Shown: positions 1 through 64,000, numbered from the stretch's first letter. The stretch is 64,000 nt of DNA from an uncultured virus (IMG/VR IMGVR_UViG_3300025770_000015) (IMGVR_UViG_3300025770_000015), one strand, 5' to 3'. The notes: generated by a model from the letters alone, not told the origin. Numbers and translations are program-made.

Positions 1-11
1 TAGAGAGCATT

Positions 12-563
12 TTAGAACCCGAAGTTAGTGTTCTTAGCTTGCTTGGCTCGAATCTCTTCCTCTAGTTCATCACAGTCGTATCGAAGCATGATGGTTTTAT
101 CACTGTCGTCAGCGATGAGGGACAAGGAAGTTCCATTGGAGCTGTAAATGATACTCACCTTTGAGCTACCTTCAGATTTTACCTCTCCTGTACCATATTG
201 GCTTTTTAGCTTGGTCAGCATTGCTTTTAGAGCTTCAACCGTACCCCCGAATCGCTGTATCATACTCTTGTGATACCCAAAGAGGATTCTCGTAACGACC
301 CCATCAATAGAGAAATACGCAATCTTGTCCATATTCTTATACGGGGGATTGAAAGCGACAAAAACCACATTCTCGTGGTTTTGGAATTTGAAGCTCGCTT
401 TTTTAAAAGACTTTTTAGCGAGTCTTTTGATTTTGCTCTTGGGTGTCCCAAAGGGAACTCCCGTATCCACCATTTTGTAGGGGCTGTTTTTACAGGTGTT
501 CTTTGCAAATCCTGTTGTTGAGACAACCATCGTCATCAGTAAACACAAAGTTATTGTTCTCAA
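12..563 (-). CDS. Hypothetical exported protein
   Basis: 183 aa; N-terminal hydrophobic signal-peptide-like segment (MRTITLCLLMTMVVSTTGFA); TCATATAA motif upstream at 612-619. Confidence 0.7.
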   Translation of the reverse strand: MRTITLCLLMTMVVSTTGFAKNTCKNSPYKMVDTGVPFGTPKSKIKRLAKKSFKKASFKFQNHENVVFVAFNPPYKNMDKIAYFSIDGVVTRILFGYHKSMIQRFGGTVEALKAMLTKLKSQYGTGEVKSEGSSKVSIIYSSNGTSLSLIADDSDKTIMLRYDCDELEEEIRAKQAKNTNFGF

Positions 564-639
564 GTTTGAAATCCTTTCATGGATTGTTGTTGGTGAAAAC
601 TCACACTCCCCTTATATGATGGGGTGCTATTTTAAAAAT

Positions 640-855
640 CTAATCCTCTTTTTCAACATATTTATCCGAAATCTTTGCGATTTCAATGCCTATATTCGTA
701 ACTAAGTCATGAGCGTCAAGATAGAGATCGACTAAGGTTTGGAACTTAGCCTGGTCCTCTTGTGGGATGACTTTAGACTGAAAGCGTCTTAAAGACTTCT
801 CTTTACCCTCCTTAGTTTTCGACCTATTTTCAGCCCAAAAATCTTCATAACCCAT
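640..855 (-). CDS. Hypothetical protein
   Basis: ORF from ATG at 855 (MGYEDFWAE...), packed between neighbours. Confidence 0.55.
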   Translation of the reverse strand: MGYEDFWAENRSKTKEGKEKSLRRFQSKVIPQEDQAKFQTLVDLYLDAHDLVTNIGIEIAKISDKYVEKED

Positions 856-856
856 A

Positions 857-1081
857 TTACATCTCTCGATACTCAAAAGAACCATCAGAGTAACTAAACT
901 TCTGATACTTTGCGGTCTGTGTGGGAAGTGGTATCCATGAAGGGTTTACAAGGAAACTACTTAAAGAGTATACCTTTTTTTCATGATGGATAATGATCGG
1001 ATCTCCAATCATGGAATGCTCTATCTCAATATGCTCTATCTCACCACTTTTTTTGGTGAACTTAACTTTCATTTTCCCCAC
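857..1081 (-). CDS. Hypothetical protein
   Basis: 74-aa ORF co-oriented and abutting next gene. Confidence 0.5.
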   Translation of the reverse strand: MGKMKVKFTKKSGEIEHIEIEHSMIGDPIIIHHEKKVYSLSSFLVNPSWIPLPTQTAKYQKFSYSDGSFEYREM

Positions 1082-1163
1082 CCCTTATAATTAGCTAGAT
1101 AGGTTGAGTCATTGGGGGTATCGCCATCCCAAGTACATACCATGCCTGACTCAACCAATCTAA

Positions 1164-1236
1164 TGATCCATACGGGATTTGAACCCGTGTTGCTGGCGTG
1201 AAAGGCCAGAGTCCTAGACCCCTAGACGAATGGATC
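1164..1236 (-). tRNA. tRNA-Glu(TTC)
   Basis: Cloverleaf: anticodon arm CTGGC-CTTTCAC-GCCAG, T-arm ACGGG-TTCAAAT-CCCGT, acceptor GATCCA/TGGATC. Confidence 0.92.
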
Positions 1237-1288
1237 TCAATTAGTGCAACCTTTATATGGCTTTAAATCACCTACAAGTTTTTTGACG

Positions 1289-1543
1289 CTAGTTATTGGT
1301 GGAGTAGCTAGAGTCTGAGTTATCCTCAAGATTAGTCTCTGTGTCGAACTTTTCTCGGTTCTCTAGCCAACCCCTTGCGATCTGGTCTAAAAGGCTAGGA
1401 GGGAGGCTTACAGTGACCCTATCGCCCACGATCTGAACGAACCCTCCATGTTTATCTATTTGGAGGTAGGCATTCTCACCCTCAAACATCTCTTGGTAGA
1501 TATGAAACTCATCACCATGTGTGATTGTAGACTTTGTACTCAT
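1289..1543 (-). CDS. Hypothetical protein
   Basis: 84-aa ORF with AAGGA RBS. Confidence 0.65.
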   Translation of the reverse strand: MSTKSTITHGDEFHIYQEMFEGENAYLQIDKHGGFVQIVGDRVTVSLPPSLLDQIARGWLENREKFDTETNLEDNSDSSYSTNN

Positions 1544-1556
1544 GTGAAGTTCCTTT

Positions 1557-1621
1557 TAATAGTTTATTTATCTCTTCTCATAAGTGATCTCTTTAACCTT
1601 AACTACAATGGAGAAACCATT
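1557..1621 (+). promoter_or_regulatory. Conserved promoter/RBS module of the MRRSA-leader family
   Basis: TAATAGTTTATTTAT...TAAGTGATCTC.TTAACC...AATGGAGAA; close copies upstream of genes starting at 23782, 46544, 47153. Confidence 0.75.
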
Positions 1622-1906
1622 ATGAGAAGATCAGCTTCAGAAATCATTAATGAGCTTGAGATGAGGGTTGCTCGTCTTGAGAAGTCAGCAGGACAAAGGA
1701 TTAACTATCTTGATAATGTTATGGAAGGACTCGAAAGGTATAATAAAATAGAAATTCTTTCTGATTATAATACAAGAGATTTAGGCACTAAAGTCCATGC
1801 TCCACATCCGAATGATGTAAGAAGAGCGATTTCAAGAAATAAAAAAATCATGGTTCACGCTGTGGACGGTAGGACAAGGTTTACATTAAACTGGCGTCAT
1901 TTATAA
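1622..1906 (+). CDS. MRRSA-leader family protein 1 (putative virion cargo)
   Basis: ATG at 1622 after GGAGA RBS; leader MRRSASEIINELEMRVARLEKSA. Confidence 0.8.
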   Translation: MRRSASEIINELEMRVARLEKSAGQRINYLDNVMEGLERYNKIEILSDYNTRDLGTKVHAPHPNDVRRAISRNKKIMVHAVDGRTRFTLNWRHL

Positions 1907-1982
1907 TGGACAGGGCAGGATTTGAACCTGCGTACTCCTAAGAGGTCAGATTTACAGTCTGATGTCTTAGGAGTACCTGTCC
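1907..1982 (-). tRNA. tRNA-Tyr(GTA)-like with abnormal D-arm
   Basis: Acceptor GGACAGG/CCTGTCC, anticodon arm TCAGA-CTGTAAA-TCTGA, T-arm GCAGG-TTCAAAT-CCTGC; D region is the reverse complement of the variable region. Confidence 0.7.
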
Positions 1983-1983
1983 A

Positions 1984-2360
1984 AAGGGCTAGATTTCCTA
2001 TCCCTATAGTAAGTTATGCCCCACGAAAACCACAGGGCAATTTTCGGTCTGCTATGGTAAGCTCGCCCCCCTTAAACGAGTAAGGGTTGAATGAGTCTTA
2101 GGGTAGGGTAGGCTTAGACCCTCCAAGTGCATACTGCGATCAGCGTAGAGCCACAACACTGGCGTTATACCTAGTAATTTTAACGCCCTCTCTTTCAAGA
2201 GGGTGTTAGGAAGTATCAAAATTTGATTATCCCCGCTACGAAGAACATTCGTCATTTACGCCCCTCTAGTTTGCAGATTTCGACCGAGTAGTAAAAGAGG
2301 AACTTCTGTAAGACTAATGCCAGCCAAACTTTTACAGCAGACAAATGATCTTCGCCAATA
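1984..2360 (-). ncRNA. Candidate structured non-coding RNA A
   Basis: Several stems incl. CCCTCTT-GAAA-GAGAGGG; between tRNA genes; no credible ORF; strand inferred from flanking tRNAs. Confidence 0.35.
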
Positions 2361-2364
2361 CAAA

Positions 2365-2439
2365 GTGTACCCGCTAGGACTCACACCTAGTTCTCTTGCC
2401 TACTATGACAAGGCTTTATTCGTTAAGCTACATGGTACA
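2365..2439 (-). pseudogene. Degenerate tRNA-like element
   Basis: TAGCTT...AAGC D-arm, CTTGT/GCAAG stem with 8-nt loop, T-arm CTAGG-TGTGAGT-CCTAG, bulged acceptor stem. Confidence 0.55.
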
Positions 2440-2440
2440 T

Positions 2441-2837
2441 AAGCGACCCTTACTAGAAATCTAGCGATAACCATACTGTGTCCATCAACCACGAAGAACA
2501 CAATACAGGGTCTAGTTATCTCCCCAACCAAGAGGTTATAGGCTCACCTATTCTTTATAACAAGATAAAGAATAGGTGAACGAGAGGAATGAGCAGACTT
2601 CCTCAATGCCTTGTCCGCATCAGCGTAATGCCCTACTCCACCATTGTACATTTATGGGTTGCACCCCTCTTGGTTAGGTTATGTTGCGAACTCATAGTTC
2701 CCCAAGAGCTATTATCCTCTTTAACGGTGGCAATAAGAGGCGTAAACAACCCCCAGACAAGACCAAAGCAAACGCTTATCTGTTTCTCCATTCTCCCTAT
2801 GCGTCTGTTTGAAGAGTTCCTATAAAAGAACAGAAAA
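2441..2837 (-). ncRNA. Candidate structured non-coding RNA B
   Basis: 10-bp long-range stem 2526-2535/2666-2675 enclosing a perfect 15-bp hairpin 2544-2579. Confidence 0.35.
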
Positions 2838-2929
2838 TGGTCGCTCAATCTGGAATCGAACCAGAATCCCACCTCGAAGAGACAAAACCCCTATAAAGAG
2901 AATCACTAGAGGAGAATACCAATTAAGCG
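2838..2929 (-). pseudogene. tRNA-like element with encoded CCA and degenerate D/anticodon arms
   Basis: Acceptor CGCTTAA/TTGAGCG + ACCA; T-arm TCTGG-TTCGATT-CCAGA; central arms only weakly paired (G-U rich). Confidence 0.55.
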
Positions 2930-2931
2930 AG

Positions 2932-3003
2932 CACACCAAGTAGGATTTGAACCTACGACCTGCGGCTTAGAAGGCCGATGCTCTTCCACTGAGCTATTGG
3001 TGC
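2932..3003 (-). tRNA. tRNA-Arg(TCT)
   Basis: GCACCAA-TAGCTCAGTGGAAGAGC, anticodon loop CTTCTAA, T-arm GTAGG-TTCAAAT-CCTAC. Confidence 0.93.
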
Positions 3004-3389
3004 TAAAAGCTCCGTTTTGCCCTACTTTACGGAACAACAAAGTGGAGACACCTATGAGAAAGGTGAAGGGCGAGTTATTATACAACGAATCTCCTCAAAA
3101 TCTAAACTATTTAGACTTTGGTGCGTTACCTCGACCACCGCCACTAGGGCGACCAGTCGAAGATGGATAGTTAGGGTTTCCCATGACTATACTCCTATTT
3201 CAATGTTGTACTCTTAAGTGTGGTGGAGAAGTTCCTTAGCTTCTTAGGTCTAAGAGTTTGACCTACCTTGTTCTTTCTCAGTTCCTCACGATCAAGGGCT
3301 TTTGTGAGTTTACCGTCCTTGTGTTAGACCCCCCTCTACCCATTCTTTCTTTCATCCAAGGCAAAATAAAAGAAAGTAGAGGGGGGTAA
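3004..3389 (-). ncRNA. Candidate structured non-coding RNA C
   Basis: Many short stems and a possible 3' pseudoknot; lies between the two tRNA-Arg genes. Confidence 0.35.
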
Positions 3390-3461
3390 TACACTAGGTA
3401 GGGATCGAACCTACGACCTACACTTTAGGAAAGTGTTGCTCTTCCACTGAGCTACTAATGT
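3390..3461 (-). tRNA. tRNA-Arg(CCT)
   Basis: ACATTAG/CTAGTGT acceptor, ACACT-TTCCTAA-AGTGT anticodon arm, GTAGG-TTCGATC-CCTAC T-arm. Confidence 0.9.
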
Positions 3462-3558
3462 AAAGTTAAGTTCATATCGAGATTTCAAAGATCTTTGAAG
3501 CGTTCAACAACACTCACAAAGGTATTATACAAAAAAGACCCTCAAAGGAACAACAAAA

Positions 3559-3828
3559 ATGGAAGAACTTATATATCTTGAACCACGATCAACATTCGAC
3601 ACGATGATTCTCGGAGTGGCAGAAGGAACTCCCAAACTCGTTTATGACCTAGACGCTATGATTTCTCACTGGGTTAAAGAGTTTCAAGACAAAGAAACCT
3701 CAGAAGAGGAAGCTCACACAATGGCTATTGAATGGTTTGAGTTTAATGTACTCGGTGCATATTGGGGTGAGCATACACCTGTTTATGTCTCTAAGTCAGC
3801 CCTCGACCACATTGAAGACTGCCTCTAA
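3559..3828 (+). CDS. Phage hypothetical protein
   Basis: 89 aa; AAGGA RBS; C-terminal EWFEFNVLGAYWGEHTP resembles small proteins common in aquatic phages (recalled, not searched). Confidence 0.75.
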   Translation: MEELIYLEPRSTFDTMILGVAEGTPKLVYDLDAMISHWVKEFQDKETSEEEAHTMAIEWFEFNVLGAYWGEHTPVYVSKSALDHIEDCL

Positions 3829-4095
3829 GCTCTCTAAGAACGAGCCTACATCAAGCCCATCGTAGTCAACTAAGTTCATAGAGATGTTATTTGTGAGCTT
3901 GGTCTGGCTTTGAGTCATACTACTCCTAAGTATCGGTGTCTTTCGGTCAGTAGAACCAAAGATCTGGAGAAAGACACCTTCAAACTTTTTGTGTTCTCGA
4001 TTCGCAAAACTAAAGTCGATGTACCCTATATGGTTCTCAAATGTAGGGTCGATCTTCACTCTGCTCTTGACTACTAAAAGACTCGGCTTTCCCAT
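3796..4095 (-). CDS. Hypothetical protein
   Basis: 99 aa; start overlaps ligase stop. Confidence 0.55.
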   Translation of the reverse strand: MGKPSLLVVKSRVKIDPTFENHIGYIDFSFANREHKKFEGVFLQIFGSTDRKTPILRSSMTQSQTKLTNNISMNLVDYDGLDVGSFLESLEAVFNVVEG

Positions 4096-5054
4096 TAGAT
4101 CACTCCAAACTCAAAGGTACATTCCTCTGGTAGCTTATCTTCACGCCAACGCTCAAGCACAGGGTGTCGCAACGCTCCTGTAGGGTATTGACCGTAAGCC
4201 TTGATCTCAGCTACTTGACCTACATATTGCTCCATGTCTTCACGAGGTCCTGTCTCTCCAAGAGATCCAACGATACGGAGCTTTCCTTTTGAGTCATAGA
4301 AACCATAGTTTAATCCCACATATCCCTTGACCCAAGGATCAGTGTGAAGCCCCTCTGGGTAGAGTTTTCCATCTTGACGATAGACCTCTCCTGGTCGTAC
4401 TCGCCACTCACTAGGCTTTGCATTTGCGTCAACGATCACCACATCGTGGGTGTCAGTGAACTTATGCTTCACCCATGCACTACGACTATTAGCCTTGTAT
4501 GGTTCAGACACCTTCTTGAGCATGATACCCTCATGCCCCCGATCAGAAGCGATCTCCATGAGGTTTTCAGTTGTCCACTCGTTCATGTAGTAGAGCTGAC
4601 TCAAACTGATATGCTCCATGTTATTGCACTGGATTACAGACTCAAGGATAGCCCTACGCTTATCCCAAGATAGATCACCGACATACTGACCCTCATGGTA
4701 GAGGATGTCGAAAGCCACGAACCCAAGCGATGTGGGGTCTTCTGCTCTGAGATTAGAGACTCGATCAGAACCTTCTGCTCCTTGCTTCGGCAAAATCTCC
4801 CCATCGAGTAAAGTGCCTACTGGACACTCGTTTTGGATATGATCCATACGAGCGATGTCCTTGCCTATACGACTCCAAGCACAGGTTTGACCAACGAGCA
4901 TACGGTGTCCGTCTAGCTTCATCTCGCCCACCCATTGACTTGACCCTGCGATCTTCTCAAGGACATTCTTGCCCTTGTGAGAGCCTTTGGCGAGTTGAGG
5001 TCGGAGGAAGTCATAAGTTCCACATGATGATGTCTTTTCGATTTTCTTTGGCAT
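4095..5054 (-). CDS. lig: ATP-dependent DNA ligase (minimal)
   Basis: Motifs EMKLDGHR (KxDG), LLDGEI, FVAFDIL, EGIMLK, WVKHK, LRHP..RWREDK. Confidence 0.92.
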   Translation of the reverse strand: MPKKIEKTSSCGTYDFLRPQLAKGSHKGKNVLEKIAGSSQWVGEMKLDGHRMLVGQTCAWSRIGKDIARMDHIQNECPVGTLLDGEILPKQGAEGSDRVSNLRAEDPTSLGFVAFDILYHEGQYVGDLSWDKRRAILESVIQCNNMEHISLSQLYYMNEWTTENLMEIASDRGHEGIMLKKVSEPYKANSRSAWVKHKFTDTHDVVIVDANAKPSEWRVRPGEVYRQDGKLYPEGLHTDPWVKGYVGLNYGFYDSKGKLRIVGSLGETGPREDMEQYVGQVAEIKAYGQYPTGALRHPVLERWREDKLPEECTFEFGVI

Positions 5055-5074
5055 TGTTTTCTCCTTTCAAGAGA

Positions 5075-5389
5075 CTAAGCGTCATAACACCAATCACCGA
5101 TGGTGATCAGTTGGATTATCCCATTACAATAAGAGGGGGTGAGGTTAAATGGGGTGTCGCTCTCTGCTTTAGGGAGAGCTCTTGCTATTTCTTTTACTCC
5201 AAAGATGAGACAATGAGGATCATACCCAACAATAAAATCTCCATTATCCCAAGATACGAGTATCTCACCCCCATCAACCTCTGTTTGATAACCACCAAAA
5301 TTGATGGTGTTTAAGGCATTGATGTCAATGCTATTAATAGCATTTTTTATTGTTTCAAAGATGGCCTCTGCTTTTGATAACTCTTTCAT
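5075..5389 (-). CDS. Hypothetical protein
   Basis: 104 aa; AAAGGAGA RBS; GTGACCCCTTAT motif upstream. Confidence 0.7.
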   Translation of the reverse strand: MKELSKAEAIFETIKNAINSIDINALNTINFGGYQTEVDGGEILVSWDNGDFIVGYDPHCLIFGVKEIARALPKAESDTPFNLTPSYCNGIIQLITIGDWCYDA

Positions 5390-5440
5390 TTGTGTTCTCC
5401 TTTCAAGAGATTTAATAAATAAGGGGTCACGAACACCCCA

Positions 5441-5611
5441 TCACCAACCTCGAACTTTCTGTCGGCAAGCCTTTTTGTTGCGAGCCTTCTTACGGTCTTG
5501 GTGGGCATTTGACTTCCCACACCAAACATTGGTGCTACCTCCATTTGCGAAGTGAGCCTTACGAAGAGAAGCCTTTTGAGCCTTATGGGAGTCTTGTTTC
5601 TTACTAGCCAT
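5441..5611 (-). CDS. Small basic hypothetical protein
   Basis: ATG 5611 after AAAGGAGA; MASKKQDSHKAQK...; motif at 5657-5668. Confidence 0.7.
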   Translation of the reverse strand: MASKKQDSHKAQKASLRKAHFANGGSTNVWCGKSNAHQDRKKARNKKACRQKVRGW

Positions 5612-5656
5612 TTTGTTTCTCCTTTCAAGAGTTGTTCGGGCTACACTAGACGATAG

Positions 5657-5721
5657 ATAAGGGGTTACGCTTTCACTAAGCCCCTTATCTATCAAATACT
5701 TACAATACTGTAACCCCTTAT
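5657..5721. promoter_or_regulatory. Divergent pair of GTAACCCCTTAT motifs (putative early promoters)
   Basis: Minus copy 5657-5668 and plus copy 5710-5721, each pointing into its adjacent gene. Confidence 0.65.
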
Positions 5722-5780
5722 CTATATACTTAATGTGAGCATGATCGCTCCACTAACCTACTCCCCACTAGGAGAACATC

Positions 5781-5864
5781 ATGGAAGTTATCTTTTTTCT
5801 CTCATTACCGATCATCCTTGCCAGCCTGCTCAGGTTGGCGTGGATGCTCTCTGAACCATATTGA
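5781..5864 (+). CDS. Small membrane peptide (27 aa)
   Basis: AGGAGA RBS; MEVIFFLSLPIILASLLRLAWMLSEPY; below the ORF track size cut-off. Confidence 0.55.
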   Translation: MEVIFFLSLPIILASLLRLAWMLSEPY

Positions 5865-5898
5865 AACCCCCCACCTACTCCCAACAAGGAGAACAACT

Positions 5899-6399
5899 AT
5901 GAGTTTTACTTTTAAAACCACAAACAAAAATGCACTAGGATACTACCAACAAGCAACCACAGATCGGATCTTTTCGATCCAAGATCTCGTGGCTCACTGT
6001 GTCTCAGAATCAGGATCAGACTTGCAATCTGAGGGCATGAGTTTAGGTCGAATCGACCTCGCAAAAGGTGATGTGATCTCTCTTGACTTCAGTCTCTATT
6101 CAAGTCGGGAGGGTAAAGAAACGCTTGGGACGAATTTAGGTGGGGACTCGATCTCATCAGGGGTCTGGGGCAATCAATGGGTAGTGAACTTAAACGCTAT
6201 GACCATGAGTGGTGAAAGGCACTTGGTAAAGCAGTTTAAGTTCACTCAACCGATGTTGAGCCGATACTCCTGCACCTCCTCAGACGCTAGTGTAAAGCGT
6301 AAGCATACTAAGTTGGTTAAAGACCACTTAGAGCGATGCACAAGTGACATGAGCAGTTTCCTCAAACACTATATCAAAAGGGTTCAGGTTCAGTCTTAA
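5899..6399 (+). CDS. Hypothetical protein
   Basis: ATG 5899 after CCAACAAGGAGA RBS. Confidence 0.7.
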   Translation: MSFTFKTTNKNALGYYQQATTDRIFSIQDLVAHCVSESGSDLQSEGMSLGRIDLAKGDVISLDFSLYSSREGKETLGTNLGGDSISSGVWGNQWVVNLNAMTMSGERHLVKQFKFTQPMLSRYSCTSSDASVKRKHTKLVKDHLERCTSDMSSFLKHYIKRVQVQS

Positions 6400-6436
6400 A
6401 ACCCCTCGCCAACCACTTCCAACAAGGAGAAGAAAA

Positions 6437-6760
6437 ATGCTTCTAATCTGTAATCAAAACCCGAACAAGAGATGGCAATGGAACATCTTTCTTGATGGTT
6501 GTTTTGTTGGATATATCGACAAACACCAGACCCACATATCAGACACAACCCGCCTTTATTCAGAGTATACTGTCTTTGGTCTTACGAGTACACACAGGGA
6601 TAACTCGATCATACTGTCTTCAACCACAATGAACACACTCAAGGATGCAAAAGATTGGGTTCGCAAGAACCTTTCGACTAGAGCAGACTTCCTCAAGGCG
6701 ATTGCTCTCGCTCAATACGAGCAGGTTGAAGAATTATTCTTACAGCCTATAAGAACATAA
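6437..6760 (+). CDS. Hypothetical protein
   Basis: 107 aa; CCAACAAGGAGA RBS. Confidence 0.7.
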   Translation: MLLICNQNPNKRWQWNIFLDGCFVGYIDKHQTHISDTTRLYSEYTVFGLTSTHRDNSIILSSTTMNTLKDAKDWVRKNLSTRADFLKAIALAQYEQVEELFLQPIRT

Positions 6761-6778
6761 TATTCTTATAGGCTGTAA
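6740..6778. terminator. Perfect 16-bp hairpin between convergent genes
   Basis: TTACAGCCTATAAGAA-cataata-TTCTTATAGGCTGTAA. Confidence 0.55.
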
Positions 6779-6830
6779 AGGTAACCCCTAGATTGCCCCT
6801 AGATTGCTCTTAGAGAGGACTTTCCTCTAC

Positions 6831-9800
6831 TTAGCTACCTTGTACAGTAAAGGTGAACTGAATGTAAAGGAGAGGGAATACAGGCTTGTAAAACACATCA
6901 ACCAAAAGACCTGTTGGGTCGTTAGGGTCGGTGGCTACAGTAAGACCTGTGTAAGTCGAGATGATCTGATCTCTAACCAGTTGCTTAAAGAGTCCATTCA
7001 CACGACCCTCGATCTGAGAAATCGTATTCGGAACAAACTTAGTACCGATGTAGCGATTACAAAGATTACGAACACGCAAGTGAACATCATCGGCAATCTG
7101 AACAACAGTCGGAGTCTTGGTAAGGACAGAAGTCATGTTAGTGGTCAAACCATGTCTAACTTGAATACCTTGTGGGGTCTGCTTGAGAACGGTGATACCT
7201 GCGTTAGCTGTTGTATTAGCGTCAACATCATCAAGGATACGACCAAGATCAGTAAACCCATTAATAACCCTGTTTGTCCAAGGCTCTGCTGAGTCAATCG
7301 TAGGATTGGAGGTAGCCATAGCAACTGCAACTGCAACCATCTCACCACCAACAAAGTAGCTTTGAGCCACACCTTGAGAGTCTGTAAAACGAATGTTAGC
7401 AATATCTGGATATACCAAACATATACGAGAGTTCCCTGTTGCTTGAGCTAGTGCTTGAGCATCACGAGGCTGAGTACCTACAGCACAACCAAGAACAGCC
7501 CTACGCTCTGAACGATAACGCAATGATGACTGAACATCACAGTGATTAGAAATCGCTGAGAGAAGTGCTGTCGAAGCTGGCATCAGAGGTACGATCACAC
7601 TTGGCGAAAGACCTGGTACAATCTCACCCTCAATCTGTTGAACTGCAATCAACATCTGATCTTCAGTAGGTGAAACTACTCCTGTATCGAGTTGGATTTG
7701 CTTACAAGCAAGTGCTGTCGCTCCATTAGAGAACGCAAGGAACGCACCCATTGACAAGGTGTTCTCAAGAGAAATCTCACCATAAGTACGAACAACATCG
7801 GCAAGGTTAGTGAAAGTCCTCGTATTGAAACTCGAACGATCTCTAGTGAAGTCGATGTAATAAGTCTGACCGACAGTAGGCTCTTTACCTCCCTTATAGT
7901 ATGTCTCTACAAGAGCGTTATCACCAATCGCTGTATCAAGAGTATTAGTTACTCTTAAAGAAACACCTGGAATAGCGTACTGTGCAATGTTCGCATTAGT
8001 CTTGAGACTAGAGCTTACATTAAAGGTCATAGTCGCATCTGCACCTGTTGGGTAAGCTACACCACCCTCTCTAGGAAGAATGGTGATTGTGAAACCTGTC
8101 ACCGAGTCAACATAAGTTTGACTCACTCGCCCATCTGCACCAACAGCATCCTTAAGGGTAGAAGTACCTGCTGAACCTGTGCCTTTAGGGTTATTCGATG
8201 AAAGGTTATAACCTTGATAAGCGGCTTCGCCTACAGCACCCGAATCAGTAGTGATCTTTAGACCTGTACCCTTAGTAGTAGCAACATTACCACCTGTCAC
8301 ATCAAGGATACTATCAACACCTGCTTCAAGGGATTCAAAACCAAGATACTGTTTTCCTACAGCGTCAGTGTGAATAAGAGCAACAGCGTTAGTACCAAAC
8401 TTGGTTACATCTCCTCCTGTCTGATCGACTGAGAAAAGAGCTAATGAAAGAGCACCACCTGCTTCAAGACTACTCATAAGAGCGTCTGAAAGAGACTGTG
8501 CTGAAAGACCCTTAGTAGCAACCACAGTACCTTCGGTTAGACCAAATGCTGTGTTCGCAGTGCCTGCTCCAACTTTGATGTAAGAGGTGGTCGTATTCGT
8601 GTCGCTTACAATACGAATGTACTGACCTTCAACATGAGCAGTAGCTGTAAGAAGTCCGTCTACACCATGATTCAAGAGAGTCACAATGTCTTGGATATCA
8701 AGGTCTGTTCCTGCACCATTTGCTGTCATAGTAACAGATACTGGTGTCCCATCAATGGTGAGCGAAAGAACTTGGTTAGCATCTTCAGCCCCTGTACCAT
8801 CGTAGAACTTCTTAGATGGGATATAGGTATCGTTAGAAATCTCATCCCAACCTACTGTAAGCCTTAAACTAGGGTTGTCGAGAACCGAAGTACGGGTTGA
8901 AATAACATTAAGAGTTGGTGAGATACCCATGAGATCAAGGTTAGTGCCTGTGGTGACACTTAATCCAAGATCAACTGGTGAATAGTATTTATTACCGATG
9001 AAAGTACGATTTCTTAAGATCAAACGATCTCTAAGAGCACCACCACCAAGAGCAGTCGAAACCTTAGTCGCTACAGGAAGAATACCAACCTTAGTTTGAG
9101 TGCCTCCAATAGCGGCGGCAAAGTCAATACCTGCCACATCAAGGAAATCACCACCTGCACTTGTAAACTCAATGTACCCATAGGCATCAGCCACAGGGAG
9201 TGTGGTGAGTTCAAAGGTAAGCCTATTAGATGAATCAGATCCAACTGTAATATCTAAGTTTGCGTAAGCTCCACCCACAGCCGCAATCTGTAAGTCAATC
9301 GCGGCTTGTACCTTGGCTACAAGATCAGCGACTAAAACATAGTTCCCTGCATCAATAGTACAGTTTGCAAATGTTTGTCCTGCGTTCGCATTACCTGTGT
9401 ACTGAAAAGTGAACTTACGATATGCGTCTGCAACACCAACATTTGAAGCTGTCCAAGCCCCCATAGGAGACATAGCAGTATAAACAGGCTTAACGAGGTT
9501 AGCTTGAGTGTTAATTTCTGCAACAAGGTGAGTGATTGTCTTGTCATCTCCTGCAACTGTAGCAGAAGCCAATGCTTTACCATCAACTACAAGATCAACC
9601 GAAGTTGAGATAGCAGTACCAAGATCAGCGTTGTTAGACTCTGCGGTATAAGGAAGAACCTCACCTACAGCATGAGTCATATGTCCAAGACGACTACTTC
9701 CTGTAGGTTCATCAAACAGAACAACAACAGGATGTTGATCTACAGTGATGTTAAGTGTGTCGCTCTGACCTTGAACGAGATAATAAGAAGCAGATCCCTC

Positions 9801-11624
9801 TGCGAAGAAGATCGCAGGGGTTTCCTCGAAGTCACCAAACTCAAGAGTGATAGTTTCCCCCACAGGAGTACCACTAGAGAATCGAGTACCGATAAGAGCT
9901 TCTGAACCACTTGGGAATTCTACAACTACTTCGGTAAGATCAATACCCTTAGCGGTAAGTTCAGCTCCGTAGTAAGAGGTAGTACCTGATGTAAGTGTAT
10001 ATGTACCAATACCACTCGCACCAACAGTCTCTACTGCCACATTATAAGCATTAAGATCGAAACGATCTTGGAGGATGCTATAGAAGAAGGTCGCAAAGAC
10101 CTTATGGTTTGTAGGAGGTGCAGTCGCTAGAGTAATCTGTGAATTAGCTGGGTCAACTCTAGTCACAGTAGCAACAGGATTTTCAAGAGCATCAGCAAAT
10201 GAAACGCCTGTACGAACTTGGATCAAAGCAGTGTTAGAGGTTGGGATGCCCGAACCTGTACCGTCAACTGGCTGATAGGGGAGTTTAAAGGTATTCGCAA
10301 GAACTCTAGGAGGGATAACGCTAGTGTTCGTAACAGGGACACATTCTAGGAGATACCCTTTCTCATCACGAAGAAGGGCAGAAACTTGATTTGAACCAAA
10401 AGCAGTATTGCCTGTTTGTGTTTCGCCTAGAGATACGATTGAAGCAGTACCCCAAACGATCTTGTCATCACTCAAAACGAAATCTACATCTTGAGTAAAC
10501 AGAGCGGAAGCACCTCCACCACTTGCAACAAGTGAAACACGATCTAGTGATTTAACATCTCGACCAGGAATGAAATCGAACTGATCTTTGAAAGTGTTCT
10601 GATAGTAGGAAACGCTTACAGTCGATCCTACTTTTGGTGGGCTTACAAGAGTAAACGAGCCATTAGCCCCATCAACGGATTCTGCTTGAACTGCAACAGC
10701 GTCCACTTTAACGGAGATAAGGTTGACATCAGTCGTAATCACGCCTCCATTTGAACCATCTACAATAGGTCCTTTTGCTGTGAAGAAGGTACGATTTCTA
10801 GCAGTACCTTGTTGATTGGTGTAAATACCAAGAGCAAGGTTAGAAGTACCCGCCCCCACAACGATTTGACCATCAGCAGAGAGAAGAAGATTTTCTGAAC
10901 CATCTTGATCTACATAAGTGCTTGCAACGAGTGAACCGATGGAAGCACCATTGATGATGTTCTCAACTTTATCTAGTGAGTCGGCACGAACTGCCTCAAC
11001 ACCTAAAGTCAAGACTTTAGTCTGACCATCACAAGTGAGGATAAGAGTGTTAGTATCGGCTGTGATAACAAAGTTAGAAGCTGAACCTCTGATCTCAGTT
11101 TGGAAATCACTAACTTGTGTGGTTAAGACTTCATCTTCAACATAAGTGTCTGTACGATTGAAAAAGTAAGAGACTCTTACATCATCACCGAGACTTGGAG
11201 CTTCTGCAAGACGGATTTTTCCGTTCGCACCATCCACCTCAATGATAACAGTAGCATTTCCATTAATGGTAGCGGATACAGAGCTTGGAGTGTTTGAGTT
11301 TGTACCACTCCCATCGCCTGTGACGATAGGGGAATGTCTTGTATATATTTCTGTCAAGACACCATCGAACTCAGACAACACAAAAGAACCATCAGGATTA
11401 GTATCCGAGATCATGCGTCCTGTCGGATCTTCTTCAACGATCCTTTGATCTATAGTAGAAGAAGATCCCCTTACTAACTCACTACCTGTGACTTGAAAGG
11501 TTTGTTTACCGACACCCATGAGGGTGGGTACTTTACCTTGCAACTGTGCGATATTAGTATTGGTATCTTCAAAAATTGTTCGGGTGTATACACCTGGTGG
11601 TGCGTATCCGCCTTCAATAGCCAT
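6831..11624 (-). CDS. Contractile tail sheath protein with large insertions
   Basis: N-terminal YAPPGVYT; sheath-like C-terminus (HCDVQSS..ERRAV, LVYPD, VRHGLTT, VFYKPVFPLLYIQFTF). Confidence 0.9.
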   Translation of the reverse strand: MAIEGGYAPPGVYTRTIFEDTNTNIAQLQGKVPTLMGVGKQTFQVTGSELVRGSSSTIDQRIVEEDPTGRMISDTNPDGSFVLSEFDGVLTEIYTRHSPIVTGDGSGTNSNTPSSVSATINGNATVIIEVDGANGKIRLAEAPSLGDDVRVSYFFNRTDTYVEDEVLTTQVSDFQTEIRGSASNFVITADTNTLILTCDGQTKVLTLGVEAVRADSLDKVENIINGASIGSLVASTYVDQDGSENLLLSADGQIVVGAGTSNLALGIYTNQQGTARNRTFFTAKGPIVDGSNGGVITTDVNLISVKVDAVAVQAESVDGANGSFTLVSPPKVGSTVSVSYYQNTFKDQFDFIPGRDVKSLDRVSLVASGGGASALFTQDVDFVLSDDKIVWGTASIVSLGETQTGNTAFGSNQVSALLRDEKGYLLECVPVTNTSVIPPRVLANTFKLPYQPVDGTGSGIPTSNTALIQVRTGVSFADALENPVATVTRVDPANSQITLATAPPTNHKVFATFFYSILQDRFDLNAYNVAVETVGASGIGTYTLTSGTTSYYGAELTAKGIDLTEVVVEFPSGSEALIGTRFSSGTPVGETITLEFGDFEETPAIFFAEGSASYYLVQGQSDTLNITVDQHPVVVLFDEPTGSSRLGHMTHAVGEVLPYTAESNNADLGTAISTSVDLVVDGKALASATVAGDDKTITHLVAEINTQANLVKPVYTAMSPMGAWTASNVGVADAYRKFTFQYTGNANAGQTFANCTIDAGNYVLVADLVAKVQAAIDLQIAAVGGAYANLDITVGSDSSNRLTFELTTLPVADAYGYIEFTSAGGDFLDVAGIDFAAAIGGTQTKVGILPVATKVSTALGGGALRDRLILRNRTFIGNKYYSPVDLGLSVTTGTNLDLMGISPTLNVISTRTSVLDNPSLRLTVGWDEISNDTYIPSKKFYDGTGAEDANQVLSLTIDGTPVSVTMTANGAGTDLDIQDIVTLLNHGVDGLLTATAHVEGQYIRIVSDTNTTTSYIKVGAGTANTAFGLTEGTVVATKGLSAQSLSDALMSSLEAGGALSLALFSVDQTGGDVTKFGTNAVALIHTDAVGKQYLGFESLEAGVDSILDVTGGNVATTKGTGLKITTDSGAVGEAAYQGYNLSSNNPKGTGSAGTSTLKDAVGADGRVSQTYVDSVTGFTITILPREGGVAYPTGADATMTFNVSSSLKTNANIAQYAIPGVSLRVTNTLDTAIGDNALVETYYKGGKEPTVGQTYYIDFTRDRSSFNTRTFTNLADVVRTYGEISLENTLSMGAFLAFSNGATALACKQIQLDTGVVSPTEDQMLIAVQQIEGEIVPGLSPSVIVPLMPASTALLSAISNHCDVQSSLRYRSERRAVLGCAVGTQPRDAQALAQATGNSRICLVYPDIANIRFTDSQGVAQSYFVGGEMVAVAVAMATSNPTIDSAEPWTNRVINGFTDLGRILDDVDANTTANAGITVLKQTPQGIQVRHGLTTNMTSVLTKTPTVVQIADDVHLRVRNLCNRYIGTKFVPNTISQIEGRVNGLFKQLVRDQIISTYTGLTVATDPNDPTGLLVDVFYKPVFPLLYIQFTFTVQGS

Positions 11625-11629
11625 GAGCT

Positions 11630-12061
11630 TTACTCCTTAGTTGAGGATGATCTTTGTTGTTCTAATTTGTTCATTCCGTTTTGACGGGTCTCACGAAAAA
11701 CCTTTGCAGGATCGGGCAAAGAGTCGTATGACCCATCGGGTAATCTCATTATGTCATCCCCAGAGTCTCCTGTGGAATGTAAGATGTCCCATTTATCCCG
11801 ATTTCTCCTATAAACTATATCCCACTTAGCTTGTGCGTCCTCACCTATCACTCGATCATAGTCCATATCAAAAGACTCGATACCCGAATCTTGTACTCGC
11901 ATGGATTGAGAGACATCAGCTTGGAAACCTACTGTGAGATTAGGGGAACCTTCAGCAAATGCACTTTCCCCACAAGAACAAGAAATAGTATCTGTTCCTC
12001 TGGAGACTCTCTTGCGTTGTGAGTAACCACAACTTGTACATTGAAACTTTAGGATAGGCAT
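11630..12061 (-). CDS. FmdB-like zinc-ribbon protein
   Basis: MPILKFQCTSCG...CSCG; late-type motif at 12095-12109. Confidence 0.7.
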   Translation of the reverse strand: MPILKFQCTSCGYSQRKRVSRGTDTISCSCGESAFAEGSPNLTVGFQADVSQSMRVQDSGIESFDMDYDRVIGEDAQAKWDIVYRRNRDKWDILHSTGDSGDDIMRLPDGSYDSLPDPAKVFRETRQNGMNKLEQQRSSSTKE

Positions 12062-12106
12062 AAAATAGACCCTTTCTCTTGTATATGATGTTTCATAAAT
12101 AAACTA

Positions 12107-13213
12107 TTAAAGAAGCCTCTGTAAGAAATCTGTATCAGATCCTATCCCAGCTAAGGGAGAAGTGATGATTTCCTTAACTGGCACAACGCCTTCTAAGTTA
12201 TACCTCAACAGGGGTATAACCAACGGAAAGTGAACAAACCAATCCGCCTGTATGGATAAACTCATACTCGCAGTAAAAAAATAATCATCTGCATTGTCGT
12301 CATACACTTCTTCACCCTCTCCCCCCAAACTCACATCCGAAACCTCAAGACCAAGATTGGCGAGCTTAGGTCGTAAACTAGCCCAGAGCCACACCACTGT
12401 TCGGTCTGCTATGTCTGCTTGTGAATGAACATCTCTAGTCACTAAGTCAATATCAACGCTTATATCCCAACGACCACCATACTCGTGATATGTTGCTTGC
12501 TGGGCATCCTCAACCACAATGATCTGTTCATCACCATCTTCTACCCAACGACCAACTGCGATCAAACAACCTGGAATGATTTCTCTATACACTTGGTCTG
12601 GCCAAACGATATAAGGGGAGGGTGCGTCAGCCTCTTTATATGTATATTGTGCTCTCAGACTTAACCCTCTAGGAACTTCTTCGGTCAAAGTCACATTCGT
12701 ACCATTACGAACATACTCTGTAGACTCCAATAATCTACCCGATGGATCTTCAATCAACCTAAAAGAGTTCGCCAAAGGTTCTTCAAGTAGTTCTATCGTT
12801 GTGGGGTCAGTGAAGATCAAGATATCTTCTTTTTGGTACTGATAAACATCTTGTGTGATGACATAGTTATTGGGATCTGTTCCAGGTGCTTTGGTGAACT
12901 TGAAATGATAAACCCCTTTTCTCGGAGTCTCAAAAGTAGACTCTCTCACCCACTCTATTGAGGTACTTTTCTTACCTAAAACACTCGCTAGAACAACTGA
13001 CCCTTTTACGGTAGCGATAAAGTTATCAGGGCTTAAAACTACATTACTAGCACCACCTGTTTTGACCACCATGCCAAATTGAGGTCGCTCCTCAAAGGCA
13101 TATTTACCTTGTATATTTTTCGCCAGTGTTGTGTATCGAGGATGGTCTTGCCAATACTCTTGTAACTCTTTGATCATTCTATCTCTAACAGCTAATGTTA
13201 AATGGTGAAACAT
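12107..13213 (-). CDS. Putative virion structural protein (tail completion-like)
   Basis: 368 aa upstream of sheath; late-type motif; function inferred from context only. Confidence 0.5.
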   Translation of the reverse strand: MFHHLTLAVRDRMIKELQEYWQDHPRYTTLAKNIQGKYAFEERPQFGMVVKTGGASNVVLSPDNFIATVKGSVVLASVLGKKSTSIEWVRESTFETPRKGVYHFKFTKAPGTDPNNYVITQDVYQYQKEDILIFTDPTTIELLEEPLANSFRLIEDPSGRLLESTEYVRNGTNVTLTEEVPRGLSLRAQYTYKEADAPSPYIVWPDQVYREIIPGCLIAVGRWVEDGDEQIIVVEDAQQATYHEYGGRWDISVDIDLVTRDVHSQADIADRTVVWLWASLRPKLANLGLEVSDVSLGGEGEEVYDDNADDYFFTASMSLSIQADWFVHFPLVIPLLRYNLEGVVPVKEIITSPLAGIGSDTDFLQRLL

Positions 13214-13272
13214 ATTTAGCCCTCCTTATATGGTATGGTTAGTTATAAACAAATAATCGAAAGGTTAGGGAG

Positions 13273-13758
13273 ATGTGGAGAAGAGGGTCGAAAAAGATCA
13301 TCGAATATGACTGTATCATCCAGTTCCTAAAAGAAGCATCTCAATACGAACATGAGATTATTTTAGGGACTGATAGTCAACCTTTCAATTCTGGTACTTT
13401 CTTAGCCACAGCTATCGCAGTCCTCTGTGAGAATAAACAATACCACTGCCGATACTTCTATAAGCAACATGAGAATAGACCAATACACCATAATCTTTAT
13501 GAACGAGTCTTCTCTGAAGTAGATACAACACTTAAAGTAGCCTCTAAAATAAGAGACTTAATACCGAACGCAAATATCTCAATCCATCTCGATGTCAGCA
13601 ACGAGAGTACAACCCACAGAACGGGTCGCTTCTCAAGATCCCTAGTCGCTATGGTGCGTGGTTATGGGTATGAGAATGTAGAAGTCAAGCCAGACGCATG
13701 GTGTGCTTCTGGGTTAGCTGATCGACATACCAAGCGTATCCCATCAGGGTTGAGATGA
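13273..13758 (+). CDS. RNase H-like YkuK (DUF458) family protein
   Basis: IILGTDSQ, ISIHLDV, KPDAWCASGLADRHTK motifs. Confidence 0.82.
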   Translation: MWRRGSKKIIEYDCIIQFLKEASQYEHEIILGTDSQPFNSGTFLATAIAVLCENKQYHCRYFYKQHENRPIHHNLYERVFSEVDTTLKVASKIRDLIPNANISIHLDVSNESTTHRTGRFSRSLVAMVRGYGYENVEVKPDAWCASGLADRHTKRIPSGLR

Positions 13759-13835
13759 CACCTTAGTCGTTATAATCCACATTGATTAGAGGCAATTTAC
13801 ACTTAATCATATTTAACCTTTATTTGTCTTATATA

Positions 13836-14243
13836 TCACCAATCTATATCTTCACTTGACCAAACCACATCGCCTTCCTCATCTACATCGTACTCGGCAA
13901 GGGATACCCTTGTGGAGTAGTAGCCATTTGAAGAACCGTACCATCGGATCGTCACAGACCCCTTGATAGTAGCAAGTTCATAAAAGGTATACATGAGATC
14001 ACCATAAGATGACTGTCCGTCCTCTGTACGAACCTCTGCACGAAGCAAAGGAGATCCTACGAGATCATTGAGATCACCTATGACATCCTCGACACTGACT
14101 GATTCACAACAGTCCTGTCGATGCCAAAGACGAACAGCTTTGTTCTCTGTCGTGTAGAACCAAAGCTCATCATCGAGTTTGCTTTTGTGTTCTACATTAG
14201 AGAGGGTTTTACCTTTTAGTTGTTCGATATTTTCAAAAGCCAT
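13836..14243 (-). CDS. Conserved phage hypothetical protein
   Basis: HRQDCCESV..EDVIGDL and WYGSSNGYYS motifs typical of a widespread phage family (recalled). Confidence 0.8.
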   Translation of the reverse strand: MAFENIEQLKGKTLSNVEHKSKLDDELWFYTTENKAVRLWHRQDCCESVSVEDVIGDLNDLVGSPLLRAEVRTEDGQSSYGDLMYTFYELATIKGSVTIRWYGSSNGYYSTRVSLAEYDVDEEGDVVWSSEDIDW

Positions 14244-14293
14244 GTGATTCTCCTTTCAAGAGTATTGGATTATATGATGCTATAAATAAGGGG

Positions 14294-14422
14294 TTACCTA
14301 TTTGAATGTGGGGGGGCATTCCAACCGATGCCCTTAAAGTTATAGTCGCCACGCATAATGGCTTCTCTGTCAGCTTCGCAAGCCTCTTGATAGAGAGGGT
14401 GCTTACGCTCTTCTTCTTTATC
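14294..14422 (-). pseudogene. Start-less gene remnant between two GTAACCCCTTAT motifs
   Basis: 42 codons DKEEERKHPLYQEACEADREAIMRGDYNFKGIGW..., preceded in frame by TGA, no RBS. Confidence 0.5.
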
Positions 14423-14440
14423 TCATAGATAAGGGGTTAC

Positions 14441-14668
14441 TTAGTGTACTCGACCTAGAAAGTGGCTTCTACCGAACCGAAGAACCACTCCATCTTCCCA
14501 AGCCGATGTAGGGAGTTGCTCAAGAGCAACTTTCCACATAGAGCGAGTCTTGTTCTGATCTCGTCTTCGGTTAGCTTCTTGTGAAGCAGGTGATGACCAA
14601 CGAGAGTGCCAAGACTTAGGCTCTCCACCCTCATAAGCTGGTTTACGATGATTATGTGTTCGAGACAT
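14441..14668 (-). CDS. Hypothetical protein
   Basis: 75 aa; AACAAGGAGA RBS; motif at 14714-14725. Confidence 0.65.
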   Translation of the reverse strand: MSRTHNHRKPAYEGGEPKSWHSRWSSPASQEANRRRDQNKTRSMWKVALEQLPTSAWEDGVVLRFGRSHFLGRVH

Positions 14669-14781
14669 CTTGTTCTCCTTGTTAGAGTTAGTGTTGATGA
14701 CATTAGTCTATAAATAAGGGGTTACGCTTTGTTATAGTTTATTTATAGTACACACTATAACAAAGAACAGGAGTTATCGTA

Positions 14782-14925
14782 ATGCCTTATACATATGCTA
14801 AACCTCGCTCTGAGGAGGAAAAGAAAGAGATTACGCCACTTGTCGTAGATCTCATTAACATGAGTCAAAAGGCTATTGACGCTTGGAAGAAAAACACACT
14901 AAAAAGAAAGCAAGTTCAAATATGA
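14782..14925 (+). CDS. Small protein (47 aa)
   Basis: AGGAG RBS, late-type motif 14732-14746; MPYTYAKPRSEEEKK...; ATGA overlap with next gene. Confidence 0.55.
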   Translation: MPYTYAKPRSEEEKKEITPLVVDLINMSQKAIDAWKKNTLKRKQVQI

Positions 14926-15917
14926 AAAATCGTACAGCAAGTATTCACAATGTGTTGGTTGCACACCAACAAAACCAAATGATCCGTAGGGCTATTCTAG
15001 CCACAGGTAAGTCTAAAGAGTTTGAGCGTATGCGTAGAGTGTATTCCATGATCTTAAATGATGGAAAAACAGCTTATGCAGGAACAATGGATGACGCTAT
15101 GGATCAACTCGATAATCCAGAAGTGAGAAACACTGTCGGATTAGGTTACATTACAGAAATAACCAATAAGTTCAAAGAGAAGTTAAAAGGCATTAACAAA
15201 GGCGAGATTGATCTTGTTGCTAATGTTCTAAAGTCACGAGGACTCACTAAAAAACTCCACACTCTAGTCGATGCAGGGGTGCGACCTAAAACAGAGTATG
15301 AACGACTAATCGCAGATCGACTACAAAAAGTAGGAGACTTCAGTTCAACACTCAAAATGATGGGTTTATTGATTTCTGCCCGCACACCTAAACAAGTCGC
15401 TAAAGTTGCAAATGTTGGTGTAGATGAGTTAAGAGATATGATGGGTATTGATAAAAATGATGTTACCCTAACTAACTGGGCAGTAACTAAGTTTAGCGAT
15501 CTCAATCAGTATGTAGCAGGTCTACCAGACACTCAGTTAATCGTGGTTAAAGTTGGGATCACAATCCTCAAGACAGCCGCTATCGCTCTCTTAATGAAAA
15601 CAGCTTTAGCTACAGTTGGACTAGGTATCGTAAAAGTGATTGGGATTGTTCTTTTAATCTGTCTCATTACAGATACAAAAGCGACAGCTCAAATCATCCG
15701 TAAACTAGGTGTCTCTTTTGCTACCGTTGGAGTGGGTGTACTTAAAGACCTCACTAAAGGGTTCAAGTTCCTTAAAGGTCTAGGTACAAGCATATTTGAA
15801 GGAGGGAAGTCTCTCTTTAAGAAAATCTTTAGAAGAGCCGCAGTTCAACAAATCCAACAAATGCTTCGTGAGAATGAAAGATTCAAACGAAGATATCTAT
15901 ACGCTCAGTTGGGGTAA
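14922..15917 (+). CDS. Hypothetical protein with hydrophobic C-terminal helices
   Basis: MKNRTAS start; long apolar stretch IVVKVGITIL...IGIVLLICLI. Confidence 0.7.
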   Translation: MKNRTASIHNVLVAHQQNQMIRRAILATGKSKEFERMRRVYSMILNDGKTAYAGTMDDAMDQLDNPEVRNTVGLGYITEITNKFKEKLKGINKGEIDLVANVLKSRGLTKKLHTLVDAGVRPKTEYERLIADRLQKVGDFSSTLKMMGLLISARTPKQVAKVANVGVDELRDMMGIDKNDVTLTNWAVTKFSDLNQYVAGLPDTQLIVVKVGITILKTAAIALLMKTALATVGLGIVKVIGIVLLICLITDTKATAQIIRKLGVSFATVGVGVLKDLTKGFKFLKGLGTSIFEGGKSLFKKIFRRAAVQQIQQMLRENERFKRRYLYAQLG

Positions 15918-15922
15918 CGATT

Positions 15923-17320
15923 ATGTGTATCATAGGTGCGGGTAAATATTCTAATAGCAACTGTCTTGTTAAAGTACGAGATCGGAACTATGTACCAGCG
16001 ATCAAGATCATTCGTGAGTTAGTCAATGGGGTAGAGGTTGCTTATCTTTATGATATTGATACCGACTGGTCTGAGGGTGTTAATGAATATGGAATTGGAG
16101 TTGTTTCTTCCGCACTACGAGTCATTGATGACGAAGTAGTGAAAAAAGAAAAGTCAAGAGCAGATGATGGTATTCGTATTCGCAAGATACTCGCACATGA
16201 TAATGTATCATGTGCTGTGAATGAGGCTGTTCGTAATGGTATGTCGGGACACTGCTTTATTTCAGACCCAAACCAAATCATTACTTTTGAACCACAACCA
16301 GAAGATGGAAATCACTGGATCAAGTTTCTTGATCTAAAGAATAAAGAAATCGCTATCCGTACCAATCATGGAGTAGACACAAAAGGTACAGGATACACAA
16401 AAGGCCCAGACTTTGTTTCTTCAAAGTATAGACATCAACAAGCTAAAAGATGGTTAAGTCAATGTAAAAATAAAAATGACATTGCACTAAGCCTTACTAG
16501 AAGAAGGCTCAAAGACTACAAGAACCCGAACAATATGATTCGTGACCTTGATGATGGAATGATGACCACATCACTAGCAGTTATTGACTCTAGTGAGTGT
16601 TGTATGAAAACCTACTTGATTCCAGGTAAAGTGGATTTCTGTGGCATTGAAAACAGACTACCTAAAGGATATAAACCAAAGGTAAAACTAGAGTTCTACG
16701 AATATTACAACTGGAACCGAAGAAGTCCTTCTGTAAGACTCCTTGAGAACAAAGATCTTAACTCTCTAAGGGTCTTTGTCTATGGTTCACTTATGGGAGA
16801 TATTCCCTACCCAGAACTTTTGATCTCAAAGACTGTGGCGACAAACAAATCTTACAGTCGTAAGTTCAACAGATACAGCGACAATCGTGGACACTATGTA
16901 TGTGGCACTGTGCCTGGTGGATCTATGGAAGGACTATTGCTTCAATATCCTATGAGTGTAGCGTCAAAAGTTCTAAAAAAGATGGATCAGAGAGAAGGTT
17001 ATCGTGCTGATCGTGATGAAGAGATCAACTCTTATTTAAGAGTTCCTGTTCGTGTATACACAGACAAAGTCCCTGATGGTGTCCGATCTGTGATCTACAT
17101 TACAAATGAAAGCGGAACTGGATACAATGGTGAGTTTTCTATAAGGGAGATGGCTAAAAATCTTATCAAAGGTAAAGGTCATAAGTATCTCAAAGATATA
17201 GTAAATGCCCTTGATGATAACGGGTGTGTTGACGATTACCTCAACTCTCTATATGCAAAGTGTCTTGAATACAAAGAAAAAGGTATTGAACAAGTTGAAG
17301 ATCAACTTGGATTGAAATAG
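15923..17320 (+). CDS. Ntn-hydrolase (C45-like) fused to gamma-glutamylcyclotransferase/ChaC-like domain, copy 1
   Basis: Cys2, RDRNY, WSEGVNEYGI, RTNHG; then VFVYGSLM and MDQREG. Confidence 0.75.
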   Translation: MCIIGAGKYSNSNCLVKVRDRNYVPAIKIIRELVNGVEVAYLYDIDTDWSEGVNEYGIGVVSSALRVIDDEVVKKEKSRADDGIRIRKILAHDNVSCAVNEAVRNGMSGHCFISDPNQIITFEPQPEDGNHWIKFLDLKNKEIAIRTNHGVDTKGTGYTKGPDFVSSKYRHQQAKRWLSQCKNKNDIALSLTRRRLKDYKNPNNMIRDLDDGMMTTSLAVIDSSECCMKTYLIPGKVDFCGIENRLPKGYKPKVKLEFYEYYNWNRRSPSVRLLENKDLNSLRVFVYGSLMGDIPYPELLISKTVATNKSYSRKFNRYSDNRGHYVCGTVPGGSMEGLLLQYPMSVASKVLKKMDQREGYRADRDEEINSYLRVPVRVYTDKVPDGVRSVIYITNESGTGYNGEFSIREMAKNLIKGKGHKYLKDIVNALDDNGCVDDYLNSLYAKCLEYKEKGIEQVEDQLGLK

Positions 17321-17328
17321 GAGTTAAA

Positions 17329-17889
17329 ATGTTCTCATATCTTCTTGGTATTATTAGTGTATGTGTACCGCTATTTTTAATACCAAGACCTGTTCGTGTA
17401 TACTGTGACAGTGTTTTAGACATTATAGGATATGAAGAAGAAATGAGAAGCTTTAGTACAAATATAGATGGAATAAGATACGCTTGGGATGTTGAGAAGC
17501 TATGGGCTAAATTTGATACCCTTGATGCAATTGAGTGGGAGATTCCAGAATCATTCAAAGACGAATGGTCATGGGGTCAGTCACACCCCTCTGAACACAT
17601 AGAGCGTTGCTTAGAAGCCGACCTCTCATATCCTATTTTAATATGGGATGGTGAGATCATTGATGGCACTCACAGAACAATAAAAGCTCTCGCTCAAAAC
17701 AAAACAACAATAAAAGCAAAGATCATTACCAACATCCCTACACCAGATGAAGAAACCAACTTAGAACCCATCGAGTCTAATAAAGGAATCTCTTGGACAC
17801 ATGGGGATATGGTAAGGATCACTATGTCTATTATGGAATATGAGATGATGAAAGAATACAAGTTTCGTCATCCCATAGATGGTATGTGA
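17329..17889 (+). CDS. ParB/Srx-like N-terminal domain protein
   Basis: ADLSYPILI...IIDGTHR motif; start uncertain (17329 or 17443). Confidence 0.7.
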   Translation: MFSYLLGIISVCVPLFLIPRPVRVYCDSVLDIIGYEEEMRSFSTNIDGIRYAWDVEKLWAKFDTLDAIEWEIPESFKDEWSWGQSHPSEHIERCLEADLSYPILIWDGEIIDGTHRTIKALAQNKTTIKAKIITNIPTPDEETNLEPIESNKGISWTHGDMVRITMSIMEYEMMKEYKFRHPIDGM

Positions 17890-17970
17890 ATGTCATTTGA
17901 AGCAGTAATCTTATAAATCGTTTATTGTGTAGTATGATGTAAAGAACACCACCTTTAAGGAGAGTACATC

Positions 17971-20484
17971 ATGTCTACAATTACAGCGATACAGAAAACG
18001 ATTGACGCTCAAAAAGAAGCTAATGCCGTTAAACTAACCCCTAACTCTGCGGACACTTCCCTCACAGCAAGTAGAGAAGTGGGTGTACTCATTGAAGGTA
18101 GTAATGCTACGGTTCAAAATACATCTGACGCAGGGGGCGTTGTGATTAAGGGAGGTGTTCCTAATCGAGACTCTATTGATGGCGGTGACATAACCATACT
18201 GGGAGGGGATGGTTATAAGGGTGGGAACATATTAATTGTTGGTGGGGATAACACAGATAACTCAGCGTCAAGTATCTCAGGAGCGATTGCGATTCAAACA
18301 GGAGGTCAAGACCTTACTAGTGATCAGCACACAGGTAATATCCTAATCAATACAGGTAATGTGAGTGCAGTTAAGAGTTCGGGGTCTTTAGACATTAAAA
18401 CAGGGACTCCCCATAACGCTCAAGGTTCTTCAAGTGGGGGTGTTACAATAGAAACAGGAGGTACTTCAGATATTGCCCATAATGGTAGTTCAGGTAACTT
18501 AATAATGAAGACAGGGCAAGGGGGTCTAAATGGGTCTGGACCTATTGCCTATTCAACAGGGGATACCTCGTCTGGAGCTACAGGGTCAATAACTTTTCTA
18601 TCGGGATCATCCTCCTCTGGTGTTACAGGGGATATTTCTTTTTTTAGTGGGTCAGCAGGGGAAGGGGGAGCGAGTGGAGATATTAGTTTAGTCTCTGGGG
18701 TAGTGACTAGAAATGGTGGTGCAATTCCGTACAACACAGGTGATGTTACAGTAGCATCAGGAACAGGTGTTGGAGCATGGGCAAACAGTGGTACATTATC
18801 TCTTTATACAGGAAACTCAGCGAGGGAAACAGGTGATGTAAGTCTTTACACGGGCGACTCAAGTGGAGACAATAGTGGTACTATTAATATTTACACAGGG
18901 AGTGCAACAGATGGTTTAGGTGATACTTCGGGTAATATAGATCTGACAACAGGTGATTCGTATTCCCAACCAGGAAGAATAAAGTTCGTCACTGGGGCTT
19001 CCACAGGCGGAAGCCAAGGGGGTCATATTCAAGCAGTTACAGGGAATGTCACTGATGGTAATAACACTCAAGAAGGGGGTGGGATCTGGTACACCACAGG
19101 GTCTCACGCAGGTAGTGGAGATAGTGGTCTTTTCAATATCTCAACAGGGGATCAAACAGGTACAGGTAATTCGGGATATATAGACATACGCACAGGGGAT
19201 CAAACAGTAGCAGATCTATCAGGAAAGATAGACATACACACGGGTGTTACAACTGGTGAAGACAGTGGTGAAATCTTAATCAAAACAGGATTTACAGACG
19301 CGGATACTGTTTCAAGTGGTGAAATCACTATCGCCACAGGTGGTCCAGAAGTCAACGGATTTCCAGTATATGGGACCAATACACAGTTAGCAAATAGTGG
19401 GGGTATAACCATTAGAACAGGAAGTACCTATGATGTATTTTCGGGGAGCTTAACCCTAACAACAGGCATAACCGAGATAGGCACTAGTGGTTCGGTGTCT
19501 TTAAGTTCGGGTCAGTCCGAGGAGGGCAACAGTGGATCTATGCAATTTTTCTCTTCAAATGCAGGAGGGGACTCTGGGTGGGTTGTAATTAGGTCAGGCT
19601 CAAGTACCATTGATGGAAATAGTGGTTCGATAAGTTTGTATACAGGGAATGCGAATACTGTAGCTTCAAATGAAAGTGGTGCGATTAATATTTCCACAGG
19701 TGGAGGGAATTTAACATCAGGGGATGTGTCTATTACTTCGGGTGCTCCATTTATTGATACAGGGTCTACAAGTGGAGGTGTTACAATAAAGACAGGGGGT
19801 ACTGCAAACACAGCTGACGCAGGTCATTCGGGCAACATTGTTATAGGTTCGGGTCAAGGGGGTATCGATGAATCTGGTTCTGTCAGTATTACTACGGGAG
19901 ATACCTCGACACAACGGAGTGGTGCTTTGACTATAGGATCTGGTACAGCTAGTGCTGATTGGAGTGGTGATGTAAATATTTCCACTGGTGGAGGTACAGG
20001 TGGAGGAGATATAAATATCTCCACAGGTTTAGGGTCAGACGGGCATATTTCCTTAGCTACGGATGGCAACGGGGATATTATCTTAACTGCCGATGATGTG
20101 GAGGTGAGTTCAGCTTCGGTCCCCAATTCTGTGGGCAATGACCAACGACTTTTAACAGTTCAAGCGGATGGTGTTCTTAAATCACTAGGAGTAAAAATAA
20201 TCCATATCGGTCAGGTTACCGTATCCACAGGGGCTACTAATATTACAGACTTCACATTAACCGCTCCAGTTAATTCGATGTCTGCAAACACGAAGATTTT
20301 TTGGAATCTAGAAACAGACAACACAGCGGGGGTACACTGGACAACTTACCCTCATTTTGTACCCGCTAATTTTTCTACAGGTCCTTCGCATGACCCAAAC
20401 ATTGCAGTTTTATATGGGACTCTTAATAAGTATGTGGTATCAATGGATGTGACGATAAATTATGTCATGTATGAGACATTCTAA
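17971..20484 (+). CDS. Gly/Ser/Thr-rich repetitive fibre or adhesin-like protein
   Basis: 837 aa with dozens of SGxIxIxTG-type repeats. Confidence 0.7.
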   Translation: MSTITAIQKTIDAQKEANAVKLTPNSADTSLTASREVGVLIEGSNATVQNTSDAGGVVIKGGVPNRDSIDGGDITILGGDGYKGGNILIVGGDNTDNSASSISGAIAIQTGGQDLTSDQHTGNILINTGNVSAVKSSGSLDIKTGTPHNAQGSSSGGVTIETGGTSDIAHNGSSGNLIMKTGQGGLNGSGPIAYSTGDTSSGATGSITFLSGSSSSGVTGDISFFSGSAGEGGASGDISLVSGVVTRNGGAIPYNTGDVTVASGTGVGAWANSGTLSLYTGNSARETGDVSLYTGDSSGDNSGTINIYTGSATDGLGDTSGNIDLTTGDSYSQPGRIKFVTGASTGGSQGGHIQAVTGNVTDGNNTQEGGGIWYTTGSHAGSGDSGLFNISTGDQTGTGNSGYIDIRTGDQTVADLSGKIDIHTGVTTGEDSGEILIKTGFTDADTVSSGEITIATGGPEVNGFPVYGTNTQLANSGGITIRTGSTYDVFSGSLTLTTGITEIGTSGSVSLSSGQSEEGNSGSMQFFSSNAGGDSGWVVIRSGSSTIDGNSGSISLYTGNANTVASNESGAINISTGGGNLTSGDVSITSGAPFIDTGSTSGGVTIKTGGTANTADAGHSGNIVIGSGQGGIDESGSVSITTGDTSTQRSGALTIGSGTASADWSGDVNISTGGGTGGGDINISTGLGSDGHISLATDGNGDIILTADDVEVSSASVPNSVGNDQRLLTVQADGVLKSLGVKIIHIGQVTVSTGATNITDFTLTAPVNSMSANTKIFWNLETDNTAGVHWTTYPHFVPANFSTGPSHDPNIAVLYGTLNKYVVSMDVTINYVMYETF

Positions 20485-20520
20485 AGAAGGATGAGGGTTT
20501 TTAATCAACTAAGGAACGAT

Positions 20521-20766
20521 ATGAAAGTATTACCTATTATTATTTTCATCACTTTTTTGATGGTGGACTGTAAGCTTCAAACTAAGAAAGAAAAGCAAGA
20601 GCAAGAAGAGAAGAGACTCTGTGACTTAGCCTACCTATATGTCTCCGAATGTGCATATGAATATAGGAAAGTGACAGTTGCCCCTTTTGAAGCGTGTACT
20701 GAAAACTATGCTCGGAGGATGTTAAATTATTCTTGTGAGGAGTTGGTGGTTAACCTTTCAAAATGA
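20521..20766 (+). CDS. Putative lipoprotein or membrane-anchored protein
   Basis: MKVLPIIIFITFLMVDC; AAGGA RBS; Cys-rich remainder. Confidence 0.55.
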   Translation: MKVLPIIIFITFLMVDCKLQTKKEKQEQEEKRLCDLAYLYVSECAYEYRKVTVAPFEACTENYARRMLNYSCEELVVNLSK

Positions 20767-20791
20767 GAGATGAGCTTTAAAGACCACCAAC

Positions 20792-21346
20792 CTAAAAGGG
20801 GATAAATTGAGGGTTGAGTAAGGGGTTGGGGTAAGCCTTTAAATACTCTGCAAAATAGAGTTGGGCTGTTCTTAGGTTGAAGTGGGGGATATTATAGTTA
20901 TGTGCGGCTCGGACAGTATATCGTGTCCCCCCAGACTCTTTCCCTCGCATAAGTGGGTCTCCCACACAATAGAAGACGACAAACTTAACAGGCTTGAGGT
21001 TTTCTTCATCATCTCCAAAGATCTGATACATATTGCGTATGATAAGTGAGCGTGTATAAGGCTTCATCTTGTGTAAAGGGTATTCCCAACACACAGCCTT
21101 AGCTTTCTCAATCGCCCATTCATGTTCAACGATGTGTTGACTCTTAGGAGACCAGATTTCTTTCTGACCACTTTCAAGATCACACCCACGCTCAAAGGCT
21201 TGGTCTGCCCCGACAGCACCAGATCTCAGTGTGAGGTCTTTTTTAGTGCATACCCGACCTATCTTAGTCATAAAGTCAAGACAGGCTTGTGGTGTCTTTC
21301 TCGATCCTATTCCTGCGTAGTACATTTTCTTACTCCCTTTAGTCAT
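20792..21346 (-). CDS. DprA-like / SLOG superfamily protein
   Basis: YAGIGSRKTP, LRSGAVGADQAFE, SGGT motifs. Confidence 0.78.
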   Translation of the reverse strand: MTKGSKKMYYAGIGSRKTPQACLDFMTKIGRVCTKKDLTLRSGAVGADQAFERGCDLESGQKEIWSPKSQHIVEHEWAIEKAKAVCWEYPLHKMKPYTRSLIIRNMYQIFGDDEENLKPVKFVVFYCVGDPLMRGKESGGTRYTVRAAHNYNIPHFNLRTAQLYFAEYLKAYPNPLLNPQFIPF

Positions 21347-21359
21347 ACTTCATTATATG

Positions 21360-21393
21360 ACTAAAGGGCTAAATACACTAAAGGGCTAAATAC
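21360..21393. repeat. 17-bp perfect tandem duplication
   Basis: ACTAAAGGGCTAAATAC x2. Confidence 0.9.
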
Positions 21394-22336
21394 TTTTAAC
21401 TAGTTCCTCTATTTCTTCTCTTGAAGCTCTTGCAACAGATTTAAGATCACCTTGTGCATCATGATAGAAGACCTCTTTTTCAGGGATCTCTTCGTAGAGA
21501 TCTTCTAATTCAAATCTTCTATTTTGCTTTGAGAAGAGACCGCCAATCTCTTTTTTGAGTTTCTTGATAGCAGTGCTCTGTCCTACAAACACATCTTTAG
21601 GGTTGTACCCTATGAGTGACCCTAATGCCAGCCCACCTAAGATTTTAAGAGTGAAAAGGTGTGGGAGGGAGATAGCTAACATCATGGGGATGGCGAAGTT
21701 TAACTGATATAAAAGGATATTGAGAAAACTTTGGTCTGTTTTTTTCCCAATCCCATGTATGGAGGTATAAAAAGATTCAACGAGTTTTACGGGGTTTATT
21801 GTTTCCCAAGCGGTTTTTATAATCTCTGTAACTGTCCTAAGACCAATATCCTCTTTTGCGATGTTTATCGCCTTGATTCTTAGGTCTTTAGTAGTTGCGG
21901 TTTCTTCATATCCACTCAAGTAATCATCATAAAAAAAGAGTCCATCTCTTGACCCGTAATACTTAATGAATCCCACTCTACTCAGAAGGTCTTCACCGCT
22001 CTCTCTATGTTTGCCCCCAAGTTCCCATGCGTGATAGAGCTTTGAGAGTAGTCGTTCATAAGCAATGGATTGGAAAAACTTAGTGAAAAGGTTGACAACA
22101 GGAGTTTGAACAAAGAACACTTTTAAGATTTTTAAGAACGCATTTTTAACATACTTCGCCATGCCTTTAACTTTAGCTACACCCGAACTGATTAGGTTCG
22201 CTAACCAGTTAGACGCAAGGCGAAGGGTCTTTGCTTGTCTATATTGCAAACAGGCGATTCTTGTTAGTTGTCTTTCCGAAAGAGAAGCCATTTTTATAGT
22301 GGTAAAGTGACTTGGGTCTTGTAAGAAGTTAATCAT
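21386..22336 (-). CDS. Hypothetical protein with hydrophobic segment and RIA/RxA-type leader
   Basis: Start likely 22336 or 22291 (upstream extension overlaps opposite gene); RQLTRIACLQYRQAKTLRLAS leader. Confidence 0.65.
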   Translation of the reverse strand: MINFLQDPSHFTTIKMASLSERQLTRIACLQYRQAKTLRLASNWLANLISSGVAKVKGMAKYVKNAFLKILKVFFVQTPVVNLFTKFFQSIAYERLLSKLYHAWELGGKHRESGEDLLSRVGFIKYYGSRDGLFFYDDYLSGYEETATTKDLRIKAINIAKEDIGLRTVTEIIKTAWETINPVKLVESFYTSIHGIGKKTDQSFLNILLYQLNFAIPMMLAISLPHLFTLKILGGLALGSLIGYNPKDVFVGQSTAIKKLKKEIGGLFSKQNRRFELEDLYEEIPEKEVFYHDAQGDLKSVARASREEIEELVKSI

Positions 22337-22409
22337 TTGTATGCCTTTGTCGATGTGATCATATAAAAAGGGGAGAGTCATAAAAGGTTTATGAGAGAGA
22401 GAGACTAAT

Positions 22410-23027
22410 ATGCTTCGTATAAATAGAAGATGGGATGCAGAAGAAGATTTAACTTTAAGAGCTTGGGCTAACTTGGAGAACATATCCGAAATAACTGCGA
22501 GGTTGGATCGTACTGAGAGTTCTGTGAAGAGTAGGATGAGAACCCTTGGTATTAAGAAAAAGAAGGTGTATAAACCGAATAGGACATGGACTGACAAAGA
22601 GGTTAAATATCTCCGAAGGATGTCTGGTGAGATGAAGTCTGATCGGCTTGCAGAAAAGTTAAACAAAAGCCTGTCTTCGGTTAAACTCAAAGCGTCAAGA
22701 CTAGGGTTATCTCTAAGGACAAGTAAAAACTCTAGTTGGTGTGATTCGGATATAGACCAACTTATAAATTTGATCTCAACAGGGAAAAATTGGTTTGAGA
22801 TTTCAGATGTGTTAGTAGATCGTACATGGATGGCTTGTCGTAAAAAAGCAGGCGAGTTGGATTTAAACTTAGGTCTAAAAAGAGAATGGAGAATGTCAGA
22901 GTTGCGTTATCTCCACCAAGCAAGATCAGAGGGAATTCCATATAAGAAGATTTCATTGGAGTTAAATAGATCTGTCTCTTCAGTTAGAAAAAGATATGCC
23001 CGTTATAAGAAAGAAAAAGGATTATGA
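22410..23027 (+). CDS. Myb/SANT-like HTH repeat DNA-binding protein
   Basis: Four repeats beginning WDAEEDLTL, WTDKEVKYL, WCDSDIDQL, WRMSELRYL. Confidence 0.75.
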   Translation: MLRINRRWDAEEDLTLRAWANLENISEITARLDRTESSVKSRMRTLGIKKKKVYKPNRTWTDKEVKYLRRMSGEMKSDRLAEKLNKSLSSVKLKASRLGLSLRTSKNSSWCDSDIDQLINLISTGKNWFEISDVLVDRTWMACRKKAGELDLNLGLKREWRMSELRYLHQARSEGIPYKKISLELNRSVSSVRKRYARYKKEKGL

Positions 23028-23395
23028 TAAGAAACTTATTGGTTATGGTACTTTTTTCATTCCCTGTATTAGCCACTGCCAACCCCGAAGAAGGTTGTAT
23101 GGACGCAAATTATTCAAGGATTTACACGACTACCTATAAAGAGAATAAATCTGAGTTGTCTATTAAAGTCAAAACGACTAGACCAGAAGAAGTGTCTTTA
23201 CATACGAAGAAGATTAAATATGGTTTGGAGATTGAACTCCAAAACGCATATCTTCCAAGGGAGAGAGTTTTTATAGGTAACCATCTTGAATTGAGAGAGT
23301 TTGGAGCGTCTACTCTTTTAATCGTTAAGGGGGGTAAGAAACTGCTCTCCGAGAAGGTGGAGGGTTCTTACCTTATCCTTGTAGTCTCTCTTTAG
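23024..23395 (+). CDS. Hypothetical exported protein
   Basis: Signal peptide ending ATA; ATGA overlap with upstream gene. Confidence 0.65.
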   Translation: MIRNLLVMVLFSFPVLATANPEEGCMDANYSRIYTTTYKENKSELSIKVKTTRPEEVSLHTKKIKYGLEIELQNAYLPRERVFIGNHLELREFGASTLLIVKGGKKLLSEKVEGSYLILVVSL

Positions 23396-23404
23396 ATTAC
23401 ATCC

Positions 23405-23782
23405 CTATCTCTTGAATCTAGCTGGTGTCCATGCGTTATGTGATCTTCGACCTCTGCGAGATGCTTGCTTGGTGTAGATCATTCCAAGACCATCGGTGAA
23501 GTCACCCTTTTCAAACTTCACATCATGCTTTTGAGCGAGAGCTTTGACCTGTTTCTCGACCTTTTTATTGTCCATTGATGACATGAGGAAAGTAATAACC
23601 CCATCTTCAAAATCAATGTCCTCAATACCAAAGGTGTCCTCAAGATCACGCCTAATCTGACGAACATTTACATTACCTGCTAAGATGATGTGTCCTGCAA
23701 CTTTGCGTGTTGCTGAGGTACGCTCAAGACGAGCAATGCGTCTTTCAAGGTTGTTAATGATTTGTGATGCTGATCTTCTCAT
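23405..23782 (-). CDS. MRRSA-leader family protein 2
   Basis: Leader MRRSASQIINNLERRIARLERTS; conserved upstream module 23783-23844. Confidence 0.8.
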   Translation of the reverse strand: MRRSASQIINNLERRIARLERTSATRKVAGHIILAGNVNVRQIRRDLEDTFGIEDIDFEDGVITFLMSSMDNKKVEKQVKALAQKHDVKFEKGDFTDGLGMIYTKQASRRGRRSHNAWTPARFKR

Positions 23783-24121
23783 AGGAGTTCTCCATTTAAG
23801 TTAAGGTTAGAGATCACTTAAGATCATTTATAAATGATCTATTAAAAACATTGAGGGTCATGTCCTCTCTGCATAGCGAGGGAGGTCAAATCCAAAAGAC
23901 CCCTTTATCGAACCAGCACTAAGACCTAATCGGTTAAAAATCAAACCCAAAGACGATGTGTGGGTCAGAGATTTTAGGGTAATAATCAGTGAGAAAATGG
24001 CTGTTTTATGATCTGTGTGTGGGTCAAAGAGATGGAGCATAGTCTAAACCTAACTTTTTTTTGCTAGGGGATACTGTCAATGGTATATACCCAACCTTAA
24101 ATAAACCAAAGGATCTTAAAA

Positions 24122-24241
24122 ATGACATTACTTGCTATCTCTTTTACCGCTCTCTTATATTCAATGTACTTTGTAGAAGCTTATAGGGCTTACAAAAGAG
24201 GCGATGGACCTCAAAGACCTAAGCCTTGGATTAAGCGTTAG
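24122..24241 (+). CDS. Small membrane peptide (39 aa)
   Basis: AAAGGA RBS; MTLLAISFTALLYSMYFVEAY... Confidence 0.4.
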   Translation: MTLLAISFTALLYSMYFVEAYRAYKRGDGPQRPKPWIKR

Positions 24242-24827
24242 TCTCAAAGCAACCTTTTTTCCTCTGTACATAAGCTCGTTTCCTACAAGGGTCTGAACAA
24301 TAAGCCTTTCGAGTCTTAGGTACTTCATTAGAACAGGTGATTGAGGAACACAGGTCGCTCGGCTCTGGTGCTATAGGTTTAGGAGGACTGATCGGATTTG
24401 GTTTTTTCTCAGAATCCACCTCTTTGCGTTTGCGAGTTCGATTAGGGTTTCTTGATTCATAGTCTGCACGAGCCTTTTGCATACGACACTTGTCAGAACA
24501 GTATCTCTTGCGTCCTGTAGCGATCATATTTGCACACCCATAGTTGGCACATTCCTTAGTCGATTGTTTTGACTCGTCAATCTGAATGACTTCCTCGACC
24601 TCTTTAATCGTCTTTCGTGCTTTCTCTGCCTTTCTCTCCTCCAGTTCTTGAGGGGTCAGAGGGTATCCAACCATACTCCTACCTAGACAAGTCGAGTACC
24701 AACACTTCTCCGAGTGTTCTCTGTGTTTCGTGTAAGGGGCGAGGTGTTCAGAACACACCCACATCTTTTTCCCTAGTTCATCTATATACCACTGTACAGG
24801 ACACTTCCCTGTTCCATCTCTTCGCAT
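24231..24827 (-). CDS. Multi zinc-finger protein
   Basis: Two C..C...YCSDxCR modules plus N-terminal Cys/His cluster. Confidence 0.7.
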   Translation of the reverse strand: MRRDGTGKCPVQWYIDELGKKMWVCSEHLAPYTKHREHSEKCWYSTCLGRSMVGYPLTPQELEERKAEKARKTIKEVEEVIQIDESKQSTKECANYGCANMIATGRKRYCSDKCRMQKARADYESRNPNRTRKRKEVDSEKKPNPISPPKPIAPEPSDLCSSITCSNEVPKTRKAYCSDPCRKRAYVQRKKGCFETNA

Positions 24828-24850
24828 TGTCTGTCCTTTGGAGGTTTATT

Positions 24851-25072
24851 ATGTTTGGTTATGAGCGTTGTCCCAAGTGTACATTGTACTACTTGACTCA
24901 AGATTTTAACGAAAACATTTGTATTGAATGTTCTCCCACAACAAGAGAGAGAAAGACACCTGTACCTCTTTCAAAGGTTCAGTACAAGAAGCTCTATAAA
25001 AAAAGGCTCTCAGTTGTCAAGAGCATCCTTAAACCTACCCTACCTGCGTTCCCCTCTGATGTGTTCGATTGA
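24851..25072 (+). CDS. Small zinc-ribbon protein
   Basis: GGAGG RBS; CPKC...CIEC. Confidence 0.6.
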   Translation: MFGYERCPKCTLYYLTQDFNENICIECSPTTRERKTPVPLSKVQYKKLYKKRLSVVKSILKPTLPAFPSDVFD

Positions 25073-25165
25073 ACCAAGACCCCCCTAGAGACATTATTCA
25101 CTTTCCTTTTTAAGATCTATCGGTATAGATAAACATACCACAAATAGAGAAAGGATCGTGGACTT

Positions 25166-25909
25166 ATGACGAATGATTTTAGATCTGATATAGTCAGTAT
25201 TTATGAGGATGGGATTGGGGGCGTTTCTCTCATTCAATCTATGGGCGATGACCTCACTATCGTAAACAGTGCGAGAGCAAGTCTAGGGAAAGTCAGTACC
25301 GAGATGGGTGAGCGAGAGGAAAAGCTGTGCAACTTCCTCATTAAAGAGGGGCATACCTCGACCACAGAACATAATGTCGTTTCGTTTTGGATTAAAGTAC
25401 CACTCTTCGTAGCCCGTCAACAAATGCGACACAGGACATTCTCTTACAACGAGATTTCTCGCAGATACACAAGCTCTGACATCGAGTTTTACCTCCCAAA
25501 TGAGATGAGGAAGCAAGACACTAAAAACCGCCAAGCAAGTCTTGATGAGACATTTAACCCCATCGTAGAGTTTGATCCCTATGAGTACCCTAAGTTCCTT
25601 AAACTAGACGCTGTGTCTGCTATTAAAAGCCATGCTTCTGATTCTATTAGGTTATACAATCAGTTAATAGAAAAAGGGGTCGCAAGAGATCAAGCTCGTA
25701 TGATACTCCCACAGAATCTATATACAACTTACTGGGCAACTGGGTCATTGCACAACTGGGTTAATAGTTTCATTGCTAAAAGGGATCACCCCGATGCTCA
25801 ATGGGAGATCAAACTCTTAGCAAGAGAAATCTCTCGGCAAATCCAAACGCTATGGCCTTTGGCTCATGCTAACTTTGTGGAGCATGGGAAGATCCCACCA
25901 TTAAATTAA
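25166..25909 (+). CDS. thyX: FAD-dependent thymidylate synthase
   Basis: RHRTFSYNEISRRY signature; ARMILP; HPDAQWEI. Confidence 0.95.
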   Translation: MTNDFRSDIVSIYEDGIGGVSLIQSMGDDLTIVNSARASLGKVSTEMGEREEKLCNFLIKEGHTSTTEHNVVSFWIKVPLFVARQQMRHRTFSYNEISRRYTSSDIEFYLPNEMRKQDTKNRQASLDETFNPIVEFDPYEYPKFLKLDAVSAIKSHASDSIRLYNQLIEKGVARDQARMILPQNLYTTYWATGSLHNWVNSFIAKRDHPDAQWEIKLLAREISRQIQTLWPLAHANFVEHGKIPPLN

Positions 25910-25918
25910 AAGAACCTA

Positions 25919-26371
25919 TTACTTTGTAACCCTTACGCCACAACAGGGACAAAGTGCATCTTCTTTTTGAGATAACTTAGAGACAAGTCGTGCTTGAGCT
26001 TTCTTCAAACTCGTATCCCAATGTTCAGGGAACTGAGGAGGATCAATCGAGGGTAAGGTCTTTCGCTGTCTCTTTTTGACACGATTTGGTGGCACTGCTT
26101 CAGACTCGGCAACTGCTTTCCACTTCCACGCTTTCCTGCCCGACTCCGTAATGCCCTTAGTGTTCGTATTAAGGACAAGACCCTTATCCATGAGGTTAAT
26201 ACGACAAGGGCGATATGTGTTCGGGTTCATACCTAACGATCTAAATCCATCATCATCTGTAATACCATCTTCTCCCTTCGATAGGATGTACCGATATACA
26301 CGATCTGTTATATTGGTGATTTGAGGTTCGATTGACTCAAGTGCCTCACGAGATGTTTCCATGTTAGACAT
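25919..26371 (-). CDS. Putative winged-HTH protein
   Basis: GITDDD...NTYRPCRINL pattern; C-terminal CPCC. Confidence 0.55.
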   Translation of the reverse strand: MSNMETSREALESIEPQITNITDRVYRYILSKGEDGITDDDGFRSLGMNPNTYRPCRINLMDKGLVLNTNTKGITESGRKAWKWKAVAESEAVPPNRVKKRQRKTLPSIDPPQFPEHWDTSLKKAQARLVSKLSQKEDALCPCCGVRVTK

Positions 26372-26420
26372 AAATCAGTCCTTTCATATATGAAGTCAGA
26401 TAATAACCCCTTATATGATC

Positions 26421-26648
26421 CTAGCCCTCTTTATGCCTCTCTACCTCTCGTTGAAGATACCAAATAGCTTTATTCAAGTCCTCAATAGAACTCTCACCAG
26501 GTTTCTTTCCCGCTCTTAAGATATATTTGATCGCTGAACCAAGCGAAAAATTGAGGTTATATGCCTCGATCACAGATATCGCTTCCATCCCCTTTGCTTG
26601 GTAATGGTCGGGATGGTCAATCTTCTCGTACTTTTGCTCTTTACTCAT
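26421..26648 (-). CDS. DUF3310 family protein
   Basis: HPDHY, AIKYILRAGKK, EDLNKAIWYL. Confidence 0.88.
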   Translation of the reverse strand: MSKEQKYEKIDHPDHYQAKGMEAISVIEAYNLNFSLGSAIKYILRAGKKPGESSIEDLNKAIWYLQREVERHKEG

Positions 26649-26709
26649 AGTATATTCTTTAACTTTTCTTAGCTTGTTTATAATGACACTATACTAAAGG
26701 AGGCTCAAT

Positions 26710-27675
26710 ATGGCTGTAGCATTTAAAAGAAATCAAATACTCTCAAGGGGCGATCTCGACATCTTCCTCACAAACTCAAATGGGAATGTGTCTAATGCCG
26801 CTGAAATTACTTACGCACTTTATTATGTAGACCCTGGACCACCCGAAACAGATGTACTCATCGGTGATCAAGCTCGCATACCCGAAAACCCATCGGTAGG
26901 TGAATACTATGCATCTGTACGCATACCTACCACAGCTACCTATGGTCGCTATCGGATCAGATGGACCCTCAAAGAGTTGGTCAACAGCCAACCCCAAACG
27001 GTTGTACAAGAGTTCGGGGTAGTCGCAGAGAACGCTGTACTTGGATTACAACTCTCAGAAGCTCAAAAGTCTATGGTCTATAAGTTGCGTATGCTCCTTA
27101 GAGATCAGAACCCCGACAAGTATTATCATTTCAGACCACCAGAGCATGAATCGAACATTGGTAGCTACAATCAAGTCTTTGGTCAAGTGTGGGAAGATGA
27201 GGAGATGCTTGAGTATCTTGAGAGAGCTTTAGATTGGTGGAATATGCAACCACCAGAAACTGAAGAACTCCAAAACCTTAACTCACTCGTAAATATTAAA
27301 CCTGCTTGGAGAACTCCCATTCTTCAAGGGGCGATACAGTTTGCGGCTATGGCTCTTCAAGCAAACTGGATCGTAGACGAGTTCGATTATTCCATCGGGG
27401 GCATCTCTCTTAACATCGACAGGTCAAGCAAATATGAAGGACTCAAATCTTCGGCTGAACAAATGTGGTCGATGTCGGTTGAAGCTAAAGCAAGAACTAC
27501 AAAATATATGCGTGGATTAAAACAACCCAAATATGGCGTGGGGATAAGAAGTGCCTTTGGCCCGCATGTTGGTCGGGGCGTTCTTTCGCCGCGGGGATTC
27601 CTTATTTTCCCTTTATTTCTAGGTACTTACGAGATGATTTCGGAGTTTTTGAGTGTGGCTCAAGGGGTGGTTTAG
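26710..27675 (+). CDS. Putative neck / head-tail adaptor protein
   Basis: Late-type motif 26667-26681; Ig-like N-terminus; EFDYSIGGISL motif; function inferred. Confidence 0.5.
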   Translation: MAVAFKRNQILSRGDLDIFLTNSNGNVSNAAEITYALYYVDPGPPETDVLIGDQARIPENPSVGEYYASVRIPTTATYGRYRIRWTLKELVNSQPQTVVQEFGVVAENAVLGLQLSEAQKSMVYKLRMLLRDQNPDKYYHFRPPEHESNIGSYNQVFGQVWEDEEMLEYLERALDWWNMQPPETEELQNLNSLVNIKPAWRTPILQGAIQFAAMALQANWIVDEFDYSIGGISLNIDRSSKYEGLKSSAEQMWSMSVEAKARTTKYMRGLKQPKYGVGIRSAFGPHVGRGVLSPRGFLIFPLFLGTYEMISEFLSVAQGVV

Positions 27676-27678
27676 GGG

Positions 27679-27708
27679 TTGACAAGCAAGCAAAGTTTGG
27701 TGTATAGT
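27679..27708 (+). promoter_or_regulatory. Sigma70-like promoter
   Basis: TTGACA-18 nt-TATAGT upstream of the endonuclease. Confidence 0.55.
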
Positions 27709-27737
27709 ATCAATCTCCACTAAGAGAAAGGATACAT

Positions 27738-28841
27738 ATGTCAACTCATTGTCCAGCTTGTAAGAAAGTAGTAAAGGCAAAGGGTCTACCTTTGCACATT
27801 AAGGCTTGCCCCGATTGGGATACCAAGATTGGAGTTCCCTCGTCCGAGTTCAACTTCGATGAGTATTTCCAAAGGGGTTTGTATGAACCTCAATTGATTG
27901 AGAGTGTGGACTACCTGTCTTGTAAGATTTGTGGGTATCGTAAGAAGCGTATTGCCGACCATGTGAGGAAGGTGCATGGGTATGATGCGAAAGACTATCG
28001 TGCTAAGTATAACGCACTCACTTCGATACCTAAGACAAATGAGAAGCGTAAGGCTACAGTCAAAGAACGCTATGGTGTTGAGAATGTGTTCCAAGATGAG
28101 TCTGTAAAAGAGAAGATGAAAGAGACTAATCTTAAGCGTTATGGTGTAGAACAAATCGCCCATAGTGATGAGGTTAAAGAGAAGCGTAAAGCGACCAACC
28201 TAAAGCGTTATGGTGTAGAGAATGGGTTTGCTTCGGAGATCATCAAGGAACGCATTAAAAAGACGAACCTTGAGCGTTATGGTGTAGAACACCCTAATCA
28301 ATGTGCCGAGCATAGAGAACGCACTAAAGCAACCAATCTTGAGCGTTATGGTACAGAACACTATTTACAAACTGACGAGTTCCAGGAGAAGCGTATTAAT
28401 ACTTGTCTTGAAAGGTATGGACTTCCTTTTGCTCCAAGTAGTGTGGCGAATAGATCGTCCGACAAACCTAACAAGCTAGAAAGCTACTTTGACTCGATTA
28501 CACCAGAGAGGTTGGTCTACACAGGAAACTTTTCTTATTGGTTGAGAGAGAGCAATAGGGCAAGAAATCCCGACTTCATCTATTTGTCGGAGAGTCAGTA
28601 CGAGAGTTATGTTGCTGGTATTGTTATCTTGAATGACTTACGAGTGTATAAGGTGGTGGAGGTCTTTGGAGACTACTGGCATGGGGAATCAAAGACGGGA
28701 AAGAGCAATGAGGAGCATGAGGCAGAGGTAGTAGATTACTATGCTCGTTGTGGTGTGTCTTGCCTTGTGATTTGGGAGGGAGAGATTCGTTCAGACGAGG
28801 AGTCTGTGATTGATAGATTTGTGAGTTTCCTTACTTCGTAG
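27738..28841 (+). CDS. Free-standing putative homing endonuclease (repeat region + Vsr/PD-(D/E)xK-like domain)
   Basis: Six TNL[EK]RYG-type repeats; N-terminal Zn fingers; NPDF...VEVFGDYWHG...LVIWE. Confidence 0.78.
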   Translation: MSTHCPACKKVVKAKGLPLHIKACPDWDTKIGVPSSEFNFDEYFQRGLYEPQLIESVDYLSCKICGYRKKRIADHVRKVHGYDAKDYRAKYNALTSIPKTNEKRKATVKERYGVENVFQDESVKEKMKETNLKRYGVEQIAHSDEVKEKRKATNLKRYGVENGFASEIIKERIKKTNLERYGVEHPNQCAEHRERTKATNLERYGTEHYLQTDEFQEKRINTCLERYGLPFAPSSVANRSSDKPNKLESYFDSITPERLVYTGNFSYWLRESNRARNPDFIYLSESQYESYVAGIVILNDLRVYKVVEVFGDYWHGESKTGKSNEEHEAEVVDYYARCGVSCLVIWEGEIRSDEESVIDRFVSFLTS

Positions 28842-28904
28842 TAACCCCTTATTTATCATATAAAGACCGACAGGGTATGATTACGAGATATAAGGAGAAG
28901 CAAT

Positions 28905-31412
28905 ATGAGAAAAGAACAAGATGTAAATGCGTTCCTAAGAGGCATCCTCGAAAAAGAGGTCGGGGATAGCTTCACAACAATATCTGGTCGAAATTGGGCT
29001 ACCGATGGAGTCTTAGATTGGGAAACACCAAGTAAGACACCTGTAAGGGTTTTACTTGAAGCTAAGTATGGCACAGACCTAACGATTGAAACTGCTCGAT
29101 CAAGTGTTCTTGCTCAAGCTCTCTATTACTGCAAGAGGTTTGAGGAAAATGGGCATGATCTACCTAGCGTCATTTTCATTGGAGATGAAAAGTTTTGCTT
29201 TGTGGTGAGTTTTGAGTCTATCAAAAGTTTCTTAGACGCTAACATAGATTGGGGTAGACGACCTAGTTCACCCGATCCCGAACTAAAGGTAGCCGTTGAT
29301 GTGCATCTTGAGTCTGTGTTTGAAGTAGATGGGAAGAAGCTCAAACAACTTTGTGAGCAACTATCCGAAGGGGCTATTGTTAAGGTAAAGCCTTCGGAGA
29401 AGAACATCAGTGCAATGTATCAGTATTGGGTTGATCATATCTTTCCTAAAGATCGTTATCAGCCTGTTGAGATGATCGACCTTTTCTTCGGGTGTGTGTT
29501 TTACTCAGAGGAAGATGGCAACTATGCTTATGAACACCCTTCAAAGAAAGACACCATCATCTTGGGAGGCAAAGAGTACACTCTAAACCTTTCCTCTATG
29601 CGAGCATTCTTTGAGCGTAGAGAGCGTGGTTTATCTGCAAAAGACATTGATAAGCTATTATCTATGAGAGATCGTATCATCGAGGACGATACTCGTAGAC
29701 GACAAGGTGCGTTCTATACACCTACTTTATGGGTAGATGAAGCACATTCTGAGATGGACAAAGTGCTTGGTGAAACATGGAGAGATGACTGTATCGTGTG
29801 GGATTGTTGTGCTGGTACAGGTAACTTGACTAGAGACTATGACTTTAAGAATCTTATCTTATCTACTGCTGAAGAATCAGATGTTATAGCAATGAAAAGA
29901 GAAGAATATAATTATGGGTCAGAGGTCTTTCAGTATGACTTTTTAAACCCAGAAACAGAAAGTCCATTCTTTGAGGGAACTGACAATGTATTGCCCTTAT
30001 CTGTAAAGAAGATCTTAAAAGAAGGGGCAGAGAGTGGAAAGCGATTAGTATTTCTTATTAACCCTCCTTATGCTACCGCAGGTATAAACGGAAAAAAAGG
30101 AACTTCAAAAGAAGGCGTAGCTAAGACTATTGCAAATGAGGAAATGAAAAAAGCAAAATTAGGGTCTTGCTCTCAACAACTTTATACTCAGTTCTTATTT
30201 CAATGTGAGCGAGTAGCGTCTGAGTATGGATTTAAAAGTAAGAGCGTAGGCGTGTTCTCCCCCCCACTTATTATAACAAGTGGTTCTTTCTCTAAGTTCA
30301 GGCCCTACTGGTATAGCCGTTATAATTATAAGTCTGGCTTTATGTTTCAAGCGTCCCATTTCGCTGATGTGAAGGGGTCTTGGGGCGTTAGCTTTACACT
30401 GTGGAACGAGGGCAAGACTAATATAAAGCAGGACTTGCCTGTCACTTTAAAAGACATAAAAGATGATAGTATCATTTCCCTTTCTGAAAAGTATCTTTAC
30501 ACTTCCGATGGCAGAGAGGCTTCAAAATGGGCTATGGCTTATACAGAAAGAGGAATTTTAGATTTACCACAACAATCTTCTGGATTGTCTTTAAGTAAAG
30601 ATGGTAATTGTCGTGTGGCTTCCCCCCACCTTTGTTACATGAACAACAAGGGGAATTGTATAATGTATAACGCACAAGAGGTTTATATCACTTCTAGTGC
30701 TTGTAGTCGAAATAGGGGTTTCTCTTTAAATGCAGGTGAAAGCTGGAGACGAGCTATCGCCCTTTACTCAGCACGAAAACTCGTAAAGGGTAATTGGGTA
30801 AATGACAAAGACGAATATCTAGCTCCTCAGACTGAGAAAGAAGGTTATGAACAATGGGTAGATGACTGCCATGTTTATGCTCTACTTCATATTTCTAACA
30901 ACATGACCTCTATGAGAGATGTCGAGTACAAAGGTAAGACTCATAACATCCACAACCATTTCTTTTGGTTGACTCGTAAAGAAGCTCTTGACCTGTATGG
31001 CTCACATAAGAGTGCTAGAAGCCTTTATCGTGATGCCAAAGCAAATCCGATTCCCTCTCACCATGAGGGTGGTCTCGTAGACGCATCAGAATGGACTAAG
31101 AATGGCGACCCTTACTTTTCCCATGTCTTACCCTCGCTTAACCTTTCACCTCTTGCTCAAGAGATCATGAGCGATCTAAACGATCTTTTTGTTGAGAGCT
31201 TTGAGCTGAGGTCTAAGACATCAAAAGTCATTGAGAAAGGTAAGGAGATTGATCTCCATCTCAACGCTTGGGATGCGGGTATCTATCAACATAAGAAAAT
31301 GTGGTATACTGAGCCTACACTTAAAGCTAAGTGGGAGTCCTTAAGGGTAAAACATCAACAGCTCGCTAAAAGCCTTGAGCATGGTGTCTACACATTCGGG
31401 TTCTTAAAGTAA
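28905..31412 (+). CDS. Fused restriction endonuclease-N6-adenine methyltransferase (Type IIG-like)
   Basis: TDG...LLEAK nuclease motif; GAFYTP; WDCCAGTGNL; NPPY. Confidence 0.82.
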   Translation: MRKEQDVNAFLRGILEKEVGDSFTTISGRNWATDGVLDWETPSKTPVRVLLEAKYGTDLTIETARSSVLAQALYYCKRFEENGHDLPSVIFIGDEKFCFVVSFESIKSFLDANIDWGRRPSSPDPELKVAVDVHLESVFEVDGKKLKQLCEQLSEGAIVKVKPSEKNISAMYQYWVDHIFPKDRYQPVEMIDLFFGCVFYSEEDGNYAYEHPSKKDTIILGGKEYTLNLSSMRAFFERRERGLSAKDIDKLLSMRDRIIEDDTRRRQGAFYTPTLWVDEAHSEMDKVLGETWRDDCIVWDCCAGTGNLTRDYDFKNLILSTAEESDVIAMKREEYNYGSEVFQYDFLNPETESPFFEGTDNVLPLSVKKILKEGAESGKRLVFLINPPYATAGINGKKGTSKEGVAKTIANEEMKKAKLGSCSQQLYTQFLFQCERVASEYGFKSKSVGVFSPPLIITSGSFSKFRPYWYSRYNYKSGFMFQASHFADVKGSWGVSFTLWNEGKTNIKQDLPVTLKDIKDDSIISLSEKYLYTSDGREASKWAMAYTERGILDLPQQSSGLSLSKDGNCRVASPHLCYMNNKGNCIMYNAQEVYITSSACSRNRGFSLNAGESWRRAIALYSARKLVKGNWVNDKDEYLAPQTEKEGYEQWVDDCHVYALLHISNNMTSMRDVEYKGKTHNIHNHFFWLTRKEALDLYGSHKSARSLYRDAKANPIPSHHEGGLVDASEWTKNGDPYFSHVLPSLNLSPLAQEIMSDLNDLFVESFELRSKTSKVIEKGKEIDLHLNAWDAGIYQHKKMWYTEPTLKAKWESLRVKHQQLAKSLEHGVYTFGFLK

Positions 31413-31481
31413 GATTCTTATAACTGTTTTATACCCTTGTATTAGTAAGACAAGTCTTAATAGAAGACAAGGAGAGTTAAA

Positions 31482-32891
31482 ATGAAAAAAGACGCTTGTG
31501 TAATTGCACTCACTCATCTGAACGATAAAAAAGTAGTATTTAAGAACAGGGATCGAAACTACACCCCTAGTTTTAAGGTATTCCATGTGATTGCAGATAA
31601 TGGAACAGAGATTGTGTACTTTCAAGATACAATCTCTGGTTGGGTAGAAGGAATGAATGAATACGGCATTTGCATAACGAATGCGGCTTTAGCTGTAAAC
31701 CATGATGAAAAAGAGGGTAAGAAGCGTTTACCTGGAGATCGTAATCGGTTTTCTAAAGACGCTTGGAGGTTTTTAGAGGCATTGAAATGTAAGTCTCTTT
31801 TAGAAGCTGTGGATCGTATGACGAATTACAGAAAGGGTGTGAGAGGTCATACTATAGTCACTGATCACAAAAACACTTTTATAGTGGAGATGACAAGTCA
31901 ACATGAGGCAAAAGTAGAAGAGATTGTAGACAAAAACTTTGTGAGGACAAATCATGGAGCGAGACATCCCGATGCAGGTTATACACATGGGGAATCTCTT
32001 GAATCTTCAAAGCAAAGGCAAGAAAAGACCTATAAGCTACTAGACTCTAACCTAAGATCTCCTATGGACATGATTAGAAAACTATACAAACAGAGAATCA
32101 AAGAGATAGACAACCCTTTTAATGTTGTTCGTAAAGTGGATATGTACACTAGCAATCAGATTATTTTTGAGCCTTCAAAAAAGAAGATGACGATTATTAC
32201 AATTGATGAGGATGCTATTTATGAGGGGTATGAAAAGCAGTTCAAAGGCCCTGCAAAATGTAAGGTTTGCGTTAAGAAGGTGCATGAAAGCAAAGACGGT
32301 AAAGTAGTTCTTGAGAATGTAGACTTAAACCCATTAGAGGTTAAACCAAAATCCACGCATAAAAACGCACTAAAAGTTTTTGCCTATGGGTCTTTGATGT
32401 ATGAGCCGATTTCTTCAGATGACATTTGTAATGAAGGAAAGGCTTTCATTAATGGAATCTCAAGAAATTTGAATCTGCAATCCAAGAGTAGGGGTCACCT
32501 TGTTTTTGGAACTGTACCCTACGGAAGAATGGAAGGCACTTTATATGAATACCCTATCGAGAAAACGGAAGAGATTTTAAAAGAGTTAGACAAAAGAGAA
32601 GGGTTTAATGGAACAAGTACAAGTATGTACTTGAGAAGGACTTTGACAGCTTTTACGAAGGAGAACCCTGATGGTGTTTCTTGTATTGTTTACATCACCA
32701 ACGAGGAAAGCGATCAGTATCAAGGCTCTTTTGAAAAGCAAGAGATAGCAGAACTACTTTTAGAGAACCCTGACTTTGATGAATACTTCTATGGGACTAG
32801 CATCGCTTTAGACGCTATAAACGGACAGGATAAATACCTAAACAAATTGAAAGATGAACATTGGCCCAAGAAGATGGAAAAGCTCAAATAA
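31482..32891 (+). CDS. Ntn-hydrolase + GGCT/ChaC-like fusion, copy 2
   Basis: MKKDA-C, KNRDRNY, WVEGMNEYGI, RTNHG; VFAYGSLM, LDKREG; paralog of 15923-17320. Confidence 0.75.
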   Translation: MKKDACVIALTHLNDKKVVFKNRDRNYTPSFKVFHVIADNGTEIVYFQDTISGWVEGMNEYGICITNAALAVNHDEKEGKKRLPGDRNRFSKDAWRFLEALKCKSLLEAVDRMTNYRKGVRGHTIVTDHKNTFIVEMTSQHEAKVEEIVDKNFVRTNHGARHPDAGYTHGESLESSKQRQEKTYKLLDSNLRSPMDMIRKLYKQRIKEIDNPFNVVRKVDMYTSNQIIFEPSKKKMTIITIDEDAIYEGYEKQFKGPAKCKVCVKKVHESKDGKVVLENVDLNPLEVKPKSTHKNALKVFAYGSLMYEPISSDDICNEGKAFINGISRNLNLQSKSRGHLVFGTVPYGRMEGTLYEYPIEKTEEILKELDKREGFNGTSTSMYLRRTLTAFTKENPDGVSCIVYITNEESDQYQGSFEKQEIAELLLENPDFDEYFYGTSIALDAINGQDKYLNKLKDEHWPKKMEKLK

Positions 32892-33222
32892 AAAATGTAA
32901 AGCTCAAATCCTTCGTAAAAGCTGTATAACTTTAAATATCTTGAAAGGAATAAGCGATGTGGTGTCTCGAAGCAATTAAGCACATGAACAAACCCAAACC
33001 TAAAAAAACAAGCAAGGAGAAATCCAAGACTGAAAAATCACAATCCAAACCGAGAGAAGATCAAACTAGTTCGAGCTAGAAAGCGATCCATAGAAGTGAT
33101 TTGGTCAAGTCTTTGAGAAGAAGATCGAAGTCTATTTTAGAGAAATCCTTTAGAGTAGATTCTGGGTACCCTTGAGTTATCATGTGCGTAACCCTTTATA
33201 TATAACTAGTAAGGAGGTAAAC

Positions 33223-33573
33223 ATGATTACCACAAAGAAAAATGGAATGACAAAAATTGAGGTCGATGTTCTCGACTGCGATGAGTTCAAGTACGCATAC
33301 GCAGACCAAATCCTACAGGAGTTGGGGGTGGATCGTAGGGACGGGGTTGAGCCTTTAAGGGGTGGTGACCCTTGGTACATACAGGGGGATTTACATGGAA
33401 TCCATGTCTCTGCAACCTTCAATTCCTACGAAAATCTCACCCTGAGTGTTTTCGACAAGAAAGTTTCATATAAAGATTCAATGAAAGATACTTTAAACAA
33501 ATTTATTGAAACTTATAGGGAAGGGTGGAATGAACATCACCACAGTACAAGAAAAAGAGAGGGTAATGTGTGA
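33223..33573 (+). CDS. Hypothetical protein
   Basis: AAGGAGGT RBS; GTAACCCTTTAT at 33188-33199. Confidence 0.7.
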   Translation: MITTKKNGMTKIEVDVLDCDEFKYAYADQILQELGVDRRDGVEPLRGGDPWYIQGDLHGIHVSATFNSYENLTLSVFDKKVSYKDSMKDTLNKFIETYREGWNEHHHSTRKREGNV

Positions 33574-33913
33574 ACCCTCATATTATAAATGGTGGCAGAA
33601 TTGCTCCCCATCATTTAAAGATGTCTTGGAGAAAGTCTGCAAAGAATGTGGGTCGTCTGACCCCCCGACCTTTGATGACGATACCTCAACGGTGATCTCA
33701 TGCACCATTCATGGAGTTGAGATTACCATTGTCAAAAACACAAACCTAAACCCGAACCTCATTAAAACAAAAATGAGGTGCAAGACTGCAAAACATGATT
33801 GGATTTCTCTTGAGGTTCAAGAGTCTAATCTTTACATCCCCTATTTCCAAACATTCCTAAGCAATCTAAGGAATGTTTGGTATCAGCAATACAGAGTCGA
33901 TATAGGCGTTTAA
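33566..33913 (+). CDS. Hypothetical protein
   Basis: ATG 33566 overlapping the end of the upstream gene. Confidence 0.6.
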   Translation: MCEPSYYKWWQNCSPSFKDVLEKVCKECGSSDPPTFDDDTSTVISCTIHGVEITIVKNTNLNPNLIKTKMRCKTAKHDWISLEVQESNLYIPYFQTFLSNLRNVWYQQYRVDIGV

Positions 33914-34842
33914 GCCTCTTCAATGCCCTTTTGGATGGCTGTGATTACACCTTTAGTCTCAACAGCCATGATCGCTTCAAGAGTCGCTTGGTCATCACCG
34001 TACATCTCTAAAGCGATCTTAGCTCTCTTACTCCAATGCTTAGAGGTGTCCCACTCGATACCTCCTAAAAGAAATTTAATCTTAGAGTTATCTTTACCTA
34101 CTGCAACAGCACCCTGTGCAGGATCAACATCTCCATCAATCGCTTGAAGGATTTGAGCGTTCTCTAGGTCTTGCTCATCTACTTCCTCATCAAGATCAAG
34201 ATCAGAGAAAAGATCATCCTCTTCTGTGACCACTGGCTCGACAGTAGCAGTCTTGGTCACAGAGGCTTGCATATTGTCGAGTTTAGAAACTTCCGAACTT
34301 GCTTGATTCCCATCAGAAATCACAGTCTTGGTGCTAGTCGCTGTCTTGAGATTGACCTTACCCACAGATTTAGCCCCTTGATACTCTGCGACACCATCAC
34401 CTGCACTTGAAGCACCAGCAATTTCTGCTCCCGATTTATTCACCACCTTAGCAACAGGTCGAATGTCGTTATCTTGGTTCTCCACAACGAGAGGGAACTT
34501 CTTAGTTTTAGCAACCTTTTTTGGTTTAACCTCTGCAACAGCTCTTTCCTCATCATAGACGGTCTGAATAGGCATTGCTTTTTTAGGTGGTGCAGGTGCA
34601 GGTGCAGGTGCAACTTCTGCTACAGGATCACTCACACCCTCCTCAACAAGTGTTAGCCACCCTCGCTTAAGACCTGCCTTAAGTTCGGGCATATCTGTAT
34701 TTTGTCCGTTGAACTTGAGTGAGAAGCCGTCAAAGTCAACGATGTCTCCCTCATAGATGTTCCTCTCAAGGCGACCAAGATGAATGGTTGAGTTTGCCTT
34801 GAGCTGAACGAAGGTCCCTTTTTTGAATGTAAAGTCACTCAT
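33910..34842 (-). CDS. Hypothetical late protein
   Basis: 310 aa; Pro/Ala linker and acidic tract; late-type motif 34889-34903. Confidence 0.7.
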   Translation of the reverse strand: MSDFTFKKGTFVQLKANSTIHLGRLERNIYEGDIVDFDGFSLKFNGQNTDMPELKAGLKRGWLTLVEEGVSDPVAEVAPAPAPAPPKKAMPIQTVYDEERAVAEVKPKKVAKTKKFPLVVENQDNDIRPVAKVVNKSGAEIAGASSAGDGVAEYQGAKSVGKVNLKTATSTKTVISDGNQASSEVSKLDNMQASVTKTATVEPVVTEEDDLFSDLDLDEEVDEQDLENAQILQAIDGDVDPAQGAVAVGKDNSKIKFLLGGIEWDTSKHWSKRAKIALEMYGDDQATLEAIMAVETKGVITAIQKGIEEA

Positions 34843-34956
34843 TTATTTATTCTCCATTAATGTAGATTAGGTTATTTATACTCTACCTATAAACAAACTA
34901 AAAATCGCAACCTATATTACCATGAACCCTACAAATCTACACAAAAAGGAGTTCCC

Positions 34957-35424
34957 ATGTTTCTTTTATACGCTATACTATCCTACCTCCTCTGGGCATA
35001 CATACACGAGTACGCTCACCTGCTAACCGCTAAAAAACTCGTAGGAGTCAAGTCTTACTCCATGAAGATCTATCCTCATACCCATCCTCGACTTGGACTT
35101 GTGTTCGCCTCTGTCAGTTATGAGTTTGAAAAAACCATGACCAAAGCTGAAAAAACTAAGATCTCTTTCGCTCCACGAATCCCAGACGCAATCGCTCTTT
35201 TCCTGTTCCCCTTCACTTATAACTTAGATCTCTTTTGGATCATATTAGTTGGAGGGGGTTTGGTCGATACCATAAGAGGTTCGTTTATCTTTAGCCCTAC
35301 AAGCGACATCAAGAGATATTGTGATGGTTGGGGTTTACATTACCCCTACATCAGAACAGTCCAGTTATCGCTTGTAGGATTAAGTCTCTCTCTCTTTATT
35401 CTCCTTAGAGGATTACAAAGTTGA
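34957..35424 (+). CDS. Putative membrane zinc metalloprotease (HExxH)
   Basis: YIHEYAH next to a TM segment; several hydrophobic helices. Confidence 0.6.
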   Translation: MFLLYAILSYLLWAYIHEYAHLLTAKKLVGVKSYSMKIYPHTHPRLGLVFASVSYEFEKTMTKAEKTKISFAPRIPDAIALFLFPFTYNLDLFWIILVGGGLVDTIRGSFIFSPTSDIKRYCDGWGLHYPYIRTVQLSLVGLSLSLFILLRGLQS

Positions 35425-38400
35425 TAACAAGAGTTGCATCTGCGGAAAGTTCTCCACCTGTACGATTTACAGCACAAAACTTAAAGCTAGTTGCATTAAC
35501 GATAGTGTGTGCATAAACCTCAACATTCTTGTCTTGGCAAGTAGCGAGGATTACGCTTGTGGATAATGCAGAGGTATTATTCACAAGAAAATCGATTGAG
35601 TGTGCGTCATCTGCAATTGCAGTGTCTATTGTTGCTGTCACTTGGAAAGACTTAGTGTTGGTAGCAAGTAATGGGTTGTTACTTGCTCCTTCATCTCCTG
35701 TAAGCCCTGTAGTTTTAGTGATTGTAAGACTACCCGAATCAATGGTGACTTCTTGATCGTCCTCAATAGTCATAGCAAGAGTTCGAGCGTTTTCTACTGA
35801 CGCTCCACCATCGGCTGATCCACCTGTCTTAAACTCAATCGCACCACCTGTGGCATTACCTGTGGAAGCACCACCACTGATCGTAAGAGTAGTACCTGCG
35901 GTATTATCTGCACCAAGAGCAGAACCACCACGAAGCGTTCCGAGATCCACAGTAGAAAGATCTCCATCAGGAACAGCATAAGTATCCGCTGGCTCTGCTA
36001 CAGATGCTCTACCATGAAAAACCTTAAAGACACCACCCTTACCACCTGCGGTGTCTGCGGTTTCATAAACCATACCCATTAAGTAGTCGGCAGAGTTTGT
36101 ATCTCCATACGCACCCACAAAACCAACATCTCTATCATCAGCCGTACTCTGATAACCAAGATAAACAGTTGGGTCTTTAAAGAGCAAGGAGGTCGAGACC
36201 GCACTGCTATTTTGAATCACACCTGAGACAGTTAAGTTCCCAACTATAGCTGTTGTAGCTTCGGTTATGGTAAGAGTAGCGTTATCTGTATTAACGATGG
36301 TCGCACCACTACCGAAGTCTAAAGTATTACCTGTTACTGTAAGATCTCCTGCTGTGATTACAGTCGAACCTGTGTGTCCACCAAGAGTCATTGAGTGGGT
36401 ATTTCCTACAGAAGCACCGAGAATAGTTCCGTTTGAGAAGTCAATGTCTCCAGCGAAGGTTGCTTTCTTTAAATGAGTTAGAGTGAGGACAGGAGCAAGA
36501 ACCGCACCATTCGCACCCGCTGTCTGAAGAACAAGATCACCACCATCGCCTGTACCAACACCTCTACCAGAAGATAAGGTAAGAGTAGCTCCATCTGTGT
36601 TCCCTGCGGTTTGAGTTGGAGCTTTAATGGTCGTTGCAGTCGAAGTACCCACCCCTAATACGATGTCATTCCCACCAACAGTAAGATCACCCGCAACAGT
36701 AAGCATTTCATCAGTGTCCATAGTAAGAGTAGTAGTACCCTCACTATTTTGAATGATGTTATTGTTGATTCTGAGATCACCCGAAAGAATCGTAGTGGTT
36801 GCAGTTAGAGTGGTTGAAAACCCTGCTCCTGCAAAGGTAATGACAGTATCTGCATTCGCATTTTTAATATCATTTCCACCAACTTGAAGATCAGCAGAGG
36901 TCTTAACAATGTCTTCTGTTAAGAGTAGTGTACCTGCTGTAGTTGAGTCGATGATTGAACCTTCAGTTAGGTTGATCTTACCACCAAGTACCGTAACATC
37001 ACCTGCAAAGGAGGCATTTGATGAAGTTGCAGTGTCATGTGAGGTTAAAGTGAGAACACCTTGATAACTAGCATCGCCTGTCTTCTGACCACTGATGGTA
37101 AGAGTACGAGTACCCTCATCTGATCCTGTGATCGTCCAACTATCACCATTCGCAGTACCCAAAGAGGACTGAATGTTGATCACTGCATTTGTAGCGTCTG
37201 CCGCTTTGACTGTAAGATCACCACCATTAATATTAGCATCACCTGCAATAGTGAGGACACCTGCTTCATCAATAGAAGCGATTTCTGCGTCTAATCCATT
37301 CTGGAAAGTGAACTTATTATCGCCATCGGCATTCTCGTCCACCCTAAAGAGAATGTCCCCATCTGAGTGGAACGCTAATGTCGGACTTGCAATTTTACCA
37401 TTGGTAAGAGTGAGATTACCAATGGTAGTGCCTGTAAAGAAAGAGGAAGCTACTGTGGTGTCAGTGATACCACCTACTGATACTACTGCACCCCCAGTGC
37501 TAACAGTAAAGTTTTGTGTTCCAATCGCAGTACCCACAGAGAAGTTGGTGTTTGAATGAAATTTACCACCATCTACAGTGAATGAATCTGCCGAATCATC
37601 CCACTTCAAGTAAGCGTCAGTGCCATTATCTCCACCCTTTACAAACAAGAGACTGACATCTGTGTTCGCTCCACCTTTCGCCACATCAGTGCGATCAGAA
37701 TTGAAGATGATAGCGTTTCCGTCAGTGGGTGCTGACTTGACCTTAAGCGTATCGTCTAAGGTAGAAATACCTGTGACACCCAAAGTGGTCGTGATAACAG
37801 TCGCACCCGTATTTGATACGGTGAAGACAGAAGCATTAACATCAATACCACCATTAAGGTCTGCAAGACCACTGACTCCAAGAGTACCTGTAATGTCGAG
37901 GTCATAAGCAGGAGCGGCAGTCTTGATACCAACTCGATCATTACTCGCTTGAGCAAAGATCAAGTTAGCATTGCCATCACCCTCAACCCTAAAGTCGATG
38001 TCCACACCACCTTGATTGAACACAACCTCTTCTGTGGTATTTGTAGTGACGAAGGTGAGGTAAGATTGAGTACCGTTAGCCTTAACATCTCCTTTGACTT
38101 CAAGAGATGTCGCTTCATTATCAGTGAGGTTAATATCGAGGTCAGAACCTGCGATACTTGAAACACCACTGATCGCACCTGCTAGCGTGATACCACCACC
38201 AGAAGCGTCCAAAGAATCAACTGTAGTCGCACCGAAGTCACAAACACCTGTTGTTGTTAAAGTGTCATTACCAAAGGTAATCGCATCAGTACCAGAGGCG
38301 ATTGATCCATTATTGATAGTGAAGTTAGCAATCGTGTGTCCCACGCTATCGGTGGTGATCACACCTGTATTACTTACTGAGAAGTTTGAAGCTCCATCAA

Positions 38401-40153
38401 CAGCACCTTGTGTGATTGCACCTACAACATTTAATCCATCGGTAACTGAGAAATAAGCCGAGCTTGTGTCCCAAACTAATGAGGAGTATGTAGCACCACG
38501 ATCCACTCTAATAAGAGTCTGATTCTCATCATCGGCTTCGTCATGTCTGAAAGTGATTCCTGTGGAGCCTACAGCATCAGTGATATTAATGTTTCTTGTA
38601 ACAATAAGATCTTGTCCAACAGTCAAGTCTGTTGCAGTAGAAACATTATTACTAAACGCCCATGTTGAAGAAGCGTTTGTCCAAGTAAGAGTCGCGTATG
38701 TTGGGCCATTGGTAAGGGCTACACCGATTACAGCATTTGCGGGGGTGTTATCTGTAACAACATCACTATTAAGAAGAAGGCTATGGGTTGCCCCTTTCTT
38801 AATATTAAGGTTTTTATTAGATGCAACAGTCACATTATCATTAAGGGCAGAAGTACCCGCAATCGTAAGTGTCCCTGCCCCTGTTGTCGAAACATTCCCA
38901 CTTGTAGTTAGGTCTTCTGCTCCGAAGTCTAGGTCATTACCCGCTGAATTGATTGCTCCATCAGCTAAAACAAGATTACCAATGGTAGTGCCTGTTTTGA
39001 AGGAAGAAGCTACTGTGGTGTCAGTGATACCACCAACAGAAACAACAGCACCCCCAGTGCTAACAGTAAACTTATTCCCGCCATTATCAATCTCAATACC
39101 ACCATCAGCATTTAAGAGTCCTGTAACTCCAACAGTAGTACCAAAAGTACCTGCACCTGTGGCTGTAAGAGTTAATAACTGCAATTCTCCAAGGGTGAGG
39201 TTTCCACCAAAATCTGTTGCAGTGTGGGCATCAGTGGTCGTACCAAGTTTGAAGATGTCATCACCTTCATCCCAGAAAATAACAGCGTCATTCCCTGTTG
39301 TACCACGCTCTAAGAATAATCCGATGTCATTGGTGTTTGCAACACCAGCAACACCCTTATTAAGTCTAATGACAGTATCTTCTACATCTAAAGTTGCGGT
39401 GTTTACTGTGGTAGTGTCTCCATTAACAGTGAGATCACCTGCAATCGTCATGTCGTTTGCAATCGCAACAGTAGAAGTACCACCACCTAAAGTAAGAGTC
39501 TTCGCTCCAATATTTGCCGCAATACTAGCGTGTTCAACTGTAAAGTCAATCCCTGTCATACCAGCAAGGGTAGTGGAGCCTGCACCTAAAGAAATGCTTG
39601 TTGAGCCTACTGTCAGAGATGAGTTCTCCAACTTAGCGTTGGTCACATTATCATCTAAGATTTTTGCAGTGATGACTTTATCTGCACCGATTGAGGAAAC
39701 CCCCGCATTAGTGATTGTCACATCACCTGAGAGGGTTACATTTTTCCATTGGTCATCTGCATCCCCACCATCATTATCATAGACGAGAACTTGAGCGTCA
39801 GCGACACCTGCAATCGTCACATCATCAATGTCATTCAGATTTGCAGACCCACCCAAGTCAACATATGCTTTGGTAGCGGCATCATTATTTGCAGTAGGGG
39901 TAGCGAGGTTTGTAATTCTTACAGTGGCATCCCCTGCGGAGTCTGCAACAGAGATCGTACCATCCACAGCCAAGGCATTTGTGCCGAGATTGGACATATC
40001 CGCTTTTAGCGTTTCAGTACCACCTTGAGTTGCCCCATCATGTACAAGAATGGTTTTCTTTGTGGTGTCGATGGTAATTTCACCAACTGCACCTGTGAAA
40101 GCCTCATTTTCAGCAGTTGTACCTCTTCTTAATTGAACTCTTCTTACAGACAT
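35405..40153 (-). CDS. Long tail fibre protein (Mtd-N-like N-terminus)
   Basis: VQLRRGTTAE..FTGAVGEITIDT..VHDG; DAATKAYVD; 1582 aa Gly/Thr rich. Confidence 0.85.
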   Translation of the reverse strand: MSVRRVQLRRGTTAENEAFTGAVGEITIDTTKKTILVHDGATQGGTETLKADMSNLGTNALAVDGTISVADSAGDATVRITNLATPTANNDAATKAYVDLGGSANLNDIDDVTIAGVADAQVLVYDNDGGDADDQWKNVTLSGDVTITNAGVSSIGADKVITAKILDDNVTNAKLENSSLTVGSTSISLGAGSTTLAGMTGIDFTVEHASIAANIGAKTLTLGGGTSTVAIANDMTIAGDLTVNGDTTTVNTATLDVEDTVIRLNKGVAGVANTNDIGLFLERGTTGNDAVIFWDEGDDIFKLGTTTDAHTATDFGGNLTLGELQLLTLTATGAGTFGTTVGVTGLLNADGGIEIDNGGNKFTVSTGGAVVSVGGITDTTVASSFKTGTTIGNLVLADGAINSAGNDLDFGAEDLTTSGNVSTTGAGTLTIAGTSALNDNVTVASNKNLNIKKGATHSLLLNSDVVTDNTPANAVIGVALTNGPTYATLTWTNASSTWAFSNNVSTATDLTVGQDLIVTRNINITDAVGSTGITFRHDEADDENQTLIRVDRGATYSSLVWDTSSAYFSVTDGLNVVGAITQGAVDGASNFSVSNTGVITTDSVGHTIANFTINNGSIASGTDAITFGNDTLTTTGVCDFGATTVDSLDASGGGITLAGAISGVSSIAGSDLDINLTDNEATSLEVKGDVKANGTQSYLTFVTTNTTEEVVFNQGGVDIDFRVEGDGNANLIFAQASNDRVGIKTAAPAYDLDITGTLGVSGLADLNGGIDVNASVFTVSNTGATVITTTLGVTGISTLDDTLKVKSAPTDGNAIIFNSDRTDVAKGGANTDVSLLFVKGGDNGTDAYLKWDDSADSFTVDGGKFHSNTNFSVGTAIGTQNFTVSTGGAVVSVGGITDTTVASSFFTGTTIGNLTLTNGKIASPTLAFHSDGDILFRVDENADGDNKFTFQNGLDAEIASIDEAGVLTIAGDANINGGDLTVKAADATNAVINIQSSLGTANGDSWTITGSDEGTRTLTISGQKTGDASYQGVLTLTSHDTATSSNASFAGDVTVLGGKINLTEGSIIDSTTAGTLLLTEDIVKTSADLQVGGNDIKNANADTVITFAGAGFSTTLTATTTILSGDLRINNNIIQNSEGTTTLTMDTDEMLTVAGDLTVGGNDIVLGVGTSTATTIKAPTQTAGNTDGATLTLSSGRGVGTGDGGDLVLQTAGANGAVLAPVLTLTHLKKATFAGDIDFSNGTILGASVGNTHSMTLGGHTGSTVITAGDLTVTGNTLDFGSGATIVNTDNATLTITEATTAIVGNLTVSGVIQNSSAVSTSLLFKDPTVYLGYQSTADDRDVGFVGAYGDTNSADYLMGMVYETADTAGGKGGVFKVFHGRASVAEPADTYAVPDGDLSTVDLGTLRGGSALGADNTAGTTLTISGGASTGNATGGAIEFKTGGSADGGASVENARTLAMTIEDDQEVTIDSGSLTITKTTGLTGDEGASNNPLLATNTKSFQVTATIDTAIADDAHSIDFLVNNTSALSTSVILATCQDKNVEVYAHTIVNATSFKFCAVNRTGGELSADATLVINFVIL
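37413..39070. repeat. 98-bp direct repeat within tail fibre (37413-37510 and 38973-39070)
   Basis: 88/98 identical; encodes FTVSTGGAVVSVGGITDTTVASSFxTGTTIGNL. Confidence 0.9.
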
Positions 40154-40218
40154 TTTAATCTCCTATGGGTAGGTGTGTTTCATATAAAGGTTAAGTATAA
40201 AAAGACTATTAATCTTAA

Positions 40219-43200
40219 TCAGCAGACTAATACTCCGTAGTCTTCTTCAGCATAGATAACCACAAGATTAAGGAAGGTGTCATTTAAGCCATCTCCATTA
40301 AAATCAAGTGCGAAATCATTATTGACATTAAAGGCATCAGACACGAGTCCATAGTCAATAGTCTCAATATATCGACCTTTAATTATTAGATCTGCGGTTT
40401 CATTTGCTGATAAAGCAGATAAATAATGGGTTGTTAAAACAGGGATTTCTCCATTAGAGGTTCCAGTATCAACAGTGGAAGCCGTACCTAAAGTTGTTGG
40501 CACATATTTATTCTGATCATCTCCCGCATCAGTCGTGTACTTTAACACCTGCCCATTTGTAGGGTCAGTGGTAGAAATATCTGAGATTTCTTTTGCCTCA
40601 GTATTTCCTATTTCTTGAGTCACAAATGCGGTGGTAGCGATCTGTGTAGTGTCCGTATTGGTGACAGCGGTAGGTGCTGTGGGTGTTCCAGTCAGTGCGG
40701 TATCTGCAAGTTGTAATTGGACAAATGCAGTAGTGGCGACTAAAGTTGTATCGTTAGCTTTCGCTTGAGTCGTGGCTTCCACCCCATCTGCGAAAGTCTG
40801 AGCACCATCTAAAAGAGCAATGTTTGCAGTATCCGATAAATCCTCGGAATCTATTCTTTGGTTTACAAACTGACCTGCACCATTATGGACTAATAAATGC
40901 TTGGTTGTTTCATCCCCATCCAAAGTGACATTTGATAATGCCCCAACAGAAAACGAAGTTAAAGACACAGTAGCTTCTATGGTGTCTTCCGCATCATTAT
41001 TTAAGAAAGTAATACCTGTATGTGTTCCTCCAGCTAATGCTGTACCTACGGTGTCTCTAGCTTGTTCATCAGTATAATCCGCAATGTTCGCCACTGCTTC
41101 AAATTGATCATTGACCGCTGACCATGCGAGTACATGACCATCAGTGTCATTAAGATTCGTTAAATCTACATCTGATAACCCACCAACAGAAGTCGATCCT
41201 ATTTCTGTCTCTACATAAGCGGTGGTCGCAATACTTGTAGAATTATTTCCTTGAGCTTGAGTGGGGGCAGTGGGGTTTCCCGTTAGGGCTGGTGAAGCAA
41301 GAAACGCAATATCAGCAACATTAGAAAGATCAGCAGAAGAAATAAGTCGGTTGACATATTGGCCTGCACCATTCTCAACCAAGAAATGCTTATCCGCACC
41401 TCCCGCAATAGTCACATTATTAAGATCGTTTAGCCCCGCATTGGAGGCTAAGAAATCACCTGTATTTGAAGTAGAAGCAGTTCCAAGACCTAGAGTTGTT
41501 CTTACTGCACCTGCATCAGCATCGTCTATAATTGAGCGACCAAAAGCAGAAATACTCGTTGTAGAAAAAGCATCTGCACCTGTAGCGTAAATGAGCTTAT
41601 TTGCACCTGTAGCGACACCTGCAAGAGCCGTAAGAGTAGCATCTAAACCTTGATATGTGCCCCCAAGATTAAGAGTTACAAGATCAGCATCAATTTGAGC
41701 ATCCACATAAGCAGTAGTGGCGACTTTTGTTGAATTATTTGAAGCACCTTGTGTGGTTGCAGTTGCCGTAGCAACTGTCAAATCAACGGCTCCTGTAAAT
41801 ACTTTATCTCCACTTAAAGTCTGATCTCCACCTAATAAAGAAATATTTCCTGTGTTAGTTAGGTCAGTGGAGGCGAGACTAACCGTTGCTGTGATCGTTC
41901 CGTCATTTGCACCTTCAGTGTCATCATACGCAAAGGTGAGATGAGTATTACCTGCGTTATTCGCAGTAAACATTGTGCCAACGAGATCTTGTACTTCTTC
42001 ATCTGTAAGTTGTGTGTTGGTGTCATCCCCAACAACAAGATTTAATGCTCCATTGAACCTAAGAACTTTACCTTCTGCTTTATTTGTAGTGTCAACATCC
42101 GACAAGATGTTGATCGAACCTAGACTCGTAAGATCTGCACCCGAAACAGCGGGTAATCCATTTGCTCCGAGTTCTACAACATCCCCATTTGCGACACCTA
42201 CATTTTTTTGAGAGGCTGTACCCAAGCTGAGGGTTGTGACCTCAGTCTGAACATAAGCTGTGGTAGCGATTTGGGTTGTATTTACACCTTGAATAGCAGT
42301 TGGAGCAGTAGGTGTGCCTGTAAGATCGGGGTCACTTAGTCTTGCGACAGTATTATCGACAACAAAGTTTAGTTTCCCACCTGCATCGTCATAAGAAACA
42401 GTAATATCTGTTTCAGTATTACCTGAAACCATACCTCCAACGAGATCTTGCACTTGCTCGTCAGTTAGCTGAGTATTTGTGTCTGTCTCATCGGCTTGAG
42501 TTATTTCTCCTGCAACAACTTTAAGAATCTTTCCATTAACTAATGCCCCACCTAAAGCGACATCATTTAAGTCATCAATACTTGAATTGGAAGCGAGGAA
42601 GTCACCAGTTGCGTTTGCAGAGGCAGTACCGAGATTTGAGGCAGTGATATTCCCTGTGAGTTCTAAAGCCCCTGTAATCTTGGTATCCCCTACGACATCT
42701 AGGGGTACAGTAGGGGCGTTTTGAAAGATACCGACTCGATCCGTCCCACCATCGGAGAAGATTGCGTGAGTTTTTGTACCTGTCTCTACTCTGAAGTCGA
42801 TTCCATTACCTGCTTCATTAATGACTACATCATTGTGGAAATCTACTTTAAAGTTGAAAGCAGAAGGTTTGTTGAAGACAATATTTTCAATATTGTCGGT
42901 CGTATTAAAAGTAAGATAACTATTATTTCCCTCTTTGATAGAGAAAGCAGAAGCAGTGTTATCTGTCATAGAAACTGAGACAGTAGTTCCATCAGCAGAG
43001 ATGGTATCTAATGCGACATCACCTACATTCGTGAGGTTAAAATCCCCCAAAGACACATGACCTGTGAAAGTTACAGTACCATCTCTAAGAATAATGTCTG
43101 CGTTATTGGAGAGATCGGCAGAAGAGACTAACTGGTTTACATATTGACCAGCACCATTTCTCACTAAAAAATGAAACTCTGCTCCTCCTGCAATGGTGAC

Positions 43201-43704
43201 ATCCCCTAAATCTGTAAGATTTGTAGCCCCACCACCACCACCTTCTCCTGGAACCCATTCGCCAGCATTATTATCCCAAACAATCGTATTTCCATCAGCT
43301 AGACCCGCTAGATTCACATCAGAAATAAGACTTAGATTTAGGGTAGCATTTTTCCATTTCCCTGTGGCTAAATCATACTGCAAAAACTGATCGTCAGCTA
43401 AACCTGCAATCGTTACATCAGCTAACGCAGATAATTGTGCGTTTCCTGCAAGAACTGCATTACCTACAACATCTTGCACAAATTCTGTGGTTGCAATTCG
43501 ATCTGAACTTTCAGCAAGGGCGATTCCCCCTTTTATGTTAAGAGTCCAATCGCCATTTGCCCCCAAAAGATAACTTTCTTGAGCAACTGAAGGACCAGGA
43601 ACGAGTCCGTCAGTCCCTGCTTTAACTCCATTTGTGCCTTCAAAAGCGGTGAGTGTGATAGATGCACCTGCTGTGGTGGTAGAACCTGATCCAAATGAAC
43701 TCAT
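40219..43704 (-). CDS. Tail fibre protein
   Basis: Repeated LTGxPTAPT...IATTA[YF]V and LxDLxDV modules; 1161 aa. Confidence 0.85.
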   Translation of the reverse strand: MSSFGSGSTTTAGASITLTAFEGTNGVKAGTDGLVPGPSVAQESYLLGANGDWTLNIKGGIALAESSDRIATTEFVQDVVGNAVLAGNAQLSALADVTIAGLADDQFLQYDLATGKWKNATLNLSLISDVNLAGLADGNTIVWDNNAGEWVPGEGGGGGATNLTDLGDVTIAGGAEFHFLVRNGAGQYVNQLVSSADLSNNADIILRDGTVTFTGHVSLGDFNLTNVGDVALDTISADGTTVSVSMTDNTASAFSIKEGNNSYLTFNTTDNIENIVFNKPSAFNFKVDFHNDVVINEAGNGIDFRVETGTKTHAIFSDGGTDRVGIFQNAPTVPLDVVGDTKITGALELTGNITASNLGTASANATGDFLASNSSIDDLNDVALGGALVNGKILKVVAGEITQADETDTNTQLTDEQVQDLVGGMVSGNTETDITVSYDDAGGKLNFVVDNTVARLSDPDLTGTPTAPTAIQGVNTTQIATTAYVQTEVTTLSLGTASQKNVGVANGDVVELGANGLPAVSGADLTSLGSINILSDVDTTNKAEGKVLRFNGALNLVVGDDTNTQLTDEEVQDLVGTMFTANNAGNTHLTFAYDDTEGANDGTITATVSLASTDLTNTGNISLLGGDQTLSGDKVFTGAVDLTVATATATTQGASNNSTKVATTAYVDAQIDADLVTLNLGGTYQGLDATLTALAGVATGANKLIYATGADAFSTTSISAFGRSIIDDADAGAVRTTLGLGTASTSNTGDFLASNAGLNDLNNVTIAGGADKHFLVENGAGQYVNRLISSADLSNVADIAFLASPALTGNPTAPTQAQGNNSTSIATTAYVETEIGSTSVGGLSDVDLTNLNDTDGHVLAWSAVNDQFEAVANIADYTDEQARDTVGTALAGGTHTGITFLNNDAEDTIEATVSLTSFSVGALSNVTLDGDETTKHLLVHNGAGQFVNQRIDSEDLSDTANIALLDGAQTFADGVEATTQAKANDTTLVATTAFVQLQLADTALTGTPTAPTAVTNTDTTQIATTAFVTQEIGNTEAKEISDISTTDPTNGQVLKYTTDAGDDQNKYVPTTLGTASTVDTGTSNGEIPVLTTHYLSALSANETADLIIKGRYIETIDYGLVSDAFNVNNDFALDFNGDGLNDTFLNLVVIYAEEDYGVLVC

Positions 43705-43795
43705 GGTGAACTCCTTTATTTTTATACCTATTAATGTCGAGGTATAAAAAGAGTATTAAAGGAGATTGCGAATGATCTATTTAAACTATGTACCC

Positions 43796-44668
43796 TTAAA
43801 TCTCTTCAATGACATAGTTAAGTTTAGTTCTAAGTCGCTTACCACTAGATGCGAGATATTGAAACGACTCCTCAGAAGCACCAAGTTGACGAATAATACT
43901 TTTTCGCTCATCTTCATCTAGGTATCCGAACGCTTCAAGAACTTGCTTCTCACTCCACCCTCTCTCCTCATAAAGATACTCATAAGGGTACTGTTTAAGA
44001 GCTTTCTCGATCTCTTCTTCTGCTTCTCCCATAAGATCATTGCGGGCAGACTCTGGTAACTCGTTCAACATATTATTATAGTCAAATACCATTACTTCTG
44101 CACGATCAGAATAAAGACGATTGATCTCTCCATTAACTTCTGGATCCATCCTCGCTTCCCAATAAGCCAGCTCCTCTTCATATGACTCTTTCTTTTCGGT
44201 CAAATCTGCCCTCTCAAGGATTTCGTCATCGTCTAAGTCTTCGATTTGTTCCTCCGCCCATTGAGTAGCCCACATTCCAATATCACCGTAAGGTAGACTC
44301 GCAGTGGTTACAATGATGTCTCTTGCCCAAGGCACTCTTACAACCACTTCTTTAACAGAATGGTTATCGAGCATCTCATCCATGATCTCTTCATTCATCT
44401 GTGTCTTAACATCATCATCCTCATAGATGATGTAATCACTCCAATCAGAAGAAACCAAGATCACATCTTTATGACCTTGAAAGTATTCCCAGACTTGACC
44501 GTTTCTTCTCTCTTTAAGATCAGACCTAGTTTGGGCTTTAGTTTCTCGACTTTCAACTAGAACTTCTAAAGCCCAAGTTATCCATTGAGGTTCTTTCTTA
44601 GATTGCTTTTCAAGTTGGGCAATCCTATTCTCAAGTTTATTAATGATTTCTGATGCTGATTTTCTCAT
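43796..44668 (-). CDS. MRRSA-leader family protein 3 (acidic, 290 aa)
   Basis: Leader MRKSASEIINKLENRIAQLEKQS; AATGGAGAA RBS. Confidence 0.8.
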   Translation of the reverse strand: MRKSASEIINKLENRIAQLEKQSKKEPQWITWALEVLVESRETKAQTRSDLKERRNGQVWEYFQGHKDVILVSSDWSDYIIYEDDDVKTQMNEEIMDEMLDNHSVKEVVVRVPWARDIIVTTASLPYGDIGMWATQWAEEQIEDLDDDEILERADLTEKKESYEEELAYWEARMDPEVNGEINRLYSDRAEVMVFDYNNMLNELPESARNDLMGEAEEEIEKALKQYPYEYLYEERGWSEKQVLEAFGYLDEDERKSIIRQLGASEESFQYLASSGKRLRTKLNYVIEEI

Positions 44669-44695
44669 GATTTTTCTCCATTTGATTAAAATAAA

Positions 44696-45103
44696 TTAGT
44701 ACGCACCCTTGATGCTTTTGATCTCTGATTTGACTTCTTCATGTAGGTCATACCATCGATCAGAGATGGAAGCATAAAAGCGATCCTCTCTCATTGAAAA
44801 TGAAGGCATACTCTCTAATGCTTGCTCCAGCTCTTGCATCGCTTCAAGAACTTTGACTGCACTCTCTCTTACAGATAATTGACGAGCAGTCTTGTTTCCC
44901 TTGTACTCAGGAGTTTTACGATACTCTTTAACGAGTCTTTCGTATTCTTCATTTTGAGACTTGGTGAGATTATCATCGTCTTCAAGTTTTTGCAGGTCAT
45001 CAAGTCTCGACCTGTCTTTTTTAGACATAGTGTGTGCTGATATTTCAAGTTGTGCGATTCTTGATTCAAGATCCCTGAGTACTTCACTTGCTGATTTTCT
45101 CAT
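44696..45103 (-). CDS. MRRSA-leader family protein 4
   Basis: ATG 45103 after GGAGG; leader MRKSASEVLRDLESRIAQLEISA. Confidence 0.8.
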   Translation of the reverse strand: MRKSASEVLRDLESRIAQLEISAHTMSKKDRSRLDDLQKLEDDDNLTKSQNEEYERLVKEYRKTPEYKGNKTARQLSVRESAVKVLEAMQELEQALESMPSFSMREDRFYASISDRWYDLHEEVKSEIKSIKGAY

Positions 45104-45180
45104 AAGAGTCCTCCATTTTTGGCTAGGGTTGCTGAGATTATATAAGTATAATAATAGATAAACTATCAAAGGATTAGCAT

Positions 45181-46155
45181 ATGATAAAGCTACTATGGAG
45201 AACAGATGTCCACATGGGAGATAAAACCCCACGCAGACGCACTGGAAACTGGACGGATGATGTGGTCAACAAGCTCAAGTGGATTGGTGATCTCGCTAAG
45301 GATAAAGAGATTGACGCTGTACTTGATGGTGGAGACTTCTTTGATGTCAAATCACCCACCAAGAATAGCCATAGTTTAGTCCGTAAGGCTTGTGACGCAC
45401 ATGAGGGGTATCCTTGCCCTACTTATGGTCTAGTCGGCAACCACGATGTAAAATATGGCAATATAGACTACCTACCCGAACAACCTCTAGGAGTCCTATT
45501 CTCATCGGGTGTCTTTAAGCAGTTTGGCGATGATGTAGAAATAAACTTTGAAAAAGATGGGGTCAAAGTTCGTGTAGTCGGTGTGCCTTATCATGGTGTC
45601 ATTTATGACTTTGATCGGATCAAGAACATAAAAAAGAAAGACGAGGATTACCTACTAGTCGCTAGCCACCTCCTCGCTCGACAAGGTAAGACTGGATCAA
45701 TGTTTGAGAATGAGGATATAGTTGGATATGACTTCCTTAATGAGAACACAGAAGTAGACGCTTGGTTCTTTGGTCATTGGCACAAAGATCAAGGCATCTC
45801 CACGCTCTTAAATGGAGCAAGGGTTGTCAATGTAGGGTCATTAACAAGAGGTTCTTTACACCTTGATGACTTAGACCGTAGACCTTGTGTGGTAGAGGTT
45901 CAAGCCACCAAAGAGTCGCTTAACTTCATCAGACACGATGTTCCTGTACGAGATGCCAATGAGGTATTCAAGATCGAGGAAACTGTGCGTGAAAAGGAAG
46001 ATAAGCAACGAATGATCGACATTGTAGACAAGATGAAAGCAGTAGCCACATCGGGTTGGTCTGAACTTACTCTTAAAGAGCGTGTAATGCAGACTATGGG
46101 TTCAAATGGAGCTAAGGAAATGGCTATCTCTTATCTTGAACAAGTCGAGGATTAA
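45181..46155 (+). CDS. SbcD/Mre11-like metallophosphoesterase nuclease
   Basis: TDVH, GGDFFD, GNHD, GHWH, NVGSLTR. Confidence 0.85.
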   Translation: MIKLLWRTDVHMGDKTPRRRTGNWTDDVVNKLKWIGDLAKDKEIDAVLDGGDFFDVKSPTKNSHSLVRKACDAHEGYPCPTYGLVGNHDVKYGNIDYLPEQPLGVLFSSGVFKQFGDDVEINFEKDGVKVRVVGVPYHGVIYDFDRIKNIKKKDEDYLLVASHLLARQGKTGSMFENEDIVGYDFLNENTEVDAWFFGHWHKDQGISTLLNGARVVNVGSLTRGSLHLDDLDRRPCVVEVQATKESLNFIRHDVPVRDANEVFKIEETVREKEDKQRMIDIVDKMKAVATSGWSELTLKERVMQTMGSNGAKEMAISYLEQVED

Positions 46156-46682
46156 GATTAAAGACTTTTAAGATAATCTAAAATGTCTTCATCTCTTCTT
46201 AATCCGTTTGGTTGGCCTTGGTCATGGTAGATAATCTCGATTAAGTCGGTTGCGATAAGCACCTGGTCTTTTCTCGGTCTTTCCATAGACATACCAACTA
46301 CATAACTATGATCAATGTCATCACTAGTTGAGAAGTGGTTAAAGATTTCGCCTTTTGACATGAAATAAGTTTTCATTCTGCGACCTCCACCATCTTGACC
46401 GTACTTATCTTTAAATGGTGCGAAGAGGGTAAATTGCCCTTGCCCAAGAGCTTCCCTAGCTGGGTGCTTTCGGCCTGCTTGTCTTTCAAGTCTTGCAATC
46501 CTTGACTCAAGATTACGAATAACTTCGGTTGCTGATCTTCTCATGGTTTTCTCCATTTTGTTTGTGGTTAAAGAGATCACTTATGAGAACCTATAAAAGA
46601 ACTATTAAAACAAGAAATAGATAAAAGTAGGAATAAGGGGTGGGGATGGCTATCTCTTATCTTGAACGAGTCGAGGACTAAG
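46120..46682. repeat. 37-bp direct repeat (46120-46156 and 46646-46682) flanking a leader-family cassette
   Basis: ATGGCTATCTCTTATCTTGAAC[A/G]AGTCGAGGA[T/C]TAAG, 35/37 identical. Confidence 0.9.
46158..46544 (-). CDS. MRRSA-leader family protein 5
   Basis: Leader MRRSATEVIRNLESRIARLERQA; upstream module 46545-46607. Confidence 0.8.
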   Translation of the reverse strand: MRRSATEVIRNLESRIARLERQAGRKHPAREALGQGQFTLFAPFKDKYGQDGGGRRMKTYFMSKGEIFNHFSTSDDIDHSYVVGMSMERPRKDQVLIATDLIEIIYHDQGQPNGLRRDEDILDYLKSL

Positions 46683-46685
46683 TTA

Positions 46686-47153
46686 TTAGGCTTTTGTGAT
46701 GTCATAGTCTGCACGAGCCTTTAGATTGCTCTTTAGGATGCTCTGTAGTTTATTAGCACAAGAGTTATAACTTTGGCTCTCACATCCAGTAGCAACAAAT
46801 ACTTGATAGAGACAACTCCAACAACCACCTTGAAGATTGTCTGATCCGTCATCAAGACCCCAACTGATTTGTAGTTGACCCCCCCCTATATCAACATATG
46901 CGTATAGGCTTGTTCCTCTCTCAATGTCTCCTTCCTCGATTCCTTCTTCAAGACTGGATTTAGCAGACTCAATATCACTGTTAACTTCTGCAATAATCTC
47001 TGCAAAAGTCATGTCGGTGTTTCGATCTCTTGGGTGACCTGTGTACCAACCTGTACTGATCTTTAGACCAGAATGTTTGTTGGCAGTACGACCTTCAAGA
47101 CGAGCAATCCTCATCTGAAGGTTGCGAATAATTTCTGATGCTGATCTTTTCAT
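46686..47153 (-). CDS. MRRSA-leader family protein 6
   Basis: Leader MKRSASEIIRNLQMRIARLEGRTA; upstream module 47154-47216. Confidence 0.8.
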   Translation of the reverse strand: MKRSASEIIRNLQMRIARLEGRTANKHSGLKISTGWYTGHPRDRNTDMTFAEIIAEVNSDIESAKSSLEEGIEEGDIERGTSLYAYVDIGGGQLQISWGLDDGSDNLQGGCWSCLYQVFVATGCESQSYNSCANKLQSILKSNLKARADYDITKA

Positions 47154-47213
47154 GGTTTTTCTCCATTTTGTTAAGGTTAATGAGATCACTTAAGATCAAT
47201 TATAAATAAACTA

Positions 47214-49292
47214 TTAAAATCTATACCTCAACCTAGAGTACCTAAGACCACTAGACGAGTTTCCTACACAAATCGCTACTGCGTCCTTATCTCCAATCAG
47301 CACTGCCTTATCCTTCGCTCTCGTGACAGCGGTGTAGAGCAAAGAGCGTTGTAAGAGGTTTGAACTATGTTCGGTGGTCATAGGCATAATGATGGTGTCG
47401 TACTCAAGACCTTGGCTCTTATGAACAGTCGTAGCATAAGCGAGTCTCAATAGCTTCCTTACTTGATCAGAAGGGATGTCTACGATTTGATCTTTTACAC
47501 CTTTGATGAGTACGCTCACGCTTGTTTTATCAATCGACCTAATACGACCTATATCACCATTATAAACATTGAGGTCATACTCATTCTTGGTGATCATAAC
47601 TCGATCACCTACTCGGATTGAATCTTTACCTACCCGAATGAAAGCACCTCCTATATCGGGGTTCAAAGCAGATCTAAGCTCTCTGTTAAGATTAGTAACA
47701 CCCACTTTGCCATGATGAGTAGGACTAACCACATGGAAATCTATTTGATCCATGTGAAGCTCTTTACACCGTCCCACAATTTCATCGAGAATGTCTTGTG
47801 AGGTATAACGATCAATGAACTGATAATCTTTATTGTGTTGTGGCACTTCACCTGCATGGATCTTGTGAGCGGCAATTGTCACCCCACTCCCCTCTCCTTG
47901 CCTAAAGATTTCTGTAAGGTGTTCTCTCGGTACTGCGTTCGACTCAATAAGTTCCGAAAGAACAAACCCTGCACCAACAGGTGGAAGCTGTGCTATATCA
48001 CCTACCATGATGACTCGACACTTGGGTGAGATGCCTTTCATCACACGCCACATGAGGTGTAAGTCAATCATAGAGGATTCGTCTATAATGACAACTGACT
48101 CTGGTCGAGGATTCTGAGGATTATGTCTCCATAGTTCTCGACTTGGGTCATTGCTATTGCCAATACCTTTAACTCCACTTTCTTCATCTTTCTTAACCCC
48201 TTCATAATCAGACTTGTCCTTCTTATCCTCTGAGGGCAATCCTGCACCGAACGCTCTATGGACTGTGAAAGCGTCCATATTGGTTAATGCACTAGCTCGT
48301 TTAGCGGCTATTCCTGTGGGGGCGATGAGTAAGATACTTTCTTTACGATCACGCAAGATTTTACAGAGCGTATTAAGGATAGTCGTCTTACCTGTTCCTG
48401 GTAATCCTGTCACGATTGAAAAAGGCTCTATAAGACCCTGTTGGATTGCTTTGAGTTGTGTATTGGTCAATGGGTAGCGTGAATATGCTTTAATGTCATC
48501 AATACTTATTGATTGAAGCATACTATTCACTCGGAGAGGAGATTTAATTTCTTCGGCAACAGCTACCTCCATTTTATGATAAGAAGGCAAATAAAGGGCA
48601 ATAGAGGAGTCTTGTGATATCTTATCTACCACAATGCGAGTCGGCTTCGCCTCTTTCATCGACTTGATGACTTGACCTATCTCTTTCGGGTTCGTCAAGC
48701 CTGTGAGGATAGCAGTATCTTTGAATACCGTATTTGTGTCTAAATAACAATGACCTTGATACACACCTTGAAGCATAGACCAAAAGATAGAGGCTTCAAC
48801 TCGACCTTCATTTTCTGGGTCAAAGTCCTTTTTAAGAAGCGTCTTAGCAATTTCATCAGCACCTTGAAAAGAGACACCTTTATAAACCAACGACCAAGGG
48901 TTTTTAGCAATAGAACTCGGAGATATTTGAACATCATTCCAAATAGAGTTTATGATGTTCAAAGGCACTCCTGCTTCAGACAGACTTGAGATAACCTCGA
49001 TGGACTCTTGCATAAGAGGGTCAGACCAATCTGCCCAACTGTAGAGAGCCGACCCTTTAAGATACTTAGGGTTAATCGGATTACGAACTATATCAAGGTT
49101 CTTCTTCCCATTACGCTTGTCGAGGACTTCCTTACCTTGAAAGGTAAATACTTGACCTTTTGAAACAGGGCCTGCAATCTTACCTTTGACCACGATAGGC
49201 TTTGTATCGGCCTCAGAAGCTACGATACACCTTAGAATATAATAAGGTGGGTTGGCAAAAATCTGCCCCAACACTTTGGCAACATAAAACAC
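47214..49292 (-). CDS. recD2: RecD2-like SF1B helicase
   Basis: GLPGTGKTT, IIDESSM, GDIAQLPPVG, YATTVHKSQG, LLYTAVTRAK; N-terminal NPW/ADEIA region. Confidence 0.88.
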   Translation of the reverse strand: MFYVAKVLGQIFANPPYYILRCIVASEADTKPIVVKGKIAGPVSKGQVFTFQGKEVLDKRNGKKNLDIVRNPINPKYLKGSALYSWADWSDPLMQESIEVISSLSEAGVPLNIINSIWNDVQISPSSIAKNPWSLVYKGVSFQGADEIAKTLLKKDFDPENEGRVEASIFWSMLQGVYQGHCYLDTNTVFKDTAILTGLTNPKEIGQVIKSMKEAKPTRIVVDKISQDSSIALYLPSYHKMEVAVAEEIKSPLRVNSMLQSISIDDIKAYSRYPLTNTQLKAIQQGLIEPFSIVTGLPGTGKTTILNTLCKILRDRKESILLIAPTGIAAKRASALTNMDAFTVHRAFGAGLPSEDKKDKSDYEGVKKDEESGVKGIGNSNDPSRELWRHNPQNPRPESVVIIDESSMIDLHLMWRVMKGISPKCRVIMVGDIAQLPPVGAGFVLSELIESNAVPREHLTEIFRQGEGSGVTIAAHKIHAGEVPQHNKDYQFIDRYTSQDILDEIVGRCKELHMDQIDFHVVSPTHHGKVGVTNLNRELRSALNPDIGGAFIRVGKDSIRVGDRVMITKNEYDLNVYNGDIGRIRSIDKTSVSVLIKGVKDQIVDIPSDQVRKLLRLAYATTVHKSQGLEYDTIIMPMTTEHSSNLLQRSLLYTAVTRAKDKAVLIGDKDAVAICVGNSSSGLRYSRLRYRF

Positions 49293-49406
49293 GAGAAGTC
49301 CTTTCTCTACTTAGGAGATCATTTTCTTGTGTTATATGATTTAACCCTAATACATCTAGCTGTTCGAGAGGAACTGCTCCATAGTAGTTGAACTCATCTT
49401 AGCCCC

Positions 49407-50003
49407 TTATTTTAAAAGATCGAACTCTTCTTTAGTTATATCTACTGGGTAGGGGTTGGGTTTGATGAGATGAGGATGGAACTCCACAAACATCGGCCCA
49501 TGACAAACCTTTTGGATTGCGTCAAGATTCTTCTGTGTGTCTTCCCAAACAGAAACACTTGTGATGTTTGGGTACTTCTTTAAGAGATCAAATACTAACT
49601 TGGCTTTATACCTCGCTGTCGATCCAGTTCCTGGCTTTAAGTGAACCTCATCAAAATCAAGACCCTTCCCCTTTAACAACTCTGCAACACGATAACGCAT
49701 CGCACCATTGTCATTAGGGCGACCTGTACACATGATCGCAAGAGTGTCCATATCAGAGATTGATCTCTTAGCCTCAGAAACAACCCCACCATACCAATAA
49801 TCCCCACTTGGCTTTTGAGGGACAAAAGGTTCACTCAAACTAATTGCCTCATTAAACCAATAGCCCATCTTTTTCTTCGACCACCACTCTGGTGGTTCGG
49901 GGCTTCTGAAGAGGGTATTGTCAAAGTCAAATATGTGAAGCTCAAGATTTTCTGAGCTTGTTTTCATATACTTTGTAGCAACTCTCGCAACAAGATTTCT
50001 CAT
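49407..50003 (-). CDS. HAD-superfamily phosphatase (RNA-repair HAD-like)
   Basis: IFDFDNTLFRSP, TGR, LKP, WED motifs after a basic leader. Confidence 0.8.
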   Translation of the reverse strand: MRNLVARVATKYMKTSSENLELHIFDFDNTLFRSPEPPEWWSKKKMGYWFNEAISLSEPFVPQKPSGDYWYGGVVSEAKRSISDMDTLAIMCTGRPNDNGAMRYRVAELLKGKGLDFDEVHLKPGTGSTARYKAKLVFDLLKKYPNITSVSVWEDTQKNLDAIQKVCHGPMFVEFHPHLIKPNPYPVDITKEEFDLLK

Positions 50004-50057
50004 GTTCGTTCTCCTTTAAGGTATTATAAACAATCAACAGTAATAAAGGATCTACAA

Positions 50058-50939
50058 ATGATTGTTATACTTTCTCCGACATCACAGTTAGCTACCGACA
50101 CTCTTAGGGTATCAAACCCTCCTGCATTATCAGTTGAAGCAGAATATGGAGGGTTCGTCCTTGAGGGTACAAAATACACTGCCGCTCACCATCAACCTCT
50201 AGGTTCTCCTTATGTTGGAAGACACCTCACACCCTTTGGTAGACCTGCCCCTTGTAATGATGCAGGCATACCGAAACTCAATGAAGATGAGGTCGCACTG
50301 ATCTCTCATATAGACATCGACACTCTAGGTGGGCTTATGCGAGCTACAGATCAGTTCGTGGATAATGGAGTCTTTTGGTTCTATGCTGAACATATTGACA
50401 CCAACGGAATCCACAAGGCAAAACAAGACCACCCTTGTTGGGTTCTATATAATGGATTAATTGCATGGATTAACGAGAACCACCCAGAGATAGACCCGAA
50501 AAGAAACAACGATGTAACCGATTTCTGCTATCAGGCGTTCGACTTCATTAAAGAAATGCTCACTGATGGTCAGATCGCTACTCAAATGGGTAATGCTCAT
50601 ATCTCTATTCAAGAAAAGCTCGATGAGTCTACCCTCGTAGAGATGCGACCCTGTGGCTTGATCGTTAGACGAACAAGAGGAGAAAAGGTAAATCATCTTT
50701 ATCGTGAAGAAAATGCAGTCATAACCTTCGATGAAAAGTATAAGAAGATTAGGATTTCTACTGCTGACCCCATTAAAAATCTATCTTGCAGACGACTCGT
50801 TCAAGAATGGTGGGGTGATCGAGCTGGTGGACATGATCAGATCGCAGGTTCTGCAAGAGGTCAAATCATGTCCGAAGATCAGTTTAAAGAAGCAATAGAA
50901 AGGTTTGAAACTGAACTGACTAGATCATTACAAAGGTAA
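50058..50939 (+). CDS. Hypothetical protein, possibly DHH-like phosphoesterase
   Basis: AHH, SHIDID and AGGH motifs; weak assignment. Confidence 0.5.
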   Translation: MIVILSPTSQLATDTLRVSNPPALSVEAEYGGFVLEGTKYTAAHHQPLGSPYVGRHLTPFGRPAPCNDAGIPKLNEDEVALISHIDIDTLGGLMRATDQFVDNGVFWFYAEHIDTNGIHKAKQDHPCWVLYNGLIAWINENHPEIDPKRNNDVTDFCYQAFDFIKEMLTDGQIATQMGNAHISIQEKLDESTLVEMRPCGLIVRRTRGEKVNHLYREENAVITFDEKYKKIRISTADPIKNLSCRRLVQEWWGDRAGGHDQIAGSARGQIMSEDQFKEAIERFETELTRSLQR

Positions 50940-50941
50940 AG

Positions 50942-51535
50942 CTAAAAACCCTTCTCTTTGAGTGTCTTCTTATACTCAGACCATGATCTCCTAAAGGTTA
51001 GCATGAAACCCTCAAGATCATCATAAAGACTAGATGGAGTGAGTACACCAGAGAGCTTAGGTAAACCCCAACCACCGTTAAAGAGATCCTGTAAAAAGTC
51101 ATCTGTAGATGTGTGGCCAGTATGTTCTCGTTCATCGCTGAAGTTGATCGAATACTCGACCATCTCTTCACCATAGCTAAACTCGATGTCGATCTGTAAA
51201 CGATCTTCATCACAGATCATCACACCACAAAAGTCACATTCTTCCTCTGTAGTTTCTTCGACTCGAAACCCAAGCTCATGTAGAACTTTGAGGAACGCAC
51301 CAATTGCGTAAAAAGTGTTCTGACCTTCTAGGATCTCATCAGTGACCCCACGAACACCATTACGCTTCTCAGTCATGGATTGCTCGATGAGATTCTGTCG
51401 AGCGTTTTCCTCGATAGCACACTCAAACATCAAACCATAAGTTTTAAAGGTATCGAGGACACCTTTTAGTGCTGTGTCAGCTTCAAGAAAGTCTGCGAAG
51501 ATGAACTTCTCGTCCTCTTGATAATCTTCTTGCAT
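50942..51535 (-). CDS. Acidic hypothetical protein
   Basis: GGAGG RBS; GTAACCCTTTAT at 51562-51573. Confidence 0.7.
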   Translation of the reverse strand: MQEDYQEDEKFIFADFLEADTALKGVLDTFKTYGLMFECAIEENARQNLIEQSMTEKRNGVRGVTDEILEGQNTFYAIGAFLKVLHELGFRVEETTEEECDFCGVMICDEDRLQIDIEFSYGEEMVEYSINFSDEREHTGHTSTDDFLQDLFNGGWGLPKLSGVLTPSSLYDDLEGFMLTFRRSWSEYKKTLKEKGF

Positions 51536-51634
51536 ATTGTCCTCCGTTCTAAGGGGTATAAATAAAGGGTTACAAATCGACCCTCATATCTACTAACGAA
51601 CCCTAGAACACAAATCGGACAACTTTTCTTCGAT

Positions 51635-52198
51635 TTATTTTTTATCTTGACCGAAATCCCAAGGTAAATCGTACATATCTTGACCCGAACGAGCATCTTT
51701 CCAACCGATCCTAGCTTGGAGTGAACCACGAGCGGGGATGATTTCTCCCTTTGCAAGAAGCTCGTTGCTGTATTTAGCTCCCACGCCATTGGTTGCGATG
51801 GTGATGTGAGGATCATCATTCTTAACAAGTCGAGATAGAGGGCCTTTAGGCTCTACAAGTACAGCCATCCCCTTATCATCATGTGCGTAGCCCACGATGT
51901 CTAATACAACGGGTTTGCCGATTAGATCAGCATAAGGTTCAAGAATGTTGGACTCGGCCCGACCTTCTCTCTTAAGAGCTTTCTTATCCTTTTTATCAAA
52001 GAACTCGATGGTCATGTGGTGAGCGGCAACTTTCCACCCCATTGCTTCGGGATCAAGACCTGCTTGATCCTGAAACCAATTAAGTAAGTCTCTCGTGTCG
52101 ATAACTGCTTCTGCAAACATAACACTTGCAGGTTTCTCTTCGGCAAGCTTCCTCATGTGTGTAGAGGCAACTCTTCGGATCATGCGATTGTAGTTCAT
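51635..52198 (-). CDS. 2H phosphoesterase
   Basis: Two HxT motifs: HHMTI and PHITI; basic N-terminal leader. Confidence 0.8.
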   Translation of the reverse strand: MNYNRMIRRVASTHMRKLAEEKPASVMFAEAVIDTRDLLNWFQDQAGLDPEAMGWKVAAHHMTIEFFDKKDKKALKREGRAESNILEPYADLIGKPVVLDIVGYAHDDKGMAVLVEPKGPLSRLVKNDDPHITIATNGVGAKYSNELLAKGEIIPARGSLQARIGWKDARSGQDMYDLPWDFGQDKK

Positions 52199-52346
52199 AT
52201 TAAACTCCTTTTAGGTTTGATTAAATGCATATAAACTAGAGCTTATAAACAATCTACAAATAGAGTGTAACCCCTTATCTATTGAGTTGTGTGGGAAAGG
52301 TATATAGACCGAACCCAAACCCCTTACTCCAAACAAGGAGATCCCA

Positions 52347-54473
52347 ATGAGAGTTTTCAAGAACAAGTTCGCTAAAAAATGCCAAGTCTGCTCAGTACGA
52401 GTAGATGAGGGTCAAGGCTTCACCTATCAGCCTAATGGTGGTGCTTATACCACCATCTGCAACTCATCTCAGTGTGTGGACGCAAGTCCTGCACAGGTGA
52501 AGGCTCTCCTCTCAGCACCCTCTGTGCGAGAGATCAACGCTCAAGGAGAGATCAAGATGCCCTATGAGGCTGAAGCTCTCCCCATCTTGCGTGGTATGCC
52601 AGGTGCGAGGTGGGATGGTGATCTGAAGTGTTGGACTGTAAGCCTCGCTCCGAAGGATCGTGAGCGTGTGATGGAAGGGGTTAAGCGTCTTAACCTCAGT
52701 TTCCCCATCGGGTTTGATGGTGTTCAGCACGACAGCACTGTCTTAGACGCTATCACTCGTGCAAAGAGTGGTGGGGCGTACACCTATCAGCTTGATGGTG
52801 TGAAGTTCCTTAGTTCTCACGAAAACTGCCTCCTCGCAGATGACATGGGCTTGGGTAAGACACTCCAAGCTCTCATGGCTATCGAAGAGGGTGGTCGAGC
52901 AATCGTAATCTGCCCTGCAACCTTGAAGCTCAATTGGGCGAACGAGGTTCGCAAATGGAGATCTGATCTCTCCCCAGTGGTCTGTAAAGGTCGCAAGGGT
53001 TTCAAACTCCCTCAAGCTAACGAGGTGGTCATCATCAACTATGACATCTTGCCTACCGAGATGACCCCTACATCTCAGTGGGGCGATGACTCTGAGAATG
53101 TGCCACAAGCGTGGCGTGATGTACTTGCAAAGACCGTCCTCATCGCTGATGAGGCACACCTCTGTAAGAGCCACAAAGCTATGCGTAGCAAGCGTACAAA
53201 GGTTTTGAGCAACCTCTGTCAGCGATCTTGGGCAATGACAGGGACTCCACTCTTGAGCAAGGGTTTTGACCTTTGGGGAGTGGTCAGCACCTTCGGAATG
53301 GGTCGCACAGTGTTTGGTGGATTCAAAGGGTTCATCAGAGACATGAACGGTTATAAGAACTATCATGGGGGGTATGAGTTCGGCACACCTAACCCATGTG
53401 TACCTGAGAAGCTCCGTAGGGTCATGCTTAGACGACTCAAGACAGAGGTACTCACAAGCCTCCCTCCTAAGACTTACCAAGATGTACTTGTCGAGGTAGG
53501 CTCAAAGCGTCTGCTCAAGATGAGTGAGAAGATGCTCAAGGCAATGAAAGAGCATGGCTCAAGCTCACTACCCGACTTTAGCGAGTTTAGTCGAATCCGA
53601 GCCGAGCTTGCAAAGTCTCGTATCTCTGCTCTTGAAGAGATGGTAGAGAGCTTTGAGGAGGCTAACGAGCCTGTGGTCGTGTTCTCAGCACATCGTGCCC
53701 CTATCGAAGCTATGGCGAAGCGTCATGGTTGGGCTGTCATCATGGGTGATACTCATCAGTCTGACCGAGAGGACGCAGTACAAGCCTTCCAAGCAGGTAT
53801 GCTCAAGGGTATCGCTTGCACCATCAAGGCAGGTGGTGTCGGGATCACGCTCACCAAAGCAAGCAAGATGATCTTCTGTGATCAAGAGTGGAATCCAGCT
53901 CTTAATCTTCAAGCCGAAGACCGTATCTGTCGTATCGGTCAAACGGCACAAAACCTTCAGTACATCCGACTCGTCAGCGACTGTGCTATGGATCTCCATG
54001 TCCTTAAGCTCATCGACAAGAAGAAGGCTCTCATCAAGGCTTCGATTGAGAAGGAATGTGGAGCTTTGACCTCTACCACTAGGACTAAGGGAGTGGCGAT
54101 CAAACAAGAGACTCGCTCAGAGCGTGATGCAAGGGTAACTAAAGCTATCGCACAACAGGCTCAAAATGAGGTTCTAAGCCAAATCCCTGTGTGGACTAGT
54201 GTAATCCCCTCAAAGATCCTCAATCGTTCAGTAGACACTAATATACAAGCTCAAATCATCACTGCAAGTGAGGCTCTCGATGGAGCGTGTGATGGAGCGA
54301 CTGATAAAGACGGAATGGGATTTAACAAACCCGATTCTTATGTGATGAAGAACATCAACTCAAGCGGTATGCTTCACGACCTCGACCAACAAGACCTCCT
54401 CAAGTACACATGGTCTAAGTTGATCAAATATCGAGGGCAAATCGGTCAAGTAGCACCAAGCCTGTTCATCTGA
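52347..54473 (+). CDS. SNF2-family helicase
   Basis: LADDMGLGKT, ADEAH, TGTP, QAEDRICRIGQ. Confidence 0.9.
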   Translation: MRVFKNKFAKKCQVCSVRVDEGQGFTYQPNGGAYTTICNSSQCVDASPAQVKALLSAPSVREINAQGEIKMPYEAEALPILRGMPGARWDGDLKCWTVSLAPKDRERVMEGVKRLNLSFPIGFDGVQHDSTVLDAITRAKSGGAYTYQLDGVKFLSSHENCLLADDMGLGKTLQALMAIEEGGRAIVICPATLKLNWANEVRKWRSDLSPVVCKGRKGFKLPQANEVVIINYDILPTEMTPTSQWGDDSENVPQAWRDVLAKTVLIADEAHLCKSHKAMRSKRTKVLSNLCQRSWAMTGTPLLSKGFDLWGVVSTFGMGRTVFGGFKGFIRDMNGYKNYHGGYEFGTPNPCVPEKLRRVMLRRLKTEVLTSLPPKTYQDVLVEVGSKRLLKMSEKMLKAMKEHGSSSLPDFSEFSRIRAELAKSRISALEEMVESFEEANEPVVVFSAHRAPIEAMAKRHGWAVIMGDTHQSDREDAVQAFQAGMLKGIACTIKAGGVGITLTKASKMIFCDQEWNPALNLQAEDRICRIGQTAQNLQYIRLVSDCAMDLHVLKLIDKKKALIKASIEKECGALTSTTRTKGVAIKQETRSERDARVTKAIAQQAQNEVLSQIPVWTSVIPSKILNRSVDTNIQAQIITASEALDGACDGATDKDGMGFNKPDSYVMKNINSSGMLHDLDQQDLLKYTWSKLIKYRGQIGQVAPSLFI

Positions 54474-54556
54474 AAGGAGAGCAAGAATGGATTTATAATA
54501 GCGTATTCATATAAGTATTAACACAACAACAAAACACTCTATAAGGAGAATCACAA

Positions 54557-56518
54557 ATGCCACACTCACCATTAACAGACAAAAACCCCACTCATTACTT
54601 GAAAAGGTTCGGGCGTGATGTCCATCCTTCTCAACACTTAAGAGAATTGGTACAAAACGCTATCGAGTCAGAAGCGACTAAGATTGACATCCTAAATGAA
54701 CCCACATTAGCGAAAAAAGACATCCTCAAACTTTGTGTTCGAGATAACGGTGCGGGTATGACCGCAAGCGAGATGTACAAATACCTTGGTTCGATGAACT
54801 CAAGTTCTAAGTCATCGAACTCAGACCCACACGAAAACTATGGGATTGGAGCTAAAGTTACAACTGCCCATAACAATCCTTATGGTGTGGTTTTTATGTC
54901 ATGGACAAAGGGTAATCCTGTGGGGAACTTGGTCTGGCTTTCACTTGAAAATGATCGCTTTGGAATGAAGTCATTCCCTATCACAGATGAGTTTGAAGAT
55001 GAAGATGGAGAGGTGTTCACTGAGACCTCAGACATTGTTTCTTACATTGACGGTAAAGCCACGAATGTAATCCCACTCCACCATGAAGACTATGGAGACT
55101 TTACTGTGGATGGAGTAAACTGGAATAAACATAAACCCAGATGTGGGCATGGTTCTGTCGTGGTTCTTATGGGTAAAAGTCTTGAGGACAACTCTTGGAC
55201 TGATACTGAAGGTAAACTTTATTCTGCTAGGGGTGTTTCTCATTATCTCAATCAGAGATACGCATATATCCCCAAAGACACAAAGATTAAAGTGCTAAGA
55301 GGCAAGGGTAAATTACAATTACGGGTAGAGGGTCTACTAGCGACTTTTAGAGCAAAAGGATTCCTAAAAAGCCAATCGTTCGTTGAATGTCCAGATGGAT
55401 TCAAAGTGGAAGTATTGATCACCGAAAAGCATTCTACTTGGAGAGAAAAACAAGGCAAAGAGTCTCGCAAACAGTTTGGAGGAAGCTCTCCATTACTCAG
55501 TTTCTTTGAAGTCAAAGACATTGAAAAGGGTTTTGTAGCTGTTCAATACAAGAGTGAAAAGACTACCGAACTTTATAATATACAGAGGGGGATTAATACT
55601 GCTAGGGATTGGGGCTTGAGTTGTGAATCAGTGATCCCAAATGTGAAGTTAATCGTACACCCTCCACAGTTAGATGATACTAATCAAACTAAGGGAGTCT
55701 ACCCGAATGAAGGTAGAGATCAGCTCTTGTGGCGAGACTATGGGAGTTTAAAGGGGTCGGGTCGTAAACTTGATCTTAGTAAAGTAAGAGAACACTTTAT
55801 TAATAATATGCCCCAAGAGTTGAGATCCTTGATCGACAATGCCTATGAAGGTTATCAAGGCAAGCAACTTGATATCACAAAGATCTTAAATCGCTGGAAA
55901 AGCATCTTTAAATCGAGAAATAATTTGGATGCTGTTATAGAGTCTCATGCTAAGGGAGATATTAACTTCGACCCCACAGGTATGGGGGGTACTAAAGAGT
56001 ACGACAAAAAAGAGGTTGGAGACTCTAAAGGGGGGGTGCGTAAAGGACTTGAGAGCGGAGGACATGGGCATACGGGGGATGAAGAGAATAAAAAAGGCAA
56101 GGTTAAAGGTAGGAAAAGAAAGACAAAGAAGCAAAAAGACATCATTATCAGGTGGGAAACTAAAAGAGACATTGGATTTGATAGTACCAAGACAGAAGAA
56201 AAGTTCCTCTTCTTTGCAGTGGAAGACACTGACAGGATCGTGGTAACTGGAAACCCAAACCATGACCTTATTAAAGAGGTACTAGCTTTCTTTGTGGTCG
56301 AGAATAAAAAAGTACCAAAAGTCTTCATCCATGAGACAATAAAAGAGGTATATGAGGGTGAACTTCAATCTTACATCTTACACCTTCTTAACTTCAATAA
56401 GAAGAAAGGCTCTTCTGTCACCCCTTATCTCACCCACGAGACATTACAATCTAAGTTTATGGGGTGTCATATGCTATGGGGGAAAATTTCAAGGAAGATC
56501 AACAATAGGTTTAGATGA
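54557..56518 (+). CDS. GHKL (HATPase_c) ATPase domain protein
   Basis: LRELVQNAIE, RDNGAGM, YGIGAK. Confidence 0.8.
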   Translation: MPHSPLTDKNPTHYLKRFGRDVHPSQHLRELVQNAIESEATKIDILNEPTLAKKDILKLCVRDNGAGMTASEMYKYLGSMNSSSKSSNSDPHENYGIGAKVTTAHNNPYGVVFMSWTKGNPVGNLVWLSLENDRFGMKSFPITDEFEDEDGEVFTETSDIVSYIDGKATNVIPLHHEDYGDFTVDGVNWNKHKPRCGHGSVVVLMGKSLEDNSWTDTEGKLYSARGVSHYLNQRYAYIPKDTKIKVLRGKGKLQLRVEGLLATFRAKGFLKSQSFVECPDGFKVEVLITEKHSTWREKQGKESRKQFGGSSPLLSFFEVKDIEKGFVAVQYKSEKTTELYNIQRGINTARDWGLSCESVIPNVKLIVHPPQLDDTNQTKGVYPNEGRDQLLWRDYGSLKGSGRKLDLSKVREHFINNMPQELRSLIDNAYEGYQGKQLDITKILNRWKSIFKSRNNLDAVIESHAKGDINFDPTGMGGTKEYDKKEVGDSKGGVRKGLESGGHGHTGDEENKKGKVKGRKRKTKKQKDIIIRWETKRDIGFDSTKTEEKFLFFAVEDTDRIVVTGNPNHDLIKEVLAFFVVENKKVPKVFIHETIKEVYEGELQSYILHLLNFNKKKGSSVTPYLTHETLQSKFMGCHMLWGKISRKINNRFR

Positions 56519-58936
56519 TTAACTGCACTTCCCATAACCACAATCGGTACATGAAACACACCCGTCTTGATAGATCAACGAGTCGTTTCCACAGTCATCA
56601 CATCTTTTATCACTGGGTACTTCTCCGTTCTCTATATACCCTTTCAAGATACGAGCAATGCACTTACTGAAGCTGAACATATCGCTGTTTCGATCTTTCA
56701 AGAGTTGCTCGACCATAAACTTAGCTTTTGCTCCATGTCTCAAACCTAATGAGATCATACGAGCAAAGGCTAAGTTATTTGGGTTATTGAAGACTGAGAC
56801 TACATCCTTTATGACTAGCCCTTCATCTCCAATATGCAGATCATACTTACCGTTTTGAGTTTTGAACTGACGCTTAGAGATTTTCCCTGTGGTGTACTTC
56901 TTAGGGATCTCTATCAAACTCGCTTTCCCCCCAAATATCTCATATGGTTTATCTTCAAGCAACCCGACTAAAATGATCCATTTCTCACTTTGAATCTGAG
57001 AGTAATGAATATCACACTCAAGTAGAGCAGGTCGTTTTGGAGCTTGGTTTTGTGGGAAAGTTTCTTTTTCTTTCTTTGTCACCAAGACACCAGATCTTGA
57101 ACCATCAACATAAACAGTGACCCCTTTTAACTTTAGTCTCCAAGATTTCAAGTATATTTCACTGACCGTTTCCTCTGTCGTGTCTGAGGGGAGATTTATT
57201 GTGGATGAGATAGCATGGTCAATATGCTGTTGAATGGTTGCCTGGATCTCTACTCTTTTTTCCCATTTGATATTCTGACTTTCAGTGAAGAAATCTGGTA
57301 ATGGTTGATCTGGATTTAATGTTTTCCACTCTAAGATGTTGTGGTGGAACACTTCGTACTCATCCCAAACATCACCGACATCATCTACAAAACTTTTTTC
57401 AGTTTTGTTCTTCTCTTCAATCTTCCTTCTTCGCACATAAGAATTACGAAAGACGGGTTCTAATCCAGAACTTGTCTGAGACATTAGAGAAACACTACCT
57501 GTTGGAGCGTTAGTCAAGATGCTGATGTTTCTTCGCCCATGCAGTTTGATCCCATCTTGGATTTCTTGAGGAAGAGACTTTATGAAGAGGTTGTCTTTTT
57601 CTAAGTCATAATTGAAAGCTGGGAACGCACCTCGTTCTTGAGCTAGGTTTATGCTCTCTTTATACGCTTCACATTTAAGAGTCTTGTAGATCTCATCTGT
57701 TATTTTTAAAGCCTCATCACTATCATAGGGAAGATTAAGCCTAGCGAGTGCGTCAGCTAATCCATGAGTTCCTAATCCTGTGCGTCTACCATTTTCACAA
57801 GCAGTCAGTAGCTTTCCCCATAGGCTCTTTTCATCTTCGGTGTCTGATATTTGAATCAGGTTAGAGAGCTTTTCTAATTCTAACTCTACAAGATCATCGG
57901 AGAGTCTCATCGCACTTTGTACCGTTTTTGAGAAGTCCTCAAAGTTAAAAGCGGGATACTCTTCAAACGCATTTAGCACAAAGTGTTTCAGGTTGATGGA
58001 AATCAACCTACAAGAGTCATAAGCGGACAAGGGGATTTCGGCACAAGGATTTGTGCATATCGTTTTGAACTCTGGATATGCATTTGCAGGTAGGTAGTTT
58101 AAAATGTTATCCCACATCAAGAGTCCAGGTTCTGCTGTAGTTTTAGCCGAACGAACAATTGTTTCCCATAGATCCTTCGCAGAAATCGTCTTTGTATGTG
58201 TTGGGGATTCACTCTCCACAGGATACTGGAGTGTGAAATCTGAATCAGACTCCACGGCCTTCATGAACTCATCATTGATCCTGATGCTAATGTTAGCACC
58301 TGTCACTTTTGTGAGGTCATTCTTCATTGTGGTGAAGTTTTCGATGTCGGGGTGTCTGATGTCCATAGAGAGCATCAAAGCTCCTCTTCGACCATTCTGA
58401 CCAACCATGCGACAGACATGACTGTAGAAGTCGGCAAAGCTCCAAGCACCAGTAGTTGTACCCGCTGAATTTGAAACTTTAGAACCAGAGGGTCTTAATG
58501 AACTCAAATCGAGTCCAACACCACACCTTCTTTTAAAGAGGTTAGCGAGATCTCGCCCTGCATTCATGATGCTACTCATGTCATCACTTGGAGACTCCAC
58601 AACCACACAATTTGAGAGAGAGGTATTTATTTGGTTGTTACCGATCCCCATCATAGGAGATCCTTGAGGTACGATCTTCTTAAAATCTTTTAACAAGTCA
58701 TAGATGTCTTCCTCACTCATTTGTCCATCATTGGAAAACTTTGATTCGATCCTCGCAAATTCTGCACTTAATCTCTGGTGCATTTGATCTGGAGTTACCT
58801 CTAAGAACTCCCCATGCTTATTCTTCAACGCATACTTTGAAACCCAGACCTGACTTGCCAAAGAATCCCCGTTAAAGTACCTTAATGATTCTTCGGACAC
58901 CTTACTTAAAGAATACTCACCATTCATTATCCACAT
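56519..58936 (-). CDS. nrdJ: Class II (adenosylcobalamin-dependent) ribonucleotide reductase
   Basis: SNCVV, TNPCAEIPL, RRTGLG, APTGSVS; C-terminal Zn-ribbon; no adjacent beta subunit. Confidence 0.88.
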   Translation of the reverse strand: MWIMNGEYSLSKVSEESLRYFNGDSLASQVWVSKYALKNKHGEFLEVTPDQMHQRLSAEFARIESKFSNDGQMSEEDIYDLLKDFKKIVPQGSPMMGIGNNQINTSLSNCVVVESPSDDMSSIMNAGRDLANLFKRRCGVGLDLSSLRPSGSKVSNSAGTTTGAWSFADFYSHVCRMVGQNGRRGALMLSMDIRHPDIENFTTMKNDLTKVTGANISIRINDEFMKAVESDSDFTLQYPVESESPTHTKTISAKDLWETIVRSAKTTAEPGLLMWDNILNYLPANAYPEFKTICTNPCAEIPLSAYDSCRLISINLKHFVLNAFEEYPAFNFEDFSKTVQSAMRLSDDLVELELEKLSNLIQISDTEDEKSLWGKLLTACENGRRTGLGTHGLADALARLNLPYDSDEALKITDEIYKTLKCEAYKESINLAQERGAFPAFNYDLEKDNLFIKSLPQEIQDGIKLHGRRNISILTNAPTGSVSLMSQTSSGLEPVFRNSYVRRRKIEEKNKTEKSFVDDVGDVWDEYEVFHHNILEWKTLNPDQPLPDFFTESQNIKWEKRVEIQATIQQHIDHAISSTINLPSDTTEETVSEIYLKSWRLKLKGVTVYVDGSRSGVLVTKKEKETFPQNQAPKRPALLECDIHYSQIQSEKWIILVGLLEDKPYEIFGGKASLIEIPKKYTTGKISKRQFKTQNGKYDLHIGDEGLVIKDVVSVFNNPNNLAFARMISLGLRHGAKAKFMVEQLLKDRNSDMFSFSKCIARILKGYIENGEVPSDKRCDDCGNDSLIYQDGCVSCTDCGYGKCS

Positions 58937-59039
58937 ACCTTTCGATGTTTAGAAACTTAGTTCAAAAATAAGTTTGTTGAACCCCCCACCTTAAAAAGTA
59001 CCAACCAAAGGAGGGTTTCAAAGAGGGTGTATTTATTAA

Positions 59040-59975
59040 CTATAAAATACCAAGCACTCCGACTTTAAATTTCAACCAGGAACTCCTACCACCAGAAACC
59101 ACATTGTTTTCGCACTCATAAAGCACATTTAGAAGTCTTCTCAGATTAACAACCCCCCCAAAAGTATAAATCTTGGGTGTCATAAAGTTTTTTATGGCAT
59201 AAGGATTTTTCCCTAAATCTTCTGCGATATGATCCAAAGACATCTTTGCTTCCACTCGCAGACCTACCTCAAGTAGGTTGATACAGTTCGACAATAAGAT
59301 CCCATTACAGACTGCCATCGTTTGATCTGTCTTGGACGAACGCTCTATCTTTTCACAAACCTTGATGAACGCTTTATGATTCCTCTCCATGATCGCATTT
59401 GAAAGATCAATAAAGCTCGCTTCTGTTAAGTCAGAAATCAAGTTCATTACAATGTTGGGAGTGATCTCTTCTTCTTCCCCCACTGCATAAACATATTTGA
59501 CGACTTCCCATCGTAAAGCACCAAGATCAATCCCTACACGATTAACAATTGCACGACACAACACAGGGTCGATCTTCTTCGCATACTTTCCAACATACTT
59601 ATGCAACCAATCACTCGCCCATTCTTTTTTCTGATCCTCATATTGAGGTTCGTCTAGTTTACGATTCAGATAACCTTCTAAGGCTTTCGGTAAACGATCA
59701 TTCGTGTGAACTACTAAGACCTCACTACCACTCCTCGATTTGAGGTGCTGTTCTAACTTCTTGTTCTTTGTTGGATTGGTCAACACCACAAAGATCGGGT
59801 CGGTATCAAATAAACCAGATTCAAAAGATGATGTAAGATCATCTGTCTTAGCGTCTACCTCACGAACATCATATCCATTAGCCCGATACTCAAGGGTGAT
59901 GTCTCTAGCTGTCAACTCAATCCACTGTTTTGATGACCCATATAAGACCATCACATTCTCATCATTCCCTCTCAT
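59040..59975 (-). CDS. DNA polymerase III delta (HolA)-like clamp loader subunit
   Basis: DLGALRWEVVK and FIDLSNAI patterns, size, coupling to delta'-like gene. Confidence 0.6.
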   Translation of the reverse strand: MRGNDENVMVLYGSSKQWIELTARDITLEYRANGYDVREVDAKTDDLTSSFESGLFDTDPIFVVLTNPTKNKKLEQHLKSRSGSEVLVVHTNDRLPKALEGYLNRKLDEPQYEDQKKEWASDWLHKYVGKYAKKIDPVLCRAIVNRVGIDLGALRWEVVKYVYAVGEEEEITPNIVMNLISDLTEASFIDLSNAIMERNHKAFIKVCEKIERSSKTDQTMAVCNGILLSNCINLLEVGLRVEAKMSLDHIAEDLGKNPYAIKNFMTPKIYTFGGVVNLRRLLNVLYECENNVVSGGRSSWLKFKVGVLGIL

Positions 59976-60556
59976 TATTTAACCCCCAAGAAATAACCAT
60001 ATACGCACACTTTGCGTATATGAGGTCGTTTAAGGACTGCTTTAAGTTCATCGTCATAACGCTCTACCAACCCCTCATCAACCAACACATCCACATATGC
60101 TTCAAGAAAAGCTCTATGTTGCCCCTTTTCGATCTTTTTAAGACAATCAGATACTAGGACAAGGTTTTCATCTAAAGTAGCCTTAGAGAGCGTTTTAGCG
60201 TCCTCATAAAGTGGGTGTTGAGGTTGAGGCTGATAATGAAACCTCTCCCCACATCTTGAACGAATGGTTTCGGGTACAGAACCATAGTCTCTAGCCCATA
60301 AGATCAGTTCGGGGGCTGAGGGGTAGGGTTCTTCAATCCTCTTAAGTAAGATATCTAAGGTTTGAGGATTCGCTTCGTCAAGAGGACCTGCTACTAAGAG
60401 AGGATTATCATGAGGCCAAACTTGAGAGTACATCTCCACAAGCTCTTTAACAGCGTCAGTCTTTAAGTCTTGATAGGGAGGTTTGATGAGGGTTTTCCCC
60501 TCCATGAGGTCAGATAAAGCCCTCTCTACTCCCGATCCATGATGTATAAACAGCAT
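59975..60556 (-). CDS. DNA polymerase III delta' (HolB)-like clamp loader subunit
   Basis: LLKRIEEP and PETIRSRC (SRC motif). Confidence 0.72.
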   Translation of the reverse strand: MLFIHHGSGVERALSDLMEGKTLIKPPYQDLKTDAVKELVEMYSQVWPHDNPLLVAGPLDEANPQTLDILLKRIEEPYPSAPELILWARDYGSVPETIRSRCGERFHYQPQPQHPLYEDAKTLSKATLDENLVLVSDCLKKIEKGQHRAFLEAYVDVLVDEGLVERYDDELKAVLKRPHIRKVCVYGYFLGVK

Positions 60557-60599
60557 ATAGTCTCCTTTCTTTTACTCTTATAGGTTTTACCCTTTACAT

Positions 60600-61250
60600 C
60601 AACTCGTAAGTTTCATATAAGAGTGATCGTGTCATCCCTTTGGGGAGTTGTCTCTAGTCCTCTTAAGTGAGATCAAGACAGGAGATGGATAACAACCATT
60701 AGGTGGGATAGTCTACTTGTAGTACGCACCTAACGACACAAGATTAACTGTTCATACGCCGTGGCTTACATATATCCCTAACCTCTTAGTCGAGATTGGG
60801 TATGCTCCAGGGGAGAAGATCTGACTTAATACACTTGTTAAGTTTCATTCTAGGAATACCTCAACTAGATCAGATTAGTCTCTTGCCCGTAACTTACATT
60901 AGATACTCTTTAGAGTAGATAAACTCTTAGAGGAGTATACTCTAAGAGTTAGTAAGATACGAAGTATCGCTAGAGTTAAAAATAATACTAAGAAAAAAAC
61001 TACAACAACTTTAACTGTTACAAGTTCAAGTTCTACATCTACGAATATAGCTTCAGCTAATATGAGTTCTTCTACTATATGTCCTATAACATCTTAACCT
61101 ACATCTTCTACATCTTCGATTCTTCCAGATGTATGTCTTTTAAAGACACCTTATCAGTAAGGATAAGGTATCAAAAGATAGTATTTCCTCTTAGTAAACA
61201 GAGGAAATACGATATAATCTCTCTAAGATACTAAGAGAGAGATTAATAGA
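60600..61250. other. Non-coding palindrome-rich region (origin or ncRNA candidate)
   Basis: No ORF >60 aa; many inverted repeats e.g. AACTCTTAGAG/CTCTAAGAGTT, GTATTTCCTC/GAGGAAATAC. Confidence 0.45.
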
Positions 61251-61254
61251 AAAA

Positions 61255-61578
61255 ATGAAATTAATAGAAATCAACCTATCTGGAACAAAGGAAGAAAAGG
61301 TAAAGAGTTTATGTGAAGCTCTTAGCAGGAGGTTCTCAGGTTGTACTCTCTACAGGACTATCGGTTATTGGAGTGATGAGGGTTATCTGTTTAAGGAATC
61401 TTATGAGGGTATCAAAGAGGAACAGGGGTATGGGATAAAGGTCTTAATAGAAGAAGATCTTGATCAAGTGGAAAAGATCATAAGAACCTACTTATCGGAA
61501 ACAGAAATAAACTGGGTTCAAGTAGTCTCTTATAGGGTAGATATTCATCATGTAAACTTGGGGAGTTTAAGGGGGTAG
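61255..61578 (+). CDS. Hypothetical protein
   Basis: 107 aa; FSGCTLYRTIGYW motif. Confidence 0.6.
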   Translation: MKLIEINLSGTKEEKVKSLCEALSRRFSGCTLYRTIGYWSDEGYLFKESYEGIKEEQGYGIKVLIEEDLDQVEKIIRTYLSETEINWVQVVSYRVDIHHVNLGSLRG

Positions 61579-61626
61579 TTCATATAAAGGTAAGTGAACT
61601 ACCGACCTAAAAGGAGACTCACCCTT

Positions 61627-61974
61627 ATGAGTGATGTAAAAGATTTAAAAGAGCAGATCGTTCGTATCCGAAATTATACTGAGATTTCACAAATCACAGT
61701 CAGTCGAAGTGTAAAGATGCCTAGAGGTGGGGGGGATGTTTTTGTATCATTAACAGGCAACTATGGGGATCAAAATGAGTGTGTTGGTCCAGGTCTAAGT
61801 TTAGAGGATGCAAGGGTTGCAACTCATTTACTTGGACTTGAAGCAAATATCATGGCTTTTCAACAAGCTCATTCAGCAGGTATCTTATCGGGGGAGCAAT
61901 GCGAGAGTGCTATCCGACACACAAAGAACAACTTTGGTCAGCTCCTTATGAACCTAGATGGAGATAAAAAATGA
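61627..61974 (+). CDS. Hypothetical protein
   Basis: AAGGAG RBS; TCATATAA 40 nt upstream. Confidence 0.7.
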   Translation: MSDVKDLKEQIVRIRNYTEISQITVSRSVKMPRGGGDVFVSLTGNYGDQNECVGPGLSLEDARVATHLLGLEANIMAFQQAHSAGILSGEQCESAIRHTKNNFGQLLMNLDGDKK

Positions 61975-62810
61975 TTGAACAAGCGTATATTGATCGCATT
62001 TATGCACGACTTACGGAGATGGATGTCGTGTTAGACGCAGATCCTATTGAGTTTGGGCCTAGTCGGTTAAATTATAAAGTGTCTATCGTGCGTGGACACC
62101 TTTCCTCGACTGAAAAGATTTTCATGGAAGTCAGCCATAACCTCCAAAAATTCAAGCGTGATCTGTTGATCAAAAATACCGAGTATTCACTTGAGCAAAC
62201 ACAGCTCATTGCTAATGATCCTCATGTGCGTTCGGGTCGATCTCAAAAAGAGCGAGAAGCCTTAGCGGCAACTCGACTTGTCCATATCCAATCTAAGATC
62301 AACGACCACACGCTCTCCTCACATGACCTTGAGGACTTGATGACGGTTATCAAGGCAAAGCGTACAGACCTTAAAGACATTCAAGGTCGATTACGAGATC
62401 AGCTCAAGTTATGCCAAGAACAGATCGCTCTTGGACAGCGTTGGGGTTCAAAGACAATGACCTCTAAGACATTCAATGATCCGAATGTTATCTCTACTGA
62501 AGTCAACACAGCTAAACTTGTCGATCAGTTTATCACTCAGCGTCAAAACGCAGAAGCCAAAGTCGACCAGCAGGCTGAACAAATGACACAGGCAGAGCAA
62601 CTATCAGTCAAGCGAGAATCAATATCTGCTGATGATGAACTTGCAGTCGCTTTGGCTCAAGCACCAACAGAAAGCACCCCTTTAAATGGCACAAATACCA
62701 CAGCCAATGAGGATGAGATCAATGGCTTTGTAAAGACTCCTTTGGAGGATATTGATACGAATGTTGATGCGATTGACCTTGACGACCTTTTTGCTGAGTT
62801 TGGTGGGTAG
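61971..62810 (+). CDS. Coiled-coil protein with acidic C-terminal tail
   Basis: 279 aa; ATGA overlap; ends IDLDDLFAEFGG. Confidence 0.7.
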   Translation: MIEQAYIDRIYARLTEMDVVLDADPIEFGPSRLNYKVSIVRGHLSSTEKIFMEVSHNLQKFKRDLLIKNTEYSLEQTQLIANDPHVRSGRSQKEREALAATRLVHIQSKINDHTLSSHDLEDLMTVIKAKRTDLKDIQGRLRDQLKLCQEQIALGQRWGSKTMTSKTFNDPNVISTEVNTAKLVDQFITQRQNAEAKVDQQAEQMTQAEQLSVKRESISADDELAVALAQAPTESTPLNGTNTTANEDEINGFVKTPLEDIDTNVDAIDLDDLFAEFGG

Positions 62811-63066
62811 GACACTCAAGGTAGAGTTCTTTTGCATTGAGCATGACCTGAAGGGCATTAAACAAATCTTATAGAAGAGACTCGATAAAGAAGATTTAAG
62901 GGTTCGTCTTTGAACCTTTTTCTTGTCTCTTTGATTTCTCTGACTGGCTTCGCTGAATCTTCGCTACAACAAAGCGTACAGCATATCAATAGTATATAAG
63001 TCAGTTTCATCAGAAAAACCCCCCATTGTTAAATTATGAACATAGGGAGTATTTAATGATTATAAA

Positions 63067-63603
63067 TCAAATCTTGAGTGGGTCTCCGTTGTCGTCAAAA
63101 AGACGCTCAACATCAAATGAACCATCCTCTGATACTTTCATGCTCCATAGGTCTTTGGTCGCTTTGTGTACAAGAGTGGACTCACCACCTGCTTGACTTA
63201 AAAAGCTCGCTGAAAGATTAGGTCCACTCAACACAATAAAGTGGTCATTGATGTTTGCCACTTTCATACTCGCTACACGCAAAAAGTTAGCAGGAATACG
63301 ATCAATCTTATTCCGACCATCGAACTTAACGAACACTTCACCATCAAGAGAGGTAACATCACCTGTTGCGGTCTTAACAGATACAACAGTTCCCTTAGTA
63401 CCAGATGTCGGTAGTTGTCCAGGTAGTATAACACCGTTATTAGTGTGAGATACTACACGCATACCGTCATCAAAGTTAAGTGCTTCTCTTGTGTTCTGAC
63501 GACCACGATCTGTTAGATCAGAAATCCTAGTTTCAAGAACCGCGTCCATGCTTGAGGTCTTTTGAAACGACCCGAATACAATGTCATTTTCTTTCATAAC
63601 CAT
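63067..63603 (-). CDS. Hypothetical late protein
   Basis: AGGAGA RBS; late-type motif 63643-63657; KTS, RVA, KVA sites. Confidence 0.7.
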   Translation of the reverse strand: MVMKENDIVFGSFQKTSSMDAVLETRISDLTDRGRQNTREALNFDDGMRVVSHTNNGVILPGQLPTSGTKGTVVSVKTATGDVTSLDGEVFVKFDGRNKIDRIPANFLRVASMKVANINDHFIVLSGPNLSASFLSQAGGESTLVHKATKDLWSMKVSEDGSFDVERLFDDNGDPLKI

Positions 63604-63654
63604 TCTCCTATTGTGAATAGAGTGTTTGATTATGTGGGCGATATAAAGAGACTA

Positions 63655-63804
63655 TTAAACTCTCTCGTATTTGAGGACTACCTCAAGGCACTTCTCTGGG
63701 TTCATCCAAAGATCACGCTTTAGGAGTTGTTTGATTTGCTCCTTAATGCTTGTGTGTTTGAGATAAATACTCTCCAACATTCCCATAAGTCCATCGACTC
63801 TTTC
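63655..63804 (-). pseudogene. ClpP-like C-terminal fragment
   Basis: LMGMLESIYLKHTSIKEQIKQLLKRDLWMNPEKCLE resembles ClpP C-terminus; in-frame TGA just upstream. Confidence 0.55.
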
Positions 63805-64000
63805 TCATCTACTCTCACGAATAATGTAAAAACCCTCTAACCAAGCTAAAACTAGAGGTCTTAGCGATTTTGTTGCTATTGGGGAAAAACAATCTGGCAT
63901 TTTCCGATGCCCTAAGATGCAGTGGTCTTTTTTATACGAAAGGCAGTGGTCTTTTTCATCACACGCTTTGGATACATCGAGGAGTTTTAGACATCCTCTC

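Follow-up and report, generated by a model that had tools for sequence, protein, structure and literature searches.

Short terminal peptides that direct unrelated cargo into an HK97-fold shell are found as encapsulin cargo-loading peptides, which mostly sit at the C-terminus, bind directly to the shell protein, and stay uncut; their shell is a bacterial compartment, not a virion. Among phages, the capsid targeting sequence (CTS) of T4 is described in the available text of PMC3012670 and PMC9026906 as bipartite, with N-terminal residues that target and C-terminal residues that govern processing, and the T4 internal proteins are described there as non-conserved among relatives, which is read as an arms race. 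According to the parts of PMC10052503 and PMC9026906 at hand, proteases of the gp21 family cut after Glu, the consensus sites being L/I-x-E in T4 and S/A/G-x-E in phiKZ and SPN3US, and SPN3US has N-terminal propeptides of 20 and 24 residues. Here, a stretch of 64,000 nucleotides (hereafter, the window) from the uncultured virus IMGVR_UViG_3300025770_000015 was analysed, in which six genes share an N-terminal leader. They encode members of a very large family of putatively late, small proteins, and their leader may be a head-targeting and processing tag comparable to the T4 CTS.

Leader genes of the window

As claimed in the initial annotation, open reading frames starting at 1622 (plus strand) and at 23782, 44668, 45103, 46544, and 47153 (minus strand) all begin with a common leader of 22–24 aa (protein lengths 94, 125, 290, 135, 128, and 155 aa, respectively). 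A 24-aa leader profile searched against the six frames of the window matched these six (E 7.5e-16 to 1.5e-14), and no seventh leader was found by this search (next best match E 0.69). All-against-all BLASTP and phmmer comparisons of residues 23 to the end of the six window proteins yielded nothing significant, the best match (E 0.001, six-sequence database, composition correction off) joining two acidic coiled-coil-like stretches; the bodies are thus unrelated, and the full divergence stated for them was borne out.

The 94-aa protein (1622..1906, plus strand) has a basic body (pI 10.2) without homolog in G003, a collinear complete relative, and the same holds for the body of the 128-aa protein (46158..46544, minus strand). 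In the region of this 128-aa gene, positions 46380-46622 are covered by one contig of 243 nt from a marine RNA library. The 125-aa protein (23405..23782, minus strand) also has a basic body, part of which shares 83% identity with a G003 leader protein of 271 aa. A very acidic body (pI 4.4) characterizes the 290-aa protein (43796..44668, minus strand), whose syntenic G003 ortholog is 68% identical and whose body recurs elsewhere in second place in a chain of two bodies (P0294). The C-terminal part of the 135-aa protein (44696..45103, minus strand) is a relative of P0012, as well as of the body at the C-terminus of a HAD-like/leader fusion that this phage encodes at another site. For the 155-aa protein (46686..47153, minus strand; syntenic G003 ortholog 54% identical), the AF2 model places a low-confidence lone leader helix at residues 5-23, a linker at 24-31, and a compact alpha/beta body at 32-152; this body model was the one confident model out of five, and no fold match to it was found among known folds. 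Four of the window's leader copies lie just upstream of tail-fibre genes.

Promoter and RBS module

The DNA module described for these genes was confirmed: TAAGTGATCTC is exact upstream of the genes at 1622, 23782, 46544, and 47153, the module is diverged before 45103, and only the RBS precedes 44668. Upstream of the 1622 gene (1557..1621, plus strand), a promoter-like motif (TAATAGTTTATTTAT) is followed by the TAAGTGATCTC..TAACC box and the RBS AATGGAGAA, and full modules also occupy 23783..23844, 46545..46607, and 47154..47216 (all minus strand) upstream of the genes at 23782, 46544, and 47153. The diverged module at 45104..45197 (minus strand; GATAGTTTATCTAT ... TATATAATCTC ... AATGGAGGA), upstream of the 45103 gene, comprises two promoter-like motifs (GATAGTTTATCTAT, and ATAGTAGCTTTAT at 45196), a degenerate box, and the RBS AATGGAGGA. 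At 44669..44695 (minus strand), the RBS alone (AATGGAGAA) lies 24 nt past the stop codon of the 45103 gene, and the 44668 and 45103 genes are probably co-transcribed.

Exact copies of TAATAG-N4-TTTAT number seven in the window. The same promoter-like motif, on the minus strand, also precedes a 143-aa gene and the tail-sheath operon (12095..12109), a 1582-aa fibre-like tail protein (40197..40211), and a conserved 178-aa gene (63643..63657). The earlier statement that this promoter precedes sheath and fibre genes therefore stands in part: the motif heads the sheath operon, but the next gene is the 143-aa one directly upstream of sheath, and it precedes the 1582-aa fibre-like protein, whereas the 1161-aa tail fibre annotated by PHROG (40219-43704) lacks a separate copy. 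The form [AT]TAG-N4-TTTAT occurred 55 times in G003 (6.3 expected), with 41 of the 55 located at most 130 nt upstream of a same-strand start, and 27 times in a 102-kb piece of the present phage (3.8 expected), and it heads sheath, fibre-like, portal, head-core, and capsid-protein operons. Because the motif is common to tail, portal, and head operons, the late expression claimed for the leader genes is supported by association only. Between 43500 and 47400, no sigma-70-like promoter was matched (8.1 expected), and no stem-loop terminator was found beside the modules. In viral contigs, a leader ORF came next after 103 of 124 module matches, and the promoter/RBS/leader block accounted for 24 of the 28 multi-copy short repeats in G003.

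Size and diversity of the leader family

The scan of genome and relatives with a leader profile that had been advised was carried out in public data at E<=1e-3 and matched 1,091 cluster representatives; the six window genes are a large undercount of the leader family. Among the best 150 of these 1,091, the leader started at residue 1 in 146, and the bodies, 44 to 396 aa in length, fell into 118 unrelated BLASTP components with at most five members. They therefore do not align as one ordinary paralog family, the outcome that had been named as refuting. A Pfam family was assigned to 2 of the 150 bodies, which otherwise match no known family, and body pI had two modes, with 55 of 140 bodies acidic and 53 basic. 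Neither these family searches nor the fold search with the one modelled body gave direct support to the injected anti-defence effectors suggested in the initial annotation. A few payloads resemble DNA- or nucleotide-related domains (WGR; HAD-like fusion). Full leaders are also found inside two conserved larger proteins of the present phage, namely a WGR-domain protein of 579 aa that neighbours the portal and the 254-aa HAD-like fusion. The family occurs in huge marine myophages that form one clade (genomes ~300-375 kb) and are distant kin of Bacillus phage G, and one complete relative of 375.7 kb carries 31 leader copies.

Selection on the leader and its modular design

Residues 1-14 of the leader (M-R-R-S-A-S-E-I-I-x-x-L-E-x) occur once per protein and normally at the N-terminus, whereas residues 15-24 (R-Φ-A-R-L-E-[KR]-[QS]-[SA]-S), which run into a polar linker and then an unrelated body, are also found alone at junctions joining two or three bodies. 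Selection acts on the leader peptide and not on DNA alone, since Ser6 uses AGT and TCA about equally (18 and 17 among 39 distinct leaders). In the same 39 leaders, Arg15 is written with 5 codons and Arg18 with at least 8, the information at the three codon positions is 1.40, 1.55, and 0.85, and conservation falls sharply at codon 24, from 1.4-1.55 bits to ~0.1 bit per position. Past L-E, the next 12 residues show an excess of S, A, Q, K, T, and P, and this polar linker composition, together with the helix/linker/body layout predicted by AF2, indicates a detachable leader. The leader helix is amphipathic (hydrophobic moment 1.5-1.7), and its second half follows a plain a/d heptad pattern (I9, L12, I16, L19) whose string, in the literature containing it, also opens the c-Jun zipper; by this likeness and the heptad, the leader could be a mere oligomerisation or docking helix. 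A Sec or Tat signal peptide was ruled out (mean hydropathy -0.77, no hydrophobic core, amphipathic helix).

Internal A-R-L-E-[KR..] junctions numbered 27 in 26 of 235 retrieved leader proteins, against 0.47 expected. In their logo, R occupies position -2 in 24 of 27 and V/I/L/F position -1, followed by [KR], [QS], [SA], and S, and no conservation was seen upstream of R-Φ in these 27 junctions. One upstream body is fused to five different downstream bodies, and payloads of the 290-aa, 155-aa, and 135-aa types known from the window are likewise found in downstream position. The leader thus looks bipartite, with positions 15-24 resembling a processing site.

Payload turnover and a sister lineage

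Core genes of the present phage and G003 are collinear and 75-99% identical. The bodies of 7 of the 13 leader genes of the present phage have no homolog in G003, and three retained leader orthologs are only 54-68% identical. Payloads compared at syntenic loci, a check proposed with the initial annotation, thus turn over between these collinear genomes, a pattern that resembles that of the T4 internal proteins. Taken with the module and profile counts above, it upholds the portable promoter/RBS/leader unit on unrelated, exchangeable payloads. Leader genes lie in the head region (one directly past the portal gene and four past the capsid gene cluster) and are also scattered across the replication and tail regions.

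In cultured relatives, a leader of either type was not found, Tunturi_5 and phage G being negative. A sister lineage (LR745208) has a different common leader on 10 N-termini and at 1 internal site: the tag of the present lineage (type A) reads M-R-R-S-A-S-E-I-I-x-x-L-E-x-R-I-A-R-L-E, and that of the sister lineage (type B) reads L-R-S-K-L-I-R-L-A-H-E-N-P-A-L-R-P-H-L-L-P-L-L-K-E-A. The capsid protein and portal of LR745208 are 89% and 72% identical to those of the present phage, the protease and scaffold-position protein only 42%.

Prohead protease and candidate cleavage site

A gene between the portal and capsid genes matches PHROG 18299 ('head maturation protease', E 4.9e-14). Among 48,161 chains, the best structural match of its model was T4 gp21 (5jbl_A; Z 6.0, rmsd 3.7, 129 residues) and herpesvirus assemblin ranked 4th (1vzv, Z 5.5); the model is mediocre (mean pLDDT 60.4) and the Z scores are modest. 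The present phage encodes a T4-gp21-like prohead protease.

The context of Glu20 (P4 A, P3 R or Q, P2 L) fits neither the T4 nor the phiKZ/SPN3US consensus, and L/I-x-E occurs nowhere in the leader. The nearly invariant A5-S6-E7 is the sole A-x-E fit in the leader, while the junction element A-R-L-E does not fit. In T4 and phiKZ, the same motif marks structural substrates, whereas in the present phage capsid protein, portal, and protease all lack the leader motif. Outside leaders, the sole look-alike is R-V-A-R-L-A-D, which forms a conserved scaffold helix of the scaffold-position protein; since the lineage with the other leader has this helix too (as A-L-R-R-L-A-E), leader type and look-alike do not co-vary.

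Interpretation

We give about an even chance to the leader being, by analogy with the T4 CTS, a head-targeting and processing tag on exchangeable payloads. The amphipathic, zipper-like leader would dock the precursor into the assembling prohead core, and the gp21-like protease would cut at positions 15-24, at or just past the invariant Glu20, freeing the body as an internal head protein that would leave the capsid with the DNA. Where bodies are chained, positions 15-24 at each junction would allow one targeting signal to deliver several of them. The genes are self-contained cassettes, in which the late promoter and RBS (~65 bp) and the leader codons (66 bp) form a homologous stretch of roughly 130 bp where payloads are gained, lost, swapped, and fused. 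We observed the leader and its module, peptide-level selection, the size and diversity of the family, payload turnover, internal junctions, a promoter motif common to other operons, and an encoded protease, and we infer docking, cleavage, virion residence, ejection, and payload role. The half-leader at internal junctions, the gp21-like protease, and the flexible linker past the leader lend indirect support to head packaging with removal by the prohead protease. Points against this reading are the off-consensus Glu20, the motif's absence from capsid protein, portal, and protease, the scattered genes, the zipper-like helix, and the number of 31 tagged genes.

Several of these points would suit an uncut leader that serves as a short zipper-like helix plugging varied proteins onto one common hub, be it an appendage of the virion, a decoration site on the capsid, or a scaffold of phage or host origin inside the cell, with internal copies as linkers adding a second docking point. 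The clear a/d heptad and amphipathicity, the c-Jun string, the Glu20 motif away from published prohead-protease consensus sites, the full leaders inside the 579-aa and 254-aa proteins, and the four copies just upstream of tail-fibre genes favour such a helix. We nevertheless consider it unlikely: internal copies retain positions 15-24 and small polar residues but not the whole helix, which docking alone hardly explains, conservation extends beyond the helix into [KR]-[QS]-[SA]-S, and a flexible linker separates leader and body. Somewhat less probable again is that the leader marks late effectors for another common intracellular fate (localisation, timed degradation or activation by a protease, or assembly into a common complex) and never enters the capsid. 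The spread of leader genes over the whole genome, their heterogeneous payload chemistry, and the few payloads of WGR or HAD-like kind would agree with this, but the promoter motif is common to structural operons, some copies cluster beside portal and capsid genes, the leader is no Sec or Tat signal, and the closest precedents for a short common N-terminal peptide on unrelated phage proteins, as far as PMC3012670 and PMC9026906 are available, are head-targeting propeptides.

It is improbable that the 5' block is kept solely for strong late transcription and translation and as homology for shuffling, with a functionless peptide. In its favour are the conserved ~130 bp that variable ORFs have at their 5' end, the block's share of the G003 repeats, the body turnover at block sites, and the homologous shuffling via promoter cassettes that the accessible part of PMC2839356 documents in T4-type phages. 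Yet synonymous sites are free while residues are fixed, including switches between Ser and between Arg codon families, and proteins retain the half-leader in frame at internal sites, where promoter and RBS are unneeded; a cassette role may hold for the DNA alongside a peptide function but cannot be the whole story. An ordinary paralog family with bodies diverged past recognition has next to no probability in our estimate: a few small body families exist, but the 118 components, the bimodal body pI, the abrupt conservation drop at codon 24, and the varying combinations in which bodies are joined speak against it.

Extending the head-tag reading to both lineages, we tentatively propose, as possible but somewhat doubtful, that related huge-phage lineages each have their own non-crossing two-part tag for head loading and processing, matched to their own diverged protease and scaffold, and that >1,000 fast-evolving payload families would be packaged and ejected, some as polyproteins cut at half-leader junctions. 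If true, the tag would let the full arsenal that uncultured giant phages inject be reached in a single computational step.

Comparison with known systems

The PeSL cassettes of T4-type phages, as set out in the available part of PMC2839356, are ~100-bp promoter blocks that end in an RBS and start codon and flank ORFans; where they sit, close relatives differ by insertion, deletion, and replacement. The present block likewise lies on the 5' side of ORFans and coincides with gene gain, loss, or replacement. PeSLs carry an early sigma-70-like promoter and a stem-loop terminator and end at the ATG, whereas the present block has a late-type motif and no stem-loop and continues 66 nt into coding sequence under peptide-level selection. 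Closer in virion biology are phiKZ and SPN3US, giant phages with many internal head proteins that a gp21-like protease (gp175/gp245) cuts after Glu and with propeptides that can hold several cleavage sites (available text of PMC10052503 and PMC9026906). In that text, these propeptides are described by their length and A-x-E site, not as one common module, in contrast to the one conserved leader on unrelated bodies here, and A-x-E fits A5-S6-E7 but not the junction-recurring Glu20 site.

The likeness to the T4 CTS (IPI, IPII, IPIII, Alt), as described in the accessible parts of PMC3012670 and PMC9026906, is one of features: a short N-terminal, bipartite peptide on otherwise unrelated small proteins, poorly conserved among related phages in both systems, with a gp21-type protease in the same genome. 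The T4 CTS has 10 residues against 22-24 in the present leader, and the lineage considered here is G-like, not T4-like. Unlike in T4, payloads are chained via half-leaders and a conserved promoter/RBS block travels with the leader. Three IPs and Alt are among the tagged internal proteins of T4 in the text available from PMC9026906, compared with ~31 tagged genes per genome and >1,000 payload clusters in the present system.

Leader genes and their upstream module

The six open reading frames (ORFs) proposed in the initial annotation were present at their positions in the window, starting at 1622 (plus strand) and at 23782, 44668, 45103, 46544 and 47153 (all minus strand), with products of 94, 125, 290, 135, 128 and 155 aa. 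All six N-termini fitted the pattern M[RK][RK]SA[ST][EQ][IV][IL]xxL[EQ]xR[IV]A[RQ]LE (type-A leader), and a profile built from residues 1-24, scanned against the six frames of the window, gave six matches at E ≤ 1.5e-14, the next lying at E 0.69. Past residue 22, the remainders of the proteins (bodies, or payloads) showed no similarity to one another in all-against-all BLASTP and phmmer searches, confirming the described divergence. An ordinary paralog family was rejected because these bodies do not align; a Sec or Tat signal was likewise rejected as the identity of the leader. One block (TAATAG-N4-TTTAT, then TAAGTGATCTC..TAACC, then AATGGAGAA) precedes four of the genes, a degenerate copy precedes the 45103 gene, and the 44668 gene has the ribosome-binding site (RBS) alone, 24 nt past the preceding stop codon, as had been described.

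None of the six proteins belonged to a PHROG family, and neither window 43700-47300 (blastn) nor the 128-aa protein (tblastn) had a match in the “phages” collection. One marine metatranscriptome contained 6% of the sampled words, and a 243-nt contig from an RNA library corresponded to 46380-46622 with one mismatch, extending from the module through the leader into the beginning of the 128-aa gene; this contig fixes no transcript start and does not distinguish source RNA from carried-over DNA.

Among 39 distinct leaders, residues were constant and codons variable: Ser6 was encoded by AGT in 18 and TCA in 17, and five codons were used for Arg15 and at least eight for Arg18. For the leader, information at the three codon positions was 1.40, 1.55, and 0.85; beyond codon 24, in the body, it was about 0.1. 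Since residues are fixed while codons vary, the leader peptide is functional; the DNA block may additionally serve expression and recombination. As a side observation, three tRNA genes of the window, all on the minus strand (Glu(ttc), 1164-1236; Arg(tct), 2931-3003; Arg(cct), 3389-3462), read GAA, AGA, and AGG, codons that match leader usage (AGA for Arg2 in 34/39 and Arg3 in 35/39, GAA for Glu7 in 36/39, AGG or AGA for Arg15 in 30/39).

Source phage and relatives

The source of the window is a huge contractile-tailed phage. The window encodes a 1597-aa sheath and two fibre-like proteins (1161 and 1582 aa), and is rich in replication and nucleotide-metabolism genes. Its closest record in the phage collection was the uncultured phage LR745208 (485 kb), with Tunturiibacter phage Tunturi_5 and Bacillus phage G as distant relatives. 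Window 18726-64000 coincided, at 100% identity, with one end of IMG/VR contig G001 (83 kb), through which a further 38 kb of the genome became available; the portal, protease, scaffold-position, and capsid genes are in this added part. A CheckV-complete genome of 375.7 kb (G003) was collinear with the window’s phage, core proteins being 75-99% identical.

Further features were recorded in these genomes. Two paralogous proteins of 465 and 469 aa (window 15923-17320 and 31482-32891; 31% identity across their whole length) have C-terminal regions weakly resembling gamma-glutamyl cyclotransferase, and each adjoins a protein of about 835 aa, the two neighbours being mutually unalignable. Homing endonuclease genes were found at window 27738-28841 and G003 47474-48385, and a LAGLIDADG gene lies directly 3' of the 292-aa capsid gene in both G003 and G001.

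Scale and diversity of the leader family

A homolog search from a single sequence reached only 7 close relatives. The module pattern was found in 118 viral-contig stretches; 103 of its 124 matches led into an RBS, an ATG, and the leader, two stood before other ORFs, and the 19 without an RBS are chance matches. In an exhaustive search of 1.84 billion cluster representatives, a profile of 35 leaders matched 1,091 proteins under a cutoff of E ≤ 1e-3, of which 123 also passed E ≤ 1e-10. The leader match began at residue 1 in 146 of the best 150 proteins; of the remaining four, three had short upstream extensions, and the fourth also carried a leader at residue 1. These 150 proteins measured 44-396 aa (median 132), their bodies formed 118 BLASTP components, and just two contained a Pfam family (WGR, OB fold). 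A second search of a word-indexed set of 5.8 billion yielded 755 scored matches among 8,000 candidates, with a Pfam domain in one of the 120 matches listed and sources including Tara Oceans. Nothing exceeded the threshold when 22 proteins were searched against Pfam, and three of 30 further leader proteins matched PHROGs, all function-unknown families or the WGR part.

Leader copies numbered 31 in G003, 12 in a 227-kb fragment (G002), 12 in G001, and 13 in the 102-kb piece of the window’s phage. Diverged leader-like N-termini were also seen on three G003 proteins (67345-67938, 211013-211531, 341201-341938), with examples such as ...L-N-L-E-R-R-V-A-D-L-E... and ...L-R-I-A-R-L-E-R-L-A...; because of these look-alikes, the family is broader than the profile captures. 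The strings MRRSASE and RRSASEII had no match in the literature searched, and a concept search for jumbo-phage hypervariable internal proteins with a conserved N-terminus found nothing relevant.

Candidate promoter motif and other intergenic elements

The motif [AT]TAG-N4-TTTAT occurred 55 times in G003 (6.3 expected) and 27 times in the 102-kb piece (3.8 expected); 41 of the 55 G003 copies were followed within 130 nt by a start on the same strand, the usual distance being 45-60 nt. Its reported placement before sheath and fibre genes held for the gene of the 1582-aa fibre-like protein and failed for the sheath gene itself, where it stands before the preceding gene. It was also located upstream of the genes preceding the portal and capsid genes, of the first gene in the protease-containing head-core operon, and of a baseplate gene and an amidase. 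No sigma-70-like promoter was found in the leader cluster (window 43500-47400), against 8.1 ± 2.9 in shuffled sequence. We read the motif, by association only, as a late or structural promoter.

Two other elements were noted. One, with the core GTAACCCCTTATC, occurs at window 5668(-), 5710(+), 14440(-), and 52267(+), the first two forming a divergent pair, and in G003 at 58250, 279117, and 336227; it may be another promoter class. The other is a promoter/RBS-like element of LR745208 (CGATTTCGCTAAAAAGT ... CCGATAGGGTATTGAGGA) with about 29 copies, each ending at a start codon, found over 1.6-41 kb and scattered elsewhere, with the highest density towards one extremity of the genome; the copies probably form an array of early-gene cassettes.

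Payload turnover

The 13 leader genes of the window’s phage were compared with G003, and six had a body homolog there: three clear orthologs (54%, 60%, and 68% identity), one match of 83% identity over part of its length, a WGR protein (76.5%), and, through an indirect link, the body of a HAD-like fusion. The other seven aligned to G003 through the leader alone; they comprise 1622, 46544, a gene that immediately follows the portal gene, and four genes located after the capsid gene cluster. Conservation of the flanking core genes was far higher. This turnover is cassette gain, loss, and replacement, as is likewise reported for PeSL cassettes of T4-type phages (PMC2839356).

Internal junctions and chained payloads

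Internal copies of A-R-L-E-[KR...] numbered 27 in 26 of 235 retrieved leader proteins, compared to 0.47 expected from shuffles, in a set biased to high scorers, which favours double matches. Across the 27 copies, R occupied position -2 in 24 and V, I, L, or F position -1, no conservation was seen upstream of -2, and [KR], [QS], [SA], and S came after A-R-L-E; the junction element equals leader positions 15-24. Junctions separate two bodies, or three in the retrieved protein P0278, and a single upstream body was found across such junctions with five different bodies downstream. The second bead was the 155-aa family body in P0007, the window’s 290-aa body in P0294, and the 135-aa type in P0012; that of a 237-aa G003 protein with such a junction is a stand-alone PHROG family.

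Full internal leaders were carried by two conserved larger proteins of the window’s phage, with no module upstream of the internal Met. The WGR protein (573-579 aa), encoded beside the portal gene (G001 35469-37208, outside the window; G003 78106-79827), consists of a repeat-containing N-terminal half, the leader at about 303-328, and a C-terminal WGR domain, and the full length of the 579-aa form is kept in G003. The HAD-like fusion, a 254-aa ORF (G001 25911-26675, outside the window), joins an N-terminal phosphatase-type domain (DxDGT start), the leader, and a body like that of the window's 45103 gene.

Judged from its residues, the junction unit, which is conserved across the junction, with an invariant terminal Glu and then small polar residues, looks like a processing site. 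If the leader were instead a retained docking helix, retention of the whole helix would be expected, but the junctions keep positions 15-24. In the 12 residues past L-E, S, A, Q, K, T, and P were enriched and hydrophobics depleted. The best AF2 model of the 155-aa protein (pLDDT 82.5; other four models 37-51) showed a low-confidence helix at 5-23, a linker at 24-31, and a compact alpha/beta body, for which Foldseek returned no PDB or BFVD match (best E 0.014 and 0.045, respectively). For the 290-aa protein, ESM Atlas yielded no usable result.

A second leader in the sister lineage

LR745208 contained no type-A leader. De novo repeat and shared-N-terminus searches recovered a type-B leader there (L-R-S-K-L-I-R-L-A-H-E-N-P-A-L-R-P-H-L-L-P-L-L-K-E-A) at ten N-termini (loci L146-L170; for instance, 398171-398575(-) and 351838-352536(+)), with a further copy inside a 594-aa frame. 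One of these genes sits between the scaffold-position gene and the gene preceding the capsid gene. The two lineages share 89% identity in the capsid protein and 72% in the portal, but just 42% in the protease and the scaffold-position protein; this single contrast would fit a tag adapted to the inner assembly machinery. Both leader types were absent from Tunturi_5 and phage G, and the de novo search, which yielded 27 proteins for G003 and 11 for LR745208, found no shared-N-terminus families in phage G. One weak type-B look-alike occurred in G003. Both leader types end in L-x-[KR]-[QE]-[AS]-[GAS], to which we give no weight. A swap of leader type within one ortholog was considered and rejected, as the 594-aa LR745208 protein is not orthologous to the WGR protein.

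Head protease and possible cleavage sites

A 481-aa protein of the head operon (G001 15351-16796, minus strand) matched the PHROG “head maturation protease”. Its model was mediocre (mean pLDDT 60.4); compared with 48,161 chains, the top match was T4 gp21 (5jbl_A; Z 6.0, rmsd 3.7, 129 residues), and Varicella-zoster protease ranked fourth (Z 5.5). According to PMC10052503 and PMC9026906, gp21-like proteases cut after Glu, the consensus being L/I-x-E for T4 and S/A/G-x-E for phiKZ and SPN3US, and SPN3US propeptides measure 20 and 24 residues. Neither consensus is matched at the leader’s Glu20 (A-R-L-E); A5-S6-E7 agrees with A-x-E. The leader motif was not found in the capsid protein, portal, or protease. 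For the leader against the protease catalytic region (1-300) and the scaffold-position protein (95-335), the predicted binding score was 0.02 (mark, 0.32), which counts neither for nor against binding. The sole non-leader match to a relaxed motif in the 102 kb, R-V-A-R-L-A-D in the scaffold-position protein, was dropped as specific evidence for a head-core link, since A-L-R-R-L-A-E occupies the corresponding place in the type-B lineage.

Implications and comparison with known systems

If the tag loads the head, a 24-residue profile would pick out the injected repertoire of an uncultured ocean giant-phage clade, comprising more than 1,000 payload clusters, almost all without a known family, which would be leading candidates for functions in counter-defence and in taking over the host during the first minute. 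The tag would then also be a modular device for putting foreign proteins into very large capsids, and the junction element could let several be loaded at once. Two tags in lineages whose capsid proteins are nearly identical would be a natural experiment on the co-evolution of a targeting signal with its receptor or protease. Even if loading is wrong, a strongly selected peptide on more than 1,000 unrelated proteins would indicate a common giant-phage hub.

Of the known systems, the T4 capsid targeting sequence comes closest. PMC3012670 and PMC9026906 describe it as a short N-terminal propeptide in two parts, borne by varied and poorly conserved internal proteins that purify together with the scaffold and are freed by gp21. 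The leader system agrees with it on every testable point except the cleavage consensus, and differs in its scale, chained payloads, and travelling promoter block; because of this disagreement and these differences, it is not filed here as a member of that family. Taking the analysis as a whole, we rate the chances as evenly balanced that the leader would be a loading-and-processing tag resembling the T4 capsid targeting sequence in kind.
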